Shown piece after piece: positions 1-64,000 of a DNA stretch of 64,000 nucleotides. Positions within the stretch are counted from its first letter, which is position 1, and the number at the start of each line of letters is the position of its first letter. Below the pieces are notes generated by a model. That model did not search any database. It was not told the origin of the DNA and was given only the letters and a program-made list of their open reading frames with translations. The translations under genes were made by a program, and so were the position numbers. This DNA is from Eledone cirrhosa (Eukaryota): NCBI GenBank assembly GCA_964016885.1, contig OZ024746.1, positions 16,926,001 to 16,990,000 of the forward strand. The letters are read 5' to 3'.

Positions 1-199
1 TTAAGATTTGTAAAGTCTGTGAATTAGCATTGATTAGAGTATTGAAGAAATGCCTTGTGGTATTTGTTCTGGCTCTCGATTCAAATCCCATTGCAGTCAA
101 CTATGCTTTTCATATTTTCAAGTTCAATAAAAAAAAAGTACCAGTCTAGAATAGTGGATTAACAGCATTGTTAAAACATCAAATGTTACGCTTTGTGGT

Positions 200-520
200 G
201 GTTGTTTGGGATCTTTGCATTCAGAATTCCAATCCTACTGTGGCTTACTTGTGTGGCAGGCTTAATCACCACCATCTTGTCTTTGGGTACTTTTAGCAGA
301 GTCCATTTTGTTGAAAGCATTTGGATGAAGTCTCCAGTTTGAGAATACTTTACCCCTCCCCTCCCTTCCCTCCCTCTTACCTGTCTTAGTTTGAATGAAG
401 TCTCCAGTTTAAGGCTACCTTACTTGCTTTTACCTGTCTTAGAGGATCTATGAAGGGTCATAGGTACTGTCAGTCCCTCTCTGATTAAACAGTAAAAAAT
501 AAAATCACTCAGAATAAGAA
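200..520 (+). mobile_element. Degenerate SINE-like element: tRNA-type head joined to a distinct body; second copy at ~58370-58600
   Basis: B-box remnant (aattccaatcctac) followed by ttaatcacc...tttgggtacttttagcagagtcc...agcatttgg. The same order of motifs is seen at 58396-58600. Confidence 0.45.
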
Positions 521-629
521 ACGTTGTTAATCTTCTGAAACTAGTTTCATTATTCGTGCTTATTCTTTTAGCTTTGTATGTTCTGAGTTAAAATTCCACT
601 GGGATCAATAAAATGAAGTACCAATCAAG

Positions 630-822
630 TACAGTATAATCAACCTTCCCCCTCTCTCTAAACTGCCAGCACTATTATATCTTGATTAGTACTGGAGTCA
701 AGTATAATCAACCTCCCCTCTCCCTCTAAACTGCCAGCGCTATTATATTTAGATTAGTACAGGGGTCAAATGTAATCAACCTACCCTCTCTAAACTGCCA
801 GCGCTATTATACTTAGATTAGA
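630..822 (+). repeat. Three tandem copies of a ~67 bp unit derived from a SINE 3' region
   Basis: aatcaacc..ccctctctaaactgccagc(a/g)ctattata..gattag occurs three times directly after aataaaatgaagtacc. Confidence 0.75.
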
Positions 823-1279
823 AACCTCTGCTAACAGTTATTCTGTCAATCTCAATACAAAGTTGATTTTGTTTGGATGTAAACACACAACTATGACTTA
901 ACCAACACTGTAGTGGATCTGGGCAGGCTTAAGTAGTTAAAAGGTTTGCCCCACAATCATGAGGCCCTGGGTTTGATCCCACTGTGTGGTATCTTGAGTC
1001 AATCCAAGCCTTGTGAGTGAAATTGGGTCGATGAAAACTGTGCAGAAACCTGCTGGATGGATTGTACCATGTAATTCAAAGGTTCAACCTTGTCACATAC
1101 TGTGTCAAAGAATTACATTAAGAGTACAAATATCTGCAATACTCAGTTGCTTGTACTTTAATTCACCAGTTGGGGGTTAAATAGATTGAATGGCTGAATG
1201 CTCAGATCAAAGGATAATTCTTTCAGTACACTGTAACTTGTCAAGTCTTGGTGGATCTGCGCTAAATCAAGCGACTTAC

Positions 1280-1332
1280 ACCATCAAATTGGAACAACAG
1301 CAGCCTGGTTTGGTCTTTGTTAAAAACACAAA
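1280..1332 (-). CDS. Candidate 53-nt internal exon of an unidentified minus-strand gene
   Basis: On the minus strand: acceptor ctcatttctttcag, 53 nt, then donor T|gtaagt. Open frames are xCVFNKDQTRLLLFQFDG and FVFLTKTKPGCCCSNLM. No partner exons were found. Confidence 0.3.
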
Positions 1333-3019
1333 CTGAAAGAAATGAGGAGCCATCATACAGTAGCAGTGTTTTATGAAGAAAGCTAAATGAATGACTAAAT
1401 ATGTTAATTAGATATGAGTAGATTAGAAAATAATTTGTTTTTCCTGCAGCAATAAAGCTTATTAGATGTATTTCTAGGAATTATTTACAATTTAAATGAC
1501 AGGAAAAAAGGTTTTAGAGTATATGATGTTATGCTAGTTGTTTTTACCCTCAAGGTTTTTACATTGTCTCGTACACACACATACACAAGCAGATACATAC
1601 ATTCACATGCACTCGCACTCACACACATGAACTCACACACACCCAGTGACACTGACACTCTGACGTGTTCACACACACACACACACACACAGCAGCTACA
1701 ATATACACACCCACTCACACATGTGGTAAGAAATACATTTATTTCAAATATTTGAAGGTTTTGATATTGTCCAGTGAAGGCAAAAAATAAAAATTGCAAT
1801 AGCTGTGCCCCAGCATGGCCTCAGCCTGTCAGCTGGAACATGTATTAGAGTAATAGAGTAATGGTTGAAAAGGAGTGAGATGGTTGCGGCTTGAGGTCAA
1901 CTTTACCTTTGATCTCTGAGGATTGTTAAAATAAAGTACTTGTCAAGTATTGGAATAGATATAACTGACTATTTCCTCTCTTCAAATTTCTGATTTATAT
2001 TGAGACAGGAAGAGTATTGAGCTTTAAAAACTTCCAAAACAAAGGGTTGAGAGGGTTTTTCAGTTGTGTCAATGACATAACATCTTCCCTAGTGTTGGTG
2101 CCATGATAAAATACACCCAGTACACTGTACAGTGTAGGAATATATGTGAGATATGGTCCCCAGCTGGTCTGAAAGGTCAGAGACTCTGATTAAATATTGA
2201 CTTGGTCTGTAATGACTCATCTATCACTTGCTAACAAGGAAAACAGAAGTAAAATGATGATGATGATGATGATATTTTTCATTTAGTTCTTTTTGCCTAG
2301 AACCCTCCAGAGTATCACATATAGTAAAGTGAAATGCAAAAAAAAAAAAAACAATGAAATTTACAGCTCATACCTATGCAAGTTTCATTGGCTTCCTATA
2401 TGGTTGCATCTCATTGTAGGCTTCTTGGGTGTTTTAATGATAATAGGGCCTCCAGTTCTGGCGTGAAAAGCAACATGAAAGGAAGTGTTTTCTTACTGAA
2501 GAACACAATGTGTCACTTGGTGCAATAATTAAACCCGCAAGCTTATGATCATGTGTCCAATACCCTAACCACTAGGCCATGTGCATTTATAACTAGTAAT
2601 ATTTTCAATATCAAAAATAAATGGAATATATTTGGAACATTTCTAAAGTTAGCAATTACATAGTATGGGTCAAAAAGGGTTATATTTGAAAATCTTTCAA
2701 AATTATTCAAAAACCACTGATGGTGTCTTTTAGAAATATGGTAATAAAAGGGTTAAATATTAAGTAGAGTCAGTTATTTTGTCTAAGGATACAATACACT
2801 GTCAACAGAAGTTTACAAACCTATAACTTGAAACCCCATCACTGTATAGGGAAAGGAAAAGTAAAGGGTCCTTAATTCTTGATTGGGTCATAGGGGTGCT
2901 GTCCTGACACAATTCCTCTCCAGGTCTGAATAGAACTGATTTCTTCTAGTGAGAGAGAGGGAGGAGAGGGAGAGAGAGAGAGAGAGAGCAAAAGAAAGTA
3001 ATAAAAAGAGGTAGAAGAA

Positions 3020-3170
3020 TCTACCCCAATACATGACTGGTACTTTATTAACTTTGAAAGGATGACAGGCAAAGTTGACCTCGGCAGGATTTGAATTCAG
3101 AGCACAGTAAGCTGGAACAAATACTGAGGCATTTAATCCAACACCCTAACTCTAATTGCACTGTCTACAG
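3020..3170 (-). mobile_element. tRNA-derived Deu/Nin-type SINE copy
   Basis: tggtactttatt...aggatgacaggcaaagttgacctcggcaggatttgaattcag is the reverse complement of the B-box plus core. Confidence 0.8.
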
Positions 3171-3437
3171 CAGTACATATGCCACTGATACCTGAGTCTA
3201 GAATTGGGAGGATCTGGGATGATTCATTCTATAAGTGTGTATATGTTTGGTTCTATGTAATGTCATCTGGTTAGTTCTGATATTCACATTTGACATTGAA
3301 TTGTTTGTTCAACTATATCTTGTTACAACTGTAACTATAATCACCATATATGTCCTTTAACATCTCTCTTCAGATCTAATTGGGATCAAATGACAAGGAA
3401 ATAACCAACCACATTATTAGTTATAATATCCTTATAG

Positions 3438-3550
3438 ATGGCAAATTGGGCAGAATCGTTAGAACATCAAATAGTATTTGCTCTAGCTCTCTGAGTTCAA
3501 ATCCCACCAAGGTCAACTTTGCCCTTCATCCTTTCGAGGTTGATAAAATA
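3438..3550 (+). mobile_element. Deu/Nin-type SINE truncated at the Gypsy fragment
   Basis: gagttcaaatcccaccaaggtcaactttgcccttcatcctttcgaggttgataaaata, lacking the usual aagtaccag tail. Confidence 0.8.
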
Positions 3551-4687
3551 GCTGTCCACTAAGATGTCATCAATATAGGAGATGGTGACCCTTTTCACCT
3601 CGTCTACCTTTCCCTCGTCTACAGCCCAAACCCCAGTCTGGTAAAAAAGTATGTCTGACCCTTATATCTTACCAGCTGATAATTCCACACTTTTTTGGCC
3701 ACGTGTAGCTGCAGATATGCTGACTTCAAGTCAACGATTGTGGAAGTCTCCACCATCTGTTTCTCCTCCTGCAAGGTTTCCTCACAGATGTCTGTAACCT
3801 GATTGCCCATGTGGTATGATACGTAGTTGTTCAGCTCTCAAAAGTCTAGTACCAGTCTGAGCTTGTTTTGCTTTGGCTGCACCACTGCCATTAGTGGCAA
3901 CAGTCCGCTTTTTACCTCCTCCTTCCAGGGATTAAAATACCCTCTTTGATCCATCTTTCCAACTCTCCCTCAAACTTGCTTCTGGTATCTCCTTTCAGGG
4001 AATGCTGATAGCAGCTCATCCTATTATTCAACATCTGGGTCTCTCCTTTCTAGTAATACTCAACTGTCCACCAATAACTATTGAATACAGCCTGAAAATC
4101 CTTATCTTCAATGGTGTGTACAGCACATTTTCCTTCAGGTCTCTCCCAACTCTCCTGTTGCACACTCATAGTACATGGTGCCCCTGCATCACCAAATGTT
4201 AACCCATCCTCTCTAACTGTAACACCTCCTAAATGGTCGATTGTATCCATGCCCTCACTATATAAACCTCATCCATCATGTTGTCAATCACAATCACTTG
4301 CAGTTATATTATTGTTCTCTGTACCACCATTTCAACTTTACTGCTGCCTCTACATCTGATCTCTCTGCCATCAATTGCCTTACACTGTTCATTCTGCTTC
4401 ACAAGAGCTCTTGACACGCCCCCCCCCCCCCGAACCCCCACTACAAGCAGTGACTACAGGAACACCCCTATTCGCTTGCTGGGGTAGCTACTGGTGCAGT
4501 GGCCTCTATTTGACTGTTTACCTAGCTGCTTCCCCAACTAATCATTGACTTGACAAAAGAGAGAGAGAGAACCCACGACCCTGATGCTACTTCCTGCTCC
4601 CTTCTGCTTCCATCAAAGCCCTCTGGCCCCATAATGTCACTGACCTTTATACTTCTGGCAAGGTCCCCAGCACCACACTATGGTTGG

Positions 4688-4690
<3 letters not shown>
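3551..4690 (-). mobile_element. Degraded Ty3/Gypsy LTR retrotransposon (LTR end/PBS, protease remnant, reverse transcriptase)
   Basis: Minus-strand translation gives GMDTIDHLGGV, LLPLMAVVQPKQNKLRLVLDF*ELN, VDLKSAYLQL, TRLGFGL and catalytic SYIDDIL (3561-3580). A PBS-like aca-tta-tggggccagag lies at ~4621-4637. Stops and frameshifts are present. Confidence 0.85.
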
Positions 4691-4725
<35 letters not shown>

Positions 4726-5777
4726 CATATACATCTGGCTTAGGGGTCTGATAAAAAAAAATGTTTAATAGTTAGCTTGTAGTGATTTTGCTTGCAGTAA
4801 GACAACAGTGAGCTCACCTGTAATCACCTGATACAGGTTTTAGTCAACTTACACAATTAACAGTTCTTCTTACACTGTATCACCTGGCTGTTATTTCAAT
4901 TTGATATCTTTATAGGAAATATCAGATGTAATTAAATAATAGAAACAAAAAAAAAAGGAAATAGATATATAACTCTGTCGCCATAAATTATTGCAACAAA
5001 GGTTTAAGAGTGAAAAAAAATAGAGTATATTACAATAGAATTAGTTTCATATGTGTTAAAACAGGTTAGTCTCTCTAATATATATATCTCTTACCTCTAA
5101 CTTGATCTGGTTCATATGTCATTGCTTTCACTTCAACATTTTATGTCCTGTTAATCTATTGATTTTTTTTTGTTTTTACTATCCCACCGCCACAACCATA
5201 TACTTGTTATTTCATTTTTTTTTCACATTGTTTCTTTTCTTTGGCATAACTAGTTTATCACCCCCTGCCCCTACATCATGAAAAAGTATCTCTGCAGATT
5301 TCAATTTAAAAACTCAATTCTGTTTCCAATCTGCGTTGTTCCACTTTCACTTAAAACCACTGATGAGCCCTGCTAGAAATAGCAGCTATATTATATCTAT
5401 TAATTAATATGGACACACTCTCTTTTAAGGGGAATAACTCCTATAATATCAGTTGACTGAATTTTTTTGGAAGATAAAGATGATGCAGACGATGGGGAAA
5501 TGAAATAAAACTGAAATGTCCATTCCTTTGGAAGAGTTGACTTTAAAGACAAGATCCCAGACATATTTACATCATCTTTAGAGTTGATGACCGAGACACA
5601 TTGCCTGAAGATAAAACAGGTTGGTCATGAAGGAACCCATTTTGTTATAGGACTGTTCAATCAGTGCTGACTTGAGGCTAAGTTAAACAACTAACAGTGC
5701 AGCTTGGAAAAGTATAAAAGTCACAACCTCTACACAAGTACTAACCTTTTGAAGTTAAGGTTGATTCTTCTTAAAAT

Positions 5778-5820
5778 ATAAACTATTAACAAAGGTTCAT
5801 AACCTTTGTTAATAGTTTAT
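5778..5820. repeat. Perfect 20-bp inverted repeat with 3-nt loop
   Basis: ataaactattaacaaaggtt-cat-aacctttgttaatagtttat. Confidence 0.9.
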
Positions 5821-6510
5821 TCTATTTATAGTTCTAGTTACATGGCTTAGATTAGAAATTACCAATTGTGACATAAGTTTTAGAAATAACATATTTCATG
5901 ACTTAATAATTGTTTTATAGTGACATGACATGGAGAAAATTAATAAATAAAATATATTATGCACCACCAGTTATGTGTCTATTTCTATATAGTTTTCAGA
6001 TCTCGAATATACTTTTCACCCCCCCCCCCCCCCCCATTATCATACGTGGTAATGCCAGGTTTTGGGTTGCCTCAGCATTTTTAGAGAGCAATACCAGCAG
6101 TATTTTCTGTTGTAGTGTGTAATGGAAGTATAGCATGTAAGCTTTTCCTCTTTTGTTTGTGACTCAAAAAGACAAGATGGAGTAAAAAGATGATGAAGAC
6201 ATAGGAGCAAGAATAGTCATTGACAAGGTTACAGATATGTGATGAAAGAGCTTTGGCAATTAAATATGACAATTAAACAACCATCTTGTTACTAAACTAA
6301 TTTAGGAATTGATTAGTTACCTAACTAATAATAAAACTGAAGTGAAAGTCAACTGATGCATGTGTTTATATTGGCAGCATAAAGTCAAACAATTTCTGAC
6401 TCACTTTTGGTAAATCTCTACAATTGTTGAATGAATAAAACAAAACAATAAGACAATAAAAGTTGACCGTTTGACTAGAATGTAAAAGAGTTATCTTGCT
6501 TGCTTATTTA

Positions 6511-6766
6511 TCAACCCCCTCGTTACCAAATTCCTAATGACATACAGTCTTTGGTTTCCAGTTAATTTTTAAAATAAGAATTCAGAGGGATTTATAATAT
6601 AACTAACTTTATCATTATCAAATTGGTGTTTGGATTATAACTTAACAATGGTCCCTCATATAAAATTTTGATGGAACAGTTTTTAGGTAAAATCACTTTA
6701 AAATAATATTTTTCTAATGGTAGAGCTAGGGGTTGGTTTCAGGCAGGCTGGTATTAAAAGGGTTTC
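6511..6766 (+). mobile_element. piggyBac-like MITE (~250 bp, (T)TAA-CCC...GGG-TTAA ends)
   Basis: Starts tcaaccccctcgttacc and ends ggtttcaggcaggctggtattaaaagggtt. Related copies at 7584, 30393, 33981, 34326, 49914 and 58779. Confidence 0.6.
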
Positions 6767-7583
6767 ACAGTCAAACATTTATAACAATTGATCAGATTTT
6801 ATACAGTTTCATGACACAGCAGGAGATTTATAGGTAACACAGGAAAGTGTTTGGACACAGTTTGGGTTAAATAAACATCCTTTATGAATTGTTGAGGAAT
6901 TTATAGGCTGGGGCTGCTACATTCATTCTTCCACATTGTCTCTTTCCCTCCCTCTCTCTTCAGCTTTAATTATGTCCTCCAGGACTGTCTTCTTGTCCTT
7001 TCCTCTCACTGACAGTTAAACACCAGTTTGTATGTTTTTCATGGTTAGCTTTCCTATTTTTAGTTGTGGACACTGTACACTTATTTACCTTCCTTGTTCC
7101 CTGTAATGTAGGTCAATAGATTGTGCGGCAGGTGGGGGGGGGGGGGGTTGTCATTTGGTTTTCACACCAAAAGCAACACACTCTCTCTCTCTCTCACACA
7201 CACAAATCTTCATCTTTTAATGGGCCACTTTCCCTGCTAGCAAAGGTTTGATGGGTCTTTGCAGGCCATGTCTACCATTCTGCACTCTACCATGGCAGCA
7301 GCTCCAGAGAGGCTGTCATGTCACTGACATAACTAGAGGGTCTTCCCAACCTTTTGTTTGGCAAGTTCTCTATGGATGAATGCTCTTCCTATCACCAACC
7401 ACTTTACAGCGTGTACTGGGTGTGTTTCTTGTGTAGATGACAAACTCTAGGGAGGTTGTCATGTTCTTGTCATGACTGAAAAGTCTTCCTGACCCTTTGT
7501 CTGGCAAACTTTCTATGGATGGATGCTCTTCCTTAACTTGAAAAAAAGAGTACGGATGGGTAGATGTGATTGACTTAATCCCT

Positions 7584-7916
7584 TTAACCCTTTTAATACC
7601 AAACTGCCCGAAACTGCATGTCAATCCTGTTAATGAAGATTATGAACAGGAGAGATGACTGTATGCACCCTTGGCGGAATTCGATACCCACATTGAATAG
7701 TTTCAACTTAGCACTATTTATCTGAACACAAATACTAGGCCACACACCTTAGCAATACTCCTTCCACCATAATTTTATATTAGAATCTTTATGTTCAACA
7801 AACACCAGCTTAGTAATGAGAAAGTCACTTAGATTATTAAGTTTCTCCAGATTCTTGATTATTTTCAACATCATAGGCATTGTCTTTCATTAAAAGTGTG
7901 ATAACGATAGGGTTAG
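7584..7916 (-). mobile_element. piggyBac-like MITE containing a ~145 bp internal RTE-LINE RT fragment (7614-7758)
   Basis: Ends ttaacccttttaataccaaac and gataacgatagggttag. The insert translates on the minus strand to ICVQINSAKLKLFNVGIEFRQGCIQSSLLFIIFINRID, the RQGC..S..LF RT motif. Confidence 0.65.
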
Positions 7917-8305
7917 GGCTGTGCCCCAGCATGGCCACACTCTAATGACTGAAACCAGTAAAGAGTAAATAAATAAATGAGCCTGTTTATTTGGTCCCAG
8001 TGATGTTGATTGGAAATGTATTAACAAGATGATTCCCAATGACATTTTCAGCTTCCTTGCTATTAACTTTTAATCAACTGTCAACATTGAAGGAAATATA
8101 TCCTTTAATCAGACTGTCAAACATATTTCACACAACTTTTTCTTTTTCACTTATACTCAGCTTTTTCAGTTCAGTTTTTAGTAGTCTCTCTCTCTCTGTG
8201 CTTTTCTCTCTCTTCACTCCCTCCACCTCACCCTTTTCTATCTTTTTCCATGATCTACCTTATTTCCCTACTCTGTTTGTCTTCAAATCCCTTTCTCCAC
8301 TTTTT

Positions 8306-8339
<34 letters not shown>

Positions 8340-9509
8340 TTTTTCCCATTCTCACCATCCTACTACCTACCTATCTGGTTCTATGTCTGTCTCTACATTT
8401 TATGAAAAGTATTTACAACAAAATATCAAAGTTTATCAACTTAACTTTCTATATTTACTCAATCTTTCTTTTTACAAACATGTTGCAGTAGAATTGTTTC
8501 ACAGTTTATTTGTAACATCTGCACCACCACAGCCTTCAACCATCCCTGTATTTTACTGACAATCACCACCATTTAAGAAAATGTTAAATAAAACAAAACA
8601 TTGTTTTAGAGAAAGGATTTATATAAAGAAAACAGATTTTTATGAAATTTTATCAATAGACAGCTTATGTTGCCAAGCCCCCTCAATATTTTTGCAAAAC
8701 CTTGGAGTTCCTACCATTTGTAAAACACTATTTTAAAGGATTCTTCATGAAAAAGTGTCTTATAGTCAAAAGTAAACTCCATTGTTTATTCAGAGGTCTA
8801 TCTCCTCCAAAGAGGAATAGCTTAAAGATAGAGACAGCATTCTTTTTATGTACACAGTAAAGTACGAAGCAAAAACCATTGTATTTTTGCTTATCTCATG
8901 ATTGAAATATACTTGTGTGCATGCATACACCCCACTTGTGCTTTCATATGCATTAGTGCAGGCATGTATATCTTACATTGATACACACATTTGTGCCTAC
9001 ATACACACATACACAGATACACACAGTCATACCCACAAGCCAACAAATCAATGGAGACAATGAAAATGTTTGATGTTCACTCAATTACTTAATGGAAAAC
9101 AATTTTACTCTGACTGTTGAAGTGAAAATTGCTAATATAATCAGATTTGCTTCCATCTTGAAATAATCACATCTCCCTTCATTTCTTCCACTGGATTATT
9201 ATTATCGTTATTATTATTATTATTGTTGTTATCATCATCATCATCATCATCATCATCATCGTTGTTATTTCTTTGTTATTTTTATTTCAAATGTATCCAA
9301 CTGCCATCTCTCTTTCCTTTAAAAGATACATGGCAGGTTTGTCTGTAAATATCATGTTTTATTCAAGTTTTATCCAATTTTTTTTTCCGGTACTAAAATG
9401 AACTTTTTCTCCAAGTAGATTTGACTGATTGTTTTTTTTTAATTTCCCCAAGGTATATTTAATAATAATGATTATTATTATTGCCAAAAGTAGAAACAAT
9501 TATTATTAT

Positions 9510-9703
9510 TAATAATTGTTTCTACTTTTGGCATAAGGCCAGTAATTACCCAGTACATTACTGGTACTTTATTTTATCGACCCCGTAAGGATGAAAGGCA
9601 AAGTTAACCTCGGCGGGATTTGAACTCAGAATGGCAAGGGCCGTAACTTTATGCGTCAAAGCATGGCGTCCGACGCCTCTACCGATACTGCCAATCCACC
9701 GCC
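9510..9703 (-). mobile_element. Young Deu/Nin-type SINE, minus-strand copy
   Basis: CpG-rich and nearly identical to the reverse complements of 9772-9954 and 63034-63225. Confidence 0.9.
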
Positions 9704-9771
9704 CTATTATTATTATTATTAATAATAATAATAATACTGATGAGAACATCATCAACAATGACAACAAATCA

Positions 9772-9954
9772 GTGGATTGGCAGTATCGGTAGGTCGGACG
9801 TCATGCTTTGACGCATAGTTACGGCCCTTTCCATTCTGAGTTCAAATCCCGCCGAGGTCAACTTTGTCTTTCATCCTTACGGGGTCGATAAAATAAAGTA
9901 CCAGTAATGTACTGGGTAATTGCTGGCCTTGTGCCTAAAGTAGAAACAATTATT
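9772..9954 (+). mobile_element. Young Deu/Nin-type SINE, plus-strand copy
   Basis: A-box-like tggcagtatcgg, B-box gagttcaaatcc, core actttgtctttcatccttacggggtcgataaaataaagtaccag, tail gccttgtgcctaaagtagaaacaattatt. Confidence 0.9.
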
Positions 9955-10028
9955 GAAATAATTTCCTATTTTTAAAAGGTAGCTCATCTTCAATTTTATT
10001 TATTTTTTCATATTAAAGATAATGAATG

Positions 10029-10612
10029 CATGAAAGGTAGGTAGATATTAATAACCCATGAAAGGTAGGTAGATATTAATAACCCATGAAAGGTAGATAG
10101 ATATTAATAACCCATGAAAGGTAGGTAGATATTAATAATCATGAAAGGTAGATAGATATTAATAACCCATGAAAGGTAGATAGATATTAATAACCCATGA
10201 AAGGTAGATAGATATTAATAACCCATGAATGGAGGTAGATATTAATAACCCATGAATGGAGGTAGATATTAATAACCCATGAAAGGTAGGTAGATATTAA
10301 TAACCCATGAAAGGTAGGTAGATATTAATAACCCATGAAAGGTAGGTAGATATTAATAACCCATGAAAGATAGATAGATATTAATAACCCATGAAAGGTA
10401 GATAGATATTAATAACCCATGAAAGGTAGGTAGATATTAATAACCCATGAAAGGTAGATAGATATTAATAACCCATGAAAGGTAGATAGATATTAATAAC
10501 CCATGAAAGGTAGGTAGATTTTAATAACCCATGAAAGGTAGATAGATATTAATAACCCATGAAAGGTAGATAGATATTAACCAATGAAAGGCAAATAGAT
10601 TTTAATAATCCA
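10029..10612 (+). repeat. 28-bp minisatellite, ~20 copies
   Basis: Unit catgaaaggtag(g/a)tagatattaataacc; period 28 (10029 to 10057). Confidence 0.95.
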
Positions 10613-10678
10613 TGCTAGCATGGAACTAGATTAGATATATATAGAGAGATAGAAAGATGTTTAGATAGATAGATATAT

Positions 10679-11606
10679 TTCTTTATTAGCCACAAGGGCG
10701 CACAAGAAAAGGGGACAAAACAAAGACATGCCGGGGATTTTACATATAATCGTGTAAAAAAATATAAAACAAACAATTATAATAATCGAAATCCCCAATG
10801 GGGGGAGGCGCCACAAATGGGTTGTTTAATACCCCGTCGATAGAACAACCCTCAACTTCAGGAGCGTGTTGTGCAAGTGCTCCTTTCTTCCTTTTGCTCT
10901 CTTCTTCAACCTACAGGTTTATATACAGAGAAGGCCCAATCACTCAGGCCATTTTTTCCATATTCACCCACCTTTCAGTAAATTTACTGGGGTGCAGTGC
11001 CTCTCTCGCCATTCTGATTCCTCTTCTAAAGTGGTATCTAAAGAAGGGAATGAGTTGTTGTCCGGAGAGAAAGGCATCTGTTCTCAGTCCTCTAAATCTT
11101 GTCCATCATATAACCTCTTTCACCATAGCCACTATACAGAGGAAAACCGCCTCTCTTTCGTTTTTGAAAGAAGTTGGCGGTTTGATCCTTACTATGGACT
11201 CGGCAGTCAACTGGATTTGTCCCATATGTGACAGCAGTTGTTCCGCATAGTTCCACAGGTCGGTTATGTCCGGGCAGTGTACAATTGCATGCTGGATGGT
11301 TTCAATGTCCTGCGCGCATCTTGGACATGTCCTCTTGGAAGGATCCCTGCCGGGGCGTCCGTGCCTGTAGATTTTGTCACAAACTGGTAGAGCTCCTCGG
11401 TAGCACTGCCAGGCCAGGGACCTCTGGAAGTTGTCCATAGGTCCTGGGCGGAAAGTCCTACCAAACAGACTGGTGAGCTCATCGTCTTCGACGCCCAGAG
11501 TCTCACCGAGCATGCCGTCGCCCTTGTAACGTACAATCCCTCTATAGTATGTCAAAGTGGAGTCTCCACTGATTGCTGTGCCCGCTTGCCAGAGGACTGT
11601 AAGCGC
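10679..11606 (-). mobile_element. 5'-truncated L1/Tx1-clade LINE (ORF2 C-terminal zinc knuckle plus 3' UTR)
   Basis: ORF 11106-11555 contains CPRCAQDIETIQHAIVHC (CCHC zf-RVT type). aataaa lies at the 3' end. Flanked by a near-duplicated tagatagatagatatat target. CpG-rich. Confidence 0.85.
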
Positions 11607-12179
11607 TTAGATAGATAGATAGATATATAGAAATAGATAGATGGTTAGAAATAGATAGATACAAATTGGAGTTAATAGATAGATATAAATTGATAAGTGA
11701 GATAGAAATGTTGTTTGATATATTTTCAGTTAAATATTGTATCTAATTTTCTATGGTAGTGTGCAATAGTGTAAAAGTATTAAAAAAAGATTAAAATAAG
11801 CATGGTGGGTGGTGGTAATTAAATAATGAAAAAAAGAAAAGGAGGGAATGAAGGAGGGGAAAAACTATAAATCCTTTACTAGGTGGTATATCTCAGGTGT
11901 CACACATGGAACAGCTAGTGAGACCTGCTACATTGGACATTCTACTGTGGGGTTCCTTCCTCAGAAAAGGTTTACACCTCCCAAATTTAGAGAGGAAAAT
12001 GGCAGCAGTCAGGAGCTCTACCAGTTTGTGACAAAATCTACAGGCACGGATGCCCCGGCAGGGATCCTTCCAAGAGGACCAACACAATAAAGAAGTAGTT
12101 GGTCAATTCCCAGTATTTGAATATCTTCCACTCCCCTACTTTATGCTAACTTAGGTTGAATAGGTCATAACAGTCTGAG

Positions 12180-12760
12180 TCATCATCATCTTATGTCCGC
12201 TTTTCCTTGCTTGCAAGGGTGAGACAGGAACTGATTCTGGCTTGATTTCTACAGCTGGATGCCCTTCCTAACACCAACCTCATTTACAGTGAGTGCTGGG
12301 TGCTTTTTTGCCGTGGCACCTCCACGTCCACTTTACAGTGGAATGATATGGACCCCAGTCCTATCATCTCATTTCTACAGCTGAGTAAACTGGAGCAATG
12401 TGAAATAAAGTGTCTTGCTCAAGGAAACAACACATCACCCGGTCTGAGAATTGAACTCACAATCTTTCAATTGCAAGGCCAATGCTCTAACCACTAAGCC
12501 ATGTGCCTCCAGTCAGTTCTTATTTATATTTATTTATTTCCCACCAATATAGGGTGGAGGACCATGTCTCACTCAAATATTCCATTTTTGGTATGGTTTC
12601 TGTGGCTGGATGCTCTTCTTAACATCAACCACTTTACAGTGGTTATTTTATCATGGCACCAGCACTACAGAGGCTGTCATGTCCTCAACAAGACTAAACA
12701 GTTCTTTCTATCTTACATGTCTCCAACCACTTTACAGAGTGTACTTGGTGTATTTTATCA
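12180..12760 (-). mobile_element. Nested SINEs: RTE-tail (CAT)n family with a tRNA-headed SINE inserted
   Basis: catcatcatcttatgtccgcttttccttgcttgcaaggg; ggatgcccttcctaacaccaacc; aaataaagtgtcttgctcaagg...ctctaaccactaagccatgtgcc. Confidence 0.65.
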
Positions 12761-13619
12761 TAGCAACATCGTCTCATTTTATTTTGGTGTGGAATAAAAG
12801 ATAGATTCGTAATATTTAAAAATAAGGAGAAAAAAAAATAAAAAAAGCCAACATATTTTTTTCTCTTTCTTTCAAAGATAATAAAAAATACAAAAAAAAA
12901 AGAAGAAAAACAAAGATTTGATGTTAAATTATTTAAAATAATGGATTTACTCGAAAAGACAGGAGAGATTTACTGGGTTAAACATACATTGATTTAGATT
13001 GTGAGGCAATTTTAAATGAATATTTCAAAATAGTTGAACAGATTTTGAAATTTAGAAACCTGTCATGTATTGTAATTGTGGACTTAGTTTCTCACACTGT
13101 GAGTGAGTGTGAATGTGTGTGTCTGTGTGTAAATGAGTGCATTTGCATGAGTGTGTACACGTGTGTTAATGTGAGTGTGCAATTTGACTGTGGTTTTTCA
13201 GAAAATTAGTCACTCTTTTCTGTCCTGGCATTTGGCTTCAAAACATGAACTTCAAACATTTAACAAGTTTATATTACTTCCTGTAAAAGTCAGGAATGAC
13301 TTATCAAAACTTAGCTCAGTTTTAGAGTGAAAAGAAAACTCTTTATATAATGGTAAAAATAAATAATGTAAGCATATCCTTGTGTGCGTGTCTTTCTGTG
13401 TTTTTTTTTCTTTCCGTATCGACACCGTTTAAAGGAAGTGGGGATGTTTGTTTTATGTCATGCCCAAACATGTCCTACAGCTTAGAGATATAATGATGGT
13501 CAGTGATAAAAATTATACTTAAATTAATGTTTAATGTTGAGTTGGTATCAGGAATATCATCCAGCATGGAAAAATGGACATAGAAATAAAGATGAGGATG
13601 GTGATGTGTATTATTATTC

Positions 13620-14363
13620 CTGATAAAGTTAAGTACCAGTCAAGTACAGAGACAATTAGTGGATTGTCAGAATCATTAAAGCATTGGACAAAATGTTTTA
13701 CAGCATTTAGTTACAGCCCTTTACTTTCTAAGTTCAAATTCTGCCGAGGTCAACTTTGCTTTTCATCCTTTGAAGGTCGATAAAATAAAGTACCAGTAAA
13801 ATACTGAGATTGGTATAATCGATATTTCCCTTTCACCCAAAATTGTGGCCTTTTGCCTAATTTAGAAACAAATATTGCTGTTGTTGTTGTCATAAGGGCA
13901 GTGAATTGGTAGAATTGTTGTCAGACAAATTCCTGGCAGTATTTGACCCAGCTCTATAGGTTCTGAGTTCAAATGCTACCAAAATAAACTTTGCCTTTCA
14001 TCATTCCAGAGTTGATAAAATAAAGTACCAGTAATATTCTGAGGATGGAGGTTGCAATGTTATCTACCTACATATTGCTGGCCTTGTGCCAAAATTAGAA
14101 ATCAAGGGCAGTGGAATCAGTAGAGCATTGAATAAAATACTTTGTGGCATTTAGTTACGCATTTCTACATTCTAACTTCAAATCCTGCCGAGGTCAACTT
14201 TGTCTTTCTTACTCCTGGGGCCAAAATTGTTGGCCTTGTGCCTAAATCAGAAACCATTAGATAAATTAAAGTATCAGTAAAACACTGGGGTTCATTTAAT
14301 CGGCTTTCTCCTCCCCTAAAATTGTTGGCCTTGTGCCTAAACCAGAAACCATTATTATTATTA
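13620..14363 (+). mobile_element. Head-to-tail cluster of 3-4 Deu/Nin-type SINE copies
   Basis: ttcaaat...aactttg...taaagtaccagt...tggccttgtgcc..aattagaaa repeated at ~13655, ~13897, ~14105 and ~14260. Confidence 0.8.
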
Positions 14364-14808
14364 TTTAACTTGTCTGTTTAAAAGAATTCTGTAACAATCT
14401 TGGCGTGTTGGTAGAATACGAAAATGATATTATCTTAGGATTGGCTTTTAAGCAGTTTGATTGAATATTGGTATTTAATCTACTTGTGAGTGTGAGAGAT
14501 TTATTTACAACTGGCTTTAAAGAGGATAAAATTGATTCTAAATTGGAACATTTAAAGAACATTATTAGATTATTAATATCAATAAGATTTGATCTTGTTA
14601 GATCTAATCTAATCTATCTGCTTATTTCTTTATTGTTTTATAATATAACAGCATTAGCCTGCAGACAATATATAAAGATTTCCTAATTTGGAAACTTGAC
14701 TAGATTAAGGTATCACATAGGGATAGGTTTTTTTTTCATCTTTTCTTTTCTTAGATTCTTGGCCATGCCTTGTAAGAAAATTTGGTAGGCAGAAGCTATA
14801 TGAAAGAT

Positions 14809-14848
<40 letters not shown>

Positions 14849-14849
<1 letters not shown>

Positions 14850-15080
14850 GATGACGTCACTAACCAGTGACCAACCCAAGGACGTGCAAAGCAGATGAAG
14901 GTGGACGATATAGGCTTGTAGGGCCAGAAAACCCCAGAAAGAGGATATGATCTGAAATCAATAGACGTGTCTGAGAAACCTGCGAGACTAGAGTCAGGTA
15001 GATCCACACATGGATCACACCGCGAGCTGTTCACCAGGGAAACAATTGTAACACACAATAAATTGACTTCCGATGCATCA
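14849..15080 (+). mobile_element. Possible solo LTR (232 bp)
   Basis: CpG-rich block bounded by TGATG...CATCA, with aataaa ~20 nt before the end. It lies between (TA)n and (CT)n tracts, and no TSD is visible. Confidence 0.4.
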
Positions 15081-15096
15081 CTGATTTTTCGTTTTC

Positions 15097-15190
<94 letters not shown>

Positions 15191-15529
15191 TATAAAATGA
15201 AATGACAGGAGGCCAAATATGTTGAATTTCCATAATTATTTATTTCTGCAAACACTATGCACATTTCAGTGGCCAGGTTGTGTAAGGACCCAGTAACATC
15301 TTCAGGTGTAAATTACGTAATAGATGTATACCAATAGAATGATGGTAAACTTTAAGGAAACAAGCAAAGAAAAAACAAAGAAAAATTGTGTGTTTGTTTT
15401 TGACCCAGAGACAAACGAAGCAGCATGCTGCTACATTGCCTCGAGGCAATTTTTCTTCTCTCTTTTTTCCAACCCATGCCAGCATGAAAAGCAGACATAA
15501 AATGAAGATGAGGATACACTGGCAATGCT

Positions 15530-15865
15530 ATGTAAACTTGTCATCTAACTTCTCTTTGAGCTACTTGATATTGCTTTTTGCTGGCCCAATTTCTACAGTA
15601 TTTCTCTGTCTGTCTGTTAGCTTCTGTTCCATCACCAAGACATGGCTAGTATCTTGTCCTTCCTTTAGGATTCCGCCTGATTCTTATTCTAATGTCAGAG
15701 TTTGGTGGTGCAGTCTTCTCTGGGAAGAAAGAGACCTATTCATAACCATCTGTTTATTCCATTTCCTAATGTGTATGAAGTCAATCAGGCTTGCAAGCTC
15801 GCCTGACTGGTAGGTGATCAAGTGGCTGGCCACTCTCCTGTAGTGTTGCAGATGGTCAAATCATT
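15530..15865 (-). mobile_element. RTE-clade LINE endonuclease fragment
   Basis: Minus strand reads DLTICNT...ASHLITYQSGELASLIDFIHIRK, matching the APE motif HLITY.SG...SQIDYIL; frameshifted. Confidence 0.7.
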
Positions 15866-15884
15866 TTTTTCTTTCTGGGAGAAG

Positions 15885-16110
15885 AAATCGGCTGTGTTCA
15901 GACCCGGAAGTCCGTATTGTATTGCAATTTATCATTTGGTCTGTTAAATCGTGTCCGTTAAACTGTGTTTGTGTGTGTATGTATATACCGCCAACGTCAT
16001 GGAACCCCTGAACCGTATGTCTATTCCGTCCGATCGAGATAGAGGTAGCCAGTTATAAGAACGAGCCGCGCGAACAATGATTGCATCCAACGGGACCGTG
16101 GAACGTTTAT
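15885..16110 (+). promoter_or_regulatory. CpG-enriched candidate promoter and first exon
   Basis: Local CpG excess in non-repeat-looking sequence, ETS/GABP motif CCGGAAGT at 15904-15911, Kozak-like gccaacgtcATGG at 15999, and donor-like C|gtatgt at 16014/16015. Confidence 0.55.
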
Positions 16111-16501
16111 GTGACTCACTGTGATTCTTTCTAAATATAATATATTTTGGAATAAATACTTTATTTGTGTCGCTGGTCGATTATTAAACAGTGGGTCAGT
16201 TTTACAATCGTAATTGAACTCACGATTATTTTAGTATTATTGTTATTCTCGAGGACACTGAAAAAATCAAGTTAAATTGCTGCAAGCTGGACTCAGTGCT
16301 GTATGAGTTCCCTCCCTTACATAGATTCGTTTTTTTTTTGTTTTTTTTTTTTTTAATGCGTAGAATGACCTACCGAATTTATTCAATTGAATGTTATGTC
16401 AAATAGCCTTTATTTGTTTTTTGGCAGGTGGGGTGGGGGTATGTGTTCATTTAATTTCAATAATCTCCGTTAGTCATAACTTACTGTTTAATTTTCCACA
16501 G

Positions 16502-16533
16502 CAAAGAGCTAAAGCATAAAGACTTATTGATAT
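16502..16533 (+). other. Candidate 32-nt exon 2, probably 5' UTR
   Basis: Acceptor ttaattttccacag and donor AT|gtaagt. Joined to exon 1 it gives only MEPLNPKS*, i.e. a uORF. Confidence 0.5.
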
Positions 16534-17293
16534 GTAAGTGCTCGATTTTAAAATCAGATATTTGTCTGAAGGTCTTATTGTATTTACAAATGTGAGGGAT
16601 TCCAAACGCAGAAAACATCTGTAATAAGTCAATCTCTATTGATAATAGTTAAGAAAAATCAATGGCGATGCCGCAGCATGGCCTCAGCTGAAACATGTAA
16701 CAGAGTAATAATTTACATTTAGAGATGGAAAAGGAAAAAAAGTGGACAGAAGTACCTACGAGGAATTGAACCCCTTACTTCTCAAATACCATGCAAGTGT
16801 ATCACCATTATGCTAACACTTCATTAATTCATAAGGTTTATTGATTTTGAATCATCATCATTTTTGTGTCAACTTCTCCATGTACATGGGTTGTACAAGG
16901 CTTGTACAAGTCTGTTGCTATCTCGCCTGTTGCACCTCCTGATGCTAACCTACACTTTATTTCCAAGTATGGTATCTACTGCTGACTATTATCGATCAGC
17001 TAACTGTGGGACATATTATTTACATGGCACATAAATAAATGTCACCACAACATATACAGTGACTTTCTCACTCCCCCTCCTCTCTCTCTCTCTCTCTCAT
17101 TCCTAAAACATTGGTCAGTGTAAAGCTATAGTTCAAGTCACACACTGAAGGTGCCATATGGCAGAATTGAACCACTTCCTTACAAAACCAATTTATTAAC
17201 CACACATCCATGCTTATATAAAGCCATAAGGGAAGCAATAGTTGGTTAAATTAACTCTAGTGCATGATTGATACTATTATATTGACTGTAGTA

Positions 17294-18584
17294 CGAGGGG
17301 GGATCAAAAAGTTTGCGAAATTTTTCAGAAAATATTCTATTTTTCAAAAAATATGATTTATCTTCAATTTAGTTTTCTACATAGTTGCCATCCAGGTCAA
17401 TACACTTCACAAGGCGATGCTTCCAGCTTCGTAAGCCATCTCTAAAGAAAGTTGAAGGCCTTGTTCAAAGCCATGTGTTGGCAGTGTTTTTAGCTTCTTC
17501 AACACCACTAAAACGAGTTCCTTTTAGCATTTCTTTGAGTTTTGGAAAGAGGAAAAAGTCTGATAGGGCTAAATCTGGACTATAAGGCAGGTGAGGAAGC
17601 ACTTCCCATCGAAATTCTCAAAGAACTTATTTTGCAACCCGCGCAGAATTCGCTGGTGCATTGTCATGATCAAACAAGATCCCACCATGAAGTTTCCCTT
17701 TTCGTTTCTTGACTAATGCCTCTTTCAGCTTCCTTAAAACATTTCCATAGTAAGCTCCTATCACAGTTCTTTGACCTTCAAGATAATCTATTAGTATCAC
17801 CCCATCTGATTCCCAGAAAATGGTGGCCATCACTTTTTGATTCGACTTTTGAAATTTGAACTTGATTGGCCCCGATGATCCACGTGGAAGCCACTGTTTT
17901 GACTGTTGTTTGGATTCAGGATCATACTGGTAGATCCAGGTTTCATCTCCGGTGAGGATTCTGGTCAGGAAATGCTCTTCATCAACTTCAATGTTGTTTA
18001 ATATTGCCAAAGTCAGATCACTTCGAAGAATCAGCTGATCAGGGCGCAACGCTTTTGGGACCCATCGCGCTGAAAGCTTGCTTAGTCCCAAATTATCGTG
18101 CAGAATTGAATTTGCCGAACCATATGAAATGTCTAGGGACTTAGCTAACTGATTAACTGTTATTCTTTGATCTTCTTCAATTAAAGTCTGAGCAGCCTCA
18201 ACGTTTTGGTCATCTTTTGATGTTCCTGGTCGTCTTCAAGGTCGTCTCTCCCTTGTTTGAATCGCTGAATCCATTTGTAGACAGCAGTTTTCTTTGGAGC
18301 AGTAGTACCGTAAACTTTAACTAAAGCCTCCATAATCTGTGTCCCTTTCCATTTGAGTTTCACCAGAAACTTGATATTCGATCTTATCGCAAAATAACTA
18401 TTTTCCATTGTTCCAAAAAGAGGTTTTTTAAAGAGTGTCAGTACTGTACAATAGTCCGCGCATAACTGACTGCAAGTGACTGTAAGGTAAACACCCAGTA
18501 ACAATGTTCTGACATGTTTAATATTGTTTTAACCTATTTTTTTCTTACTACGATAAAATTCCCAAACTTTTTGATCCCCCCTCG
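17294..18584 (-). mobile_element. Full-length mariner transposon (DD34D, irritans/Hsmar2-like), 1291 bp
   Basis: TIRs cgaggggggatcaaaaagtttg / caaactttttgatcccccctcg, with TA duplication at 17292-17293 and 18585-18586. Confidence 0.95.
17369..18408 (-). pseudogene. Mariner transposase, disrupted
   Basis: MENSYFAIRSNIKF...ARWVPK...TGDETW...HDNAPA...YSPDLALSDFFLFPKLK...DGNYVEN*, with frameshifts and stops. Confidence 0.92.
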
Positions 18585-18628
18585 TAGAATGAACAGAAAA
18601 TATTGGCTTACAACAGGTGGAATTAAAT

Positions 18629-21600
18629 ACTGTAATGTATCTAGTCTGGCCCTCTCTGTACTCTGTTACACCACTGTAATGTAACTAGTCTGGCTCTCTC
18701 TCTACTCTGTCACACCACTGTAATGTAGCTAGTCTGGCCCTCTCTCTACTCTGTTACACCACTGTAATGTATCTAGTCTGGCTCTCTCTCTACTCTGTCA
18801 CACCACTGTAATGTATCTAGTCTGGCCCTCTCTCTACTCTGTCACACCACTGTAATGTAGCTAGTCTGGCCCTCTCTCTACTCTGTTACACCACTGTAAT
18901 GTATCTAGTCTGGCTCTCTCTCTACTCTGTCACACCACTGTAATGTATCTAGTCTGGCTCTCTCTCTACTCTGTCACACCACTGTAATGTAGCTAGTCTG
19001 GCCCTCTCTCTACTCTGTTACACCACTGTAATGTATCTAGTCTGGCTCTCTCTCTACTCTGTCACACCACTGTAATGTATCTAGTCTGGCCCTCTCTCTA
19101 CTCTGTTACACCACTGTAATGTATCTAGTCTGGCCCTCTCTCTACTCTGTTACACCACTGTAATGTAACTAGTCTGGCCCTCTCTCTACTCTGTTACACC
19201 ACTGTAATGTAACTAGTCTGGCCCTTTCTCTACTCTGTTACACCACTGTAATGTATCTAGTCTGGCCCTCTCTCTACTCTGACACACCACTGTAATGTAG
19301 CTAGTCTGGCCCTCTCTCTACTCTGACACACCACTGTAATGTATCTAGTCTGGCCCTCTCTCTACTCTGACACACCACTGTAATGTAACTAGTCTGGCTC
19401 TCTCTCTACTCTGTTACACCACTGTAATGTATCTAGTCTGGCCCTCTCTCTACTCTGTTACACCACTGTAATGTAACTAGTCTGGCCCTCTCTCTACTCT
19501 GTTACACCACTGTAATGTAGCTAGTCTGGCCCTCTCTCTACTCTGTTACACCACTGTAATGTATCTAGTCTGGCCCTCTCTCTACTCTGTTACACCACTG
19601 TAATGTAGCTAGTCTGGCCCTCTCTCTACTCTGTTACACCACTGTAATGTATCTAGTCTGGCTCTCTCTCTACTCTGTCACACCACTGTAATGTATCTAG
19701 TCTGGCTCTCTCTCTACTCTGTCACACCACTGTAATGTATCTAGTCTGGCCCTCTCTCTACTCTGTCACACCACTGTAATGTAGCTAGTCTGGCTCTCTC
19801 TCTACTCTGTCACACCACTGTAATGTAGCTAGTCTGGCCCTCTCTCTACTCTGTCACACCACTGTAATGTAGCTAGTCTGGCCCTCTCTCTACTCTGTCA
19901 CACCACTGTAATGTAGCTAGTCTGGCCCTCTCTCTACTCTGTCACACCACTGTAATGTAGCTAGTCTGGCCCTCTCTCTACTCTGTCACACCACTGTAAT
20001 GTAGCTAGTCTGGCCCTCTCTCTACTCTGTCACACCACTGTAATGTAGCTAGTCTGGCCCTCTCTCTACTCTGTTACACCACTGTAATGTATCTAGTCTG
20101 GCTCTCTCTCTACTCTGTCACACCACTGTAATGTATCTAGTCTGGCTCTCTCTCTACTCTGTCACACCACTGTAATGTATCTAGTCTGGCCCTCTCTCTA
20201 CTCTGTCACACCACTGTAATGTAGCTAGTCTGGCTCTCTCTCTACTCTGTCACACCACTGTAATGTAGCTAGTCTGGCCCTCTCTCTACTCTGTCACACC
20301 ACTGTAATGTAGCTAGTCTGGCCCTCTCTCTACTCTGTCACACCACTGTAATGTAGCTAGTCTGGCCCTCTCTCTACTCTGTCACACCACTGTAATGTAG
20401 CTAGTCTGGCCCTCTCTCTACTCTGTCACACCACTGTAATGTAGCTAGTCTGGCCCTCTCTCTACTCTGTCACACCACTGTAATGTAGCTAGTCTGGCCC
20501 TCTCTCTACTCTGTCACACCACTGTAATGTAGCTAGTCTGGCCCTCTCTCTACTCTGTCACACCACTGTAATGTAGCTAGTCTGGCCCTCTCTCTACTCT
20601 GTTACACCACTGTAATGTAGCTAGTCTGGCCCTCTCTCTACTCTGTTACACCACTGTAATGTATCTAGTCTGGCCCTCTCTCTACTCTGTTACACCACTG
20701 TAATGTAACTAGTCTGGCTCTCTCTCTACTCTGTCACACCACTGTAATGTATCTAGTCTGGCCCTCTCTCTACTCTGTCACACCACTGTAATGTAGCTAG
20801 TCTGGCCCTCTCTCTACTCTGTCACACCACTGTAATGTAGCTAGTCTGGCCCTCTCTCTACTCTGTCACACCACTGTAATGTAGCTAGTCTGGCCCTCTC
20901 TCTACTCTGTCACACCACTGTAATGTAGCTAGTCTGGCCCTCTCTCTACTCTGTCACACCACTGTAATGTAGCTAGTCTGGCCCTCTCTCTACTCTGTTA
21001 CACCACTGTAATGTAGCTAGTCTGGCCCTCTCTCTACTCTGTTACACCACTGTAATGTATCTAGTCTGGCCCTCTCTCTACTCTGTTACACCACTGTAAT
21101 GTAACTAGTCTGGCCCTCTCTCTCTACTCTGTCACACCACTGTAATGTATCTAGTCTGGCTCTCTCTCTACTCTGTCACACCACTGTAATGTATCTAGTC
21201 TGGCCCTCTCTCTACTCTGTTACACCACTGTAATGTATCTAGTCTGGCTCTCTCTCTACTCTGTCACACCACTGTAATGTATCTAGTCTGGCCCTCTCTC
21301 TACTCTGTTACACCACTGTAATGTAACTAGTCTGGCTCTCTCTCTACTCTGTCACACCACTGTAATGTATCTAGTCTGGCCCTCTCTCTACTCTGTTACA
21401 CCACTGTAATGTAACTAGTCTGGCTCTCTCTCTACTCTGTCACACCACTGTAATGTATCTAGTCTGGCTCTCTCTCTACTCTGTCACACACCACTGTAAT
21501 GTAACTAGTCTGGCTCTCTCTCTACTCTGTCACACCACTGTAATGTAACTAGTCTGGCTCTCTCTCTACTCTGTTACACCACTGTAATGTATCTAGTCTG

Positions 21601-23055
21601 GCCCTCTCTCTACTCTGTTACACCACTGTAATGTAACTAGTCTGGCTCTCTCTCTACTCTGTTACACCACTGTAATGTAACTAGTCTGGCCCTCTCTCTA
21701 CTCTGTTACACCACTGTAATGTAACTAGTCTGGCTCTCTCTCTACTCTGTCACACCACTGTAATGTATCTAGTCTGGCCCTCTCTCTACTCTGTCACACC
21801 ACTGTAATGTATCTAGTCTGGCCCTCTCTCTCTCTGTCACACACCACTGTAATGTATCTAGTCTGGCCCTCTCTCTCTACTCTGTCACACACCACTGTAA
21901 TGTAACTAGTCTGGCCCTCTCTCTCTACTCTGTCACACACCACTGTAATGTAGCTAGTCTGGCCCTCTCTCTACTCTGTCACACACCACTGTAATGTATC
22001 TAGTCTGGCCCTCTCTCTACTCTGTCACACACCACTGTAATGTAACTAGTCTGGCCCTCTCTCTCTACTCTGTCACACACCACTGTAATGTAGCTAGTCT
22101 GGCCCTCTCTCTACTCTGTCACACACCACTGTAATGTATCTAGTCTGGCCCTCTCTCTACTCTGTCACACACCACTGTAATGTATCTAGTCTGGCCCTCT
22201 CTCTACTCTGTCACACACCACTGTAATGTAACTAGTCTGGCCCTCTCTCTCTACTCTGTCACACACCACTGTAATGTATCTAGTCTGGCCCTCTCTCTAC
22301 TCTGTCACACACCACTGTAATGTAACTAGTCTGGCCCTCTCTCTCTACTCTGTCACACCACTGTAATGTAGCTAGTCTGGCCCTCTCTCTACTCTGTTAC
22401 ACCACTGTAATGTAGCTAGTCTGGCCCTCTCTCTACTCTGTCACACCACTGTAATGTAACTAGTCTGGCCCTCTCTCTACTCTGTCACACCACTGTAATG
22501 TAGCTAGTCTGGCCCTCTCTCTACTCTGTCACACCACTGTAATGTAACTAGTCTGGCCCTCTCTCTACTCTGTCACACCAGTGTAATGTAGCTAGTCTGG
22601 CCCTCTCTCTACTCTGTCACACCACTGTAATGTAGCTAGTCTGGCTCTCTCTCTCTACTCTGTCACACCACTGTAATGTAGCTAGTCTGGCCCTCTCTCT
22701 ACTCTGTTACACCACTGTAATGTATCTAGTCTGGCCCTCTCTCTACTCTGTCACACACCACTGTAATGTAGCTAGTCTGGCCCTCTCTCTACTCTGTTAC
22801 ACCACTGTAATGTAACTAGTCTGGCCCTCTCTCTACTCTGTTACACCACTGTAATGTATCTAGTCTGGCCCTCTCTCTACTCTGTCACACACCACTGTAA
22901 TGTAGCTAGTCTGGCCCTCTCTCTACTCTGTCACACACCACTGTAATGTAGCTAGTCTGGCCCTCTCTTTACTCTGTCACACACCACTGTAATGTATCTA
23001 GTCTGGCCCTCTCTCTACTCTGTCACACACCACTGTAATGTAGCTAGTCTGGTTC
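18629..23055 (+). repeat. 44-bp minisatellite, ~100 copies
   Basis: Unit actgtaatgta(t/g/a)ctagtctggc(c/t)ctctctctactctgt(t/c)acacc; 46-48 bp variants cluster after ~21830. Confidence 0.98.
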
Positions 23056-25265
23056 TGTCACATTACAATATTCCCTTTTGATAGCAACATACTCCAAATC
23101 ACCTCTGATTCTATGAAACAAAATCATTCATTTTTAAGGGTTTTTATATAAAATAAAGTCTAGCAGCATACTATACTTATATATAAGGACCATATTTTCA
23201 GTTTATATATATATATATATATATATTATATGCCATCATGAATTCTGGTAGTTAAGAGTTAACATAGTTTAAATAAATACTTCCAATGTATCTATGTATA
23301 TGTGTGTATGAGGAAACTCTCTTCAAATGTTGCTATTAAGGATGTATTATCTAATTCCATACATTGATCATACTTAACATTGTATGTGTTGTTGTTTTTT
23401 GTGTCTACGTATGTGTTTTTGTGTTTGTTTGTGTGTGTGTGTATGTACATATACTTACATTCCAGATAGTAAATATGTGTGTGTGTGTGTGTACATATAT
23501 TTACATACCAGATAGTAAATATATATATATATATATGTGTGTGAACAGGAATACTTACATGCCAGCTGGTTAATAGCTAATCTAAATAAGTACTTTCTCC
23601 TTTAGCTCTCTTATTTTGAAACTTTGGCAAATTCTCCTATTATCTTTTATTCTTCCTTCTATTAATTGGTGACACACAAGTCAAGGGCAATTCTAGAACT
23701 CTTGTATTGAAGAATCTACTTCACTTTCTATGCCAAATCAACTTTCTTTCTCTACTTAGGCCATAGTTGCTGTTGTTCTTTTCCCAAAAAGAAACTTTTA
23801 TCTCTACTCAAAAAAAACCTCTTGAATATCTCACCAATCAAAATAAAAAATAAAAAATTATATAAACCACTGTTTTGATATGACCATTAACATTTATTTC
23901 CTGTTCTGTTTTTCTAATGTTGAACATTTCACAATTTTTAAAACTCATGACATGTGGCCTTGTGGTTAGGGTGTTGGACTCATGATCATAACATCATGGA
24001 TGTGATTTCTGAACTGGGTGGTGGTGTTGTTCCTTCTGTCAGGAGTTGCAACTGCTAGATAGTATCAACAATGGAAAGACCATTGGAAAAGTTGATCTCT
24101 CTCTCTCAAACTTTTGATACTGGGAAGCTATACTGGAGAGAACTTATGGAGAAGCATACAAAAAATCTGATGATGATGATGAATGGACTGGAATGGAATA
24201 CTTCTCTGTTAGTTATAAGAATGGCACTGGTAGATTTTCCTTTTATAGAAAATTCTGGAGTAAATGTTGAGAAAAATAAGAAGTTTTAGTATATTTGTGA
24301 TACTTATTAATACATTTTCACTATTGGAAGTAATTACATTTGAGTAATTATTTTAATGAGATTGGAATAAATTGTTTTTTGGAGACAGGGCAGGTATAAA
24401 TAAGCATGCTTCTATATCTTTGAATGAACACATTGTGAAGATTGAGAGAGGATGGAGAAAGGAAAGGTTTAGAAGTTTGGGGGCATAATTATTTTTAATT
24501 AGGTTTTTGGTGCCCAAGGCATTAAATATATTAAGAATAACTTGACTAAATCTGAAGTGCAATCTTAAGGTCTGCTACAATCCCTGCTATAATAATCTCA
24601 TTAAATATTTAAAACAGTCTTTATATTATATAATTTAAATACTGTGTTGTCTAAGATATCTGTATTAATTTTAGCTATATTTAACAGAGTAATTGTATTT
24701 TGTATGATGTATTTTTGGTTAGATGCCATAGAAAGCTTGGCAAACAAATAGTTGGGAGAACCCATCAGTTGTGTCAAGAACTTAACAACCTCCCTAATGT
24801 TGGTGATCTACATGATAAACACACCCAGTACATGCTATAAAGTGGTTGATGTTAGGAAGGGAATCTAGCCATAGAAAACTTGCCAAGCAAGGGGTTGGGA
24901 GGACCCTTCAATTGTGTCAAACACTTCTGTACTGTCTTACGTTCTCCTGTGCACTTGAGAACATAAGACAGTACAAAAGTGAGATGTTCATTCCCCCTGG
25001 AGCCTGTCTGTGAGATCAGTAGCACCACTTCAGTGGGAAACCCAACCAACACTAGCTAGCAGAGAAAGTGGACATTATATATATATATATATAGCAGAGA
25101 AAGTGGACATTATATATATATATATATAGCAGGGAAAAGCGGACGTAAAATGATGATGATGATGATATGGAGCTAACTGACAAGGGATCTGCAGATCACA
25201 TTTTAGTCGGTCAGCTGTGATGCAGATAAAATGAAGCGCTCAAGCCAGAGCATTATATAGTATTA

Positions 25266-25751
25266 AAAAGATTCGACGTCATATGCTGTTGGTTTAGGTT
25301 TATTTATATCGCTGTGATATATATTTCGTCAAGGACTATGGCTAGATAGTGTTCACCCTACCAATTCCAATAATATTAAAAAATTTCTTTTAAAAAATTC
25401 AAAAACTTCCTTGAAATATTTTTTCCCTTTCGTAATACAAAGGACAACAGAATGTGTTGATGTTGTTTCTATGCCATCTGGCCCATGTATGACCCCTTGT
25501 GCTTTGACAGAAGTGTGGGTCAATATCTGTCCTAAGTCACACTACCATTAAGGTTATGTGGCGGAAGAGGGGATAACTGAAAACAAGAAGTAAACATAGA
25601 ATAAAGTAAATTACAAGAAGTTTTAAAAATATTTTAAAGGTTTTTATACCATCTGATGAGCTAAAGGCTATCTAGACATAGACCTTGGCGAAATATGTAT
25701 CATGGAGATATAAATAAACCTAAGTCAACTGCATATGACCTCCCATCTTTT
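25266..25751. mobile_element. Penelope-like/retrozyme remnant with ~85 bp inverted termini
   Basis: 25266-25349 is the approximate reverse complement of 25668-25751. The right arm overlaps a hammerhead motif. TA-rich flanks. Confidence 0.6.
25643..25714 (+). ncRNA. Type I minimal hammerhead ribozyme
   Basis: CUGAUGA (25653-25659); stem II GCUAA.GG.CUAU/AUAG.CC.UUGGC; GAAA (25690-25693); near-palindromic stem III AUAUGUAU; cleavage triplet AUC (C25701); stem I CCAU/AUGG extended by UUUAUA/UAUAAA. Confidence 0.75.
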
Positions 25752-26570
25752 ATATATATTATTGTTGTTGTTGAACCTCCTTTCTTTGTGACAAGTGTTC
25801 CAGTTGATTCAATCAACAGAACTGCTGCCTGCTCATGGAATTAATGTGTAAGTGGCTGAGTATTCCACAGATACATGTAGTTTTAACCTACTTCTCAGGG
25901 AGATTCAGCATGATGCAATGTGTATGTGTATTATAATGCCATTATGATGATTAGATTATAGCTTTTAAAATTCTAATAACATTTTCTTAATTTATTTACC
26001 ATCTTTGAAGCAATTGTTCTTCACAAACACATCATCAGATAGCTTGAATTTGAAATATTTACTTACTCTGCAGATTGTTTAATTTAATAAATATATAAAA
26101 ATGTTAATAAACTGCAATTTATTGAAATGTTTTTAAAAAATCCTCATTTATTTATGTCAAAATTAAAAAAAAATATTTATAAACTTGACAAAACAGATGT
26201 CAATATGTCACAATGGCACTTTAGAAAGAGTGACAGGTGCTGTATTTTGTGTTTTATATAGTTCAGTGCTATGTAAATTACACTTTACTGTACTGCCCAT
26301 ACACCTCCCACATGTTTTAGTTGAAGTTTTGAATGTCTGCTACTGAAGGTGAGTGGTGTAGTAGTTAGAGTATTGGACTTAGAATTGTAAAGTTGTGTGT
26401 TCATTTCCTGGACTGGGTGGTGTGTTTTGTTCTTGAGCAAGACACTTTATTCACATTGCTCCAGTTCACTTAACTGAAAATGAGTATCAGTCATAGCTAG
26501 GAGTGAACACAATAATGGGCTGACATCCTGTGTAGGAGGAAGTCTCGAACTCTTAACTACTTATATTTAC

Positions 26571-26610
<40 letters not shown>

Positions 26611-26861
26611 ATCATTTGACACTACTTGTAGAGACATTTATGTCCAACATAAATCAGATGTGCTGTGATTCAGTAGTTAGCTACCCTACTTAGAAAAAAA
26701 GGGTACATTAGCATCAGGAAAGACATCTGGTTTTAGAAAAGCTGCCGTAACTCTTTCAATACCATATATCTAATGAAACTCAGTGCCTATGATTTGCTAT
26801 TAATTTGAAAACAATCAAGAATTTGGAGGGATTTTGTAATATAACTTTCTCGTTATTAAGT

Positions 26862-27011
26862 TGGTGTAGTGTTGGAGAATTTCAGGAAGCATGGAGGTTT
26901 TAAAGGATGCAGTGTCTCGGCAGCTAACGACTGATGCAGGTAGTTTGTTCCATGGAGGTTTTAAAGGATGCAGTGTCTCGGCAGCTAACGACTGATGCAG
27001 GTAGTTTGTCC
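26862..27011 (-). mobile_element. CR1/L2-like LINE 3' end with internal 61-bp tandem duplication, inserted in a piggyBac-like MITE
   Basis: Minus strand reads WNKLPASVVSCRDTASFKTSM (WNxLP...FK motif). 26890-26950 is repeated at 26951-27009. Confidence 0.75.
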
Positions 27012-28019
27012 CTTGAGGTGGTATGTTATGAAAAGGGTTAAAAAGTGTCAGCTACCTTATACCGACATATAAAAACTACTTAAAGATGCTGCTGATGCTG
27101 ATGATGACTGTTTTCACACTACTGTTCTCTTGCTTATCAGTTCAGTTATCAGTTAATTAGGGTCCCTTTTTCTGTCACACTGCCATGGCTTTGTCAGATT
27201 GCTGTAGAAAATTCCAATTTCATGGTCTGACAATTATTTCCATTATGCAATCAGTGAAATAACTACGTGGCAAAAAATAGGGGAAGAAGAAAAAGAAGAA
27301 TTTTTATATCTTCTGAAATTGTTTGATATCACAACATAGCTTTGGCTTAGACAGCAAATTGGTGGAATTGTTAAAGCAATAACACACAGCAAGCATTTTA
27401 AGGCCAATTTTCTTGCTAAAACAGAGGTTAGCCTTGATGGATCCCACCAAAGGCTTTATACTCATCGTAGGGTCCTTTTTTGAGGTAATGTTTTATAGCC
27501 AGATGTCCTTTTTAGTACTGTCCTTTATAGTACTGTCCCTTTTAATGGCTTCTTTCAGAGTGACTAAAAATTAAAAAAGACAACAAAAAAAACTGGCACC
27601 AGCACTCAATACTGGAGGGTAGAGTGCAACAATTTATTTTCTAAATAGAAAAGTGTTAGAGACTTCAAAGTTTCAGGCTGGTCACTTCATCTGGTTATGC
27701 ATGATGATGATGATGATGATAGATCCTCTGTTGATTTCTTTGATTAGCATCCAATTGAATGATTCCGTAGAATAGATGAAGGAAACAGTGCTCTATGCAA
27801 TATACAGAGCTGGAATGTTATAGTATAGTTATCTTCAACAAGGTTTTGTTGCTACCATTAGTTTGCATTCAGTTTAGATTGTGTGTTTGTACTCAACATG
27901 CGAGACCTTCATTCAGGCAACTATAAAATAAAGATGGCTGATGTTATTTGTATGAGATCTTGTGTGTGTGTATATATATATATAAACCAACATTATTATT
28001 TTATATGTATTCTATATGT

Positions 28020-28115
28020 TTGTTTTTCCTTTTCTCTTTACTTCCAGGTAAGTTAGCATTTTGGCAGAAAGATCTTTGGTTATTTACTCTATTTTCTACT
28101 GTTCCATTGGTGAGT
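28020..28115 (+). other. Candidate recursive splice site with 62-nt cryptic RS-exon
   Basis: ttgtttttccttttctctttacttccAG|GTAAGT (junction 28047/28048), then a second donor ttG|GTGAGT at 28110. Confidence 0.65.
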
Positions 28116-28267
28116 ACCAATTTACCATATCATGTTCTTCTGTCTTCCCTGCTATCCCCTTGGTCAGTACAGCTTTCCTATGACAGAGGTTCTTAAACAT
28201 ATTTTGTCACAGAGTCCCTATATGATTTTCCATAAACCTCAGAACTATTACATGATTTCCCAAAGAC

Positions 28268-28760
28268 TACACCATACCATATCACACCACACCACACCAC
28301 ACTACACTATACCATCCACACCACACCACACCACACCACACCACACCATACCACATCATACCACATCATACCATATCATACCACTCCATACCATGCCACA
28401 TCATACCACACCATACTACACCACAACATACCACACCTCACCACACGATACCATACCTCACCATACCACACCACACCACACCACACCACACTACACCACG
28501 CCACGCCATACTACACTAGACCATACTACACCACACCATACTACACCACACCACACCACACCACACCATACTACACCACACCACACCACACTACACCACA
28601 CCATACTACACCACACCACACCACACCACACCACACCACACTACACCACACCACACCACACTACACACCACACCACACCACACCACACCACACTACACTA
28701 CACCATACTACACTACACCACACCACACCACACTACACCACACCATACCATATCATACCA
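28268..28760 (+). repeat. (CACCA)n-type pentanucleotide microsatellite
   Basis: caccacaccacaccatac.. run; source of the PHHTT pseudo-ORF. Confidence 0.95.
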
Positions 28761-29574
28761 CTCCTCCCTCTCTTTCACACACACACACTCATTCCTTCAT
28801 TTGCTTTTTTTCTTTTTTTTTTTCTCTACACACCTGAACATTACAATTATTTTTGTGATTAGTTACTGCCATGTCACTGAAGACTGGTTCTTTGGATTGT
28901 TTATTTATTTTTATATTGCTGACAATTGTTTCTTCCAATGTCCCATCCTTGCAAGCAGGGAAAACGGAGGTAAGATGATGATGATGATATGCCCTATTAT
29001 TTAGTACTGCCATCTGTTAGTTCCTTCTGGTCATTTCATTTAATAGTTGTTAAAACTTTTATAGATTGCAAGAGAGAGACTAGTTGCTTGAATTTTTTTT
29101 CATTTTTTTCTCACCTACTGGGGTATTTTACATGATTTTCTAAGCTATTATTTTTTACAATTGACTGTGCTTACAGTTATTCTCTGCGTTTGGGATTTCT
29201 ACATTTCCTAAGAATATATCATCATCGTTTTTATATGTTTTTCTAAACTTGCATGGATATATTGTATTACTGAGGTCTCTGTGGCTACTCTGAGTTTCAG
29301 CATAGCAACAGAGGGCAATCTTAGTAATATGTATATAATATATATATGATTAATTGACAGTGGCACTAAGATAGCATTAAGCATAATAAGGATGTATATG
29401 AAAGTGTTTACTATATATATTACATTATTTATTTATATTCATACACAGAACAAAAGCGCTACCTAAGGTTTCAAGGCCCAATATTGACCATATCTCCAGA
29501 TTGTATAAGAGGGATCAAAATTGTGACCTAATCTTCAGGCTCTTAGATGGATAATTTCTGCATACAGTACAATG

Positions 29575-29700
29575 ATGAAATATATTATTAGTTTTACGCT
29601 TGATATAGTAGGAAAAGAGTCTTAACGTCTTGGACGCTAGGCCTTCATTAGAAAATAGAATAAGAAATCAAAGAAGAAATAGAAAGATAGAGGAGAGTGG
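29575..29700 (-). mobile_element. Penelope-type 3' fragment with a degenerate hammerhead (family shared with 57465-57570)
   Basis: Reverse complement reads ttctaatgaaggcctagcgtccaagacgttaagactcttttcct...aaactaat. Confidence 0.55.
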
Positions 29701-29875
29701 GTTGTGGCAGAAACAAAAAAAAAATTGTTAGAGAAAAACAGTCCGTTCAAGTTGCCGTCTCTTGGAAAACGGTTGATTCTGGCATTGTTGTATCAATTGA
29801 TCTTGTTTTAAAAGGTGGTCATCCAACGAATCTAGCTGAAAAGGAAAAAAAAAATCGTTTTTTGTATATAGAACA

Positions 29876-29906
<31 letters not shown>

Positions 29907-30392
29907 CATTATCGTTTTACGTCCGTTCTTCCACGCTAGCATGGGTTATATATAAAAAGTCAAACCAATTATTTATCAAAGTTGCTGTGAGCACCAAGTA
30001 GCTGTTGCTGACCACTTTTATCACCACTCCCCTCCGCTTAGCCTGTAGTATTTGGTCCTTATTGCTGGCTAAGAATGAATAGTGAGATAATGCTGATGTT
30101 AAGGTAGAAGAAGCTTTAAGAAATTTTTCTTACAGAAGCTATAGCTATAAATTGTTAATGCTTTTTGATGATGTAACTATCAAGTTGAATGCAATTGGTT
30201 ATTGAAACTACTACTACTACCATCACCTATTATACCACAATCAATACTACTACTACTACTATTATTATTCCCTCTACTGTGATTTACGATGATTTTAAGA
30301 TAACTATATCATTTATATTATTTGTTATTGCAATACAGTAGTTTTTGTTGTTGTTACTGATGTTGCTGTTACAACATTATTATCAATGTCAC

Positions 30393-30625
30393 TTAACCTG
30401 TTCATTACTATATTTTTTACTGGTAGACACAGCCTGCGATTTTCAAATAATTTTTAAATAATGAAGTTGGAGAGATGTTTTTTTTTCTTATTAATCTAGC
30501 ATTGGAACAAATGTCCTTATATAAAAATATGATGGTTTTAAGATAAATATAAAGTCTTTAAAATAAAACGTGTGATGTTGTAGAACCAAGGGTGGTTCCA
30601 GATGGTTTGGTATCAAAAGGATTAA
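30393..30625 (+). mobile_element. piggyBac-like MITE
   Basis: ttaacctgttcattac ... gtagaaccaagggtggttccagatggtttggtatcaaaaggattaa, with TTAA at both ends. Confidence 0.6.
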
Positions 30626-30999
30626 GCTCTTCTGTAACCTATGTTCGTTTTGTTACTATTCTGTGCGTGCGTGTTTGTGTGTGATATTTCTTTATACAAC
30701 CTTATCCAACTACAAAATACAAAAAGCTTAAACTAGGCTGTCTCTCTGTCTGTATGTGTGTGTGTGTACATATAAATAAATAAATAAATATATATCTGTG
30801 TGTGTGTATGTGTATAAGTACAAAACAGCACTATAACTGCATTTCATTAAAAATTAAAGTCTTAGCGTTACTGCAAATTTTCACAATAATTTGTCGAATC
30901 CATCCACGAATAAAGAGACTACAAACATCTAAATTAACAAACTTGATTTTAGATATTTCCGCTAAATCATTACAGGATGTTAAAAGCTGAGGAAAGTAG

Positions 31000-31325
31000 A
31001 GTGTAGATGTGATCGGGTCTTTGGAGTAATGTTACTCGATAAAATGCATAGCTCGGAGATCAGAGAGTCACTCCAAGTAGAGCCACTACTTCTCCTAATT
31101 GAGAAATCACAGCTCCGATACTATGGGCATGTGGTTAGAATGTTTCAGGAAAGAATCGCTGGGCAGATTTTATGGGCAAAACCAACAGGTAGGAGACCCG
31201 AGGTAGACCCCGAGCAAGATGATTGGATAACATCAATGAGCTTCGCTGGTCTTGCTTTGGGATCCAGCCGGATCAGTTGGAGACAGTTGCTTCTGACAGG
31301 ATCCGCTGGAGGGAGTGTTTGAATG
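31000..31325 (+). mobile_element. RTE-clade LINE ORF C-terminal fragment
   Basis: EIRESLQVEPLLLLIEKSQLRYYGHVVRM..ERIAGQILWAKPTGRRP. Confidence 0.8.
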
Positions 31326-31859
31326 TTTGAGGACTGTGTGTGCATGTGTGGTATGTGTGCTTGGTAGTATGTGTGTGTGTGTAGTATGTGTGTATGCATG
31401 TGTGTGTGTGGTATGAATGTGTATGTGTGTGTGCGTGTGTGTATATATGTGTGTTTATGTGCTTACATATACATGCATGCTTGTTCTTTTCTTTTTTGCT
31501 GTTTGGTCAAGAGAAGGAAGGACACTGCCCATGACCCTTTCCAGGTCCTCTCATACAGGTGGAAGGAAGGTATTTTCAAACTAGAGACTTGGCCCAAATT
31601 CTTGCAACAGAGTGGACTCTGCTAAAGCTACCCAAGTGCCAGGTGGTGGTGTTTAAAGCAACTAATGGATTAAGTCTACCTGAAAGCAGGTTACTACAGG
31701 ATTTAAACTCGGAACTTGTCCTCCAAAATTCCACCAGTCCATGGACTGGTTCTTTATTTTATTGATCCCGAAAGGTTGAAAAGCAAAGTTAATTCCTGTG
31801 AAATTTGAACTAGGAGTGCAAAGAGCTGAAACAAATAATTCACTATATATGTCACTGGC

Positions 31860-31890
<31 letters not shown>

Positions 31891-31995
31891 CATTGTATGT
31901 CTGTATGTCACTGGTAGTGTGTATGTGTGTTTGATTGTAGCTCTTGTTTGAAATGTGTTTATTTTCATATTAATCATTGAAAAAGTTAAATTAAT

Positions 31996-32052
<57 letters not shown>

Positions 32053-32055
<3 letters not shown>

Positions 32056-32230
32056 CTACTCTCGATTCCTTTGCCTCTGCCATCTGTGCAGTTTGAACAA
32101 CTAGAAATTCCCTTCTGGGAAATATGAGCAGACCCTTACATGAAGCCCATTCCGCCAGGAATTAAGATTGATGCTTTTATTTTTCACTTTTATATTCAAT
32201 TCTGTCTCATTTAAGTCACTCATTTAGAAA
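32053..32230 (+). mobile_element. Short Penelope RT C-terminal fragment
   Basis: cccctactctcgattcctttgcctctgccatctgtgcag is nearly identical to 34926-34965 (IPYSQFL.L..LCS motif). Confidence 0.6.
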
Positions 32231-32744
32231 AGACATTAGGGCATACTCCAGGTCACTACATTTTGTGTATGTATATGTATTTATTAATAGCATGTGTGTA
32301 AGTATGAATAATGTGTGTGTTCATAATGTGTGGGCAAGTGTGTGTTAGTAACATCGGTTTGTATGTTTTAGAAGGGTTTGTGTGTCTTAGTAACGTGTAT
32401 GTGTATGGGTTAGTATACATGTGTATATATGTGTGTGTATGAGTTAGTAGCATGTATGTGTGTTAGCAAAATGTGTGTGTATGAATTAGTAATATTTGTG
32501 TGTGTGATTTGTATATTGTTCTAAATAAAAATCTCATAGTTTTATATTGGTTCATTTCACTCTGACTCACCAACTAACCTTACAAATTCCTTTATATAAA
32601 TTGTGCTCAGCAGTTTCACCTCATCTTAATTTTTTTGTCTTAATGGCTGATATGAAAATAAATTCAGAAAATAAGATCCTTCTTAGCTCTTGTGAAGGAA
32701 GAAAGAAAATTTTGACTCAAAAAGGTTGTTTTTTTTCAGTTGAA

Positions 32745-32785
<41 letters not shown>

Positions 32786-33654
32786 AGTTGTTCATGATTT
32801 TGTTTCTTTTATAAAGAGTAGAAGGGTGGGTGGATGGGGTGTGTGAATAAAATCATTAAAAAGGGGGAAAATAGGGCTCTTTTCTACAAATTGAGTTTAT
32901 TATGCTTCTTTCATTATCAACATTCCACATCATACACTTGAAATATCTCCATGCATATAATATAAATTATAAAAAATTCAAGATGGCAGCAACATAAAAG
33001 AAAATGAACTTCATATTGTTATAGAGAGAAAATTTTTTTTTATGACTTCTAAATTTTAAAAAATCTATTCAGTTATTTATTTATATATTGGAGATTTAAT
33101 CCTAGATTTTCATGCCAGAATTTTTATCATTCAAAAAATTATTTTTCTTTACTGCCATTTCACCCCCACCCCAACTTTTTTTTACATGGAAAAGACACCA
33201 GATGATGAGAAAAGTAGAAGAATTTGTATTAAACTGAGTTCAGTATAGAAAATTCATAGACACAGTGGATGTTTGTGTGATTTTCTTTTTGGTAGTAAGA
33301 TAATGTTGTTCTTCTATAATGTCTCACTTTGTCGTTAAAATTGTGGTGAACTAATTTTGTGAGATGGGAGAAATATTTCCAGCCAGTTAAATCTTCCTCG
33401 TAATGATGAAAGAAAAGGATGAGAAAAACAGGCATTATATAATAAGAAACACTGATATCATATCTTATATCAAACATATCTTGGGTTTTAGAATAAGTAC
33501 ACCATATCTCTGCATGTCATAAGAGGTAACTAACAGGGTTGGCATTAGGAAGGGCATATCCAGCTATAAAAGTTGCCTCAGAAAGTCCCAATAACCTATG
33601 TCACCATGGAAATGCAAACGCGAAATCAATGAGGATAACGGTGAGATATACATG

Positions 33655-33694
<40 letters not shown>

Positions 33695-33734
33695 AAATAC
33701 AAAGTTTAGATGTTAAAGTCCTTTATTGATAAGG

Positions 33735-33808
33735 CCATGATACATATTTCGAGGACATTGACTACGCAATTCAGCGTAGAAGCCACTGCCATGCTATCTT
33801 CAGACAGT
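33735..33808 (-). ncRNA. Degenerate hammerhead ribozyme within a ~270 bp CpG-containing element (33695-33965)
   Basis: Reverse complement: ctgt-CTGAAGA-...ctacgc tgaatt gcgtag...-GAAA-tatgtat-c-atgg. The 3' half cgaaatatgtatcatgg is identical to 25689-25705. The base of stem II is mismatched. Confidence 0.5.
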
Positions 33809-33980
33809 GTCTTACATAATAAAGTTACAATCAAGGAGGTAATCCAAAATTGAAGTGACAAGGGAACGGATAAACAGCGATGTTCATGAAACAAATGGGG
33901 AATGGGCATTCGATTCATGATCATCGCTAGTTGGATGCAGACATTGAATTTTGTCAAAGACGATATTTTTAATATTTTCT

Positions 33981-34232
33981 TTAAACCTTTCATTACCATT
34001 TTCTAATAAAATACATTACCTCTGTGTTATAATTAATTTTGAAAATAACCAAAAATTTGAAGGAATTCAAGTTTTTCATTAGTTAACTGATATTTAGAAA
34101 TGTTACTTAACAAATAGTTCTAAAATAAGATTATGTTAGAAGGTTTTAATATAAAGATAGATATTTTATAATCAGGAATTTTGTAACATAAATTTAGGGC
34201 AATTTCAGATGGTTTAGTACAAAAAGGGTTAA
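33981..34232 (+). mobile_element. piggyBac-like MITE
   Basis: ttaaacctttcattacc ... ggtttagtacaaaaagggttaa; an inverted partial copy begins at 34326. Confidence 0.6.
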
Positions 34233-34899
34233 CATCTATTTTTATATACAAACTTAGTTATTTTAGGTTCAGAGATATTTACTTATTTTTATCAGTCTCC
34301 CCATAAATCTTTATCCTACCTGCTGTTAACCTTTTTGATACCAAACCACCTGGAACCACCTCTGGTTCTATGACACAAAACTGTTTATATTCATCTAAAA
34401 TCTTTCCATAATAATTTTATGTAAGAACTTTTTGTTAAGTGTGTTTCAAACACCAACTTAATAATTTAAAACTAAAAATATGACTGGTGATGATGATGAC
34501 AATGACACTTCTGACAATGGTTGTGTGTGTGTGTGTTCTAAATAGAGGTGTAACAGCTACTAATTATTATTCCACTAGTATGCTCCCTGCTACAAGAAGC
34601 AGCTTCATTGGTGATGTTACCATACCATTCTTGGTTCTCTGCTGTCAAAGAACTCATTAAAAATTCTACCCATTATATCTATTTTGCATATTGCACCAAA
34701 ATTCAGTTCACAATAATAAAAAACAAAAAGGTTACAGACACACACACACATTCCCAGTGTGTATTGGGAGGTTACCACTTAAAAAAAAGGTACTCAATGC
34801 TTTAGTAGAGTATAGAAATCTTTATTTAATATAGAAATGACTTCTACAGGACTAGAACTATTTCATGAAATCATCAGATAGATAGAATATGTATTACTC

Positions 34900-35690
34900 T
34901 GTGTGTGAGATACCAAACACTCCATCCCCTACTCTCAATTCCTTTGCCTCTGCCATCTGTGCAGTTGAACCCATGATTTTGAAATGCAGACTCATTATAT
35001 GGCTACACTGTTCACTTGGCGAGGTTACCTCCCCATTATGGTCCAAGCCACCATCACCTGAGCCCACTTCATGGCATCCCCACCATCCGACTCTCATTCC
35101 TCCTTATCAAGCACCCCTTCAGTTTGTCCCTCCAGAGGACAATCCTCCATCTCTTCTGCTGACTCCAGTTGGACATACTTCATCTTCCCCATTTCCCCCT
35201 CCGGTACCTTCCCTCCTCCAAGCATGTGTGTATGCAAGCTCAGGAATTTCTTCATCTGCAATTCCATTCCTCACCCCAAATCCTTTCCTGCATCTCACTC
35301 TTGCTCCCACTGTCACACATACAACTTCAACACCATAACCCTCTCTGGGCCCAATGACTAGGCCTAAGTCAGGGACTCCTTCCACTGCACCTTCTCCAGT
35401 CTTGTCTATGGGCTCTGCTGCACGCTTTGCAAGGCTGTCTACATTTCACAAACTGGTCATTAAATTGCAAACAGTTTGCCAAGCATCTCCGGGACACCTG
35501 GTTTAGCAACCAGTTCCTGGTCGTCTAACATATCCACTCTACTGAACAGTCCATACACCATCTCACAGTTTTTTTGCTTTGTTGCTTGCCCCGGACTCTC
35601 GGACTCATGCTTGATGAGAAAGCAGTGCCTTATTTTTTCTCTCCAAACTTTCAAACTTTTACTGGGCTACACCTTCTTCTTTTAGTCTGC
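34900..35690 (+). mobile_element. Penelope-like element remnant (RT C-terminus plus GIY-YIG endonuclease)
   Basis: KHSIPYSQFLCLCHLCS; PSGTFP; RDSFHCTFSSLVYGLCCTLCKAVYISQTG (VY..C..C...YIG.T motif); LIFSLQTF. Many frameshifts. Preceded by an inverted pLTR-like piece at 34755-34880. Confidence 0.8.
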
Positions 35691-36420
35691 TTTTTCCCCA
35701 GTAACCACCTCCCATCCATTCTCACACCAGCATGTGTGATCAGCCACTTCACCAACACACCCACCCACATACATACACAGACTCACCAACATGACCATAG
35801 GCATAAATACACATTTAATTGTACTAACACTACTAATTAACTAATTAATCACACTAACATGATGAACTAAACTACACAACCAATTTAAACATCAACACTA
35901 CACTCCTTTACTATTAGCATACATACACACACACTACCACTACAAATAAGCACAACAGCTCACTCTAACAGTGACATTCTTTTCTTAGTGCACAACACAC
36001 AGCCATCTCACCCACCACTCCTCTGGTCACTTCATGAAATAGCACAGCTTTGACCACCACACACATACACACTCTGTTTGGCCCTCATTTTATTCATCTC
36101 CATTATTGAATGGCCAAGTTCATCAGAGTTGTGCCCCTTTACAGCATTATCTCCCTTAAATACTACAAAGTAGGTATAATGCATGCATATCCGTATAGCT
36201 ATTCATCTATCTTTCCTAATTCTTCATAAATATAAATAAAACGACAAGCTTCCACAAAGTTTACATATATCAAATGTCACTCAAAGCATTAATTAGTCTG
36301 AAGCTATAGTAGTAGTAGTAGTCACTGGCTCTCTGTGCCTTCCTTTGGGAACAAAATTTGAACCATGTGGTTAAAAAGCTAAATTCTTAACCATATAGCC
36401 ATACCTGTGCCCCATGTATG

Positions 36421-36461
<41 letters not shown>

Positions 36462-36614
36462 TATACACACATACGCACACACACACATCCAGTTGATTTT
36501 ATGAAACATTTGAGAAAATTAAATGCAGTTGTTCCAATCTAAATAACACCAGTCAATCACTATAAACAATAGTTGGAAAAATTGGGTAAAATACCCCTGG
36601 AGATGGAAAAAAGG

Positions 36615-36700
36615 GGCAGAGGCACCTGTAAGGACTAGAACCCCACATATTTTGAATGCTGGGAACAAGTACATTAACCATTATACTAGAGGGTCCTTGA
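36615..36700 (-). repeat. Degenerate tRNA-like repeat (related copy at ~16750-16820)
   Basis: Reverse complement has A-box-like tagtataatgg and B-box-like ggttctagtcc, but no intact cloverleaf. Confidence 0.35.
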
Positions 36701-36840
36701 CCACGAATTACCATCTTTTAGAAGATTTTAAGCTTTGACCCCTTGTAACTTAACATATCTTTAAAACATAACTTGAAGGTTATTACATAGAATTATGATG
36801 GAAAGTTTTTGAATAAATATAAACCTGTTAAAACAATGAG

Positions 36841-38572
36841 TTTTGTATTATAGTACCAGGGATAGTTTGTATTGTAGTACCAGGGATAGTTTGTATTGTA
36901 GTACCAGGGATAGTTTGTATTGTAGTACCAGGGATAGTTTGTATTGTAGTACCAGAGATAGTTTGTATTATAGTACCAGGGATAGTTTGTATTGTAGTAC
37001 CAGGGATAGTTTGTATTGTAGTACCAGGGATAGTTTGTATTGTAGTACCAGGGATAGTTTGTATTATAGTACCAGGGATAGTTTGTATTGTAGTACCAGG
37101 GATAGTTTGTATTATAGTACCAGGGATAGTTTGTATTGTAGTACCAGAGATAGTTTGTATTGTAGTACCAGGGATAGTTTGTATTATAGTACCAGGGATA
37201 GTTTGTATTGTAGTACCAGGGATAGTTTGTATTGTAGTACCAGAGATAGTTTGTATTGTAGTACCAGGGATAGTTTGTATTGTAGTACCAGGGATAGTTT
37301 GTATTATAGTACCAGGGATAGTTTGTATTGTAGTACCAGGGATAGTTTGTATTGTAGTACCAGGGATAGTTTGTATTGTAGTACCAGGGATAGTTTGTAT
37401 TATAGTACCAGGGATAGTTTGTATTGTAGTACCAGGGATAGTTTGTATTATAGTACCAGGGATAGTTTGTATTGTAGTACCAGGGATAGTTTGTATTGTA
37501 GTACCAGAGATAGTTTGTATTGTAGTACCAGGGATAGTTTGTATTGTAGTACCAGAGATAGTTTGTATTGTAGTACCAGGGATAGTTTGTATTGTAGTAC
37601 CAGGGATAGTTTGTATTGTAGTACCAGAGATAGTTTGTATTGTAGTACCAGAGATAGTTTGTATTGTAGTACCAGGGATAGTTTGTATTGTAGTACCAGG
37701 GATAGTTTGTATTGTAGTACCAGAGATAGTTTGTATTGTAGTACCAGAGATAGTTTGTATTGTAGTACCAGGGATAGTTTGTATTGTAGTACCAGAGATA
37801 GTTTGTATTGTAGTACCAGGGATAGTTTGTATTGTAGTACCAGAGATAGTTTGTATTGTAGTACCAGAGATAGTTTGTATTGTAGTACCAGGGATAGTTT
37901 TTATTATAGTACCAGGGATAGTTTGTATTGTAGTACCAGGGATAGTTTGTATTGTAGTACCAGGGATAGTTTGTATTGTAGTACCAGGGATAGTTTGTAT
38001 TGTAGTACCAGGGATAGTTTGTATTGTGGTACCAGGGATAGTTTGTATTGTAGTACCAGAGATAGTTTGTATTATAGTACCAGGGATAGTTTGTATTGTA
38101 GTACCAGGGATAGTTTGTATTGTAGTACCAGGGCTAGTTTGTATTATAGTACCAGAGATAGTTTGTATTGTAGTACCAGGGATAGTTTGTATTGTAGTAC
38201 CAGGGATAGTTTGTATTGTAGTACCAGGGATAGTTTGTATTGTAGTACCAGGGATAGTTTGTATTGTAGTACCAGGGATAGTTTGTATTGTAGTACCAGG
38301 GGCAGTTTGTATTGTAGTACCAGAGATAGTTTGTATTGTAGTACCAGGGATAGTTTGTATTGTAGTACCAGGGATAGTTTGTATTGTAGTACCAGGGATA
38401 GTTTGTATTGTAGTACCAGGGGCAGTTTGTATTGTAGTACCAGAGATAGTTTGTATTGTAGTACCAGGGATAGTTTGTATTGTAGTACCAGGGATAGTTT
38501 GTATTGTAGTACCAGAGATAGTTTGTATTGTAGTACCAGGGATAGTTTGTATTGTAGTACCAGGGGCAGTTT
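36841..38572 (+). repeat. 24-bp minisatellite, ~72 copies, inside a piggyBac-like MITE
   Basis: Unit tagtaccag(g/a)gatagtttgtatt(g/a), running into the MITE end ggggcagtttcaggatagtttggtatcaaaag. Confidence 0.97.
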
Positions 38573-40154
38573 CAGGATAGTTTGGTATCAAAAGAATTTT
38601 GTACTGAAATGAAGTTTCTACTTTCTTTCATTCTTTTTGTTTTGTTTTTCTCTTTTTCTTTCACACTTTCTTTCTTTGCTTCTTTTTATCTATTTTCTTC
38701 TTTCTCAAGCGTTCTTTCTTTCCCCATTGTATTTTTCTTTTTCTTTTCTTCTGTCACTTCTTCCTCTCTCTCTGGCTTTATTTCTCTTTTTTTTTTGTTT
38801 CTTTATTCTATGTTTTTTATTAGTTTTTTTCTTTCATTCATTTTCCCTTCTTCCTACTTTCTCCTTTCCTTCCTTCTCTCTTTCACATCACACAATATAC
38901 AGCAGTAGAAATAGACAGAACACAAGAATAGTAGAAACAAAACAACCTTAACTACAACTACAACATCATCAATTATTTCAAGCTGTGAGAAATCTTTCAA
39001 CTATTATGAAAGACCAGTGATTGGTATTCATTAAACGACAACAACATCAACAGTTGCTATATAATCTTTATTATACTTGCTGTCGTTACCAAGAGACATT
39101 ATCAAGGTCATATCTCCACTTCATTACAACTTATTCTTTCATTCGTGCAAGATTTTTTTTTTTTTTTTTTTTTTTTTACTATTAATATAAGGAAGACAAG
39201 AATGGTAGATTGGTAGTATTGGTCAGTTGGTGATATTTGTTGTGGCTCTTTAGGTTTAAATCCCACCAAGGTCAGCGTTACTTTTCATCTTTCTGGAGTA
39301 AAAAAAAAAATAAAGTACCGGTCAAGTATTTGGGCTAATTTAATTAACCTTGCCCTTCCCCCATAATTTGCTGGCTTTGTGTTTGAATTAGTAATCAATA
39401 TAATAAAGGACACAGAAATATATTGCCCTAGACTAGTCTGCAATATGGGAGAGTGTTCTCCCACATTGTCCAGACATATATCATTGCAGTAGTGTTGATA
39501 GTGGTCTGTGTACTTATGTATATATATTTACCTTTTAGACACACACATTTTATAATTACATCCTGTGTATAAGGCAGTCCTACAGTACAGCCATGTCTTT
39601 GTAATTGTTTTTTCTAAACATGAACCATGTTATCCACTTTATTTTATTAACTCAGAAAGTATGAAAGACAAACTTGACCTTGGTTAAAAGTAACCAAAGT
39701 CTAGGTGGTGGTATTAGCAATGGATTAACTATACTGCCCTCTTCCTACCCTTTTTCATCTTACTCTCTATCTTCATATATCACATTCTCTCTCTCTCTCA
39801 CCCTCTCTGATTCTCCATTGTAGTTTCTTCCCCTTCCTCCACAACACAACACTACACACCCATTTTCTCTATCTGTCTCTATTATCTCTCTAAACTCTCT
39901 AGATCTAAACAACAACCAGGAGTTGTTCTATGTAATAGATGACACTTTGTTCTCTTCTGTTCTGTTTACTCTAACTCCTAGTTTATTTTTCAACAACACA
40001 GACTACATTGTTTCAACCTGGAAATACTGTTGAATGTCTGAAATACTGTTGAATGTCTCTACATGACATCTTTTATATACACACTGTTTCATAATATAAC
40101 ATCAGTTATAAACCCCCAACCCCCACCCCCACCCCCCACACACACACACACGCA

Positions 40155-40350
40155 CATCAAGTTTAATATAGAAATGGCTTCTACTACAGGACTAGAACTA
40201 TTTCATCCAGAAGAAATCATTAGGAAAGCCTGATGATTTCTTCTGAATGAAACATTTCTAGTCCTGTAGAAGCCATTTCTATATCAAACTTGATGTTTAC
40301 ACTCTACTAATGTATTGAATACCTTTCTAAGTGTGGTTACCTCCAATTGA
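40155..40350. mobile_element. Head-to-head inverted Penelope pLTR-like pair with a hammerhead-like motif
   Basis: Arms 40155-40224 and 40229-40295 around loop aaag. The right arm has cCTGATGAtttcttctgaatGAAAC. Same family as 34755-34880, next to the GIY-YIG remnant. Confidence 0.6.
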
Positions 40351-40663
40351 ACCTGGGACTCACACACACACACACACTCATATATATGTATATGTACATA
40401 TGTGTGTGTGTGTGTATTTTACTCTTCTATTGGTTTCGCTCATTAAACTATCCATGTAGGAGCACCACTTTGAAGGGATTTAGTTGGTCATATACACATC
40501 AGTACTTATTTTTTTCAAAACTGGGTCCTTGTTTTATCAATCTTTCTGTCGAACTGTTAAGTTACAGGATACAAACAAATATCACAAATTATTGCATGAT
40601 GATATTTGTTTTTGAAATGCGCATTATAAAATACATGGAACTCATTTAACCATCTTTTGATCT

Positions 40664-40705
<42 letters not shown>

Positions 40706-41094
40706 TCATCATCATCATCATTATCATCGTTTAACGTCTATCTTCCACACTAGCATGGGTTAAAAGGGAGTTGTCCCACTTGAGGCAAGATTGGTCGGGT
40801 GACCGTGTCTCGCTCGTATAGGACTATCTGGCAGGTTTTTTATGGTTGGATGCCCTTCCTAACACCAACCATATTTACAGTGTGGACTGGAAGCTTTTTA
40901 CCGTGTTACCTACACGGCCACATTACAACATGGACTGTGTGTTTTTTTGTTGTGACACCTACACCACATATATATATAAGGATAAAGATCCCATAACTCC
41001 TTGTGGAGTCGTAGAGGCACCGTCAAACGGCATGTCTAGGGTACTTTTAAACCTGGCCAAGCCCAACCCTCTCTAGGCCTGAACACAGTCGATT

Positions 41095-41269
41095 ATTTCT
41101 ATAGAGGAAAAATCAACCCCAGTACTGGACTGGTACTTTTTTCATCGACCTCGAAAGGATAAAAGGCAAGGTTGATCCTGGCGGGATATGAATTCAGAGT
41201 GCACAATGAGGTGGGATGGATACCGTAAAGCATTCTATCCGATGTCTTAACGACGCTGTCAATTCGCTG

Positions 41270-41272
<3 letters not shown>
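41095..41272 (-). mobile_element. Deu/Nin-type SINE
   Basis: ctggtacttttttcatcgacctcgaaaggataaaaggcaaggttgatcctggcgggatatgaattcag. Confidence 0.75.
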
Positions 41273-41317
<45 letters not shown>

Positions 41318-41467
41318 ATGGGTGTATATGAAAGCATATACTATAAGTTTCTATACAATAAACATATGGTAATCTCGCTATTAAAGAAAAATATTTTTTT
41401 GTAACAAAACAATTATTTTTCTTTCTTGTTCTGTGAACATGTCACAGAATGCACGCAACCGGTAATT

Positions 41468-42930
41468 TTGGTTGGTCAGTGGGTCATTGGTGTTTGGTTG
41501 GTTAGTGGGTCATTGGTGTTTGGTTGGTTAGTGGGTCATTGGTGTTTGGTTGGTTAGTGGGTCATTGGTGTTTGGTTGGTCAGTGGGTCATTGGTGTTTG
41601 GTTGGTTAGTGGGTCATTGGTGTTTGGTTGGTCAGTGGGTCATTGGTGTTTGGTTGGTTAGTGGGTCATTGGTGTTTGGTTGGTCAGTGGGTCATTGGTG
41701 TTTGGTTGGTTAGTGGGTCATTGGTGTTTGGTTGGTTAGAGGGTCATTAGTGTTTGGTTGGTTAGTGGGTCATTGGTGTTTGGTTGGTCAGTGGGTCATT
41801 GGTGTTTGGTTGGTTAGTGGGTCATTGGTGTTTGGTTGGTTAGTGGGTCATTGGTGTTTGGTTGGTTAGTGGGTCATTGGTGTTTGGTTGGTCAGTGGGT
41901 CATTGGTGTTTGGTTGGTTAGTGGGTCATTGGTGTTTGGTTGGTCAGTGGGTCATTGGTGTTTGGTTGGTTAGTGGGTCATTGGTGTTTGGTTGGTTAGA
42001 GGGTCATTAGTGTTTGGTTGGTTAGTGGGTCATTGGTGTTTGGTTGGTCAGTGGGTCATTGGTGTTTGGTTGGTTAGTGGGTCATTGGTGTTTGGTTGGT
42101 TAGTGGGTCATTGGTGTTTGGTTGGTTAGTGGGTCATTGGTGTTTGGTTGGTTAGTGGGTCATTGGTGTTTGGTTGGTTAGTGGGTCATTGGTGTTTGGT
42201 TGGTTAGTGGGTCATTGGTGTTTGGTTGGTCAGTGGGTCATTGGTGTTTGGTTGGTTAGAGGGTCATTAGTGTTTGGTGGGTCATTGGTGTTTGGTTGGT
42301 TAGTGGGTCATTGGTGTTTGGTTGGTTAGTGGGTCATTGGTGTTTGGTTGGTTAGTGGGTCATTGGTGTTTGGTTGGTCAGTGGGTCATTGGTGTTTGGT
42401 TGGTTAGTGGGTCATTGGTGTTTGGTTGGTTAGTGGGTCATTGGTGTTTGGTTGGTTAGTGGGTCATTGGTGTTTGGTTGGTTAGAGGGTCATTAGTGTT
42501 CGGTTGGTTAGTGGGTCATTGGTGTTTGGTTGGTTAGAGGGTCATTAGTGTTTGGTTGGTTAGTGGGTCATTGGTGTTTGGTTGGTCAGTGGGTCATTGG
42601 TGTTTGGTTGGTTAGTGGGTCATTGGTGTTTGGTTGGTTAGTGGGTCATTGGTGTTTGGTTGGTTAGTGGGTCATTGGTGTTTGGTTGGTTCGTGGGTCA
42701 TTGGTGTTTGGTTAGTCAGTGGGTCATTGGTGTTTGGTTGGTTAGTGGGTCATTAGTGTTTGGTTGGTCAGTGGGTCATTGGTGTTTGGTTGGTTAGTGG
42801 GTCATTGGTGTTTGGTTGGTTAGTGGGTCATTGGTGTTTGGATGGTTAGTGGGTCATTGGTGTTTGGTTGATCAGTGGGTCATTGATGTTTTGTTGGTCG
42901 GTGGGTCATTGGTATTTTGCTGGTCAGTGA
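41468..42930 (+). repeat. 26-bp G/T-rich minisatellite, ~56 copies
   Basis: Unit ggttggt(t/c)agtgggtcattggtgttt; period 26 (41479 to 41505). Confidence 0.97.
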
Positions 42931-42994
42931 AAGAGCAAAGCAATAAGATAAAGGGTCTATGATCAAAATAATAAGTAAAGCTCAAGTGAAAATA

Positions 42995-43523
42995 ATATTG
43001 GACTACAATCTTATAGATCTAACATAATATGGGACTACCATCTTATAGATCTAACATTCCAATATTGGACTACCATCTTATAGATCTAACATTCCAATAT
43101 TAGACTACCAACTTATAGATCTAAAATTATAATATTGGACTACCACTTTATAGATCTAACATTATAATATTGGACTACCATCTTATAGATCTAACATAAT
43201 ATTGGACTACCACTTTATAGATCTAACATTATAATATTGGACTACCATCTTATAGATCTAACATAATATTGGACTACCATCTTATAGATCTAACATAATA
43301 TTGGACTACCACTTTATAGATCTAACATTATAATATTGGACTACCATCTTATAGATCTAACATAATATTGGACTACCACTTTATAGATCTAACATAATAT
43401 TGGACTACCACTTTATAGATCTAACATTATAATATTGGACTACCATCTTATAGATCTAACATAATATTGGACTACCACTTTATAGATCTAACAATATTAG
43501 ACTACCACCTTATAGATCTAACA
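42995..43523 (+). repeat. 32/35-bp minisatellite, ~16 copies
   Basis: Unit aatattggactacca(tc/ct)ttatagatctaacat(tat). Confidence 0.95.
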
Positions 43524-43981
43524 TGCCATTCCAATGCAGGAGGGGTTCTCTTGAATCTCTCAGCTGTAATTGGGAATATATTGAGGATCACATGAGTGTT
43601 AGCTGTGATAGATTGGCATGCTATCTAATCATGATTCCAATGACACATGTGAGGACCAGATATCAATTCAAGATCTTGTTTCAGCTGTCCACCTTGTTGT
43701 TTACACCATTCTGGGAAGGACTTTCATGTGACTGTATTGTCAATGTGTTTGCCTAACTATGTGATAGGCACCATATAAAAACAACTTTTACAAAAAATCT
43801 TTTCTCAAATGCTGGCTGCAACCAGCATTACAAACTAATACTAACCAAGCTCAGTGTCACAGTCATCTGATAGACTGTGAACTAGTTTTGATTCCAATAG
43901 CAGACACTATATATGTAAGGATCAGATATCAATTCAAGTTGTGGCTTATTTATATTAATTCATGTTTTCAGCTGTCCACTA

Positions 43982-44850
43982 TCATTTACACTATCCCAGA
44001 AGGGGCTGTGATAAAACCCTCATTTACATCATCCCAGAGGGACCCATGATGTGATTATCATTTACACTATCCTGGAAGGGGCCATGATATGACCCTCATT
44101 TAGACTATCCCAGAAGGGGCTGTGATGTAACCCTCATTTACACTATCCCAGAAGGGGCTGTGATATGACCCTCATTTACACTATCCCAGAAGGGGCTGTG
44201 ATATGACCCTCATTTACACTATCCCAGAAGGGGCTGTGATGTGACCCTCATTTACACCATTCCAGAAGGGCCCATGATGTGATTATCATTTATACTATCC
44301 CAGAAAGTCCCATGATGTGATTAGCATTTACACCATCCCAGAAGGGGCTGTGATGTAACCCTCCTTTACACTATCCCAGAAGGGGCTGTGATGTAACCCT
44401 CCTTTACACTATCCCAGAAGGGGCTGTGATGAAACCCTTATTTACACCATCCCAGAGGGGCCCATGATGTGATTATAATTTACACTATCCTAGAAGGGGC
44501 CATGATATGACCCTCATTTACACCATCCCAGAAGGGACTGTGATGTAACCCTCCTTTACACTATCCCAGAAGGGGTTGTGATGTAACCCTCATTTACACT
44601 ATCCTAGAAGGATCCATGATTTGATTATCATTTACACTATCCTAGAAGGGCCCATGATATGATTATCATTTACACTATCCTAGAAGGGCCCATGATATGA
44701 TTATCATTTACACTATCCTAGAAGGGCCCATGATATGATTATCATTTACACTATCCTAGAAGGGCCCATGATATGATTATCTTTCACAGCATCTCAGAAG
44801 GATCCATGATGTAACCCATTTACACCATCCCAGAAGGGGTTGTGATGTGA
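43982..44850 (+). repeat. 38-bp minisatellite, ~23 copies, two unit types
   Basis: catttacactatcccagaaggggctgtgatatgaccct and catttacactatcctagaagggcccatgatatgattat; period 38 (44173 to 44211). Confidence 0.95.
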
Positions 44851-45556
44851 CTACTCTGCAGATGAGTTTGTCTAACCATATGATATGCATCTTACAAAAG
44901 ACATTTTTTTAAAAATCTTTTCTCCGAGGTTTGATATTTGAGATAGAATTGGGCTATTTTAAATGATAAACTAGTTTTTGTTGTTGTTATTGTTTTTTTT
45001 CACCATTTTGTGTTCTTTTGTGTTCTTTGTCTACTAAATATAGTATTACATTATAAACATAAACTGGCTTTAGTTGTAACTGGGGTTGTATTACTACTCT
45101 AGTTAGACTGGGTGGGTGTCTGGTGTAGGGGAATTCAGTAGGAACCAAATTTGATAGTGACAGTAGTTTCTGTTACAGTTTTATCTAGAAATGGTGTTGT
45201 TGTTGTTGCGTTTAACTGTTATATTTACATAAAATGATGGGGGTGTTTTCTTCTTTCAATCTCTGAAAATTCTCTTCTACTTAAATATAGCAGTAACTCT
45301 TAATATCCTGAACCACATGAAACCACATTAGCACTACAACTTAATTACGCTAAAAATTAGTCTTTACTCTAATATTGCAAATTTTCACCAGTAAAGGTAT
45401 TATAAACATTTGAATGAACAAACCAGCTTTTCTATATTTTCTGCTACAGGGTGTTAAGAGTTAATTCTATGCTTCAATTTGGGAACGACTATGGCTTTCT
45501 GTATAAAGATTTCTGACATTTATGGAAGAAATTATAAAACAAGATAAATTAGTCTT

Positions 45557-45836
45557 GTGTGTGTGTGTGTTTTTATCTATGGATGTGTGTGTGTGTGTGT
45601 TTATGGATGTGTGCGTGTTTATCTATAGATGTGTGTGTGTATGTGTTTTTATCTATGGATGTGTGTGTGTGTGTTTATGGATGTGTGCGTGTTTATCTAT
45701 AGATGTGTGTGTGTATGTGTTTTTATCTATGGATGTGTGTGTGTGTTTATCTATAGATGTGTGTGTGTTTATCCATGGATGTGTGCGTGTTTATCTATAG
45801 ATGTGTGTGTGTTTATCCATGGATGTGTGTGTGTGT
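45557..45836 (+). repeat. Compound (TG)n/tttatctat(g/a)ga repeat
   Basis: Repeated tgtgtgtgtttatctatggatg. Confidence 0.9.
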
Positions 45837-45936
45837 GAGTGTTTGTGGTTGTATGTTATACCTGTTGATCTAATGATGTGTGTGTGTGTATGTACATAAA
45901 TGTTTTGATTACTCTGCAGGAATTAAGTATCTTACC

Positions 45937-46200
45937 CACCACCATCATCACCATCACCAGCCCCAGCACCATCACCACCACCACCACCATCAATAACACT
46001 ACCACCACCATCATCACCATCACCAGCCCCAGCACCATCACCACCACCATCACCACCACCATCATCACCATCACCATCACCAGCACCATCTCCATCACTA
46101 TCAACACCACCACCACCATCAGCACCACCACCACTTCTACCATCACCACCATCACTACCACTCACCACTGCCACTCACCACTATCAACACCACCATCACT
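45937..46200 (+). repeat. Degenerate (CAC/CAT)n microsatellite
   Basis: caccaccatcatcaccatcacc run. Confidence 0.9.
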
Positions 46201-47660
46201 ACTACCCTTCATCTCCTTTTCCAAACCAATACTGCTATCATTGACTCATCTCTATTATCATTAACTAAAATGGAGGATAATTCTCTTTGTTTTTACTTTC
46301 ATCTAATTTTTATCACTTATTTTTTACTTAACTGGTTTCTGTGAGATAATAGCAAGTATATTATCACTGGTAAATTGTTATTTTTATGTCTGAAAGTTGT
46401 TGCTGTTTAGCCCCAGATAAGCCTTGATTGACTGCAGCAAAGACATTCCTGCTCTAACTAGCCTATCTTGTTTACAGCCAGAATATATTTAAGATTACAT
46501 TAAGACAGTAGCGTATGATTTAAGGGAGATTTTAGTTGCTATTTTTAGTAGCTTCAGTGACCATGTAGAGGTGCTCTCAACGTGGTTCACAGAAAATCTG
46601 CTAAACAAAAGGTCAGGAGGATTGTTCAGTTGAGTGAATGTCATGGCAACTCATTAGTGCTGGTGCAATGATAAAATTCCACCGGTGTACACTGTACAGC
46701 ATCGGATGCCTGCCTCCATCCCATTTTAGTAGGAATGTATGTAAGCAAGATGCAGGCCCTTTGCCCATCTAGGAGGTCAGTAGCTGTAATTAAATACTGA
46801 TGCAATACTGTAGCAAAGAAAACAGATGTTAAATGATGATGATATTTCTTGACACTTTAATGGTTCTGTGAAATTGACAGCAGGTGCAAGTGTGTCTGTG
46901 TAGTTAAGATGTTTATTACACACCCATGTAGTTTTGAGTTCTATCTCAGTGTGGTGTCTTCTAATACTGCCATTGGTTGTCCAATGTTTCGCAAGTGAGG
47001 TTATGGTGTGGAAGCCTGTCAAATATAGCCTTGTGTGTGTGTGTGTGTGTTAGTGTTTGCATGCATTTGTGTGAGTCTGTGTGCGTGTGAGCTTGTGTCT
47101 TCATGTCGCTTTTGACACCACATCCACTGGTAAATATTTGTTTATGTCCCTCATGTCAGCAGCTCCACATACTTTACTTTAAAAAAAACCAGGGCATCTT
47201 GCCATCGAAAAACAAAATATCTCAAAATATCTCATTCAAACCTTGCCAGTATGGAAACACGTGAATGTAAAAACACTGCTTCTGCTGATGATTGTAGGAG
47301 TAAGATAAGTTTATTCATCATAATTGTATTTATCTATTACTTTTGTACTTCCTTGTAAACTACAAATTAATTTACTTTGTTATTATGTAAACATCCTAAA
47401 ATATAATCCTAGTGATTTTATTTCTTTCTCTGTCATCAAATATCTATCAATACTTGTACAAACCATGAGAATAATCATAATCTGTGTCTCTCTGTGACAC
47501 ACAAATGCTATGACCTGTCAAAAATGTTCCAAAACTGTTATTCAGAGTTCATGGAACAAAAAAGTTGAGATGGGAAATACAGAAAATGTTTAAAAATCAT
47601 TCATTCATGCCAGAGATTAACATTCTCTTTGTACAATGTTCTCTCTCTCTCTCCACATAT

Positions 47661-47880
47661 ATCATCATCATCATCATCATTTTACGTCCGCTTTTCCCTG
47701 CTTGCAAGGGTGGGATGGGTCCTATTAAGTATGGCATCTCTCCATTCGTCACGGTCCTTTGTCGTCTCCTCCGTGAGCTTCAGCGGTCCAAGGCCTACTG
47801 TCACCACCTCCGCCCATGTTTCTCGTGGTCTTCTTAGACTGCATCTTCCTTCTTCTGGGATTTCTTTGGTTATGTTTGGA
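47661..47880 (-). mobile_element. RTE LINE 3' end with (CAT)n tail; related copy at 51305-51545
   Basis: Minus strand reads RRPRETWAEVV...KDRDEWRDAILNRTHPTLASREKRT followed by aaaatgatgatg. Confidence 0.8.
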
Positions 47881-47942
47881 ACACACATATATATGTGTGT
47901 GTGTGTGTTTATATATATATATGTATACACACACACACACAG

Positions 47943-48020
47943 AGGGTGTCCCCCAAAAATGTATACATACTTTTATTAGAATACTGCTGAAGTGTGTATA
48001 CATTTTGGGGGGACATCCTG
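47943..48020. mobile_element. ~80 bp Tc1/mariner-type MITE (almost entirely TIR)
   Basis: agggtgtcccccaaaaatgtatacatactt / aagtgtgtatacattttggggggacatcct. Confidence 0.75.
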
Positions 48021-48801
48021 TGTATGTGTGTATATATATATATATGTATGATAGCTGTTACAGAACATAACCAAAAGGAGCCGGTTGTTAAGCGTGCATT
48101 GTTAACGTACATAGACACATATAATCAACGAACCTAGCTTTGTTACAATCTGGTTATATAGTAGTAGCGGTGGTTGTGGTGCTAGTAGTAGTAGTGGGGG
48201 CTTTTAATTTGACACAAGGCCAGCAATTCAATCAACATCTCTCTCATCAAATTGCTGGCCTTGTGCCTTAATAATAATGGGCTCTAATTTTGGCACAAAA
48301 CCACCAGTTTGGGAGGAGGTGAAAGTTGATTATATCAACCTCAGTATTTGACTGGTACTTTATTTTATCAACTTTGGAAGGACGAATGACAAAGTTGATT
48401 TGAACTCAGAACATGAAGATGGAGTAGATATTTTCTTTGATGCTCTAACAATTCTATCAATTACCTGATCAAGATAATAACAATGATAAGCACAAGGCCA
48501 GAAATTGAGTGGGGTGGTCTGTTGATTACATTGACCCCTTCCCCAGTACTTGATTGGTACTTTATTTAATTGACCCTGGAAGGTTGAATGGCAAAGATGA
48601 CTGTAGTCAGATTTGTAAAGAGCTGTAAAACTTTTTCTCTGATGTTTTACCATTTCTGCCAATCCACTAACCTTGATAACTACAATAACAACAGCAACAG
48701 CAATGTTAAACACAAAAGACACATTTCTATTTTACACTCAACTCTCTCCTATAATTACCTTTCCTTCTTCCCCTTCTCTCTCTCTCACTCACTCTCTCAG
48801 C

Positions 48802-49652
48802 ATTCCTTCATTCACAATAAAATTTCAATATACCAACTCATATAACACCATATGTTGGTACCTTTTGATATTTTCATATACATAGATACATGAGTTATAA
48901 TACTGCTAATCCTTTCAAAGTAGGCCCTTTCTACTTTCACGCAATTACCTTAAACCTAGCCCTAACCCAGCAATCTTTCCTCTGTTCAACTCACATTTGA
49001 AAGATTTTTACTAGAATGGCTCTCGGATCCACCACTGCAGTCTGTCTGATACCCTGTTAGCTCTCAAAGAAGTTAGGAGGAGTCATGTCTGGAAAGTAAA
49101 GAGCCTGCTGAATCAGTGAATGCCTTTCTTTGCCAATAAATTTTGGATCAGTTGTGATAAATGAGCCAGCATTGTCATGATGCAGCTGCCAGTTTTACGA
49201 AGCCTACAGACCTGGTTTCTTGGTACCGACTTCATGATGGTACTCCTTTGTAACTGTTTGTCTTTTTGGGTGTGTATTTATGATACACAATGCTTTGGTA
49301 GCTTAGCCTGTTGGTTGAAGCAGCTTACTGAGGTATGGCTACTGGGCTGCGCAATCAATTAACTAGATGTCATGGGTAAGAGTTGCAAGGCAGTCCGAAA
49401 CCAAAGTCTTCTAGTTACTCTTGAAGGGTGAGAACACAACTGCTATTTGACAGAGGTGCTCTCCATGAAACAAACACACACACACACACACACTTATAGT
49501 TATATGTATTTACACATATCCACACTATGACATACACACAAACTGATACACATACACCTTTCATAGACAGTTATATATTCATGCATATACATTTCATATT
49601 TTGATAGACATAGACATAGTTTTAAACAATCTCTCTCTCTCCCTCCCTCCCC

Positions 49653-49717
<65 letters not shown>

Positions 49718-50617
49718 CCTCTCTCTCTCTGACACATGCACAATTTCAAATAATTAATTTCGATTGAAATTTTGTTCTTTGCGCCCTCTGCCCTGCCTGC
49801 CAAAATCATTTAATTACCAAGTGCCAAAGATGTCATTGGTATTTAAAAAGAACATTCTTCCCACCTCTGCCCCAACCACCTGCAGACAAGCATCTGTGTT
49901 ATTTCCTATGACTTTAACCCTTTTGATACCAAACCACCTGAAATGACCCCCTGGGTTTATGTTTATTTTAAAGTGTTAAGTTATATTCCAAACACCAATA
50001 TAATGAGAAAGTTAGTTACATTACTAAATCCCCTCAAATTCTTGATTATTTTAAAAATCAATTGAAAATCAAATTAGAAATATGAATCGAGTGACATGTC
50101 CTTGAGCAAGACACTTTATTTCATTTCATTCAGCTGTGGAAAATGAGTTGTACTTGTAATTCATCATGCTTTTCTCAGCTTGCATGTGTTTGATGAATTT
50201 TCTCCGGCACAACTTTCTTTTACTTGTCACCTTCCTTCATCATATCTTCTGTGAGGTTCAGCATTCTGAGATCAGCTCTCATTACCCCCCCACCCCTCTC
50301 TCTCTCAAGGGATTCCTTCATTCACAATAACATTTCAATATACCAACTCATATAACACCATATGTAGGTACCTTTTGCTATTTTTATAGACATAGATACA
50401 TGAGTTATAATGCTGCTAATCCCTTCAAAGTAGGCCCTTTCTACTTTCACACAATTACCTTAAACCTAACCCCAACCCAACAATCCTTCCACTGTTCAAA
50501 TCATATCTGAAATGTTTTTACTAGAATGGTTCTCAGATCCACCACTGCAGTCTGTCTGATGTCCTGTCACCTCTCAAAGAAGTCAGAAAGAGCCACTTCT
50601 AGAGAGTATGGAGCCTG
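48802..50617 (+). repeat. ~305-bp direct repeat pair (48802-49107 and 50312-50617)
   Basis: attccttcattcacaataa...taccaactcatataacaccatatg...ccactgcagtctgtctgat...ctctcaaagaag...gagcctg in both copies, moderately diverged. Confidence 0.9.
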
Positions 50618-50819
50618 GCACACAAACATTATACATGCTGACCTCATTTCTTTTTAATATTTGCACATCTACATTCAATGTCCATATCACACTTCCATGC
50701 AACACCACACTTCATATGAAAGCCTCATATAATCTACCATATATGGTTTTATCTATACCAGCATAGCAGAAATAGATGTTAAATGATGATATATATTTTT
50801 CAAATTCTCTTTTAAAACT

Positions 50820-50917
50820 ATATTTTCTTTTTGGTTTTATTTCTAGGTAAGAAAATGTCAGTTTTTCCCTGTCTCTTCTGTGTGTCACCCCAAGATTATG
50901 ACCTTGACATGGTCAGA
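50820..50917 (+). other. Candidate recursive splice site with 65-nt cryptic RS-exon
   Basis: tattttctttttggttttatttctAG|GTAAGA (junction 50846/50847), then a weaker donor ATG|GTCAGA at 50912. Confidence 0.55.
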
Positions 50918-52482
50918 TGTTATCAAATGCGCAACTAATTCTGGAAAATATTATATCTGTGTTTGTCTGTGTATGTATCCAGGTGAAACTAGTGAGGTGG
51001 AACGTGGAAGCTGGGCCAGTTGTGTGTGTAGGAGATGGGGATTTGTTCTGTTCTTTCACTTGTGGGTACATCACATATTTCTCTGTAGATTGATAAAGAT
51101 GAACATTTTCAGCTGAGTTTTAATATTTGTTGAGATCATCATCAGAAACCGTATACATGTCATAAATTACACTAAGAAATACGCAGCTAAAGGCTTTATA
51201 TACCCATCAGATTTGTTTAAATCCTGTTTACATGTTTATATATATATATACATATAGAGGGGGGGGGTATATAGAAAAGGCTTCTAGAGGACTAGAACTG
51301 TTGCATCATCATCATCATTTTACATCCGCTTTTCCCTGCTTGCAAGGGTGGGATGAGTCCTATTCAGCACAGCATCTCTCCACTTGTCACAGGTCCTTCG
51401 TCATCTCCTCCGTGAGCTTCAGCGATCTGAGGTCTGCTCTCACCACCTCCGCTCATGTTTTTCGTGGTCTTCCTTCAACTGGCATTTCTTGGCACTTCTT
51501 TACCCAGCGGTCATCCTCCATGCGCATCACATGTCCATACCATTCATATGAAATCATTAGGAATGCACTCGAGACTAACACATATATATAAATGCATGTC
51601 TACATACACATTTCTCATAGCTTCAGTTAAAACCTCTACAGTTAGTGTACAGATATGAATTTAGAGTATACTCCAACCGCCTAATCTCATTTAATATATA
51701 ATTGAATTAACTACCACTGTAAAAATTAAAAACCAATTGGCGATGGTCTTTAATAACTGAGAAACTAGGTTTCCTTATTTGAATTTTGTCAAACACAAAC
51801 TTCATATAGCTACATGCAGAACCTTGTGTGTATGTATTTTTGAATGTACATTCGTATGTGTATGAGTGTGTATATAAACGTACATTTGTGTGTGTATGTG
51901 TGTTTATGAACGTGTGTGTGTGTTTATAAATATATGTGTGTTTATGAACGTATGAGTGTATGTGTTTATGAATGTAAATTTAGGTGTATGTGTGTGTGTT
52001 TATGAACACATATTTGTGTTTGTGTGTATGTTTATGTATATAGGCATTTATGCATGTGCATATGTGTGTTTATGTATTTATGTGTATGTGTGTGTGTTTC
52101 CCAGTTGCTAGAGAATTTAGTTATTCCAATTCTCCAATGGTTACATATTTGTTTTTCTCTGACAGTTGAGTGTGGAGTGGGATGGCGTGGGGTACCACAT
52201 TATGTAAGCTGGGTAGTGTGGGATTTGAGAGAGATTTGATTGCCATATCTAGCAGATAAAGTGACCACATAAAGGCTCTTTTGTTAGGTGTTTGGTGGTG
52301 GCAGCGGTAGGGGTGTGTCTGGAAACAAATAGCTACTTAACTATTCAACCCATTGTTGTTGATGATGATGATGGTCTATTTACAAAGTGCTGTTCACTGC
52401 AATGGCACCAATTACTATTGTGGTTAATGAGGTTAGTTTAACTGGTGGACACTTCAGTCAGTCACTCGTGAGATTGGTACAT

Positions 52483-52790
52483 CCACCACCACCATTGCCA
52501 TCACGATAACCACCATTACCACCACCATTGCCATCATCACCATCATTGCCATAACCACCATCATCGCCATAACCACCATTACCACCATTGCCATCACCAT
52601 TACCACCATTGCCACCATTACCATCACCACCATTGCCATCACCATTACCACCATTGCCATCACCATTACCACCATCACCACCACCATCACCATCACCATC
52701 ACAATCATTGCCATCACCATCACCACCACCATTACCAATCATCACTACCACCACCATTACTGTTACTGCTACCATCACCATCAACTCTAC
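52483..52790 (+). repeat. Degenerate (CCA/CAT/TTG) trinucleotide tract
   Basis: caccaccattgccatcaccattacc run. Confidence 0.9.
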
Positions 52791-53611
52791 CTCCATTACC
52801 CCTCCGTATCCCCCCTCCCCCTATCCCCTTGCCTATTAAATTTTGCTAATCTATCTCTGGCAAAATTTTATTTTAAGCAACAGCATTGCTGCTACAATTA
52901 ATTTTCTTTATACAGTAAAAAAAAATTTACATGACAAAAATAGTACATTACAAGAAATCTCATATGTTATAAAATAACAGGATGAGTTGGGATCTCAATA
53001 TGTAAACTAAATGACTAATTCTGGTTTTTAAAAAAATCAAAAGAGACAGCCTAGAAAAATTATCGATTCCCCCACCCCCACCCCTCTGTTATTTGGGACC
53101 GAAGAGTATTTCCTCTGGCTTGTTATGCCTGTTAGGGTTCAGGTGTCAAACTTATCTTTGCTGCTGGACACTTAGAGAGAGCTGTCGCTATGTCACTGCC
53201 ATACATGGACAAAAGAAGACTGTTGAAGTTTCCTTGTCTGTTTATTTCATCTAACAGCATTAAGTGGAAGATATGTTATCTTCAGATTGTAAGGAGAGCT
53301 AGCTTGAGGTTAAATATGAACAAGGATGTGTATGTTGTTATATCTTGATATCCTGGGCTGATGTAGTATTTTTGGTCAAATCTGGATGTTGTCATCATCA
53401 TTGTTTTAATGTCCACTTTTCTTGTTAGCAACAACTGGACATCATCACTACCATCACTACTGGAATCCACAGTAGCACTGTGAAGCAGTCATTCACACAG
53501 TGGTGGCTATCATTGTAAAAACGGGTGTTACTCTCCTGAAACTTCAGACCTGGTTCCTGTTGTGATGGTAGTCACGGATGTGGTGGGTGGGTGTGCAAAG
53601 ACTTACAATAA

Positions 53612-54076
53612 TACCTACTACCACCACCACCACCACTATTACTACACCACCACCACCACTATTACTACCACCACTACCACCACCACTACCACCACCACCA
53701 CCACTATTACTACTACCACCACCACTACTACTACCACCACCACCACCACCACTATTACTACTACCACCACCACCACCACCACTATTACTACTACCACCAC
53801 CACCACTATTACTACCACCACCACCACCATTACTACTACCACCACCACCACCACCACCACCACCACTATTACTACCACCACCACTACCACCACTATTACT
53901 ACTATCACCACCACCACCACCATTACTACCACCACCATTACTACTACCACCACCACCACCACTATTACTACCACCACCACCACTATTACTACCACCACCA
54001 CCACCATTACTACTACCACCACCACCATCACCACTACCACTACTATCACTACCACCACCATCACCACTACTACTAC
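53612..54076 (+). repeat. (ACC/ACT/ATT)n compound microsatellite
   Basis: accaccaccactattactacc run. Confidence 0.95.
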
Positions 54077-54369
54077 AGTAGTATCATTGTAAGCCTCTAC
54101 ACAATCTCTGACTATAGTAGCTTAATATCCATATGGCTTCTTGCCCAGATCAAGTTCCGTTATAATTATCATGATCATATTACATGGCTAAGTGACTCAG
54201 GTGCAACTTCATAGGAAGTTCCTTTTAGAATTTCACTGATTCTTTGAGAGAAAGAATTATTTACTTGACGGTTTGGGATTTGTTCATTGTTTTGCTTTGT
54301 ATTTGTTGATTTTTTAAAATATTTAAAATTTATATTAGGACTGTCAAAACTGGGAAAAGGATTACATAC

Positions 54370-55190
54370 TGGGGTTCAATATCTAATCCTCTTTGAAGTA
54401 GGCCCCAATGTTCCTCCACACATTTAACTCAGTGATCCCTCTCCTGTTTGAAGCATATCTGGAATACTTCTTCCAGAATAGTTTTCAACCTCTGCTCTCC
54501 ACAGTCCACATGATGTCTTCTTGGTTCTCAAAATGGGAGCCTTTCAATGGCAGTTTCATTTTTAGGAACAACCACAAATCTGGAGAGTAGGGAGCTGACA
54601 GCCTGGCAAATGAGCAAAATTCCTTTCTTTGCCAAGAAACATTAGATCAGTTGTGATAAATGAGCCAAGGCATTGTCACGAAGCATCTGCCAGTTTTACG
54701 ATGCCTACAGACCTGGTTTCTTGCACCAAACTGCATTACAAAGATGATGGAGGACTTTGTAACTGTGTGTCCTTTTGGTGTGTATTTATGATACACAATG
54801 TCTTGGTAGTCAAAGAAAATAGTCAGCATCATCTTGATTCTACTCCGGACCTCACATTATTTTTGAGGCCCTTGGCAATATTGGATGCCTCCACTGAGAT
54901 AACTGAGCATTGATTTCAGGGTTGTACCCTGACACCCATGTCTCATCTCCAGTTATTACAGTATTCAGGAAGTCAGGATCTTTGTTGGTAGTATTGAGTG
55001 AAATGAAAGTGTGACAAATAAGTAGTACAGTATCTCACACACTGGTTGCCTGACAGCAACTTTCACATCCTGTGGACTTGCCAAAAACCACACATATGGA
55101 TAAATCTGTGGCTCCATTCTGCACATTTTTGTCCTACTAGCATCAATAATTCCCATATGTTTGATAAACCCCATGTATATTTCTCACACA
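54370..55190 (-). pseudogene. Old degraded mariner transposase; a second fragment lies at ~49060-49290
   Basis: Minus strand reads VITGDETWVSGYNPE..AQLSQWRHP and MLTIFFDYQDIVYHKYTPKGHTVTK. Confidence 0.8.
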
Positions 55191-55389
55191 AACTTGTAGG
55201 TTTGACCAAATTCCACATTTTATATGAATTGCTATTTCAAAATCACCAGAAATATTTAACAGCTATGTGTGTGCTGACACCCATCTTTTCCTGTTCGGTC
55301 GGTTTATATAGCCCATTATTAGACTATATTATATAGTCAAAAATATTACGGTGAAGCTTCTATTTATATTTCAGTTATATATGTATGTA

Positions 55390-55431
<42 letters not shown>

Positions 55432-56611
55432 CGTGCGCGCTATAAATACATATATATATGTTATAAATCTCTATCAAAGCTTTCTTGTATCTAAGAATCG
55501 GAGTCAGAGAATCAGAATCGGTTTATTGATGGATTTAAAAACCTTTGCATCACTTTGTAGTTGCTAGGCAACCAACAGAAACTACAATATTCAACACCTA
55601 TTCAATACAGGAGGATACACTATAATATCTGGAAATGCATGCTACTTACCACAATTTTAAGCTGATTTTTATTTATATAAAGCTGGTATTTCTAAGAAAA
55701 TATCTTATCTCCACTTTATTTTACATAGTACTGTCTGTCCTACTTCCATAGGATACTACTATTTTATCCGCAATATATGCTTCCTTGTAATAAAAGATAC
55801 ATGTACTTCTTTCAATGGTCTTTGTTGCCATTAACTGAAAAAATTTTTTTGAAATTTTATTAACATATTTAAAATATTTTTTTTTCTTCTATATATTTTA
55901 TTTTTGTCAAGTTTGTAGAATTTCTATCTTTAGATACAAAATTTATTGGAATTACATGTAGTTGTTGGTGTTGCTCTTGTCCTTGAAAAACTTCAGTATT
56001 AAGTCATGGAATAGGTTAGAAAGAATATTCTATACTGCTACTTCTATTTTGTATTCTTTTAGACTGTGACCATACTGAGGTACCACTTTGAAGAGAGTCA
56101 TTCATATCAACCCCATTACTTATTTGTTTAAAATCTGGTGCTTATTTGATCAATCTTTATCGAACTGCTACATTATGGGGCATTAACAAAGAATAAATGT
56201 AAAAACGGACAAGGACACACACATTTATTACAGATAATGGGCTTCCGTACAGTTCCTGTTTACCAAATTTCACTCACAAAGCATTGGTCAATTTGCAGCT
56301 ATAGAAGACATCCAAAGTGTTATGAGGTGAGACTGAGCCCCAAACCATGTGGTTTTAATGATGATGAGGAGGAGGATGAAAACCTTCTGCTGTCCAGTTC
56401 TCTTTAGAGTTTTTTATCACTCTACACACTCACTCACACACTCACTCACTCACTCACTCACTCACTCACTCACTCACTCACTCACTCACTCTTTCTCTCT
56501 AGTAAAAGTTTGGCAGCAATACCCAAGGGTAAGAGCACTCAGGCCAGGCTGAATGAGTTGGGGTGCATAACCCAATGAAACTTAAGTACCTGTATATGTA
56601 ACTGTTGTACC

Positions 56612-56642
<31 letters not shown>

Positions 56643-57404
56643 GGGTGTAGGCATGCAACCACATAGTTTTGGGCTTAGTTCTGATGCATGGAACCTTGGA
56701 TGTCTTTTACTATAGCCTCAAAGTATCATCATGATACCATGTAGTTGCAAGTGAATGTCTTTACCACACAACCATGCCAGTATCTAAGTAATCCTTAGAC
56801 TGAATTCAATTCTCTGCTATTTCAAAGCTAACACCTTGTTTTCCCACGCTGCCATATCTAAGTAGTATAAAGTTGATCAAAACATGGCTATGTTTATATT
56901 TATGTTTGTGTCTGTTTGTGTGTTTCATGTTTATTTCTCAAATCTAACATGTTTTATCAAAGATTTCTTTACTTGTTGTTAACATCAGAGGCTTAAAAAT
57001 GAAATTTTTTACCAACATCATGATATTATCTCTATCAAAACATTTAGCCATGTTCTTGAGGTTATTCTGAATAATCATCATCATCATTTTTATGTCCACA
57101 TTTCCATACTTACATGAAAATGAAAAATGAAATTTATAGCTCATATCTATGCAAGTTTAGGTCATATATTCATAGAACTTTTCTCAGGTTTCTTAATGAT
57201 AAGAGACCCAGTCCTATCATGAAAAGCAATATGAAATAAAGTGTCTTGCTCAAGAACACAATGTACAGCCCCATCCAACAACTTTATGATCATAAGTCTA
57301 TTGCTCAAAGGCACTAGACTACCCATCTTCATGGTATAGGATGGACAAAATTTATTTTACGCAATTTTTTCTGTGTTTAGATACCTTTACTAATGTCATC
57401 TTGC

Positions 57405-57441
<37 letters not shown>

Positions 57442-57490
57442 GCTGACTGAACATGCATGTGTGTTTTGTTTATCTATCTTTTTAATTCTA

Positions 57491-57527
57491 TCTTCTGATG
57501 AAGGACTAGTGTCCAAAACATTAAAAC
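57491..57527 (+). ncRNA. Penelope-type minimal hammerhead motif, single core mutation
   Basis: tctt-CTGATGA-a-ggac-tagt-gtcc-aAAAC-atta; GAAA is changed to AAAA at a CpG-type site. Confidence 0.5.
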
Positions 57528-57946
57528 TCTTTTCCTGTTATTTCAAGCATTAAACTAATATATTTCTTCAATGTATTGTCTCTTAAGTATGTCTGAACAA
57601 GTAGCTATTACTGGATGTAGTGATACAACAATAATAATAACAATTACCATAGCATAGATGTCATTCATATCAAGGATGGTCAATGATATTGTTGTTGAAG
57701 GAACCATTCAAAACAATAAATTATGTTCTTCCTGAGCCACTTTATGCTAAAAGCTGGAATCTGTGCGATTTCTGCAGTTACAAAATGAATTTCCTAACCA
57801 AACAGCCAACCTTGAATGTGGAGCCAATATATAATTTTAGGTTTAGTCATACAGAATTTGGAGTTTTAAGGAAAGAACTAAATTATTTTCTAGATTAGTA
57901 ATGTTTGGTCAATGCTGTTTCTGACTTATATTATGGTATTTTTTAA

Positions 57947-58170
57947 TTGTTGCTGTTTTTGTTTAGCCCTAGGTCAGCCCTGAATGAGCAGACCTATGAC
58001 CTAAAGCATTCTAGCTATGACCATCCCGTCTTTTCAAACATATTTTATCTTAGGCTTACAGTATCTGATATGTCCTTTCCTTTTTTTTTTTAAAGAAGGT
58101 AATGTGTAATTTGAGAGGGATTTGGCTGGTATTTCTTGCATGCCACGGGACCACATAGATGTGTCCTCTT
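57947..58170 (+). repeat. Interspersed repeat of unknown class (copies at ~5368-5690 reverse, ~46395-46580, ~52220-52280)
   Basis: Shared motifs gtttagccc.aggtcagccctga and gagagatttggctgctatttctagcag...gaccacataga. Confidence 0.6.
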
Positions 58171-59099
58171 TGTCAGCCAACTATGGTTATGCTTAGCATC
58201 ATTGGGTTGGTTGGGTGTTGGAACGTGGAGGTACAAATTGACAAAAGACCTTGCAGTGTATATTCTGGTTTCTTGCATTCTGAATTCAAATTTTGCCACT
58301 GTTAGATTTACCATTCTTCTTTCCAGCCTAAGTTAGTGAACTAATGAAATAATGTTGGATGGGACACTTTTAGTATTTGTTCTGTTTTCCCCTTCAGTTC
58401 AAGTCCTACACTATAGCCTATTTAAGGAGTAGATTTAATCACTCACCTGGTCCTTGGGTGCTTTTAGTAGGGTCTACCCTGTTGTGAGCATTTGGGTTAG
58501 GTCTTCTATTTCAGGATACCTTCCTTCTCTCCTGAAGTCTTGAGAAGTTTCATAGGCACTCTCCTTCCTCCTGAAGTCCTCAGTGATTGAAAAAGAAGCT
58601 GGTAGTGGTCTTTCTCATGACATCAAATGCGTGGTGCTTGATGGCCACACCACTTTACTGAAAATGTTTCTGTCTATATAGACGTAAATAGATAACTGAG
58701 TAATACAGCTTGTCAGAACAAGTTGTCAGATAAACATTGTAAAATATATGAAATGATTTGTTAGTTTGATTTCATTATTTAACCCTTTCATGATCATATT
58801 TGTAATGAAATGCACTCTATTTTAATTCTGAGAGATTTACTAATAGAATTATTTCATTGCTACAATAACAACTTAACTTATGGTTCTTATATAAAATGAT
58901 GCTAGACGATTTTAATTTCCTGTTTTGGTAATTTTACTAGGTTGACGTAGCCCAGTTACTCAGCAGGAAAAGAAAATCATCCATGTTTTCCCCCTCTCAC
59001 TAACTAAAGATGCTATAAGACTCATTCTAAAACTTGATTACATCTTATAACACAAGTGGATTAATGAGGGCATGAGTTAAGATGATACTAAATTGCTAA

Positions 59100-60223
59100 C
59101 CTTAACCATCATCACTGTCCCCCAACTTAGGCCCCTAAAGGCACTTGTGATCCTGGCCTTCAGATCGTCTTTCGTATTGCCGCTAGATCTGTTGGTGTCT
59201 CGTTCCACTGCGCCCCACACAAAGAAGTCAAGGAGGTTACAGTCAGGCGAGCTGGGAGGTCAGATGTCAGGTGAAGTGTGGTCGACAAAGTCCCCTGACA
59301 GCCAAGCTTGGGTCTTTTGGCTGGTACGGCAGGGCGCTGAGTCTTGCTGCCACACATACGGCCTACCTGCAGCTACCTGGTCGATCCAGGGCTTTACTAC
59401 CTCGCTCAGAACGCGGATGTAGCCATCGGTGTTCAGCTTGAGGCCCTCAGGGAAGAAGTGAGGTGGCATGATGTCACTTTGACTGCTGACGACACCTAAG
59501 AGCAATGTTGTCGCTGGAAACTTTGTCTGCATGACTCTGGGCACGTCTTTGGATGAGACAGCGAGTCACCTGTTGTTCTGGGAGTTGATCTTCTGGTCTT
59601 GGCAGAAGTTTTTCTCGTCGGAGAAAAACCACAGCATGTCTGGCTCCAGTGGGTGTTTCAACTTGTTGATCAGCTTCTTTACGTGCTTCAGTCGCTTTTC
59701 TTGCATTGTCTTTGACAGAAATTGTCCTTTCCTCATCTTGTATGAAACATAGTGAATATCTTCATGTACCACCAGCCTAATGAGCTTTTTATCCACGCCT
59801 TTCTCCCTTGCAATGGCACGCATCGACTTGCTAGGTTCATTGTTGATGATATCCTGAACTTCAGCGACAAACTCGGGCATTCTGAAGGCGTCAGATCGTT
59901 GATCATGTGTTTTCCTCTCTGATGTTGCTTCGTAGTCGAATCCTGAATCTTCCAATTCCTTTCTGACCTTTTCCACCATTCTCCTGCTGACGCTGAAAAA
60001 GTCTGAAATTTCCTTATTTGTCCTCCCGGCGCGGATTCCAAGAAGAACTCCGTGTCTCTTCCACAAATTTGGAGGTTCAAAATTATTCATAATGAATTAT
60101 TCTGAAAATAAATAATGGAAATATAATCACTGTTTTTATGAAGACAAGAGTGACAACGGAAGTAAAATAAATTTGCATAAAATTAGCAGTTGAAAATTGT
60201 GAACAAATATCGTCCACACCCTG
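59100..60223 (-). mobile_element. maT-family (DD37D) Tc1/mariner transposon, 3'-truncated; transposase from 60090 with two in-frame TGA stops
   Basis: FSDEKNF ... QQDSAP-(37 aa)-SSPDCNLLD-FFVWG. The 5' TIR starts TA-CAGGGTGTGGAC at 60223. No matching second TIR was found. Confidence 0.9.
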
Positions 60224-61171
60224 TATATATATATATATATATATAATCACTCACCTTTTTCTGTCAATAAATTCCTTATCACCATCATTATCACCACTAC
60301 CATCATCATCATCATCACCACTACCATCATCATTATCACCATTACCACCACTACCATCATCACCCCACCACTTGCTACCTCCCACCCCATGGGTGTTCCA
60401 CTGGAGGGAAGACTGGGTGAGGGTCTATATCTGCTTGCCACTGTACACACCTGAAACTCTTATTGAAAACATGGTACATACTACCAAGTCATACTCGATT
60501 ATGTGTAGTGGCTGTAGTTATATATACATATTTGAGTATGTATGTATACACACACACACACGTATGTATATGTTTGTGATGGAATTAATTAGCCACTCTA
60601 CACACATATACCCACTGAACACAAACATGACCCCCCCCTCCTTCAGCAATTAACCTACATACATCTTGTAACCAAGGAAATGGTCAATTATTTTTCCTCT
60701 CTACCCAGCTAGTTTCCTTCTTCTTCTTTTTCTTTTCTTTGTCTTTTCTTCGTCCTTTTCTTCTTCTTTTTCTTTTTCTTTTCTTCTACTTCTTTTCTTC
60801 TTCTACAACCATGTCACAACAACCGTCCACATCAACATGCCATCAGTCCAACCACCAGCTATACTACCTCCACCACTGGTATCACCACCAACTCCCCCAC
60901 TAGAGCTACTACTAGTACCACACATCACTACCACTACTACTGACCCCCCCCCCCCCACACACACACACCCCCACCACCACCATCTCCACCACAACTACTG
61001 ACTACAACTTACCACCCATCACCACCACTAGTACCACCCATTTAGTAGTGCCAATTAACCCATTTGTACAATCCATGGATATGTTCTCTACCCTGACTTT
61101 TTGTTTTATTTTTAAGTTTTCTGGACCAAAGTTTTATCTACAAATTAATTCCATCACAGACGACTGTTGCT

Positions 61172-61690
61172 GCCACCACCACCACCAACACCACCACCAC
61201 CAACAACACCACCACCACCACCACCACCACCACCAACACCACCACCACCACCACCAACACCACCACCACCACCACCACCAACACCACCACCACCACCACC
61301 ACCACCACCAACACCACCACCACCACCACCACCACCACCACCACCACCGACACCACCAACACCACCACCACCACCAACACCACCACCACCACCAACACCA
61401 CCACCACAACCAACATCACCAACACCACCACCAACACCAACACCACCACCACCACCAACACCACCACCACCAACACCAACACCACCACCACCAACACCAC
61501 CACCACCACCAACACCACCACCAACACCACCACCACCACCACCACCACCACCACCACCAACACCACCACCACCAACATCACCACCACCACCACCACCACC
61601 ACCAACATCACCACCACCACCAACACCACCACCACCAACACCACCACCACCACCACCACCACCACCACAACCAACATCAACAACATCATC

Positions 61691-61724
<34 letters not shown>

Positions 61725-62890
61725 CCACCACCAACATCATCATCATCACCACAACCAACACCACCACCACCACCAACATCATCACCACCACCACAACCAA
61801 CATTACCACCACCACAACCAACATCATCATCACACCACCACAACCAACATCATCATCACACCACCACAACCAACATCACCACCACCACCACCAACATCAT
61901 CACCATCACCACCATCACCACCACCACCAACATCATCATCACACCACCACAACCAACATCACCACCACCACCACCAACAACATCATCACCACCACCACCA
62001 CCAACATCACCACCACCACCAACACCACCACCACAACCATCACCACCACCAACAACAACATCACCACCACCACCACCAACATCACCACCACCACCACCAC
62101 CACCACCAACATCATCATCACCACCACCACCAAAATCATCACCACCACCACCAAAATCATCACCACCACCACCAAAATCACCACCACCACCACAACCAAC
62201 ATCACCACCACCACCACAACCAACATCACCACCACCACCACAACCAACATCACCACCACAACCAACATCACCACCACCACCACAACCAACATCACCACCA
62301 CCACCACAACCAACATCACCACCACAACCAACATCACCACCACCACCACAACCAACATCACCACCACAACCAACATCATCACCACCACCACAACCAACAT
62401 CACCACCACCACCACAACCAACATCACCACCACCACCACAACCAACATCACCACCACCACCACAACCAACATCACCACCACCACCACAACCAACATCACC
62501 ACCACAACCAACATCACCACCACCACCACAACCAACATCACCACCACCACCACAACCAACATCACCACCACCACCACAACCAACATCACCACCACCACCA
62601 CAACCAACATCACCACCACCACCACAACCAACATCACCACCACAACCAACATCATCACCACCACCACCACCAACAACATCACCACCACCAACATCATCAT
62701 CACCACCCAAGCCAACATCATCACCACCACCACCACCACCACCACCACCACCACCACCACCACCACCACCACCAAGAACAACATCACCGCCACCACCATT
62801 ACCACCACCACCACCACCAACATCATCACCACCACAACCAACACCACCACCACCACCAACATCATCAGCAATAACATCATCACCATAACC
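61172..62890 (+). repeat. 1.7-kb (CAC/CAA/CAT)n array with a 15/21-bp higher-order unit
   Basis: (cac)n grades into caaccaacatcaccaccacca(c) repeats from ~62190. Confidence 0.97.
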
Positions 62891-63021
62891 ATTATCTACT
62901 TTACAACCTGTCTCCTACGTCTGATAACTGTTCCAATCTGGATTGACCCCCTCTCTTTCTATATGTGTGTATATATATGTATATATATGTATATACTCAT
63001 TTATTATTTTCTCCTGTGTAG

Positions 63022-63221
63022 GTGATGGATTTTGGTAGTGGATTGGCAGTATCGGTAGAGGCGTCGGACGCCATGCTTTGACGCATAAAGTTACGGCCCT
63101 TGCCATCCTGAGTTCAAATCTCGCCGAGGTTAACCTTGCCTTTCATCCTTACGGGGCCGATAAAATAAAGTACCAGTAATGCACTGGGATAATTGCTGGC
63201 CTTGTGCCAAAAGTAGAAACA
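63022..63221 (+). mobile_element. Young full-length Deu/Nin-type SINE with 19-bp target-site duplication
   Basis: attattttctcctgtgtag at 63003-63021 and 63222-63240; the body is nearly identical to the copies at 9.5-9.95 kb. Confidence 0.92.
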
Positions 63222-63641
63222 ATTATTTTCTCCTGTGTAGATCTGAGGGTTATGTTGTTTCACAATGTTTGTGTTATCTGACGTTTTTCTCTTCGCCCTC
63301 TCTCGTGCTGCTAATACAGATTCAGGGCTTACGTTTGGCCTCCTTTTTACCTTCTCCCTCTATCCCATTGGTTACTGCAACATGTACTATTGTCTCATGT
63401 TTCTCCCTCTCTATCGATATATTTTTCTTTTGTTTATTTTCTTTTTCTATCGCTCTCTTCGCTATCGTCTGTGTGTTTTTTTTTGTTTTTGTTTTCTTCC
63501 CTGATAACTACTCCTCTTAGTTATCAACGCACTGTGATGAGATGTACTGTCTTTAATGCGTCGAAACATCAGCGACCCTAAGCAGACAGCCAAAGAGCGG
63601 GAATTGTCCCAATGTTTGTGTTTCTCTTATGTTTTCTAAAT

Positions 63642-63706
<65 letters not shown>

Positions 63707-63853
63707 CAATATTCGTGAAGATAGGTCACAATTTCGATCCCTCTTGTATTCTGGAAGTGTGGTCAGAATTAGGCTTTGAAACCTTGGGTGGTGATTTTGT
63801 AATATATATGAACATAAATAGATTATATACATATATATATAATGTCCAACTCT

Positions 63854-63920
63854 TGCCAGTATAGAATAACAGACTTTAAATGATGATGAGGATGATGTAC
63901 ACACACATACACATGTATTT

Positions 63921-63962
<42 letters not shown>

Positions 63963-64000
63963 CATCATCATCATTTAAAGTCTGTTGTTCTATACTGGCA
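63854..64000. repeat. Inverted repeat/hairpin running to the window edge
   Basis: tgccagtatagaataacagactttaaatgatgatga pairs with tcatcatcatttaaagtctgttgttctatactggca; the spacer has (AC)/(GT) complementarity. Confidence 0.85.

Follow-up and report, generated by a model that had tools for sequence, protein, structure and literature searches.

The CSK locus and its predicted 5′UTR intron

The window analysed here, a 64-kb stretch of the Eledone cirrhosa genome, contains on its + strand two motifs in which a splice acceptor is fused directly to a donor. Their host is the octopod gene for the tyrosine kinase CSK, which lies on the same strand with its coding part downstream of both motifs. The entire CSK protein could be placed exon by exon on the + strand in this downstream region, where Octopus CSK showed a 96–98% match over a 56-aa query exon. 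The first coding exon (contig positions 16,996,414–16,996,531, 6.4 kb beyond the window, + strand) encodes MPMDRQ, an exact match to the N-terminus of Octopus CSK isoforms. Its acceptor features include a 78-nt AG-free zone, and the exon is without a CpG block of its own.

A promoter-like, CpG-rich block at 15801–16300 (CpG observed/expected 1.05–1.5) is predicted to hold the CSK promoter and first exon on the + strand. Inside it, at 15904–15911, is CCGGAAGT, which we take to be an ETS-type element; it is present as a single copy, counting either orientation, in the window plus 200 kb downstream (264 kb). Other CpG-rich blocks nearby, at 9.5 kb and 63 kb, proved to be copies of an interspersed repeat. 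The predicted non-coding exon 1 spans 15885–16014 (+ strand, start uncertain) and ends at the donor ACC|GTATGT. The initial annotation had proposed such a CpG/ETS promoter-like block with a donor at 16015; its coordinates check, and the donor is weak, with a score of 0.2 on our hand-made matrix. Exon 1 carries two short uORF starts, and the uORFs are 10 and 8 codons long in the predicted spliced leader. The 32-nt exon proposed in the same annotation (16502–16533) does exist as a + strand segment bounded by AG and GTAAGT (acceptor 4.9, donor 3.3); as 5′UTR exon 2 it is a prediction.

Between exon 2 and the MPMDRQ exon we predict a CSK 5′UTR intron of 53.9 kb, whose 3′ boundary is fixed by the MPMDRQ exon and whose 5′ exons are predicted from motifs only. 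The two tandem motifs would divide it on the + strand into segments of 11,514 nt (16534–28047), 22,799 nt (28048–50846, rich in tandem repeats) and 19,567 nt (from 50847 through 64000 to the acceptor of the MPMDRQ exon), the first two agreeing with the pieces of about 11.5 kb and 22.8 kb estimated earlier. T exceeds A on the + strand over the whole predicted interval, with skews of 0.125 and 0.102 in the first and second segments. The long open reading frames in the window were found to be tandem repeats or, by eye, transposon remnants, and an Rfam search of the 64-kb window gave no matches. A longer CSK intron of 72.7 kb was scanned and held no site of the ratchet type. The sequence CATAG|GTAAGT just after the first coding CSK exon, 26.5 kb beyond the window, is weak and was rejected as it falls below the acceptor threshold.

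We infer that the CpG block is the CSK promoter and that exons 1 and 2 belong to the same transcript. It could be argued that the splice elements are real while the promoter at 15.9 kb and exons 1–2 come from another, non-coding transcript, or that CSK starts elsewhere, in either case with other intron boundaries. The weak exon 1 donor, the prediction of both exons from sequence, further exon-like units at 32788, 52166, 56503 and 68284, and an alternative first exon of CSK (MRSLFATN) further downstream are all consistent with this. We nevertheless regard it as decidedly unlikely, since the MPMDRQ exon has an acceptor but no CpG block, the T>A skew on the + strand is positive over the interval, and an exon scan of the 100 kb upstream, its candidates judged by inspection, gave nothing recognisable as a coding gene.

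Two tandem acceptor–donor sites

The pattern AGGT[AG]AG has 12 matches in the window, six on each strand, and a long pyrimidine tract accompanies it at 28047 and 50846 only; the tracts of the ten remaining matches contain 6–12 pyrimidines in 19 positions. The positions first reported for the two + strand fusions, CAG|GTAAGT at 28047 and TAG|GTAAGA at 50846, were thus confirmed, as was the claim that the minus strand has no equal site, all six of its matches being without a long tract. In 400 order-4 Markov simulations of the intron, no site of the strength of 28047 was generated and sites of the strength of 50846 arose at 0.01 per intron, with thresholds that were chosen post hoc and a scoring matrix that was hand-made.

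The first site (28018–28053, + strand, with AG ending at 28047) has pyrimidines at 18 of 19 tract positions and TT at −6/−5. Its acceptor scores 9.3, higher than all 13 scored CSK exon acceptors (maximum 6.3), and it follows an 89-nt AG-free zone with 82% AT. Three runs on 23600–28250, which behave as the genomic DNA of one sample, possibly that of the assembly itself, showed single-copy depth and no listed variant at the site. We consider it very likely that 28047 is a recursive-splice (ratchet-point) site.

Immediately downstream is a 62-nt cryptic exon that was absent from the initial annotation (28048–28109, + strand, not a multiple of 3), with the donor TTG|GTGAGT at 28110. Because translation of CSK would start further downstream, tests for reading frame or an open coding exon are not binding for it. 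Splicing of exon 2 to this site would regenerate TAT|GTAAGT, the same 9-mer as the exon 2 donor; on the untrained hand-made matrix this regenerated donor scores 3.3 and the cryptic donor 4.8. The higher score of the cryptic donor would suit a reading in which 28048–28109 is mainly an expressed alternative 5′UTR exon (an RS-exon that is included, or a cassette exon of the ordinary kind), with donor 28110 used and the CSK leader changed. Such an exon would suffer no frame penalty in a UTR, and the four accessions listed for the MPMDRQ protein in O. sinensis and the four in O. bimaculoides are consistent with several leaders. This reading would leave unexplained why exons of the genome-wide class described below begin so exactly with GTAAGT (120 vs 54 for the three other +6 bases) and why they show no frame bias, and partial inclusion is compatible with recursive splicing; we judge it quite unlikely. 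When the 62-nt exon is included, the computed leader changes such that an ATG-TAA start-stop takes the place of a predicted 25-codon uORF. That inclusion at CSK could operate as a switch of this kind appears unlikely.

The second site (50817–50852, + strand, with AG ending at 50846) is weaker. It has an AT-rich tract with 16 of 19 pyrimidines, TT at −6/−5, an AG-free zone of 69 nt and an AT content of 86% upstream. Several of its properties could suggest that 28047 is the sole real ratchet point, with 50846 an AG|GT arisen by chance on a sense strand rich in AT and the intron divided into pieces of 11.5 and 42.4 kb. Its acceptor score of 4.9 is below the minimum of the strict class (5.3), and its donor GTAAGA is weakly enriched in the genome (about 24 distinct sites vs about 11 with C and 8 with G, counted by eye). 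No donor scoring at least 1.5 was found at +20 to +110. A possible cryptic exon (50847–50982, + strand) is not convincing; its candidate donors are ATG|GTCAGA at 50912 (score 0.5, 65 nt) and CAG|GTGAAA at 50983 (score 3.0, 136 nt). What argues against chance, besides the simulated expectation, the TT and the AT-rich AG-free zone, is that a scan covering both strands of a further 1.0 Mb or so from this genome, with the same post hoc thresholds, yielded no other site at this level, and that GTAAGV sites show some excess of downstream donors (7 vs 1.7). A chance origin of 50846 is therefore somewhat unlikely in our estimate, and the site is reasonably likely to be a second ratchet point.

A genome-wide class of long-tract motifs

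The initial annotation had envisaged a genome-wide comparison of the motif between sense and antisense strands of long introns. Reversed patterns were used as controls in place of annotation, and against these the motif was enriched: Y12-N-YAG|GTAAGT matched 120 times and its reverse 30 times. With wider donors allowed, the counts were 199 and 92. Changing the base at +6 (GTAAGV, three bases pooled) reduced the matches to 54, tandem copies included. A changed +1 (HTAAGT, three bases pooled) gave 111 matches, one repeat family accounting for 8 of the 30 loci that were fetched, and a broken AG gave 86, again for three bases together. A purine tract substituted for the pyrimidine tract matched 67 times vs 93 reversed. 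The shorter-tract pattern was not enriched genome-wide (123 vs 127 reversed), so that long tracts alone carry the excess.

From the 120 loci, 70 were fetched and three paralogous duplicates were dropped, leaving 67 for analysis. A second donor scoring at least 4 was present at +20 to +110 in 24/67 (2.9 expected; 1/23 control loci), while 36/67 were without a donor of at least 3 in that interval. CTRAY occurred upstream in 24/67 loci vs about 9 expected. TT at −6/−5 was found in 58/67 class loci vs 9/23 controls; it is shared by both CSK sites and also by 7 of 13 ordinary CSK acceptors. The class did not differ from the controls in the length of the AG-free zone (p = 0.25) or in T>A skew (p = 0.19). 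The cryptic exons of the class (n = 31) have a median length of 55 nt. No frame bias was detected in length modulo 3 (11/11/9) and 13/31 are closed in all frames, suggesting that the class does not consist of frame-preserving open coding exons. Class neighbours less than 1 Mb apart were on the same strand in 15/16 pairs vs 3/6 for controls; control acceptors within 300 kb of class sites agreed in strand in 3/4.

The host strand could be assigned at one of the four class loci tested. In this pre-set test, an exon of a calcium-channel alpha2delta gene, located 51.6 kb downstream of locus L134, proved to be on the same strand as the motif. The pieces that were fetched did not contain exon 1 of that gene, so intron 1 is a tentative placement for the motif. 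An exon candidate at L167 gave no match in a homologue search. The 200 kb downstream of four class members and 87 kb around L135 contained no further RS-like sites.

Some members of the class are expected to be spurious. About 20% of strict matches would be background by an iid estimate and the changed-base controls, and 2/67 (L102 and L143) have the appearance of ordinary exon donors. Taken with the lack of excess for short tracts, this could mean that both CSK motifs are neutral chance matches, repeat-derived sequences or ordinary donors belonging to pyrimidine-rich exons that went unrecognised. We find this extremely unlikely, because the simulations never produced a site like 28047, this site is single-copy and the AG-free, AT-rich zone upstream of it is intron-like. 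Class members are, moreover, mostly unrelated in sequence; a transposon origin was rejected, as the 70 loci included only three near-identical pairs and did not fall into a common family. Established here are the motifs with their strand, the host gene as CSK, and the genome-wide class; the data support a putative recursive-splice class that is enriched genome-wide with a fly-type anatomy matching Drosophila ratchet points. The recursive-splicing reading of the initial annotation is thus supported at the sequence level by the CSK sense strand, the cryptic exon at 28047, the TT dinucleotide and the class as a whole.

Proposed recursive splicing in octopods compared with other animals

We consider it likely that both motifs are Drosophila-type ratchet points and that the predicted 53.9-kb CSK 5′UTR intron would be removed in three steps of 11.5, 22.8 and 19.6 kb. 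The order of splicing that we infer is as follows. The strong acceptor at 28047 and the donor at 28110 would be defined together as the 62-nt cryptic exon. Joining of exon 2 to 28048 would rebuild a donor identical to that of exon 2; the rebuilt donor would then be used and the cryptic exon lost. The same step would take place again at 50847 and the series would end at the MPMDRQ exon, leaving a mature mRNA as though the intron had been removed in one piece.

In Drosophila, TT occupies −6/−5 in 196/197 ratchet points (10.1101/006163). Their host introns average 45 kb, the segments range from 2.6 to 63.6 kb with a mean of 18 kb, and 63% of introns longer than 40 kb have a ratchet point (PMC8605326; 10.1101/006163; PMC6110457). 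The octopod sites resemble these in the tandem acceptor|donor, the prominent pyrimidine tract and the TT (PMC8605326; 10.1101/006163; PMC6110457). Fly cryptic exons likewise measure about 50 nt, are as a rule out of frame and are followed by a downstream donor. The predicted CSK intron would, like its fly counterparts, be long and 5′-proximal, and the predicted CSK segments are inside the fly range. Unlike the fly sites, those of octopods belong to a different phylum (Spiralia) and are candidates identified from sequence. Their density appears lower: the 3.0-Gb genome has about 100 strict sites, and the 72.7-kb CSK intron and 287 kb near other octopod sites have none. The regenerated donor is usually stronger than the cryptic donor in flies, whereas the order at 28047 appears reversed on the untrained hand-made matrix (3.3 vs 4.8). 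A search of the Pai 2018 supplements with gene identifiers for fly Csk gave no matches, a weak indication against recursive splicing of that gene.

RNA data demonstrate recursive splicing in flies, mice and humans, and lungfish have been tested for it. Flies have hundreds of silent sites and mammals a handful: according to the introduction of PMC8605326, mammals have about nine firmly silent intronic sites and thousands of expressed RS-exons. In mammalian RS-exons, as in the octopod units, the 5′ end of the exon is itself a donor, and inclusion is set by donor competition (PMC8605326). The octopod genome differs from them in its fly-like excess of non-coding, frame-blind units. PMC2773006 reports no motif enrichment in large vertebrate introns (ratio ≤1.5), and computational enrichment of RP-sites in mosquito, bee, beetle and sea urchin. 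Our result is similar in that the motif exceeds controls in a non-vertebrate animal genome; that survey includes no mollusc or other spiralian and is not known to have examined cryptic exons, and it compared annotated sense with antisense strands where we used reversed patterns. Literature searches found no report of recursive splicing in molluscs. For Octopus vulgaris tissues, rRNA-depleted total RNA-seq has been described (PMC9699675); CSK had no matches in its readable supplementary files. The same paper carries an O. sinensis annotation that may be informative on 5′UTR exons.

We are inclined to propose, from motif anatomy, that silent ratchet points of the fly type, a few hundred in number and with cryptic exons of about 55 nt, form a genome-wide system in octopods, which would be the first in Spiralia. 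Since the same enrichment is known in insects and sea urchin (PMC2773006), a mollusc case would fill a gap rather than overturn an expectation. The octopod anatomy, with its GTAAGT, TT and frame-blind exon of about 55 nt, bears directly on whether the fly design arose as a speciality of insects or goes back to the ancestral animal. Exact predicted CSK junctions and about 100 listed candidate sites are now available, which matters for annotating cephalopod genomes and for understanding their long genes. If the proposal is true, octopods would join insects and sea urchin in suggesting that recursive splicing is an ancestral bilaterian means of handling long introns, largely lost in vertebrates.

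Two tandem acceptor-donor sites

The elements named in the initial annotation were each located in the window where it had placed them. They comprise a CpG/ETS promoter-like block with a donor at 16015, a 32-nt exon (16502-16533, here predicted exon 2), and two + strand sites at which an acceptor is fused to a donor, CAG/GTAAGT at 28047 and TAG/GTAAGA at 50846. Among the 12 AGGT[AG]AG matches in the window, these two alone carry a long pyrimidine tract, and both are on the + strand.

The matrix used for scoring sites was made by hand from consensus splice-site frequencies and was untrained on this genome, and the scores are therefore comparable only among themselves. The acceptor at 28047 scored 9.3, higher than all 13 CSK exon acceptors scored (top 6.3), and follows an AT-rich, AG-free zone of 89 nt. 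The acceptor at 50846 scored 4.9 with an AG-free zone of 69 nt, and TT occupies positions -6/-5 at both sites. A donor, TTG/GTGAGT, lies 62 nt 3' of site 28047 and delimits a putative cryptic exon (28048-28109); no convincing donor was found close to 50846. Joining exon 2 to 28047 would recreate TAT/GTAAGT, the donor of exon 2 itself, and on the same matrix the regenerated donor scores lower than the cryptic one. With strength thresholds fixed post hoc, simulating the intron 400 times under an order-4 Markov model yielded 0 sites of 28047 strength and 0.01 per intron of 50846 strength, and no further site reached the 50846 level on either strand of ~1.0 Mb of other DNA from this genome (pieces of 264, 100, 352, 200 and 87 kb), where the closest near-miss scored 4.2/4.1 on the minus strand. 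Site 28047 is very probably a ratchet point, and site 50846 is probably one too, with less assurance.

CSK as the probable host gene

The sites had been putatively assigned to a giant intron of a mollusc-like gene. In the 200 kb after the window (G000:C6:16,926,001-16,990,000), coding exons of CSK follow on the + strand. A 56-aa exon among them shares 96-98% identity with CSK of Octopus vulgaris, O. bimaculoides and O. sinensis, which marks the genome as that of an octopod, and the complete CSK protein was placed exon by exon on the DNA past the window. Coding sequence begins 6,414 nt beyond the window with an exon of 118 nt that ends MPMDRQ/GTAAGC. Because it has an intron-like acceptor with an AG-free zone of 78 nt and lacks a CpG block of its own, non-coding exons are required upstream; we infer that the block at 15.8-16.3 kb (15801-16300) with predicted exons 1 (15885-16014) and 2 is the best candidate. 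The predicted 5'UTR intron would span 53,880 nt and, by position, be cut into pieces of 11,514, 22,799 and 19,567 nt, the first two matching the ~11.5 and ~22.8 kb initially proposed. A 200-N assembly gap (L004:262-461; G000:C6:17,000,262-17,000,461) lies 3.7 kb past the first coding exon and leaves the interval from promoter block to that exon unbroken.

The 72.7-kb CSK intron after the first coding exon contains no such ratchet-like site, so that intron length alone does not demand one. An alternative first coding exon, MRSLFATN, lies within this intron (L007:5102-5125; G000:C6:17,035,102), and transcripts beginning there would skip both ratchet points. No match was found for the O. bimaculoides CSK N-terminus MKGVSIQ.... 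Other units with an acceptor and a donor occur in the predicted 5'UTR intron (window 32788-32825, 52166 and 56503-56528; L003:4284-4333); these may be further exons of the 5'UTR or may have arisen by chance. Long minisatellite arrays (18629-23052, 36842-38572, 41467-42929 and 61173-62858; units of 44, 24, 26 and 3 nt) account for a large share of the intron and for the long ORFs in it. On the minus strand, 17627-18528 and 59260-60096 hold transposase-like remnants, which by eye are of mariner type.

CSK also contains a tandem pair of SH2 exons that share 49% identity (L014:3246-3476 and L014:9019-9237; G000:C6:17,103,246 and 17,109,019), which are likely mutually exclusive since each is used by different annotated Octopus isoforms. 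Just downstream of CSK, 163-171 kb past the window end, is an inverted partial duplicate (L019-L020; G000:C6:17,153,227-17,160,622, minus) with SH2 and kinase exons 84-100% identical and no SH3 exons found; it may represent either a recently arisen paralogue or an artefact of the assembly. A further gene is marked by divergent SH2- and kinase-like exons, ~31% identical to CSK (L022:3320-7365; G000:C6:17,183,320-17,187,365, +).

A genome-wide class of sites

A genome-wide motif count gave an excess for the long-tract pattern, with 120 matches to Y12-N-YAG/GTAAGT in the 3.0-Gb genome versus 30 with the pattern reversed, but not for a shorter tract (123 versus 127 reversed). Pooling three bases in each case, altering +6 alone left 54 matches (tandem copies included), altering +1 left 111 and breaking the AG left 86; a purine tract gave 67 versus 93 reversed. 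GTAAGA, the donor of 50846, was weakly enriched.

For anatomy, the first 70 of the 120 class loci listed were analysed, leaving 67 after removal of three paralogous duplicates; the control sets lost 7 of 30 loci, all from one repeat family, and 1 of 30. A donor scoring at least 4 at +20 to +110 was present at 24 of 67 loci versus 2.9 expected from flanks. The corresponding counts were 5 for the opposite strand and 1 for the upstream side, and 1 of 23 loci in the control. The median length of the implied cryptic exons is 55 nt, with no frame bias (length mod 3, 11/11/9), and all frames are closed in 13 of 31. CTRAY occurred upstream at 24 of 67 loci versus ~9 expected (control 4/23), upstream AT content was 0.79 for the class versus 0.64, and TT at -6/-5, unconstrained by the pattern, was found at 58/67 versus 9/23. 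Neither AG-free length (p=0.25) nor T>A skew (p=0.19) separated class from control. Two of the 67 resemble ordinary exon donors.

Adjacent pairs <1 Mb apart numbered 19 among the 100 matches listed, versus 4.4 expected from rough chromosome lengths. After removal of three likely duplicates, one judged by identical motif alone, 15 of 16 neighbour pairs shared a strand versus 3 of 6 in the control; control acceptors <300 kb from a class site did so in 3 of 4 cases. In a host-gene test set beforehand, the 50 kb downstream of four class sites were scanned. One site yielded a verifiable exon on the motif strand, encoding residues 38-64 of an alpha2delta homologue (P0107), with the VWA_N exon beyond it; the scans at the other three yielded none. 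We are strongly confident that the genome-wide class is real.

Two strict ratchet-like sites with strong donors and cryptic exons of 46 and 62 nt (L134 and L135; G000:C4:186,842,144 and 186,972,247, minus) lie upstream of the alpha2delta exon and are likely a coding-intron example. Four more on one strand span 1.2 Mb (L137-L140; G000:C4:227.98-229.16 Mb, minus), which suggests that they belong to one very long gene or to a cluster of genes.

Proposed mechanism and relation to known recursive splicing

In the proposed mechanism, the cryptic exon would become defined, the upstream exon would be joined to the AG of the ratchet point, and the regenerated donor would then be used, removing the cryptic exon together with the next segment. 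Occasional inclusion of the 62-nt exon would, by computation, change a predicted 25-codon uORF to ATG-TAA and would leave the frame intact because the intron is in the 5'UTR.

In the accessible portions of the sources cited here, the stepwise route with loss of the cryptic exon is described for flies, where >500 tandem acceptor/donor sites have cryptic exons of ~50 nt, mostly out of frame; mammals have nine firm silent sites (PMC8605326). TT is present in 196/197 fly sites, with a mean intron of 45 kb and segments of 2.6-63.6 kb (10.1101/006163), and 63% of fly introns >40 kb carry such a site, first introns being enriched (PMC6110457). Enrichment is reported in fly, mosquito, bee, beetle and sea urchin and not in vertebrates, with no mollusc covered (PMC2773006). 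Recursive splicing is named for flies, mice and humans, with lungfish levels similar to human (10.1101/2024.12.11.627982); molluscs go unmentioned in the accessible portion of PMC13149111.

Searches for recursive splicing with cephalopod returned reference-list matches only (in the accessible text of PMC8797185), with octopus none, and with mollus unrelated work. No spiralian study was found by title or abstract start among the 40 best-ranked of 479 papers, and no cephalopod description emerged, in keeping with the initial annotation, most subscription papers being outside the search. Judged at the sequence level, the sites in the window would function as Drosophila ratchet points do: no membership feature failed, and three features (where the intron starts, whether 50846 has a cryptic donor, and how the donors compete) count neither way. 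For this lineage we found no report of this known kind of element.

Follow-up and report, generated by a model that had tools for sequence, protein, structure and literature searches.

RESULTS

A strong acceptor abuts a consensus donor at position 28048

The window, i.e., the whole 64-kb stretch of octopod DNA analyzed here, carries on its + strand a strong 3′ splice site (Y-tract, then YAG) with a consensus 5′ splice site (GTRAGT) immediately after it, the arrangement required of a ratchet point. The sequence-only reading of this DNA had described a pyrimidine tract of about 25 nt, a CAG and a perfect GTAAGT, followed 62 nt later by a second donor. The coordinates proved exact, and the two donors enclose the segment that begins at 28048 (Table 1). 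The motif matches the ratchet-point consensus, (y)nncag/gtaagt (PMC2773006). The TTG/GTGAGT at +62 adds the nearby downstream donor that in Drosophila delimits cryptic RS-exons, about 50 nt in length (PMC8605326).

We scored the splice signals with generic, approximate metazoan matrices that are not trained on the host species. With these, the donor at 28048 ranked first and that at 28110 ranked 26th among the 4,240 GT dinucleotides of the + strand. AG/GTAAGT occurs only once on the two strands of the window, at 28048. Between −60 and −10, the only branch-point-like YTNAY sequence is TTTAT at 28000 to 28004, whose A lies at 28003 (−45); it matches weakly, a point against the ratchet reading. 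Folding of 27990 to 28190 revealed no special structure (z = −0.62), and the 21-nt exact junction pattern had no match in metagenome contigs, a search that is uninformative for animal DNA. Assuming that the upstream exon ends in CAG, AAG, GAG, ATG, or TTG, the donor recreated at 28048 would score higher (12.9 to 8.7) than the donor at 28110 (8.5), and it would score lower with the ends AAT and TTT, these being the seven ends tried.

Table 1. Splice signals and related features of the window, all on the + strand (a slash marks the junction)
Feature	Coordinates	Strand	Remarks
Polypyrimidine tract	28020..28044	+	Pyrimidines at 23/25 nt
3′ splice site CAG	28045..28047	+	Acceptor 14.9 bits, rank 3 of 3,246 AG on +
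Consensus donor GTAAGT, candidate regenerated 5′ splice site	28048..28053	+	Abuts the acceptor at 28047/28048
Candidate cryptic RS-exon	28048..28109	+	62 nt, 45% T, 32% G+C
Second donor TTG/GTGAGT, predicted RS-exon donor	28107..28115 (donor at 28110)	+	8.5 bits
AG-free zone 5′ of the acceptor	27957..28045	+	89 nt
Weaker pyrimidine-rich acceptor with terminal CAG	28131..28167	+	9.2 bits; just 3′ of the second donor
TTTCTAG/GTAAGA at 50846/50847	50820..50852	+	17.3 bits; 22.8 kb downstream; best donor after it at +136
GGCAG/GTGGGG at 16427/16428	16406..16433	+	17.8 bits; 11.6 kb upstream; GTAAGT at +106

The motif is rare by chance and stands apart from dispersed repeats

The fused acceptor-donor at 28048 scored 23.8 bits, 95.6% of the maximum, the highest value among the 370 AGGT sites of the window (193 on the + strand and 177 on the − strand). 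The runners-up, both on the + strand, reached 17.8 and 17.3 bits, and the best site of the − strand reached 10.8 bits; three sites on the + strand and none on the − strand scored at least 80%. The score of 28048 was equalled in none of 300 order-2 and none of 300 order-5 Markov sequences. With 28048 left out, the nulls, which retain the real pyrimidine runs of the window, predicted 0.002 to 0.004 sites as good in 50.7 kb on both strands, and a null specific to the + strand predicted 0.0017 to 0.0034. Of random positions, 2.5% are followed within 30 to 100 nt downstream by a donor at least as strong as that at 28110 (1.7% for GTRAGT), and the full layout including the second donor is expected by chance roughly 1e-4 times per window. 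As very many windows were screened, this per-window chance must be weighed against the rate of genuine sites. Under assumed rates, and with non-coding exons poorly covered, an approximate calculation gave a posterior of 0.97 to 0.99 for a ratchet point at bee, sea urchin, or fly densities and of 0.53 at a vertebrate-like density. It gave a chance origin less than 0.02 at invertebrate-like ratchet densities and 0.13 at a vertebrate-like density.

A dispersed-repeat origin, one of the two refuting cases set beforehand, was looked for by self-BLAST and contig depth and did not emerge. Self-BLAST picked out 88 stretches that recur within the window, and at E < 1e-4 none of them lies over 28004 to 28260; the microsatellite at 27943 to 28003, which adjoins the motif, does match elsewhere in the window. 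At a likeness of at least 80%, the summed depth of contigs, a quantity distinct from copy number and blind to copies of less than 80% identity, was 9 to 15 over 28050 to 28159, comparable to the lowest bins (8 to 13). It ranged from 10^2 to 10^6, even exceeding 1 million, in bins of repeats and neighboring elements, and was 21 to 32, i.e., 2 to 3 times the baseline, in the bin that holds the tract (27995 to 28049). This contrast argues against a dispersed repeat of at least 80% identity.

The contigs come from three public runs of one sample. In each run, an 817-base contig spans 27479 to 28262 with one differing letter and no gap, an agreement that is not independent confirmation since the sample is possibly the source of the window itself. 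Among the matches listed, no joint or loose end falls at 28048 or 28109; the runs look genomic, and this has no bearing on splicing.

The 62-nt segment shows no sign of a conserved coding exon

Two frames of the 62-nt segment stop within 9 nt, and the third is open for 20 codons. Such an open frame is common by chance, being present in 74% of 5,000 random 62-mers. As the sequence-only reading had correctly remarked, 62 is not divisible by 3, so that inclusion in a coding sequence would shift the frame. The 20-codon peptide matched no Pfam family and had no hits at E ≤ 10 among six candidates. A search of 1.84 billion representative proteins returned one match, to a tandem-repeat protein with four weak matches of about 22 bits each; we rejected this candidate (P0124) as a chance match. 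The query has only 20 residues, which gives these homology searches low power, and they address coding exons, not non-coding ones. A conserved protein-coding exon at 28048 to 28109 is less likely because the open-frame peptide is without a convincing homologue.

Composition of the window is consistent with a long + strand intron

No recognizable coding or host-gene exon is present in the 64-kb window, which has no Rfam and no tRNA matches either. Its long ORFs are translations of simple repeats or transposon remnants, namely a LINE zinc-finger piece, mariner, and a Tc1-like transposase. We determined base skews within the window after masking arrays, transposons, and microsatellites. On the + strand, T exceeded A in all eight 8-kb blocks (overall skew +0.065). 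Two observations count against a + strand intron: the G−C skew was slightly negative (−0.045), and AATAAA is not depleted on the + strand (67 occurrences versus 75, p = 0.56). The CpG observed/expected ratio (o/e) of the window, also judged inside it alone, is 0.22. The gene bodies of Octopus bimaculoides, introns as well as exons, are enriched for methylated CpGs (PMC9476566). The T richness of the + strand and the low CpG fit a long + strand intron, and the motif probably lies inside such an intron, whose exons would be located beyond the window. As the window is without a host gene or flanking exon, the designation as a long intron rests on composition.

The transposon remnants lie on the − strand. 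A mariner element occupies 17292 to 18586, with terminal repeats at 17292 to 17326 and 18552 to 18586; its 202-codon open transposase piece belongs to Pfam PF01359, and its best match is 89% identical, although the search with it did not point to a host clade. The Tc1-like transposase remnant is found at 59000 to 60220. A zf-RVT domain marks the 3′ fragment of a LINE at 10640 to 11606; of its three matches, the best (55% identity, E 5.5e-51) is to a protein of Argonauta hians. Two SINE-like copies of the same element, recognized by eye, lie close together in inverted orientation at 9482 to 9962; once transcribed, the pair would fold into a long hairpin, a possible substrate for A-to-I editing. 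An exact 61-nt tandem duplication at 26890 to 27009 is extremely abundant in genomic contigs (summed depth above 1 million). Mini- and microsatellite arrays with units of 44, 24, 26, 32, 38, and 3 nt are located at 18629 to 23052, 36842 to 38572, 41467 to 42929, 42992 to 43524, 43982 to 44851, and 61173 to 62858; CpG is almost absent from the 44- and 24-nt arrays. We take this landscape of microsatellites and SINEs to be typical of octopus; together with the Argonauta match, a single line of evidence from a mobile element, it points to an octopod.

Two weaker sites share the orientation of 28048

The sequence-only reading had implied a second ratchet point. The site meant, probably the co-oriented one at 50847, is not significant alone. 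The site at 16428 has a poor donor hexamer and a short AG-free zone. Jointly, the two represent a marginal excess over expectation (2 seen versus 0.17 to 0.25 expected, P 0.013 to 0.027 with a post hoc threshold). Their spacings from 28048 would fit the size of fly recursive segments, 18 ± 9 kb (10.1101/006163). Each may be another ratchet point or else a small exon of the non-coding type.

The surroundings of these sites have features of their own. A local duplication of about 320 nt (48788 to 49107 and 50296 to 50617, 1.5 kb apart) ends about 230 nt 5′ of 50847. Just 5′ of 16428, a CpG-rich patch at 15880 to 16400 stands out from the generally CpG-poor window and lies outside the self-BLAST repeats (o/e 0.83 in 16001 to 17000); together with a CRE-like TGACGTCA at 14852, it may represent a promoter or enhancer that is unmethylated. 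An additional AG/GT at 63022 was discarded, its acceptor being a copy of a direct repeat that flanks a SINE-like insertion, with no good donor following. This CpG-rich SINE-like element (63003 to 63241), the source of the false site, is probably a young insertion because it sits between direct repeats, each about 19 nt long, that represent a target-site duplication.

DISCUSSION

Three splice signals of defined spacing, rarely found together, lie at 28020 to 28115 with no close dispersed copies, in 64 kb that contain no recognizable coding exon. We regard it as fairly probable from these signals that 28048 is a recursive splice site, or ratchet point, with a skipped 62-nt cryptic exon. By analogy with known systems, we infer transcription, a host intron, use of the site, and skipping. 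In a mechanism modeled on Drosophila, U2AF bound to the tract and CAG and U1 bound to the GTGAGT at 28110 would define the 62-nt exon. Splicing of the upstream exon to 28048 would then recreate the GTAAGT donor, which would usually outcompete the donor at 28110. The 62 nt would be removed with the next piece of the intron, and no trace would be left in the mRNA.

This proposal, made in the sequence-only reading, holds up as far as the motif is concerned, which has all the sequence features of the Drosophila type and far exceeds local chance expectation; the skipping of the segment still has a rival in an ordinary included exon. Ordinary exons seldom open with a full consensus donor, and the composition of the segment, with its 45% T, is intron-like. 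The peptide without a Pfam match, for which protein searches yielded only the weak tandem-repeat match, also speaks against an included exon. We thus consider it rather unlikely that 28048 to 28109 is a small, mostly included exon (a 5′ UTR, long non-coding RNA, alternative, or poison exon) that starts with GTAAGT by chance, and whose regenerated donor would be suppressed or used at times, as in expressed RS-exons. With 23.4 bits, its acceptor and donor nevertheless outscore every other pair in a set of 43 candidate exons taken from the two strands, and one of its frames is open. Expressed RS-exons also predominate in mammals, with more than 6,400 potential sites versus nine fully suppressed ones (PMC8605326).

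That the motif is a product of T-rich, microsatellite-rich DNA that the spliceosome ignores appears quite unlikely. The + strand is T rich, the tract comes after a (TG)n(TA)n stretch that spans 27961 to 27984, and screening very many windows will pick up rare accidental motifs. At a threshold of 80%, the density of RP-like sites on control strands is about 0.1 per 100 kb (PMC2773006), but 28048 is well past that threshold, and even nulls that retain the real T-runs rarely yield its equal, all the more so when the second donor is included. It is highly improbable that only the donors are meaningful, i.e., that a pyrimidine-rich exon ends at 28047 (or 28109) and an ordinary intron begins there, possibly of 120 or 58 nt up to the CAG at 28167. 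CAG/GTAAGT is indeed the strongest donor of the window, and an acceptor is available at 28167. However, the tract and the long AG-free zone are then left unexplained, what lies upstream, a microsatellite amid CpG-poor DNA, is not promoter-like, and past 28167 the sequence enters a 500-nt ACACC array.

As a recursive splice site, 28048 would resemble the Drosophila ratchet points of kuz, Bx, Ubx (Ubx-RP), and luna in its tract followed by CAG/GTAAGT (10.1101/006163, PMC8605326). [quoted passage not shown] Unlike them, it is found in the transposon- and satellite-rich genome of an octopod mollusc, and it is known from its sequence. The predicted exon definition of a donor-initial exon and the large repeat-rich intron in which it probably resides are reminiscent of vertebrate RS-sites and EJC-repressed RS-exons (PMC8605326, PMC6224609). 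In contrast with the skipping proposed here, mammalian RS-exons are mostly included, and few are fully skipped (PMC8605326).

Motif-level evidence with a bias to one strand also links the site to the enrichment of RP-sites beyond Drosophila, in sea urchin, bee, beetle, and mosquito (PMC2773006). That enrichment study covered 13 species, no mollusc among them, whereas we describe one strong site in one window and no genome-wide enrichment. In long introns, the RP-site ratios were 4 to 22 in insects and sea urchin and 0.9 to 1.5 in vertebrates (PMC2773006, Table 2), and the locust, whose genome is large, was reported to be vertebrate-like for ratchet points (PMC3896762). Large transposon-rich genomes may therefore be without ratchet-point enrichment, which lowers the prior for 28048.

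Recursive splicing has been shown experimentally mainly in Drosophila, mouse, and human, according to a 2026 review (PMC13149111), in the main text of which octopus and molluscs are not mentioned. We found no relevant report of recursive splicing in octopus, mollusc, or cephalopod in mainly open literature, supplementary species tables aside. The longest genes of octopus are enriched for neural genes (PMC7222433), and we found no account in the literature searched of how such long introns are removed. It is possible, with the balance slightly against it, that octopods, their large transposon-rich genomes notwithstanding, have retained recursive splicing of the fly type, in which cryptic exons are exon-defined and skipped, and that 28048, perhaps with 16428 and 50847, is one in a series of sites dividing a giant intron into segments.

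The mechanism of recursive splicing is itself already known, and one candidate motif does not settle the question. If true, 28048 would, within the literature searched, be the first case of recursive splicing described for cephalopods or molluscs, and it would count against the idea that genome expansion swaps ratchet points for repeat pairing. With a working octopod site, molluscs would join the animals that use the mechanism, and the loss of ratchet points in big, repeat-rich genomes, reported for locust and vertebrates, would be put to the test.
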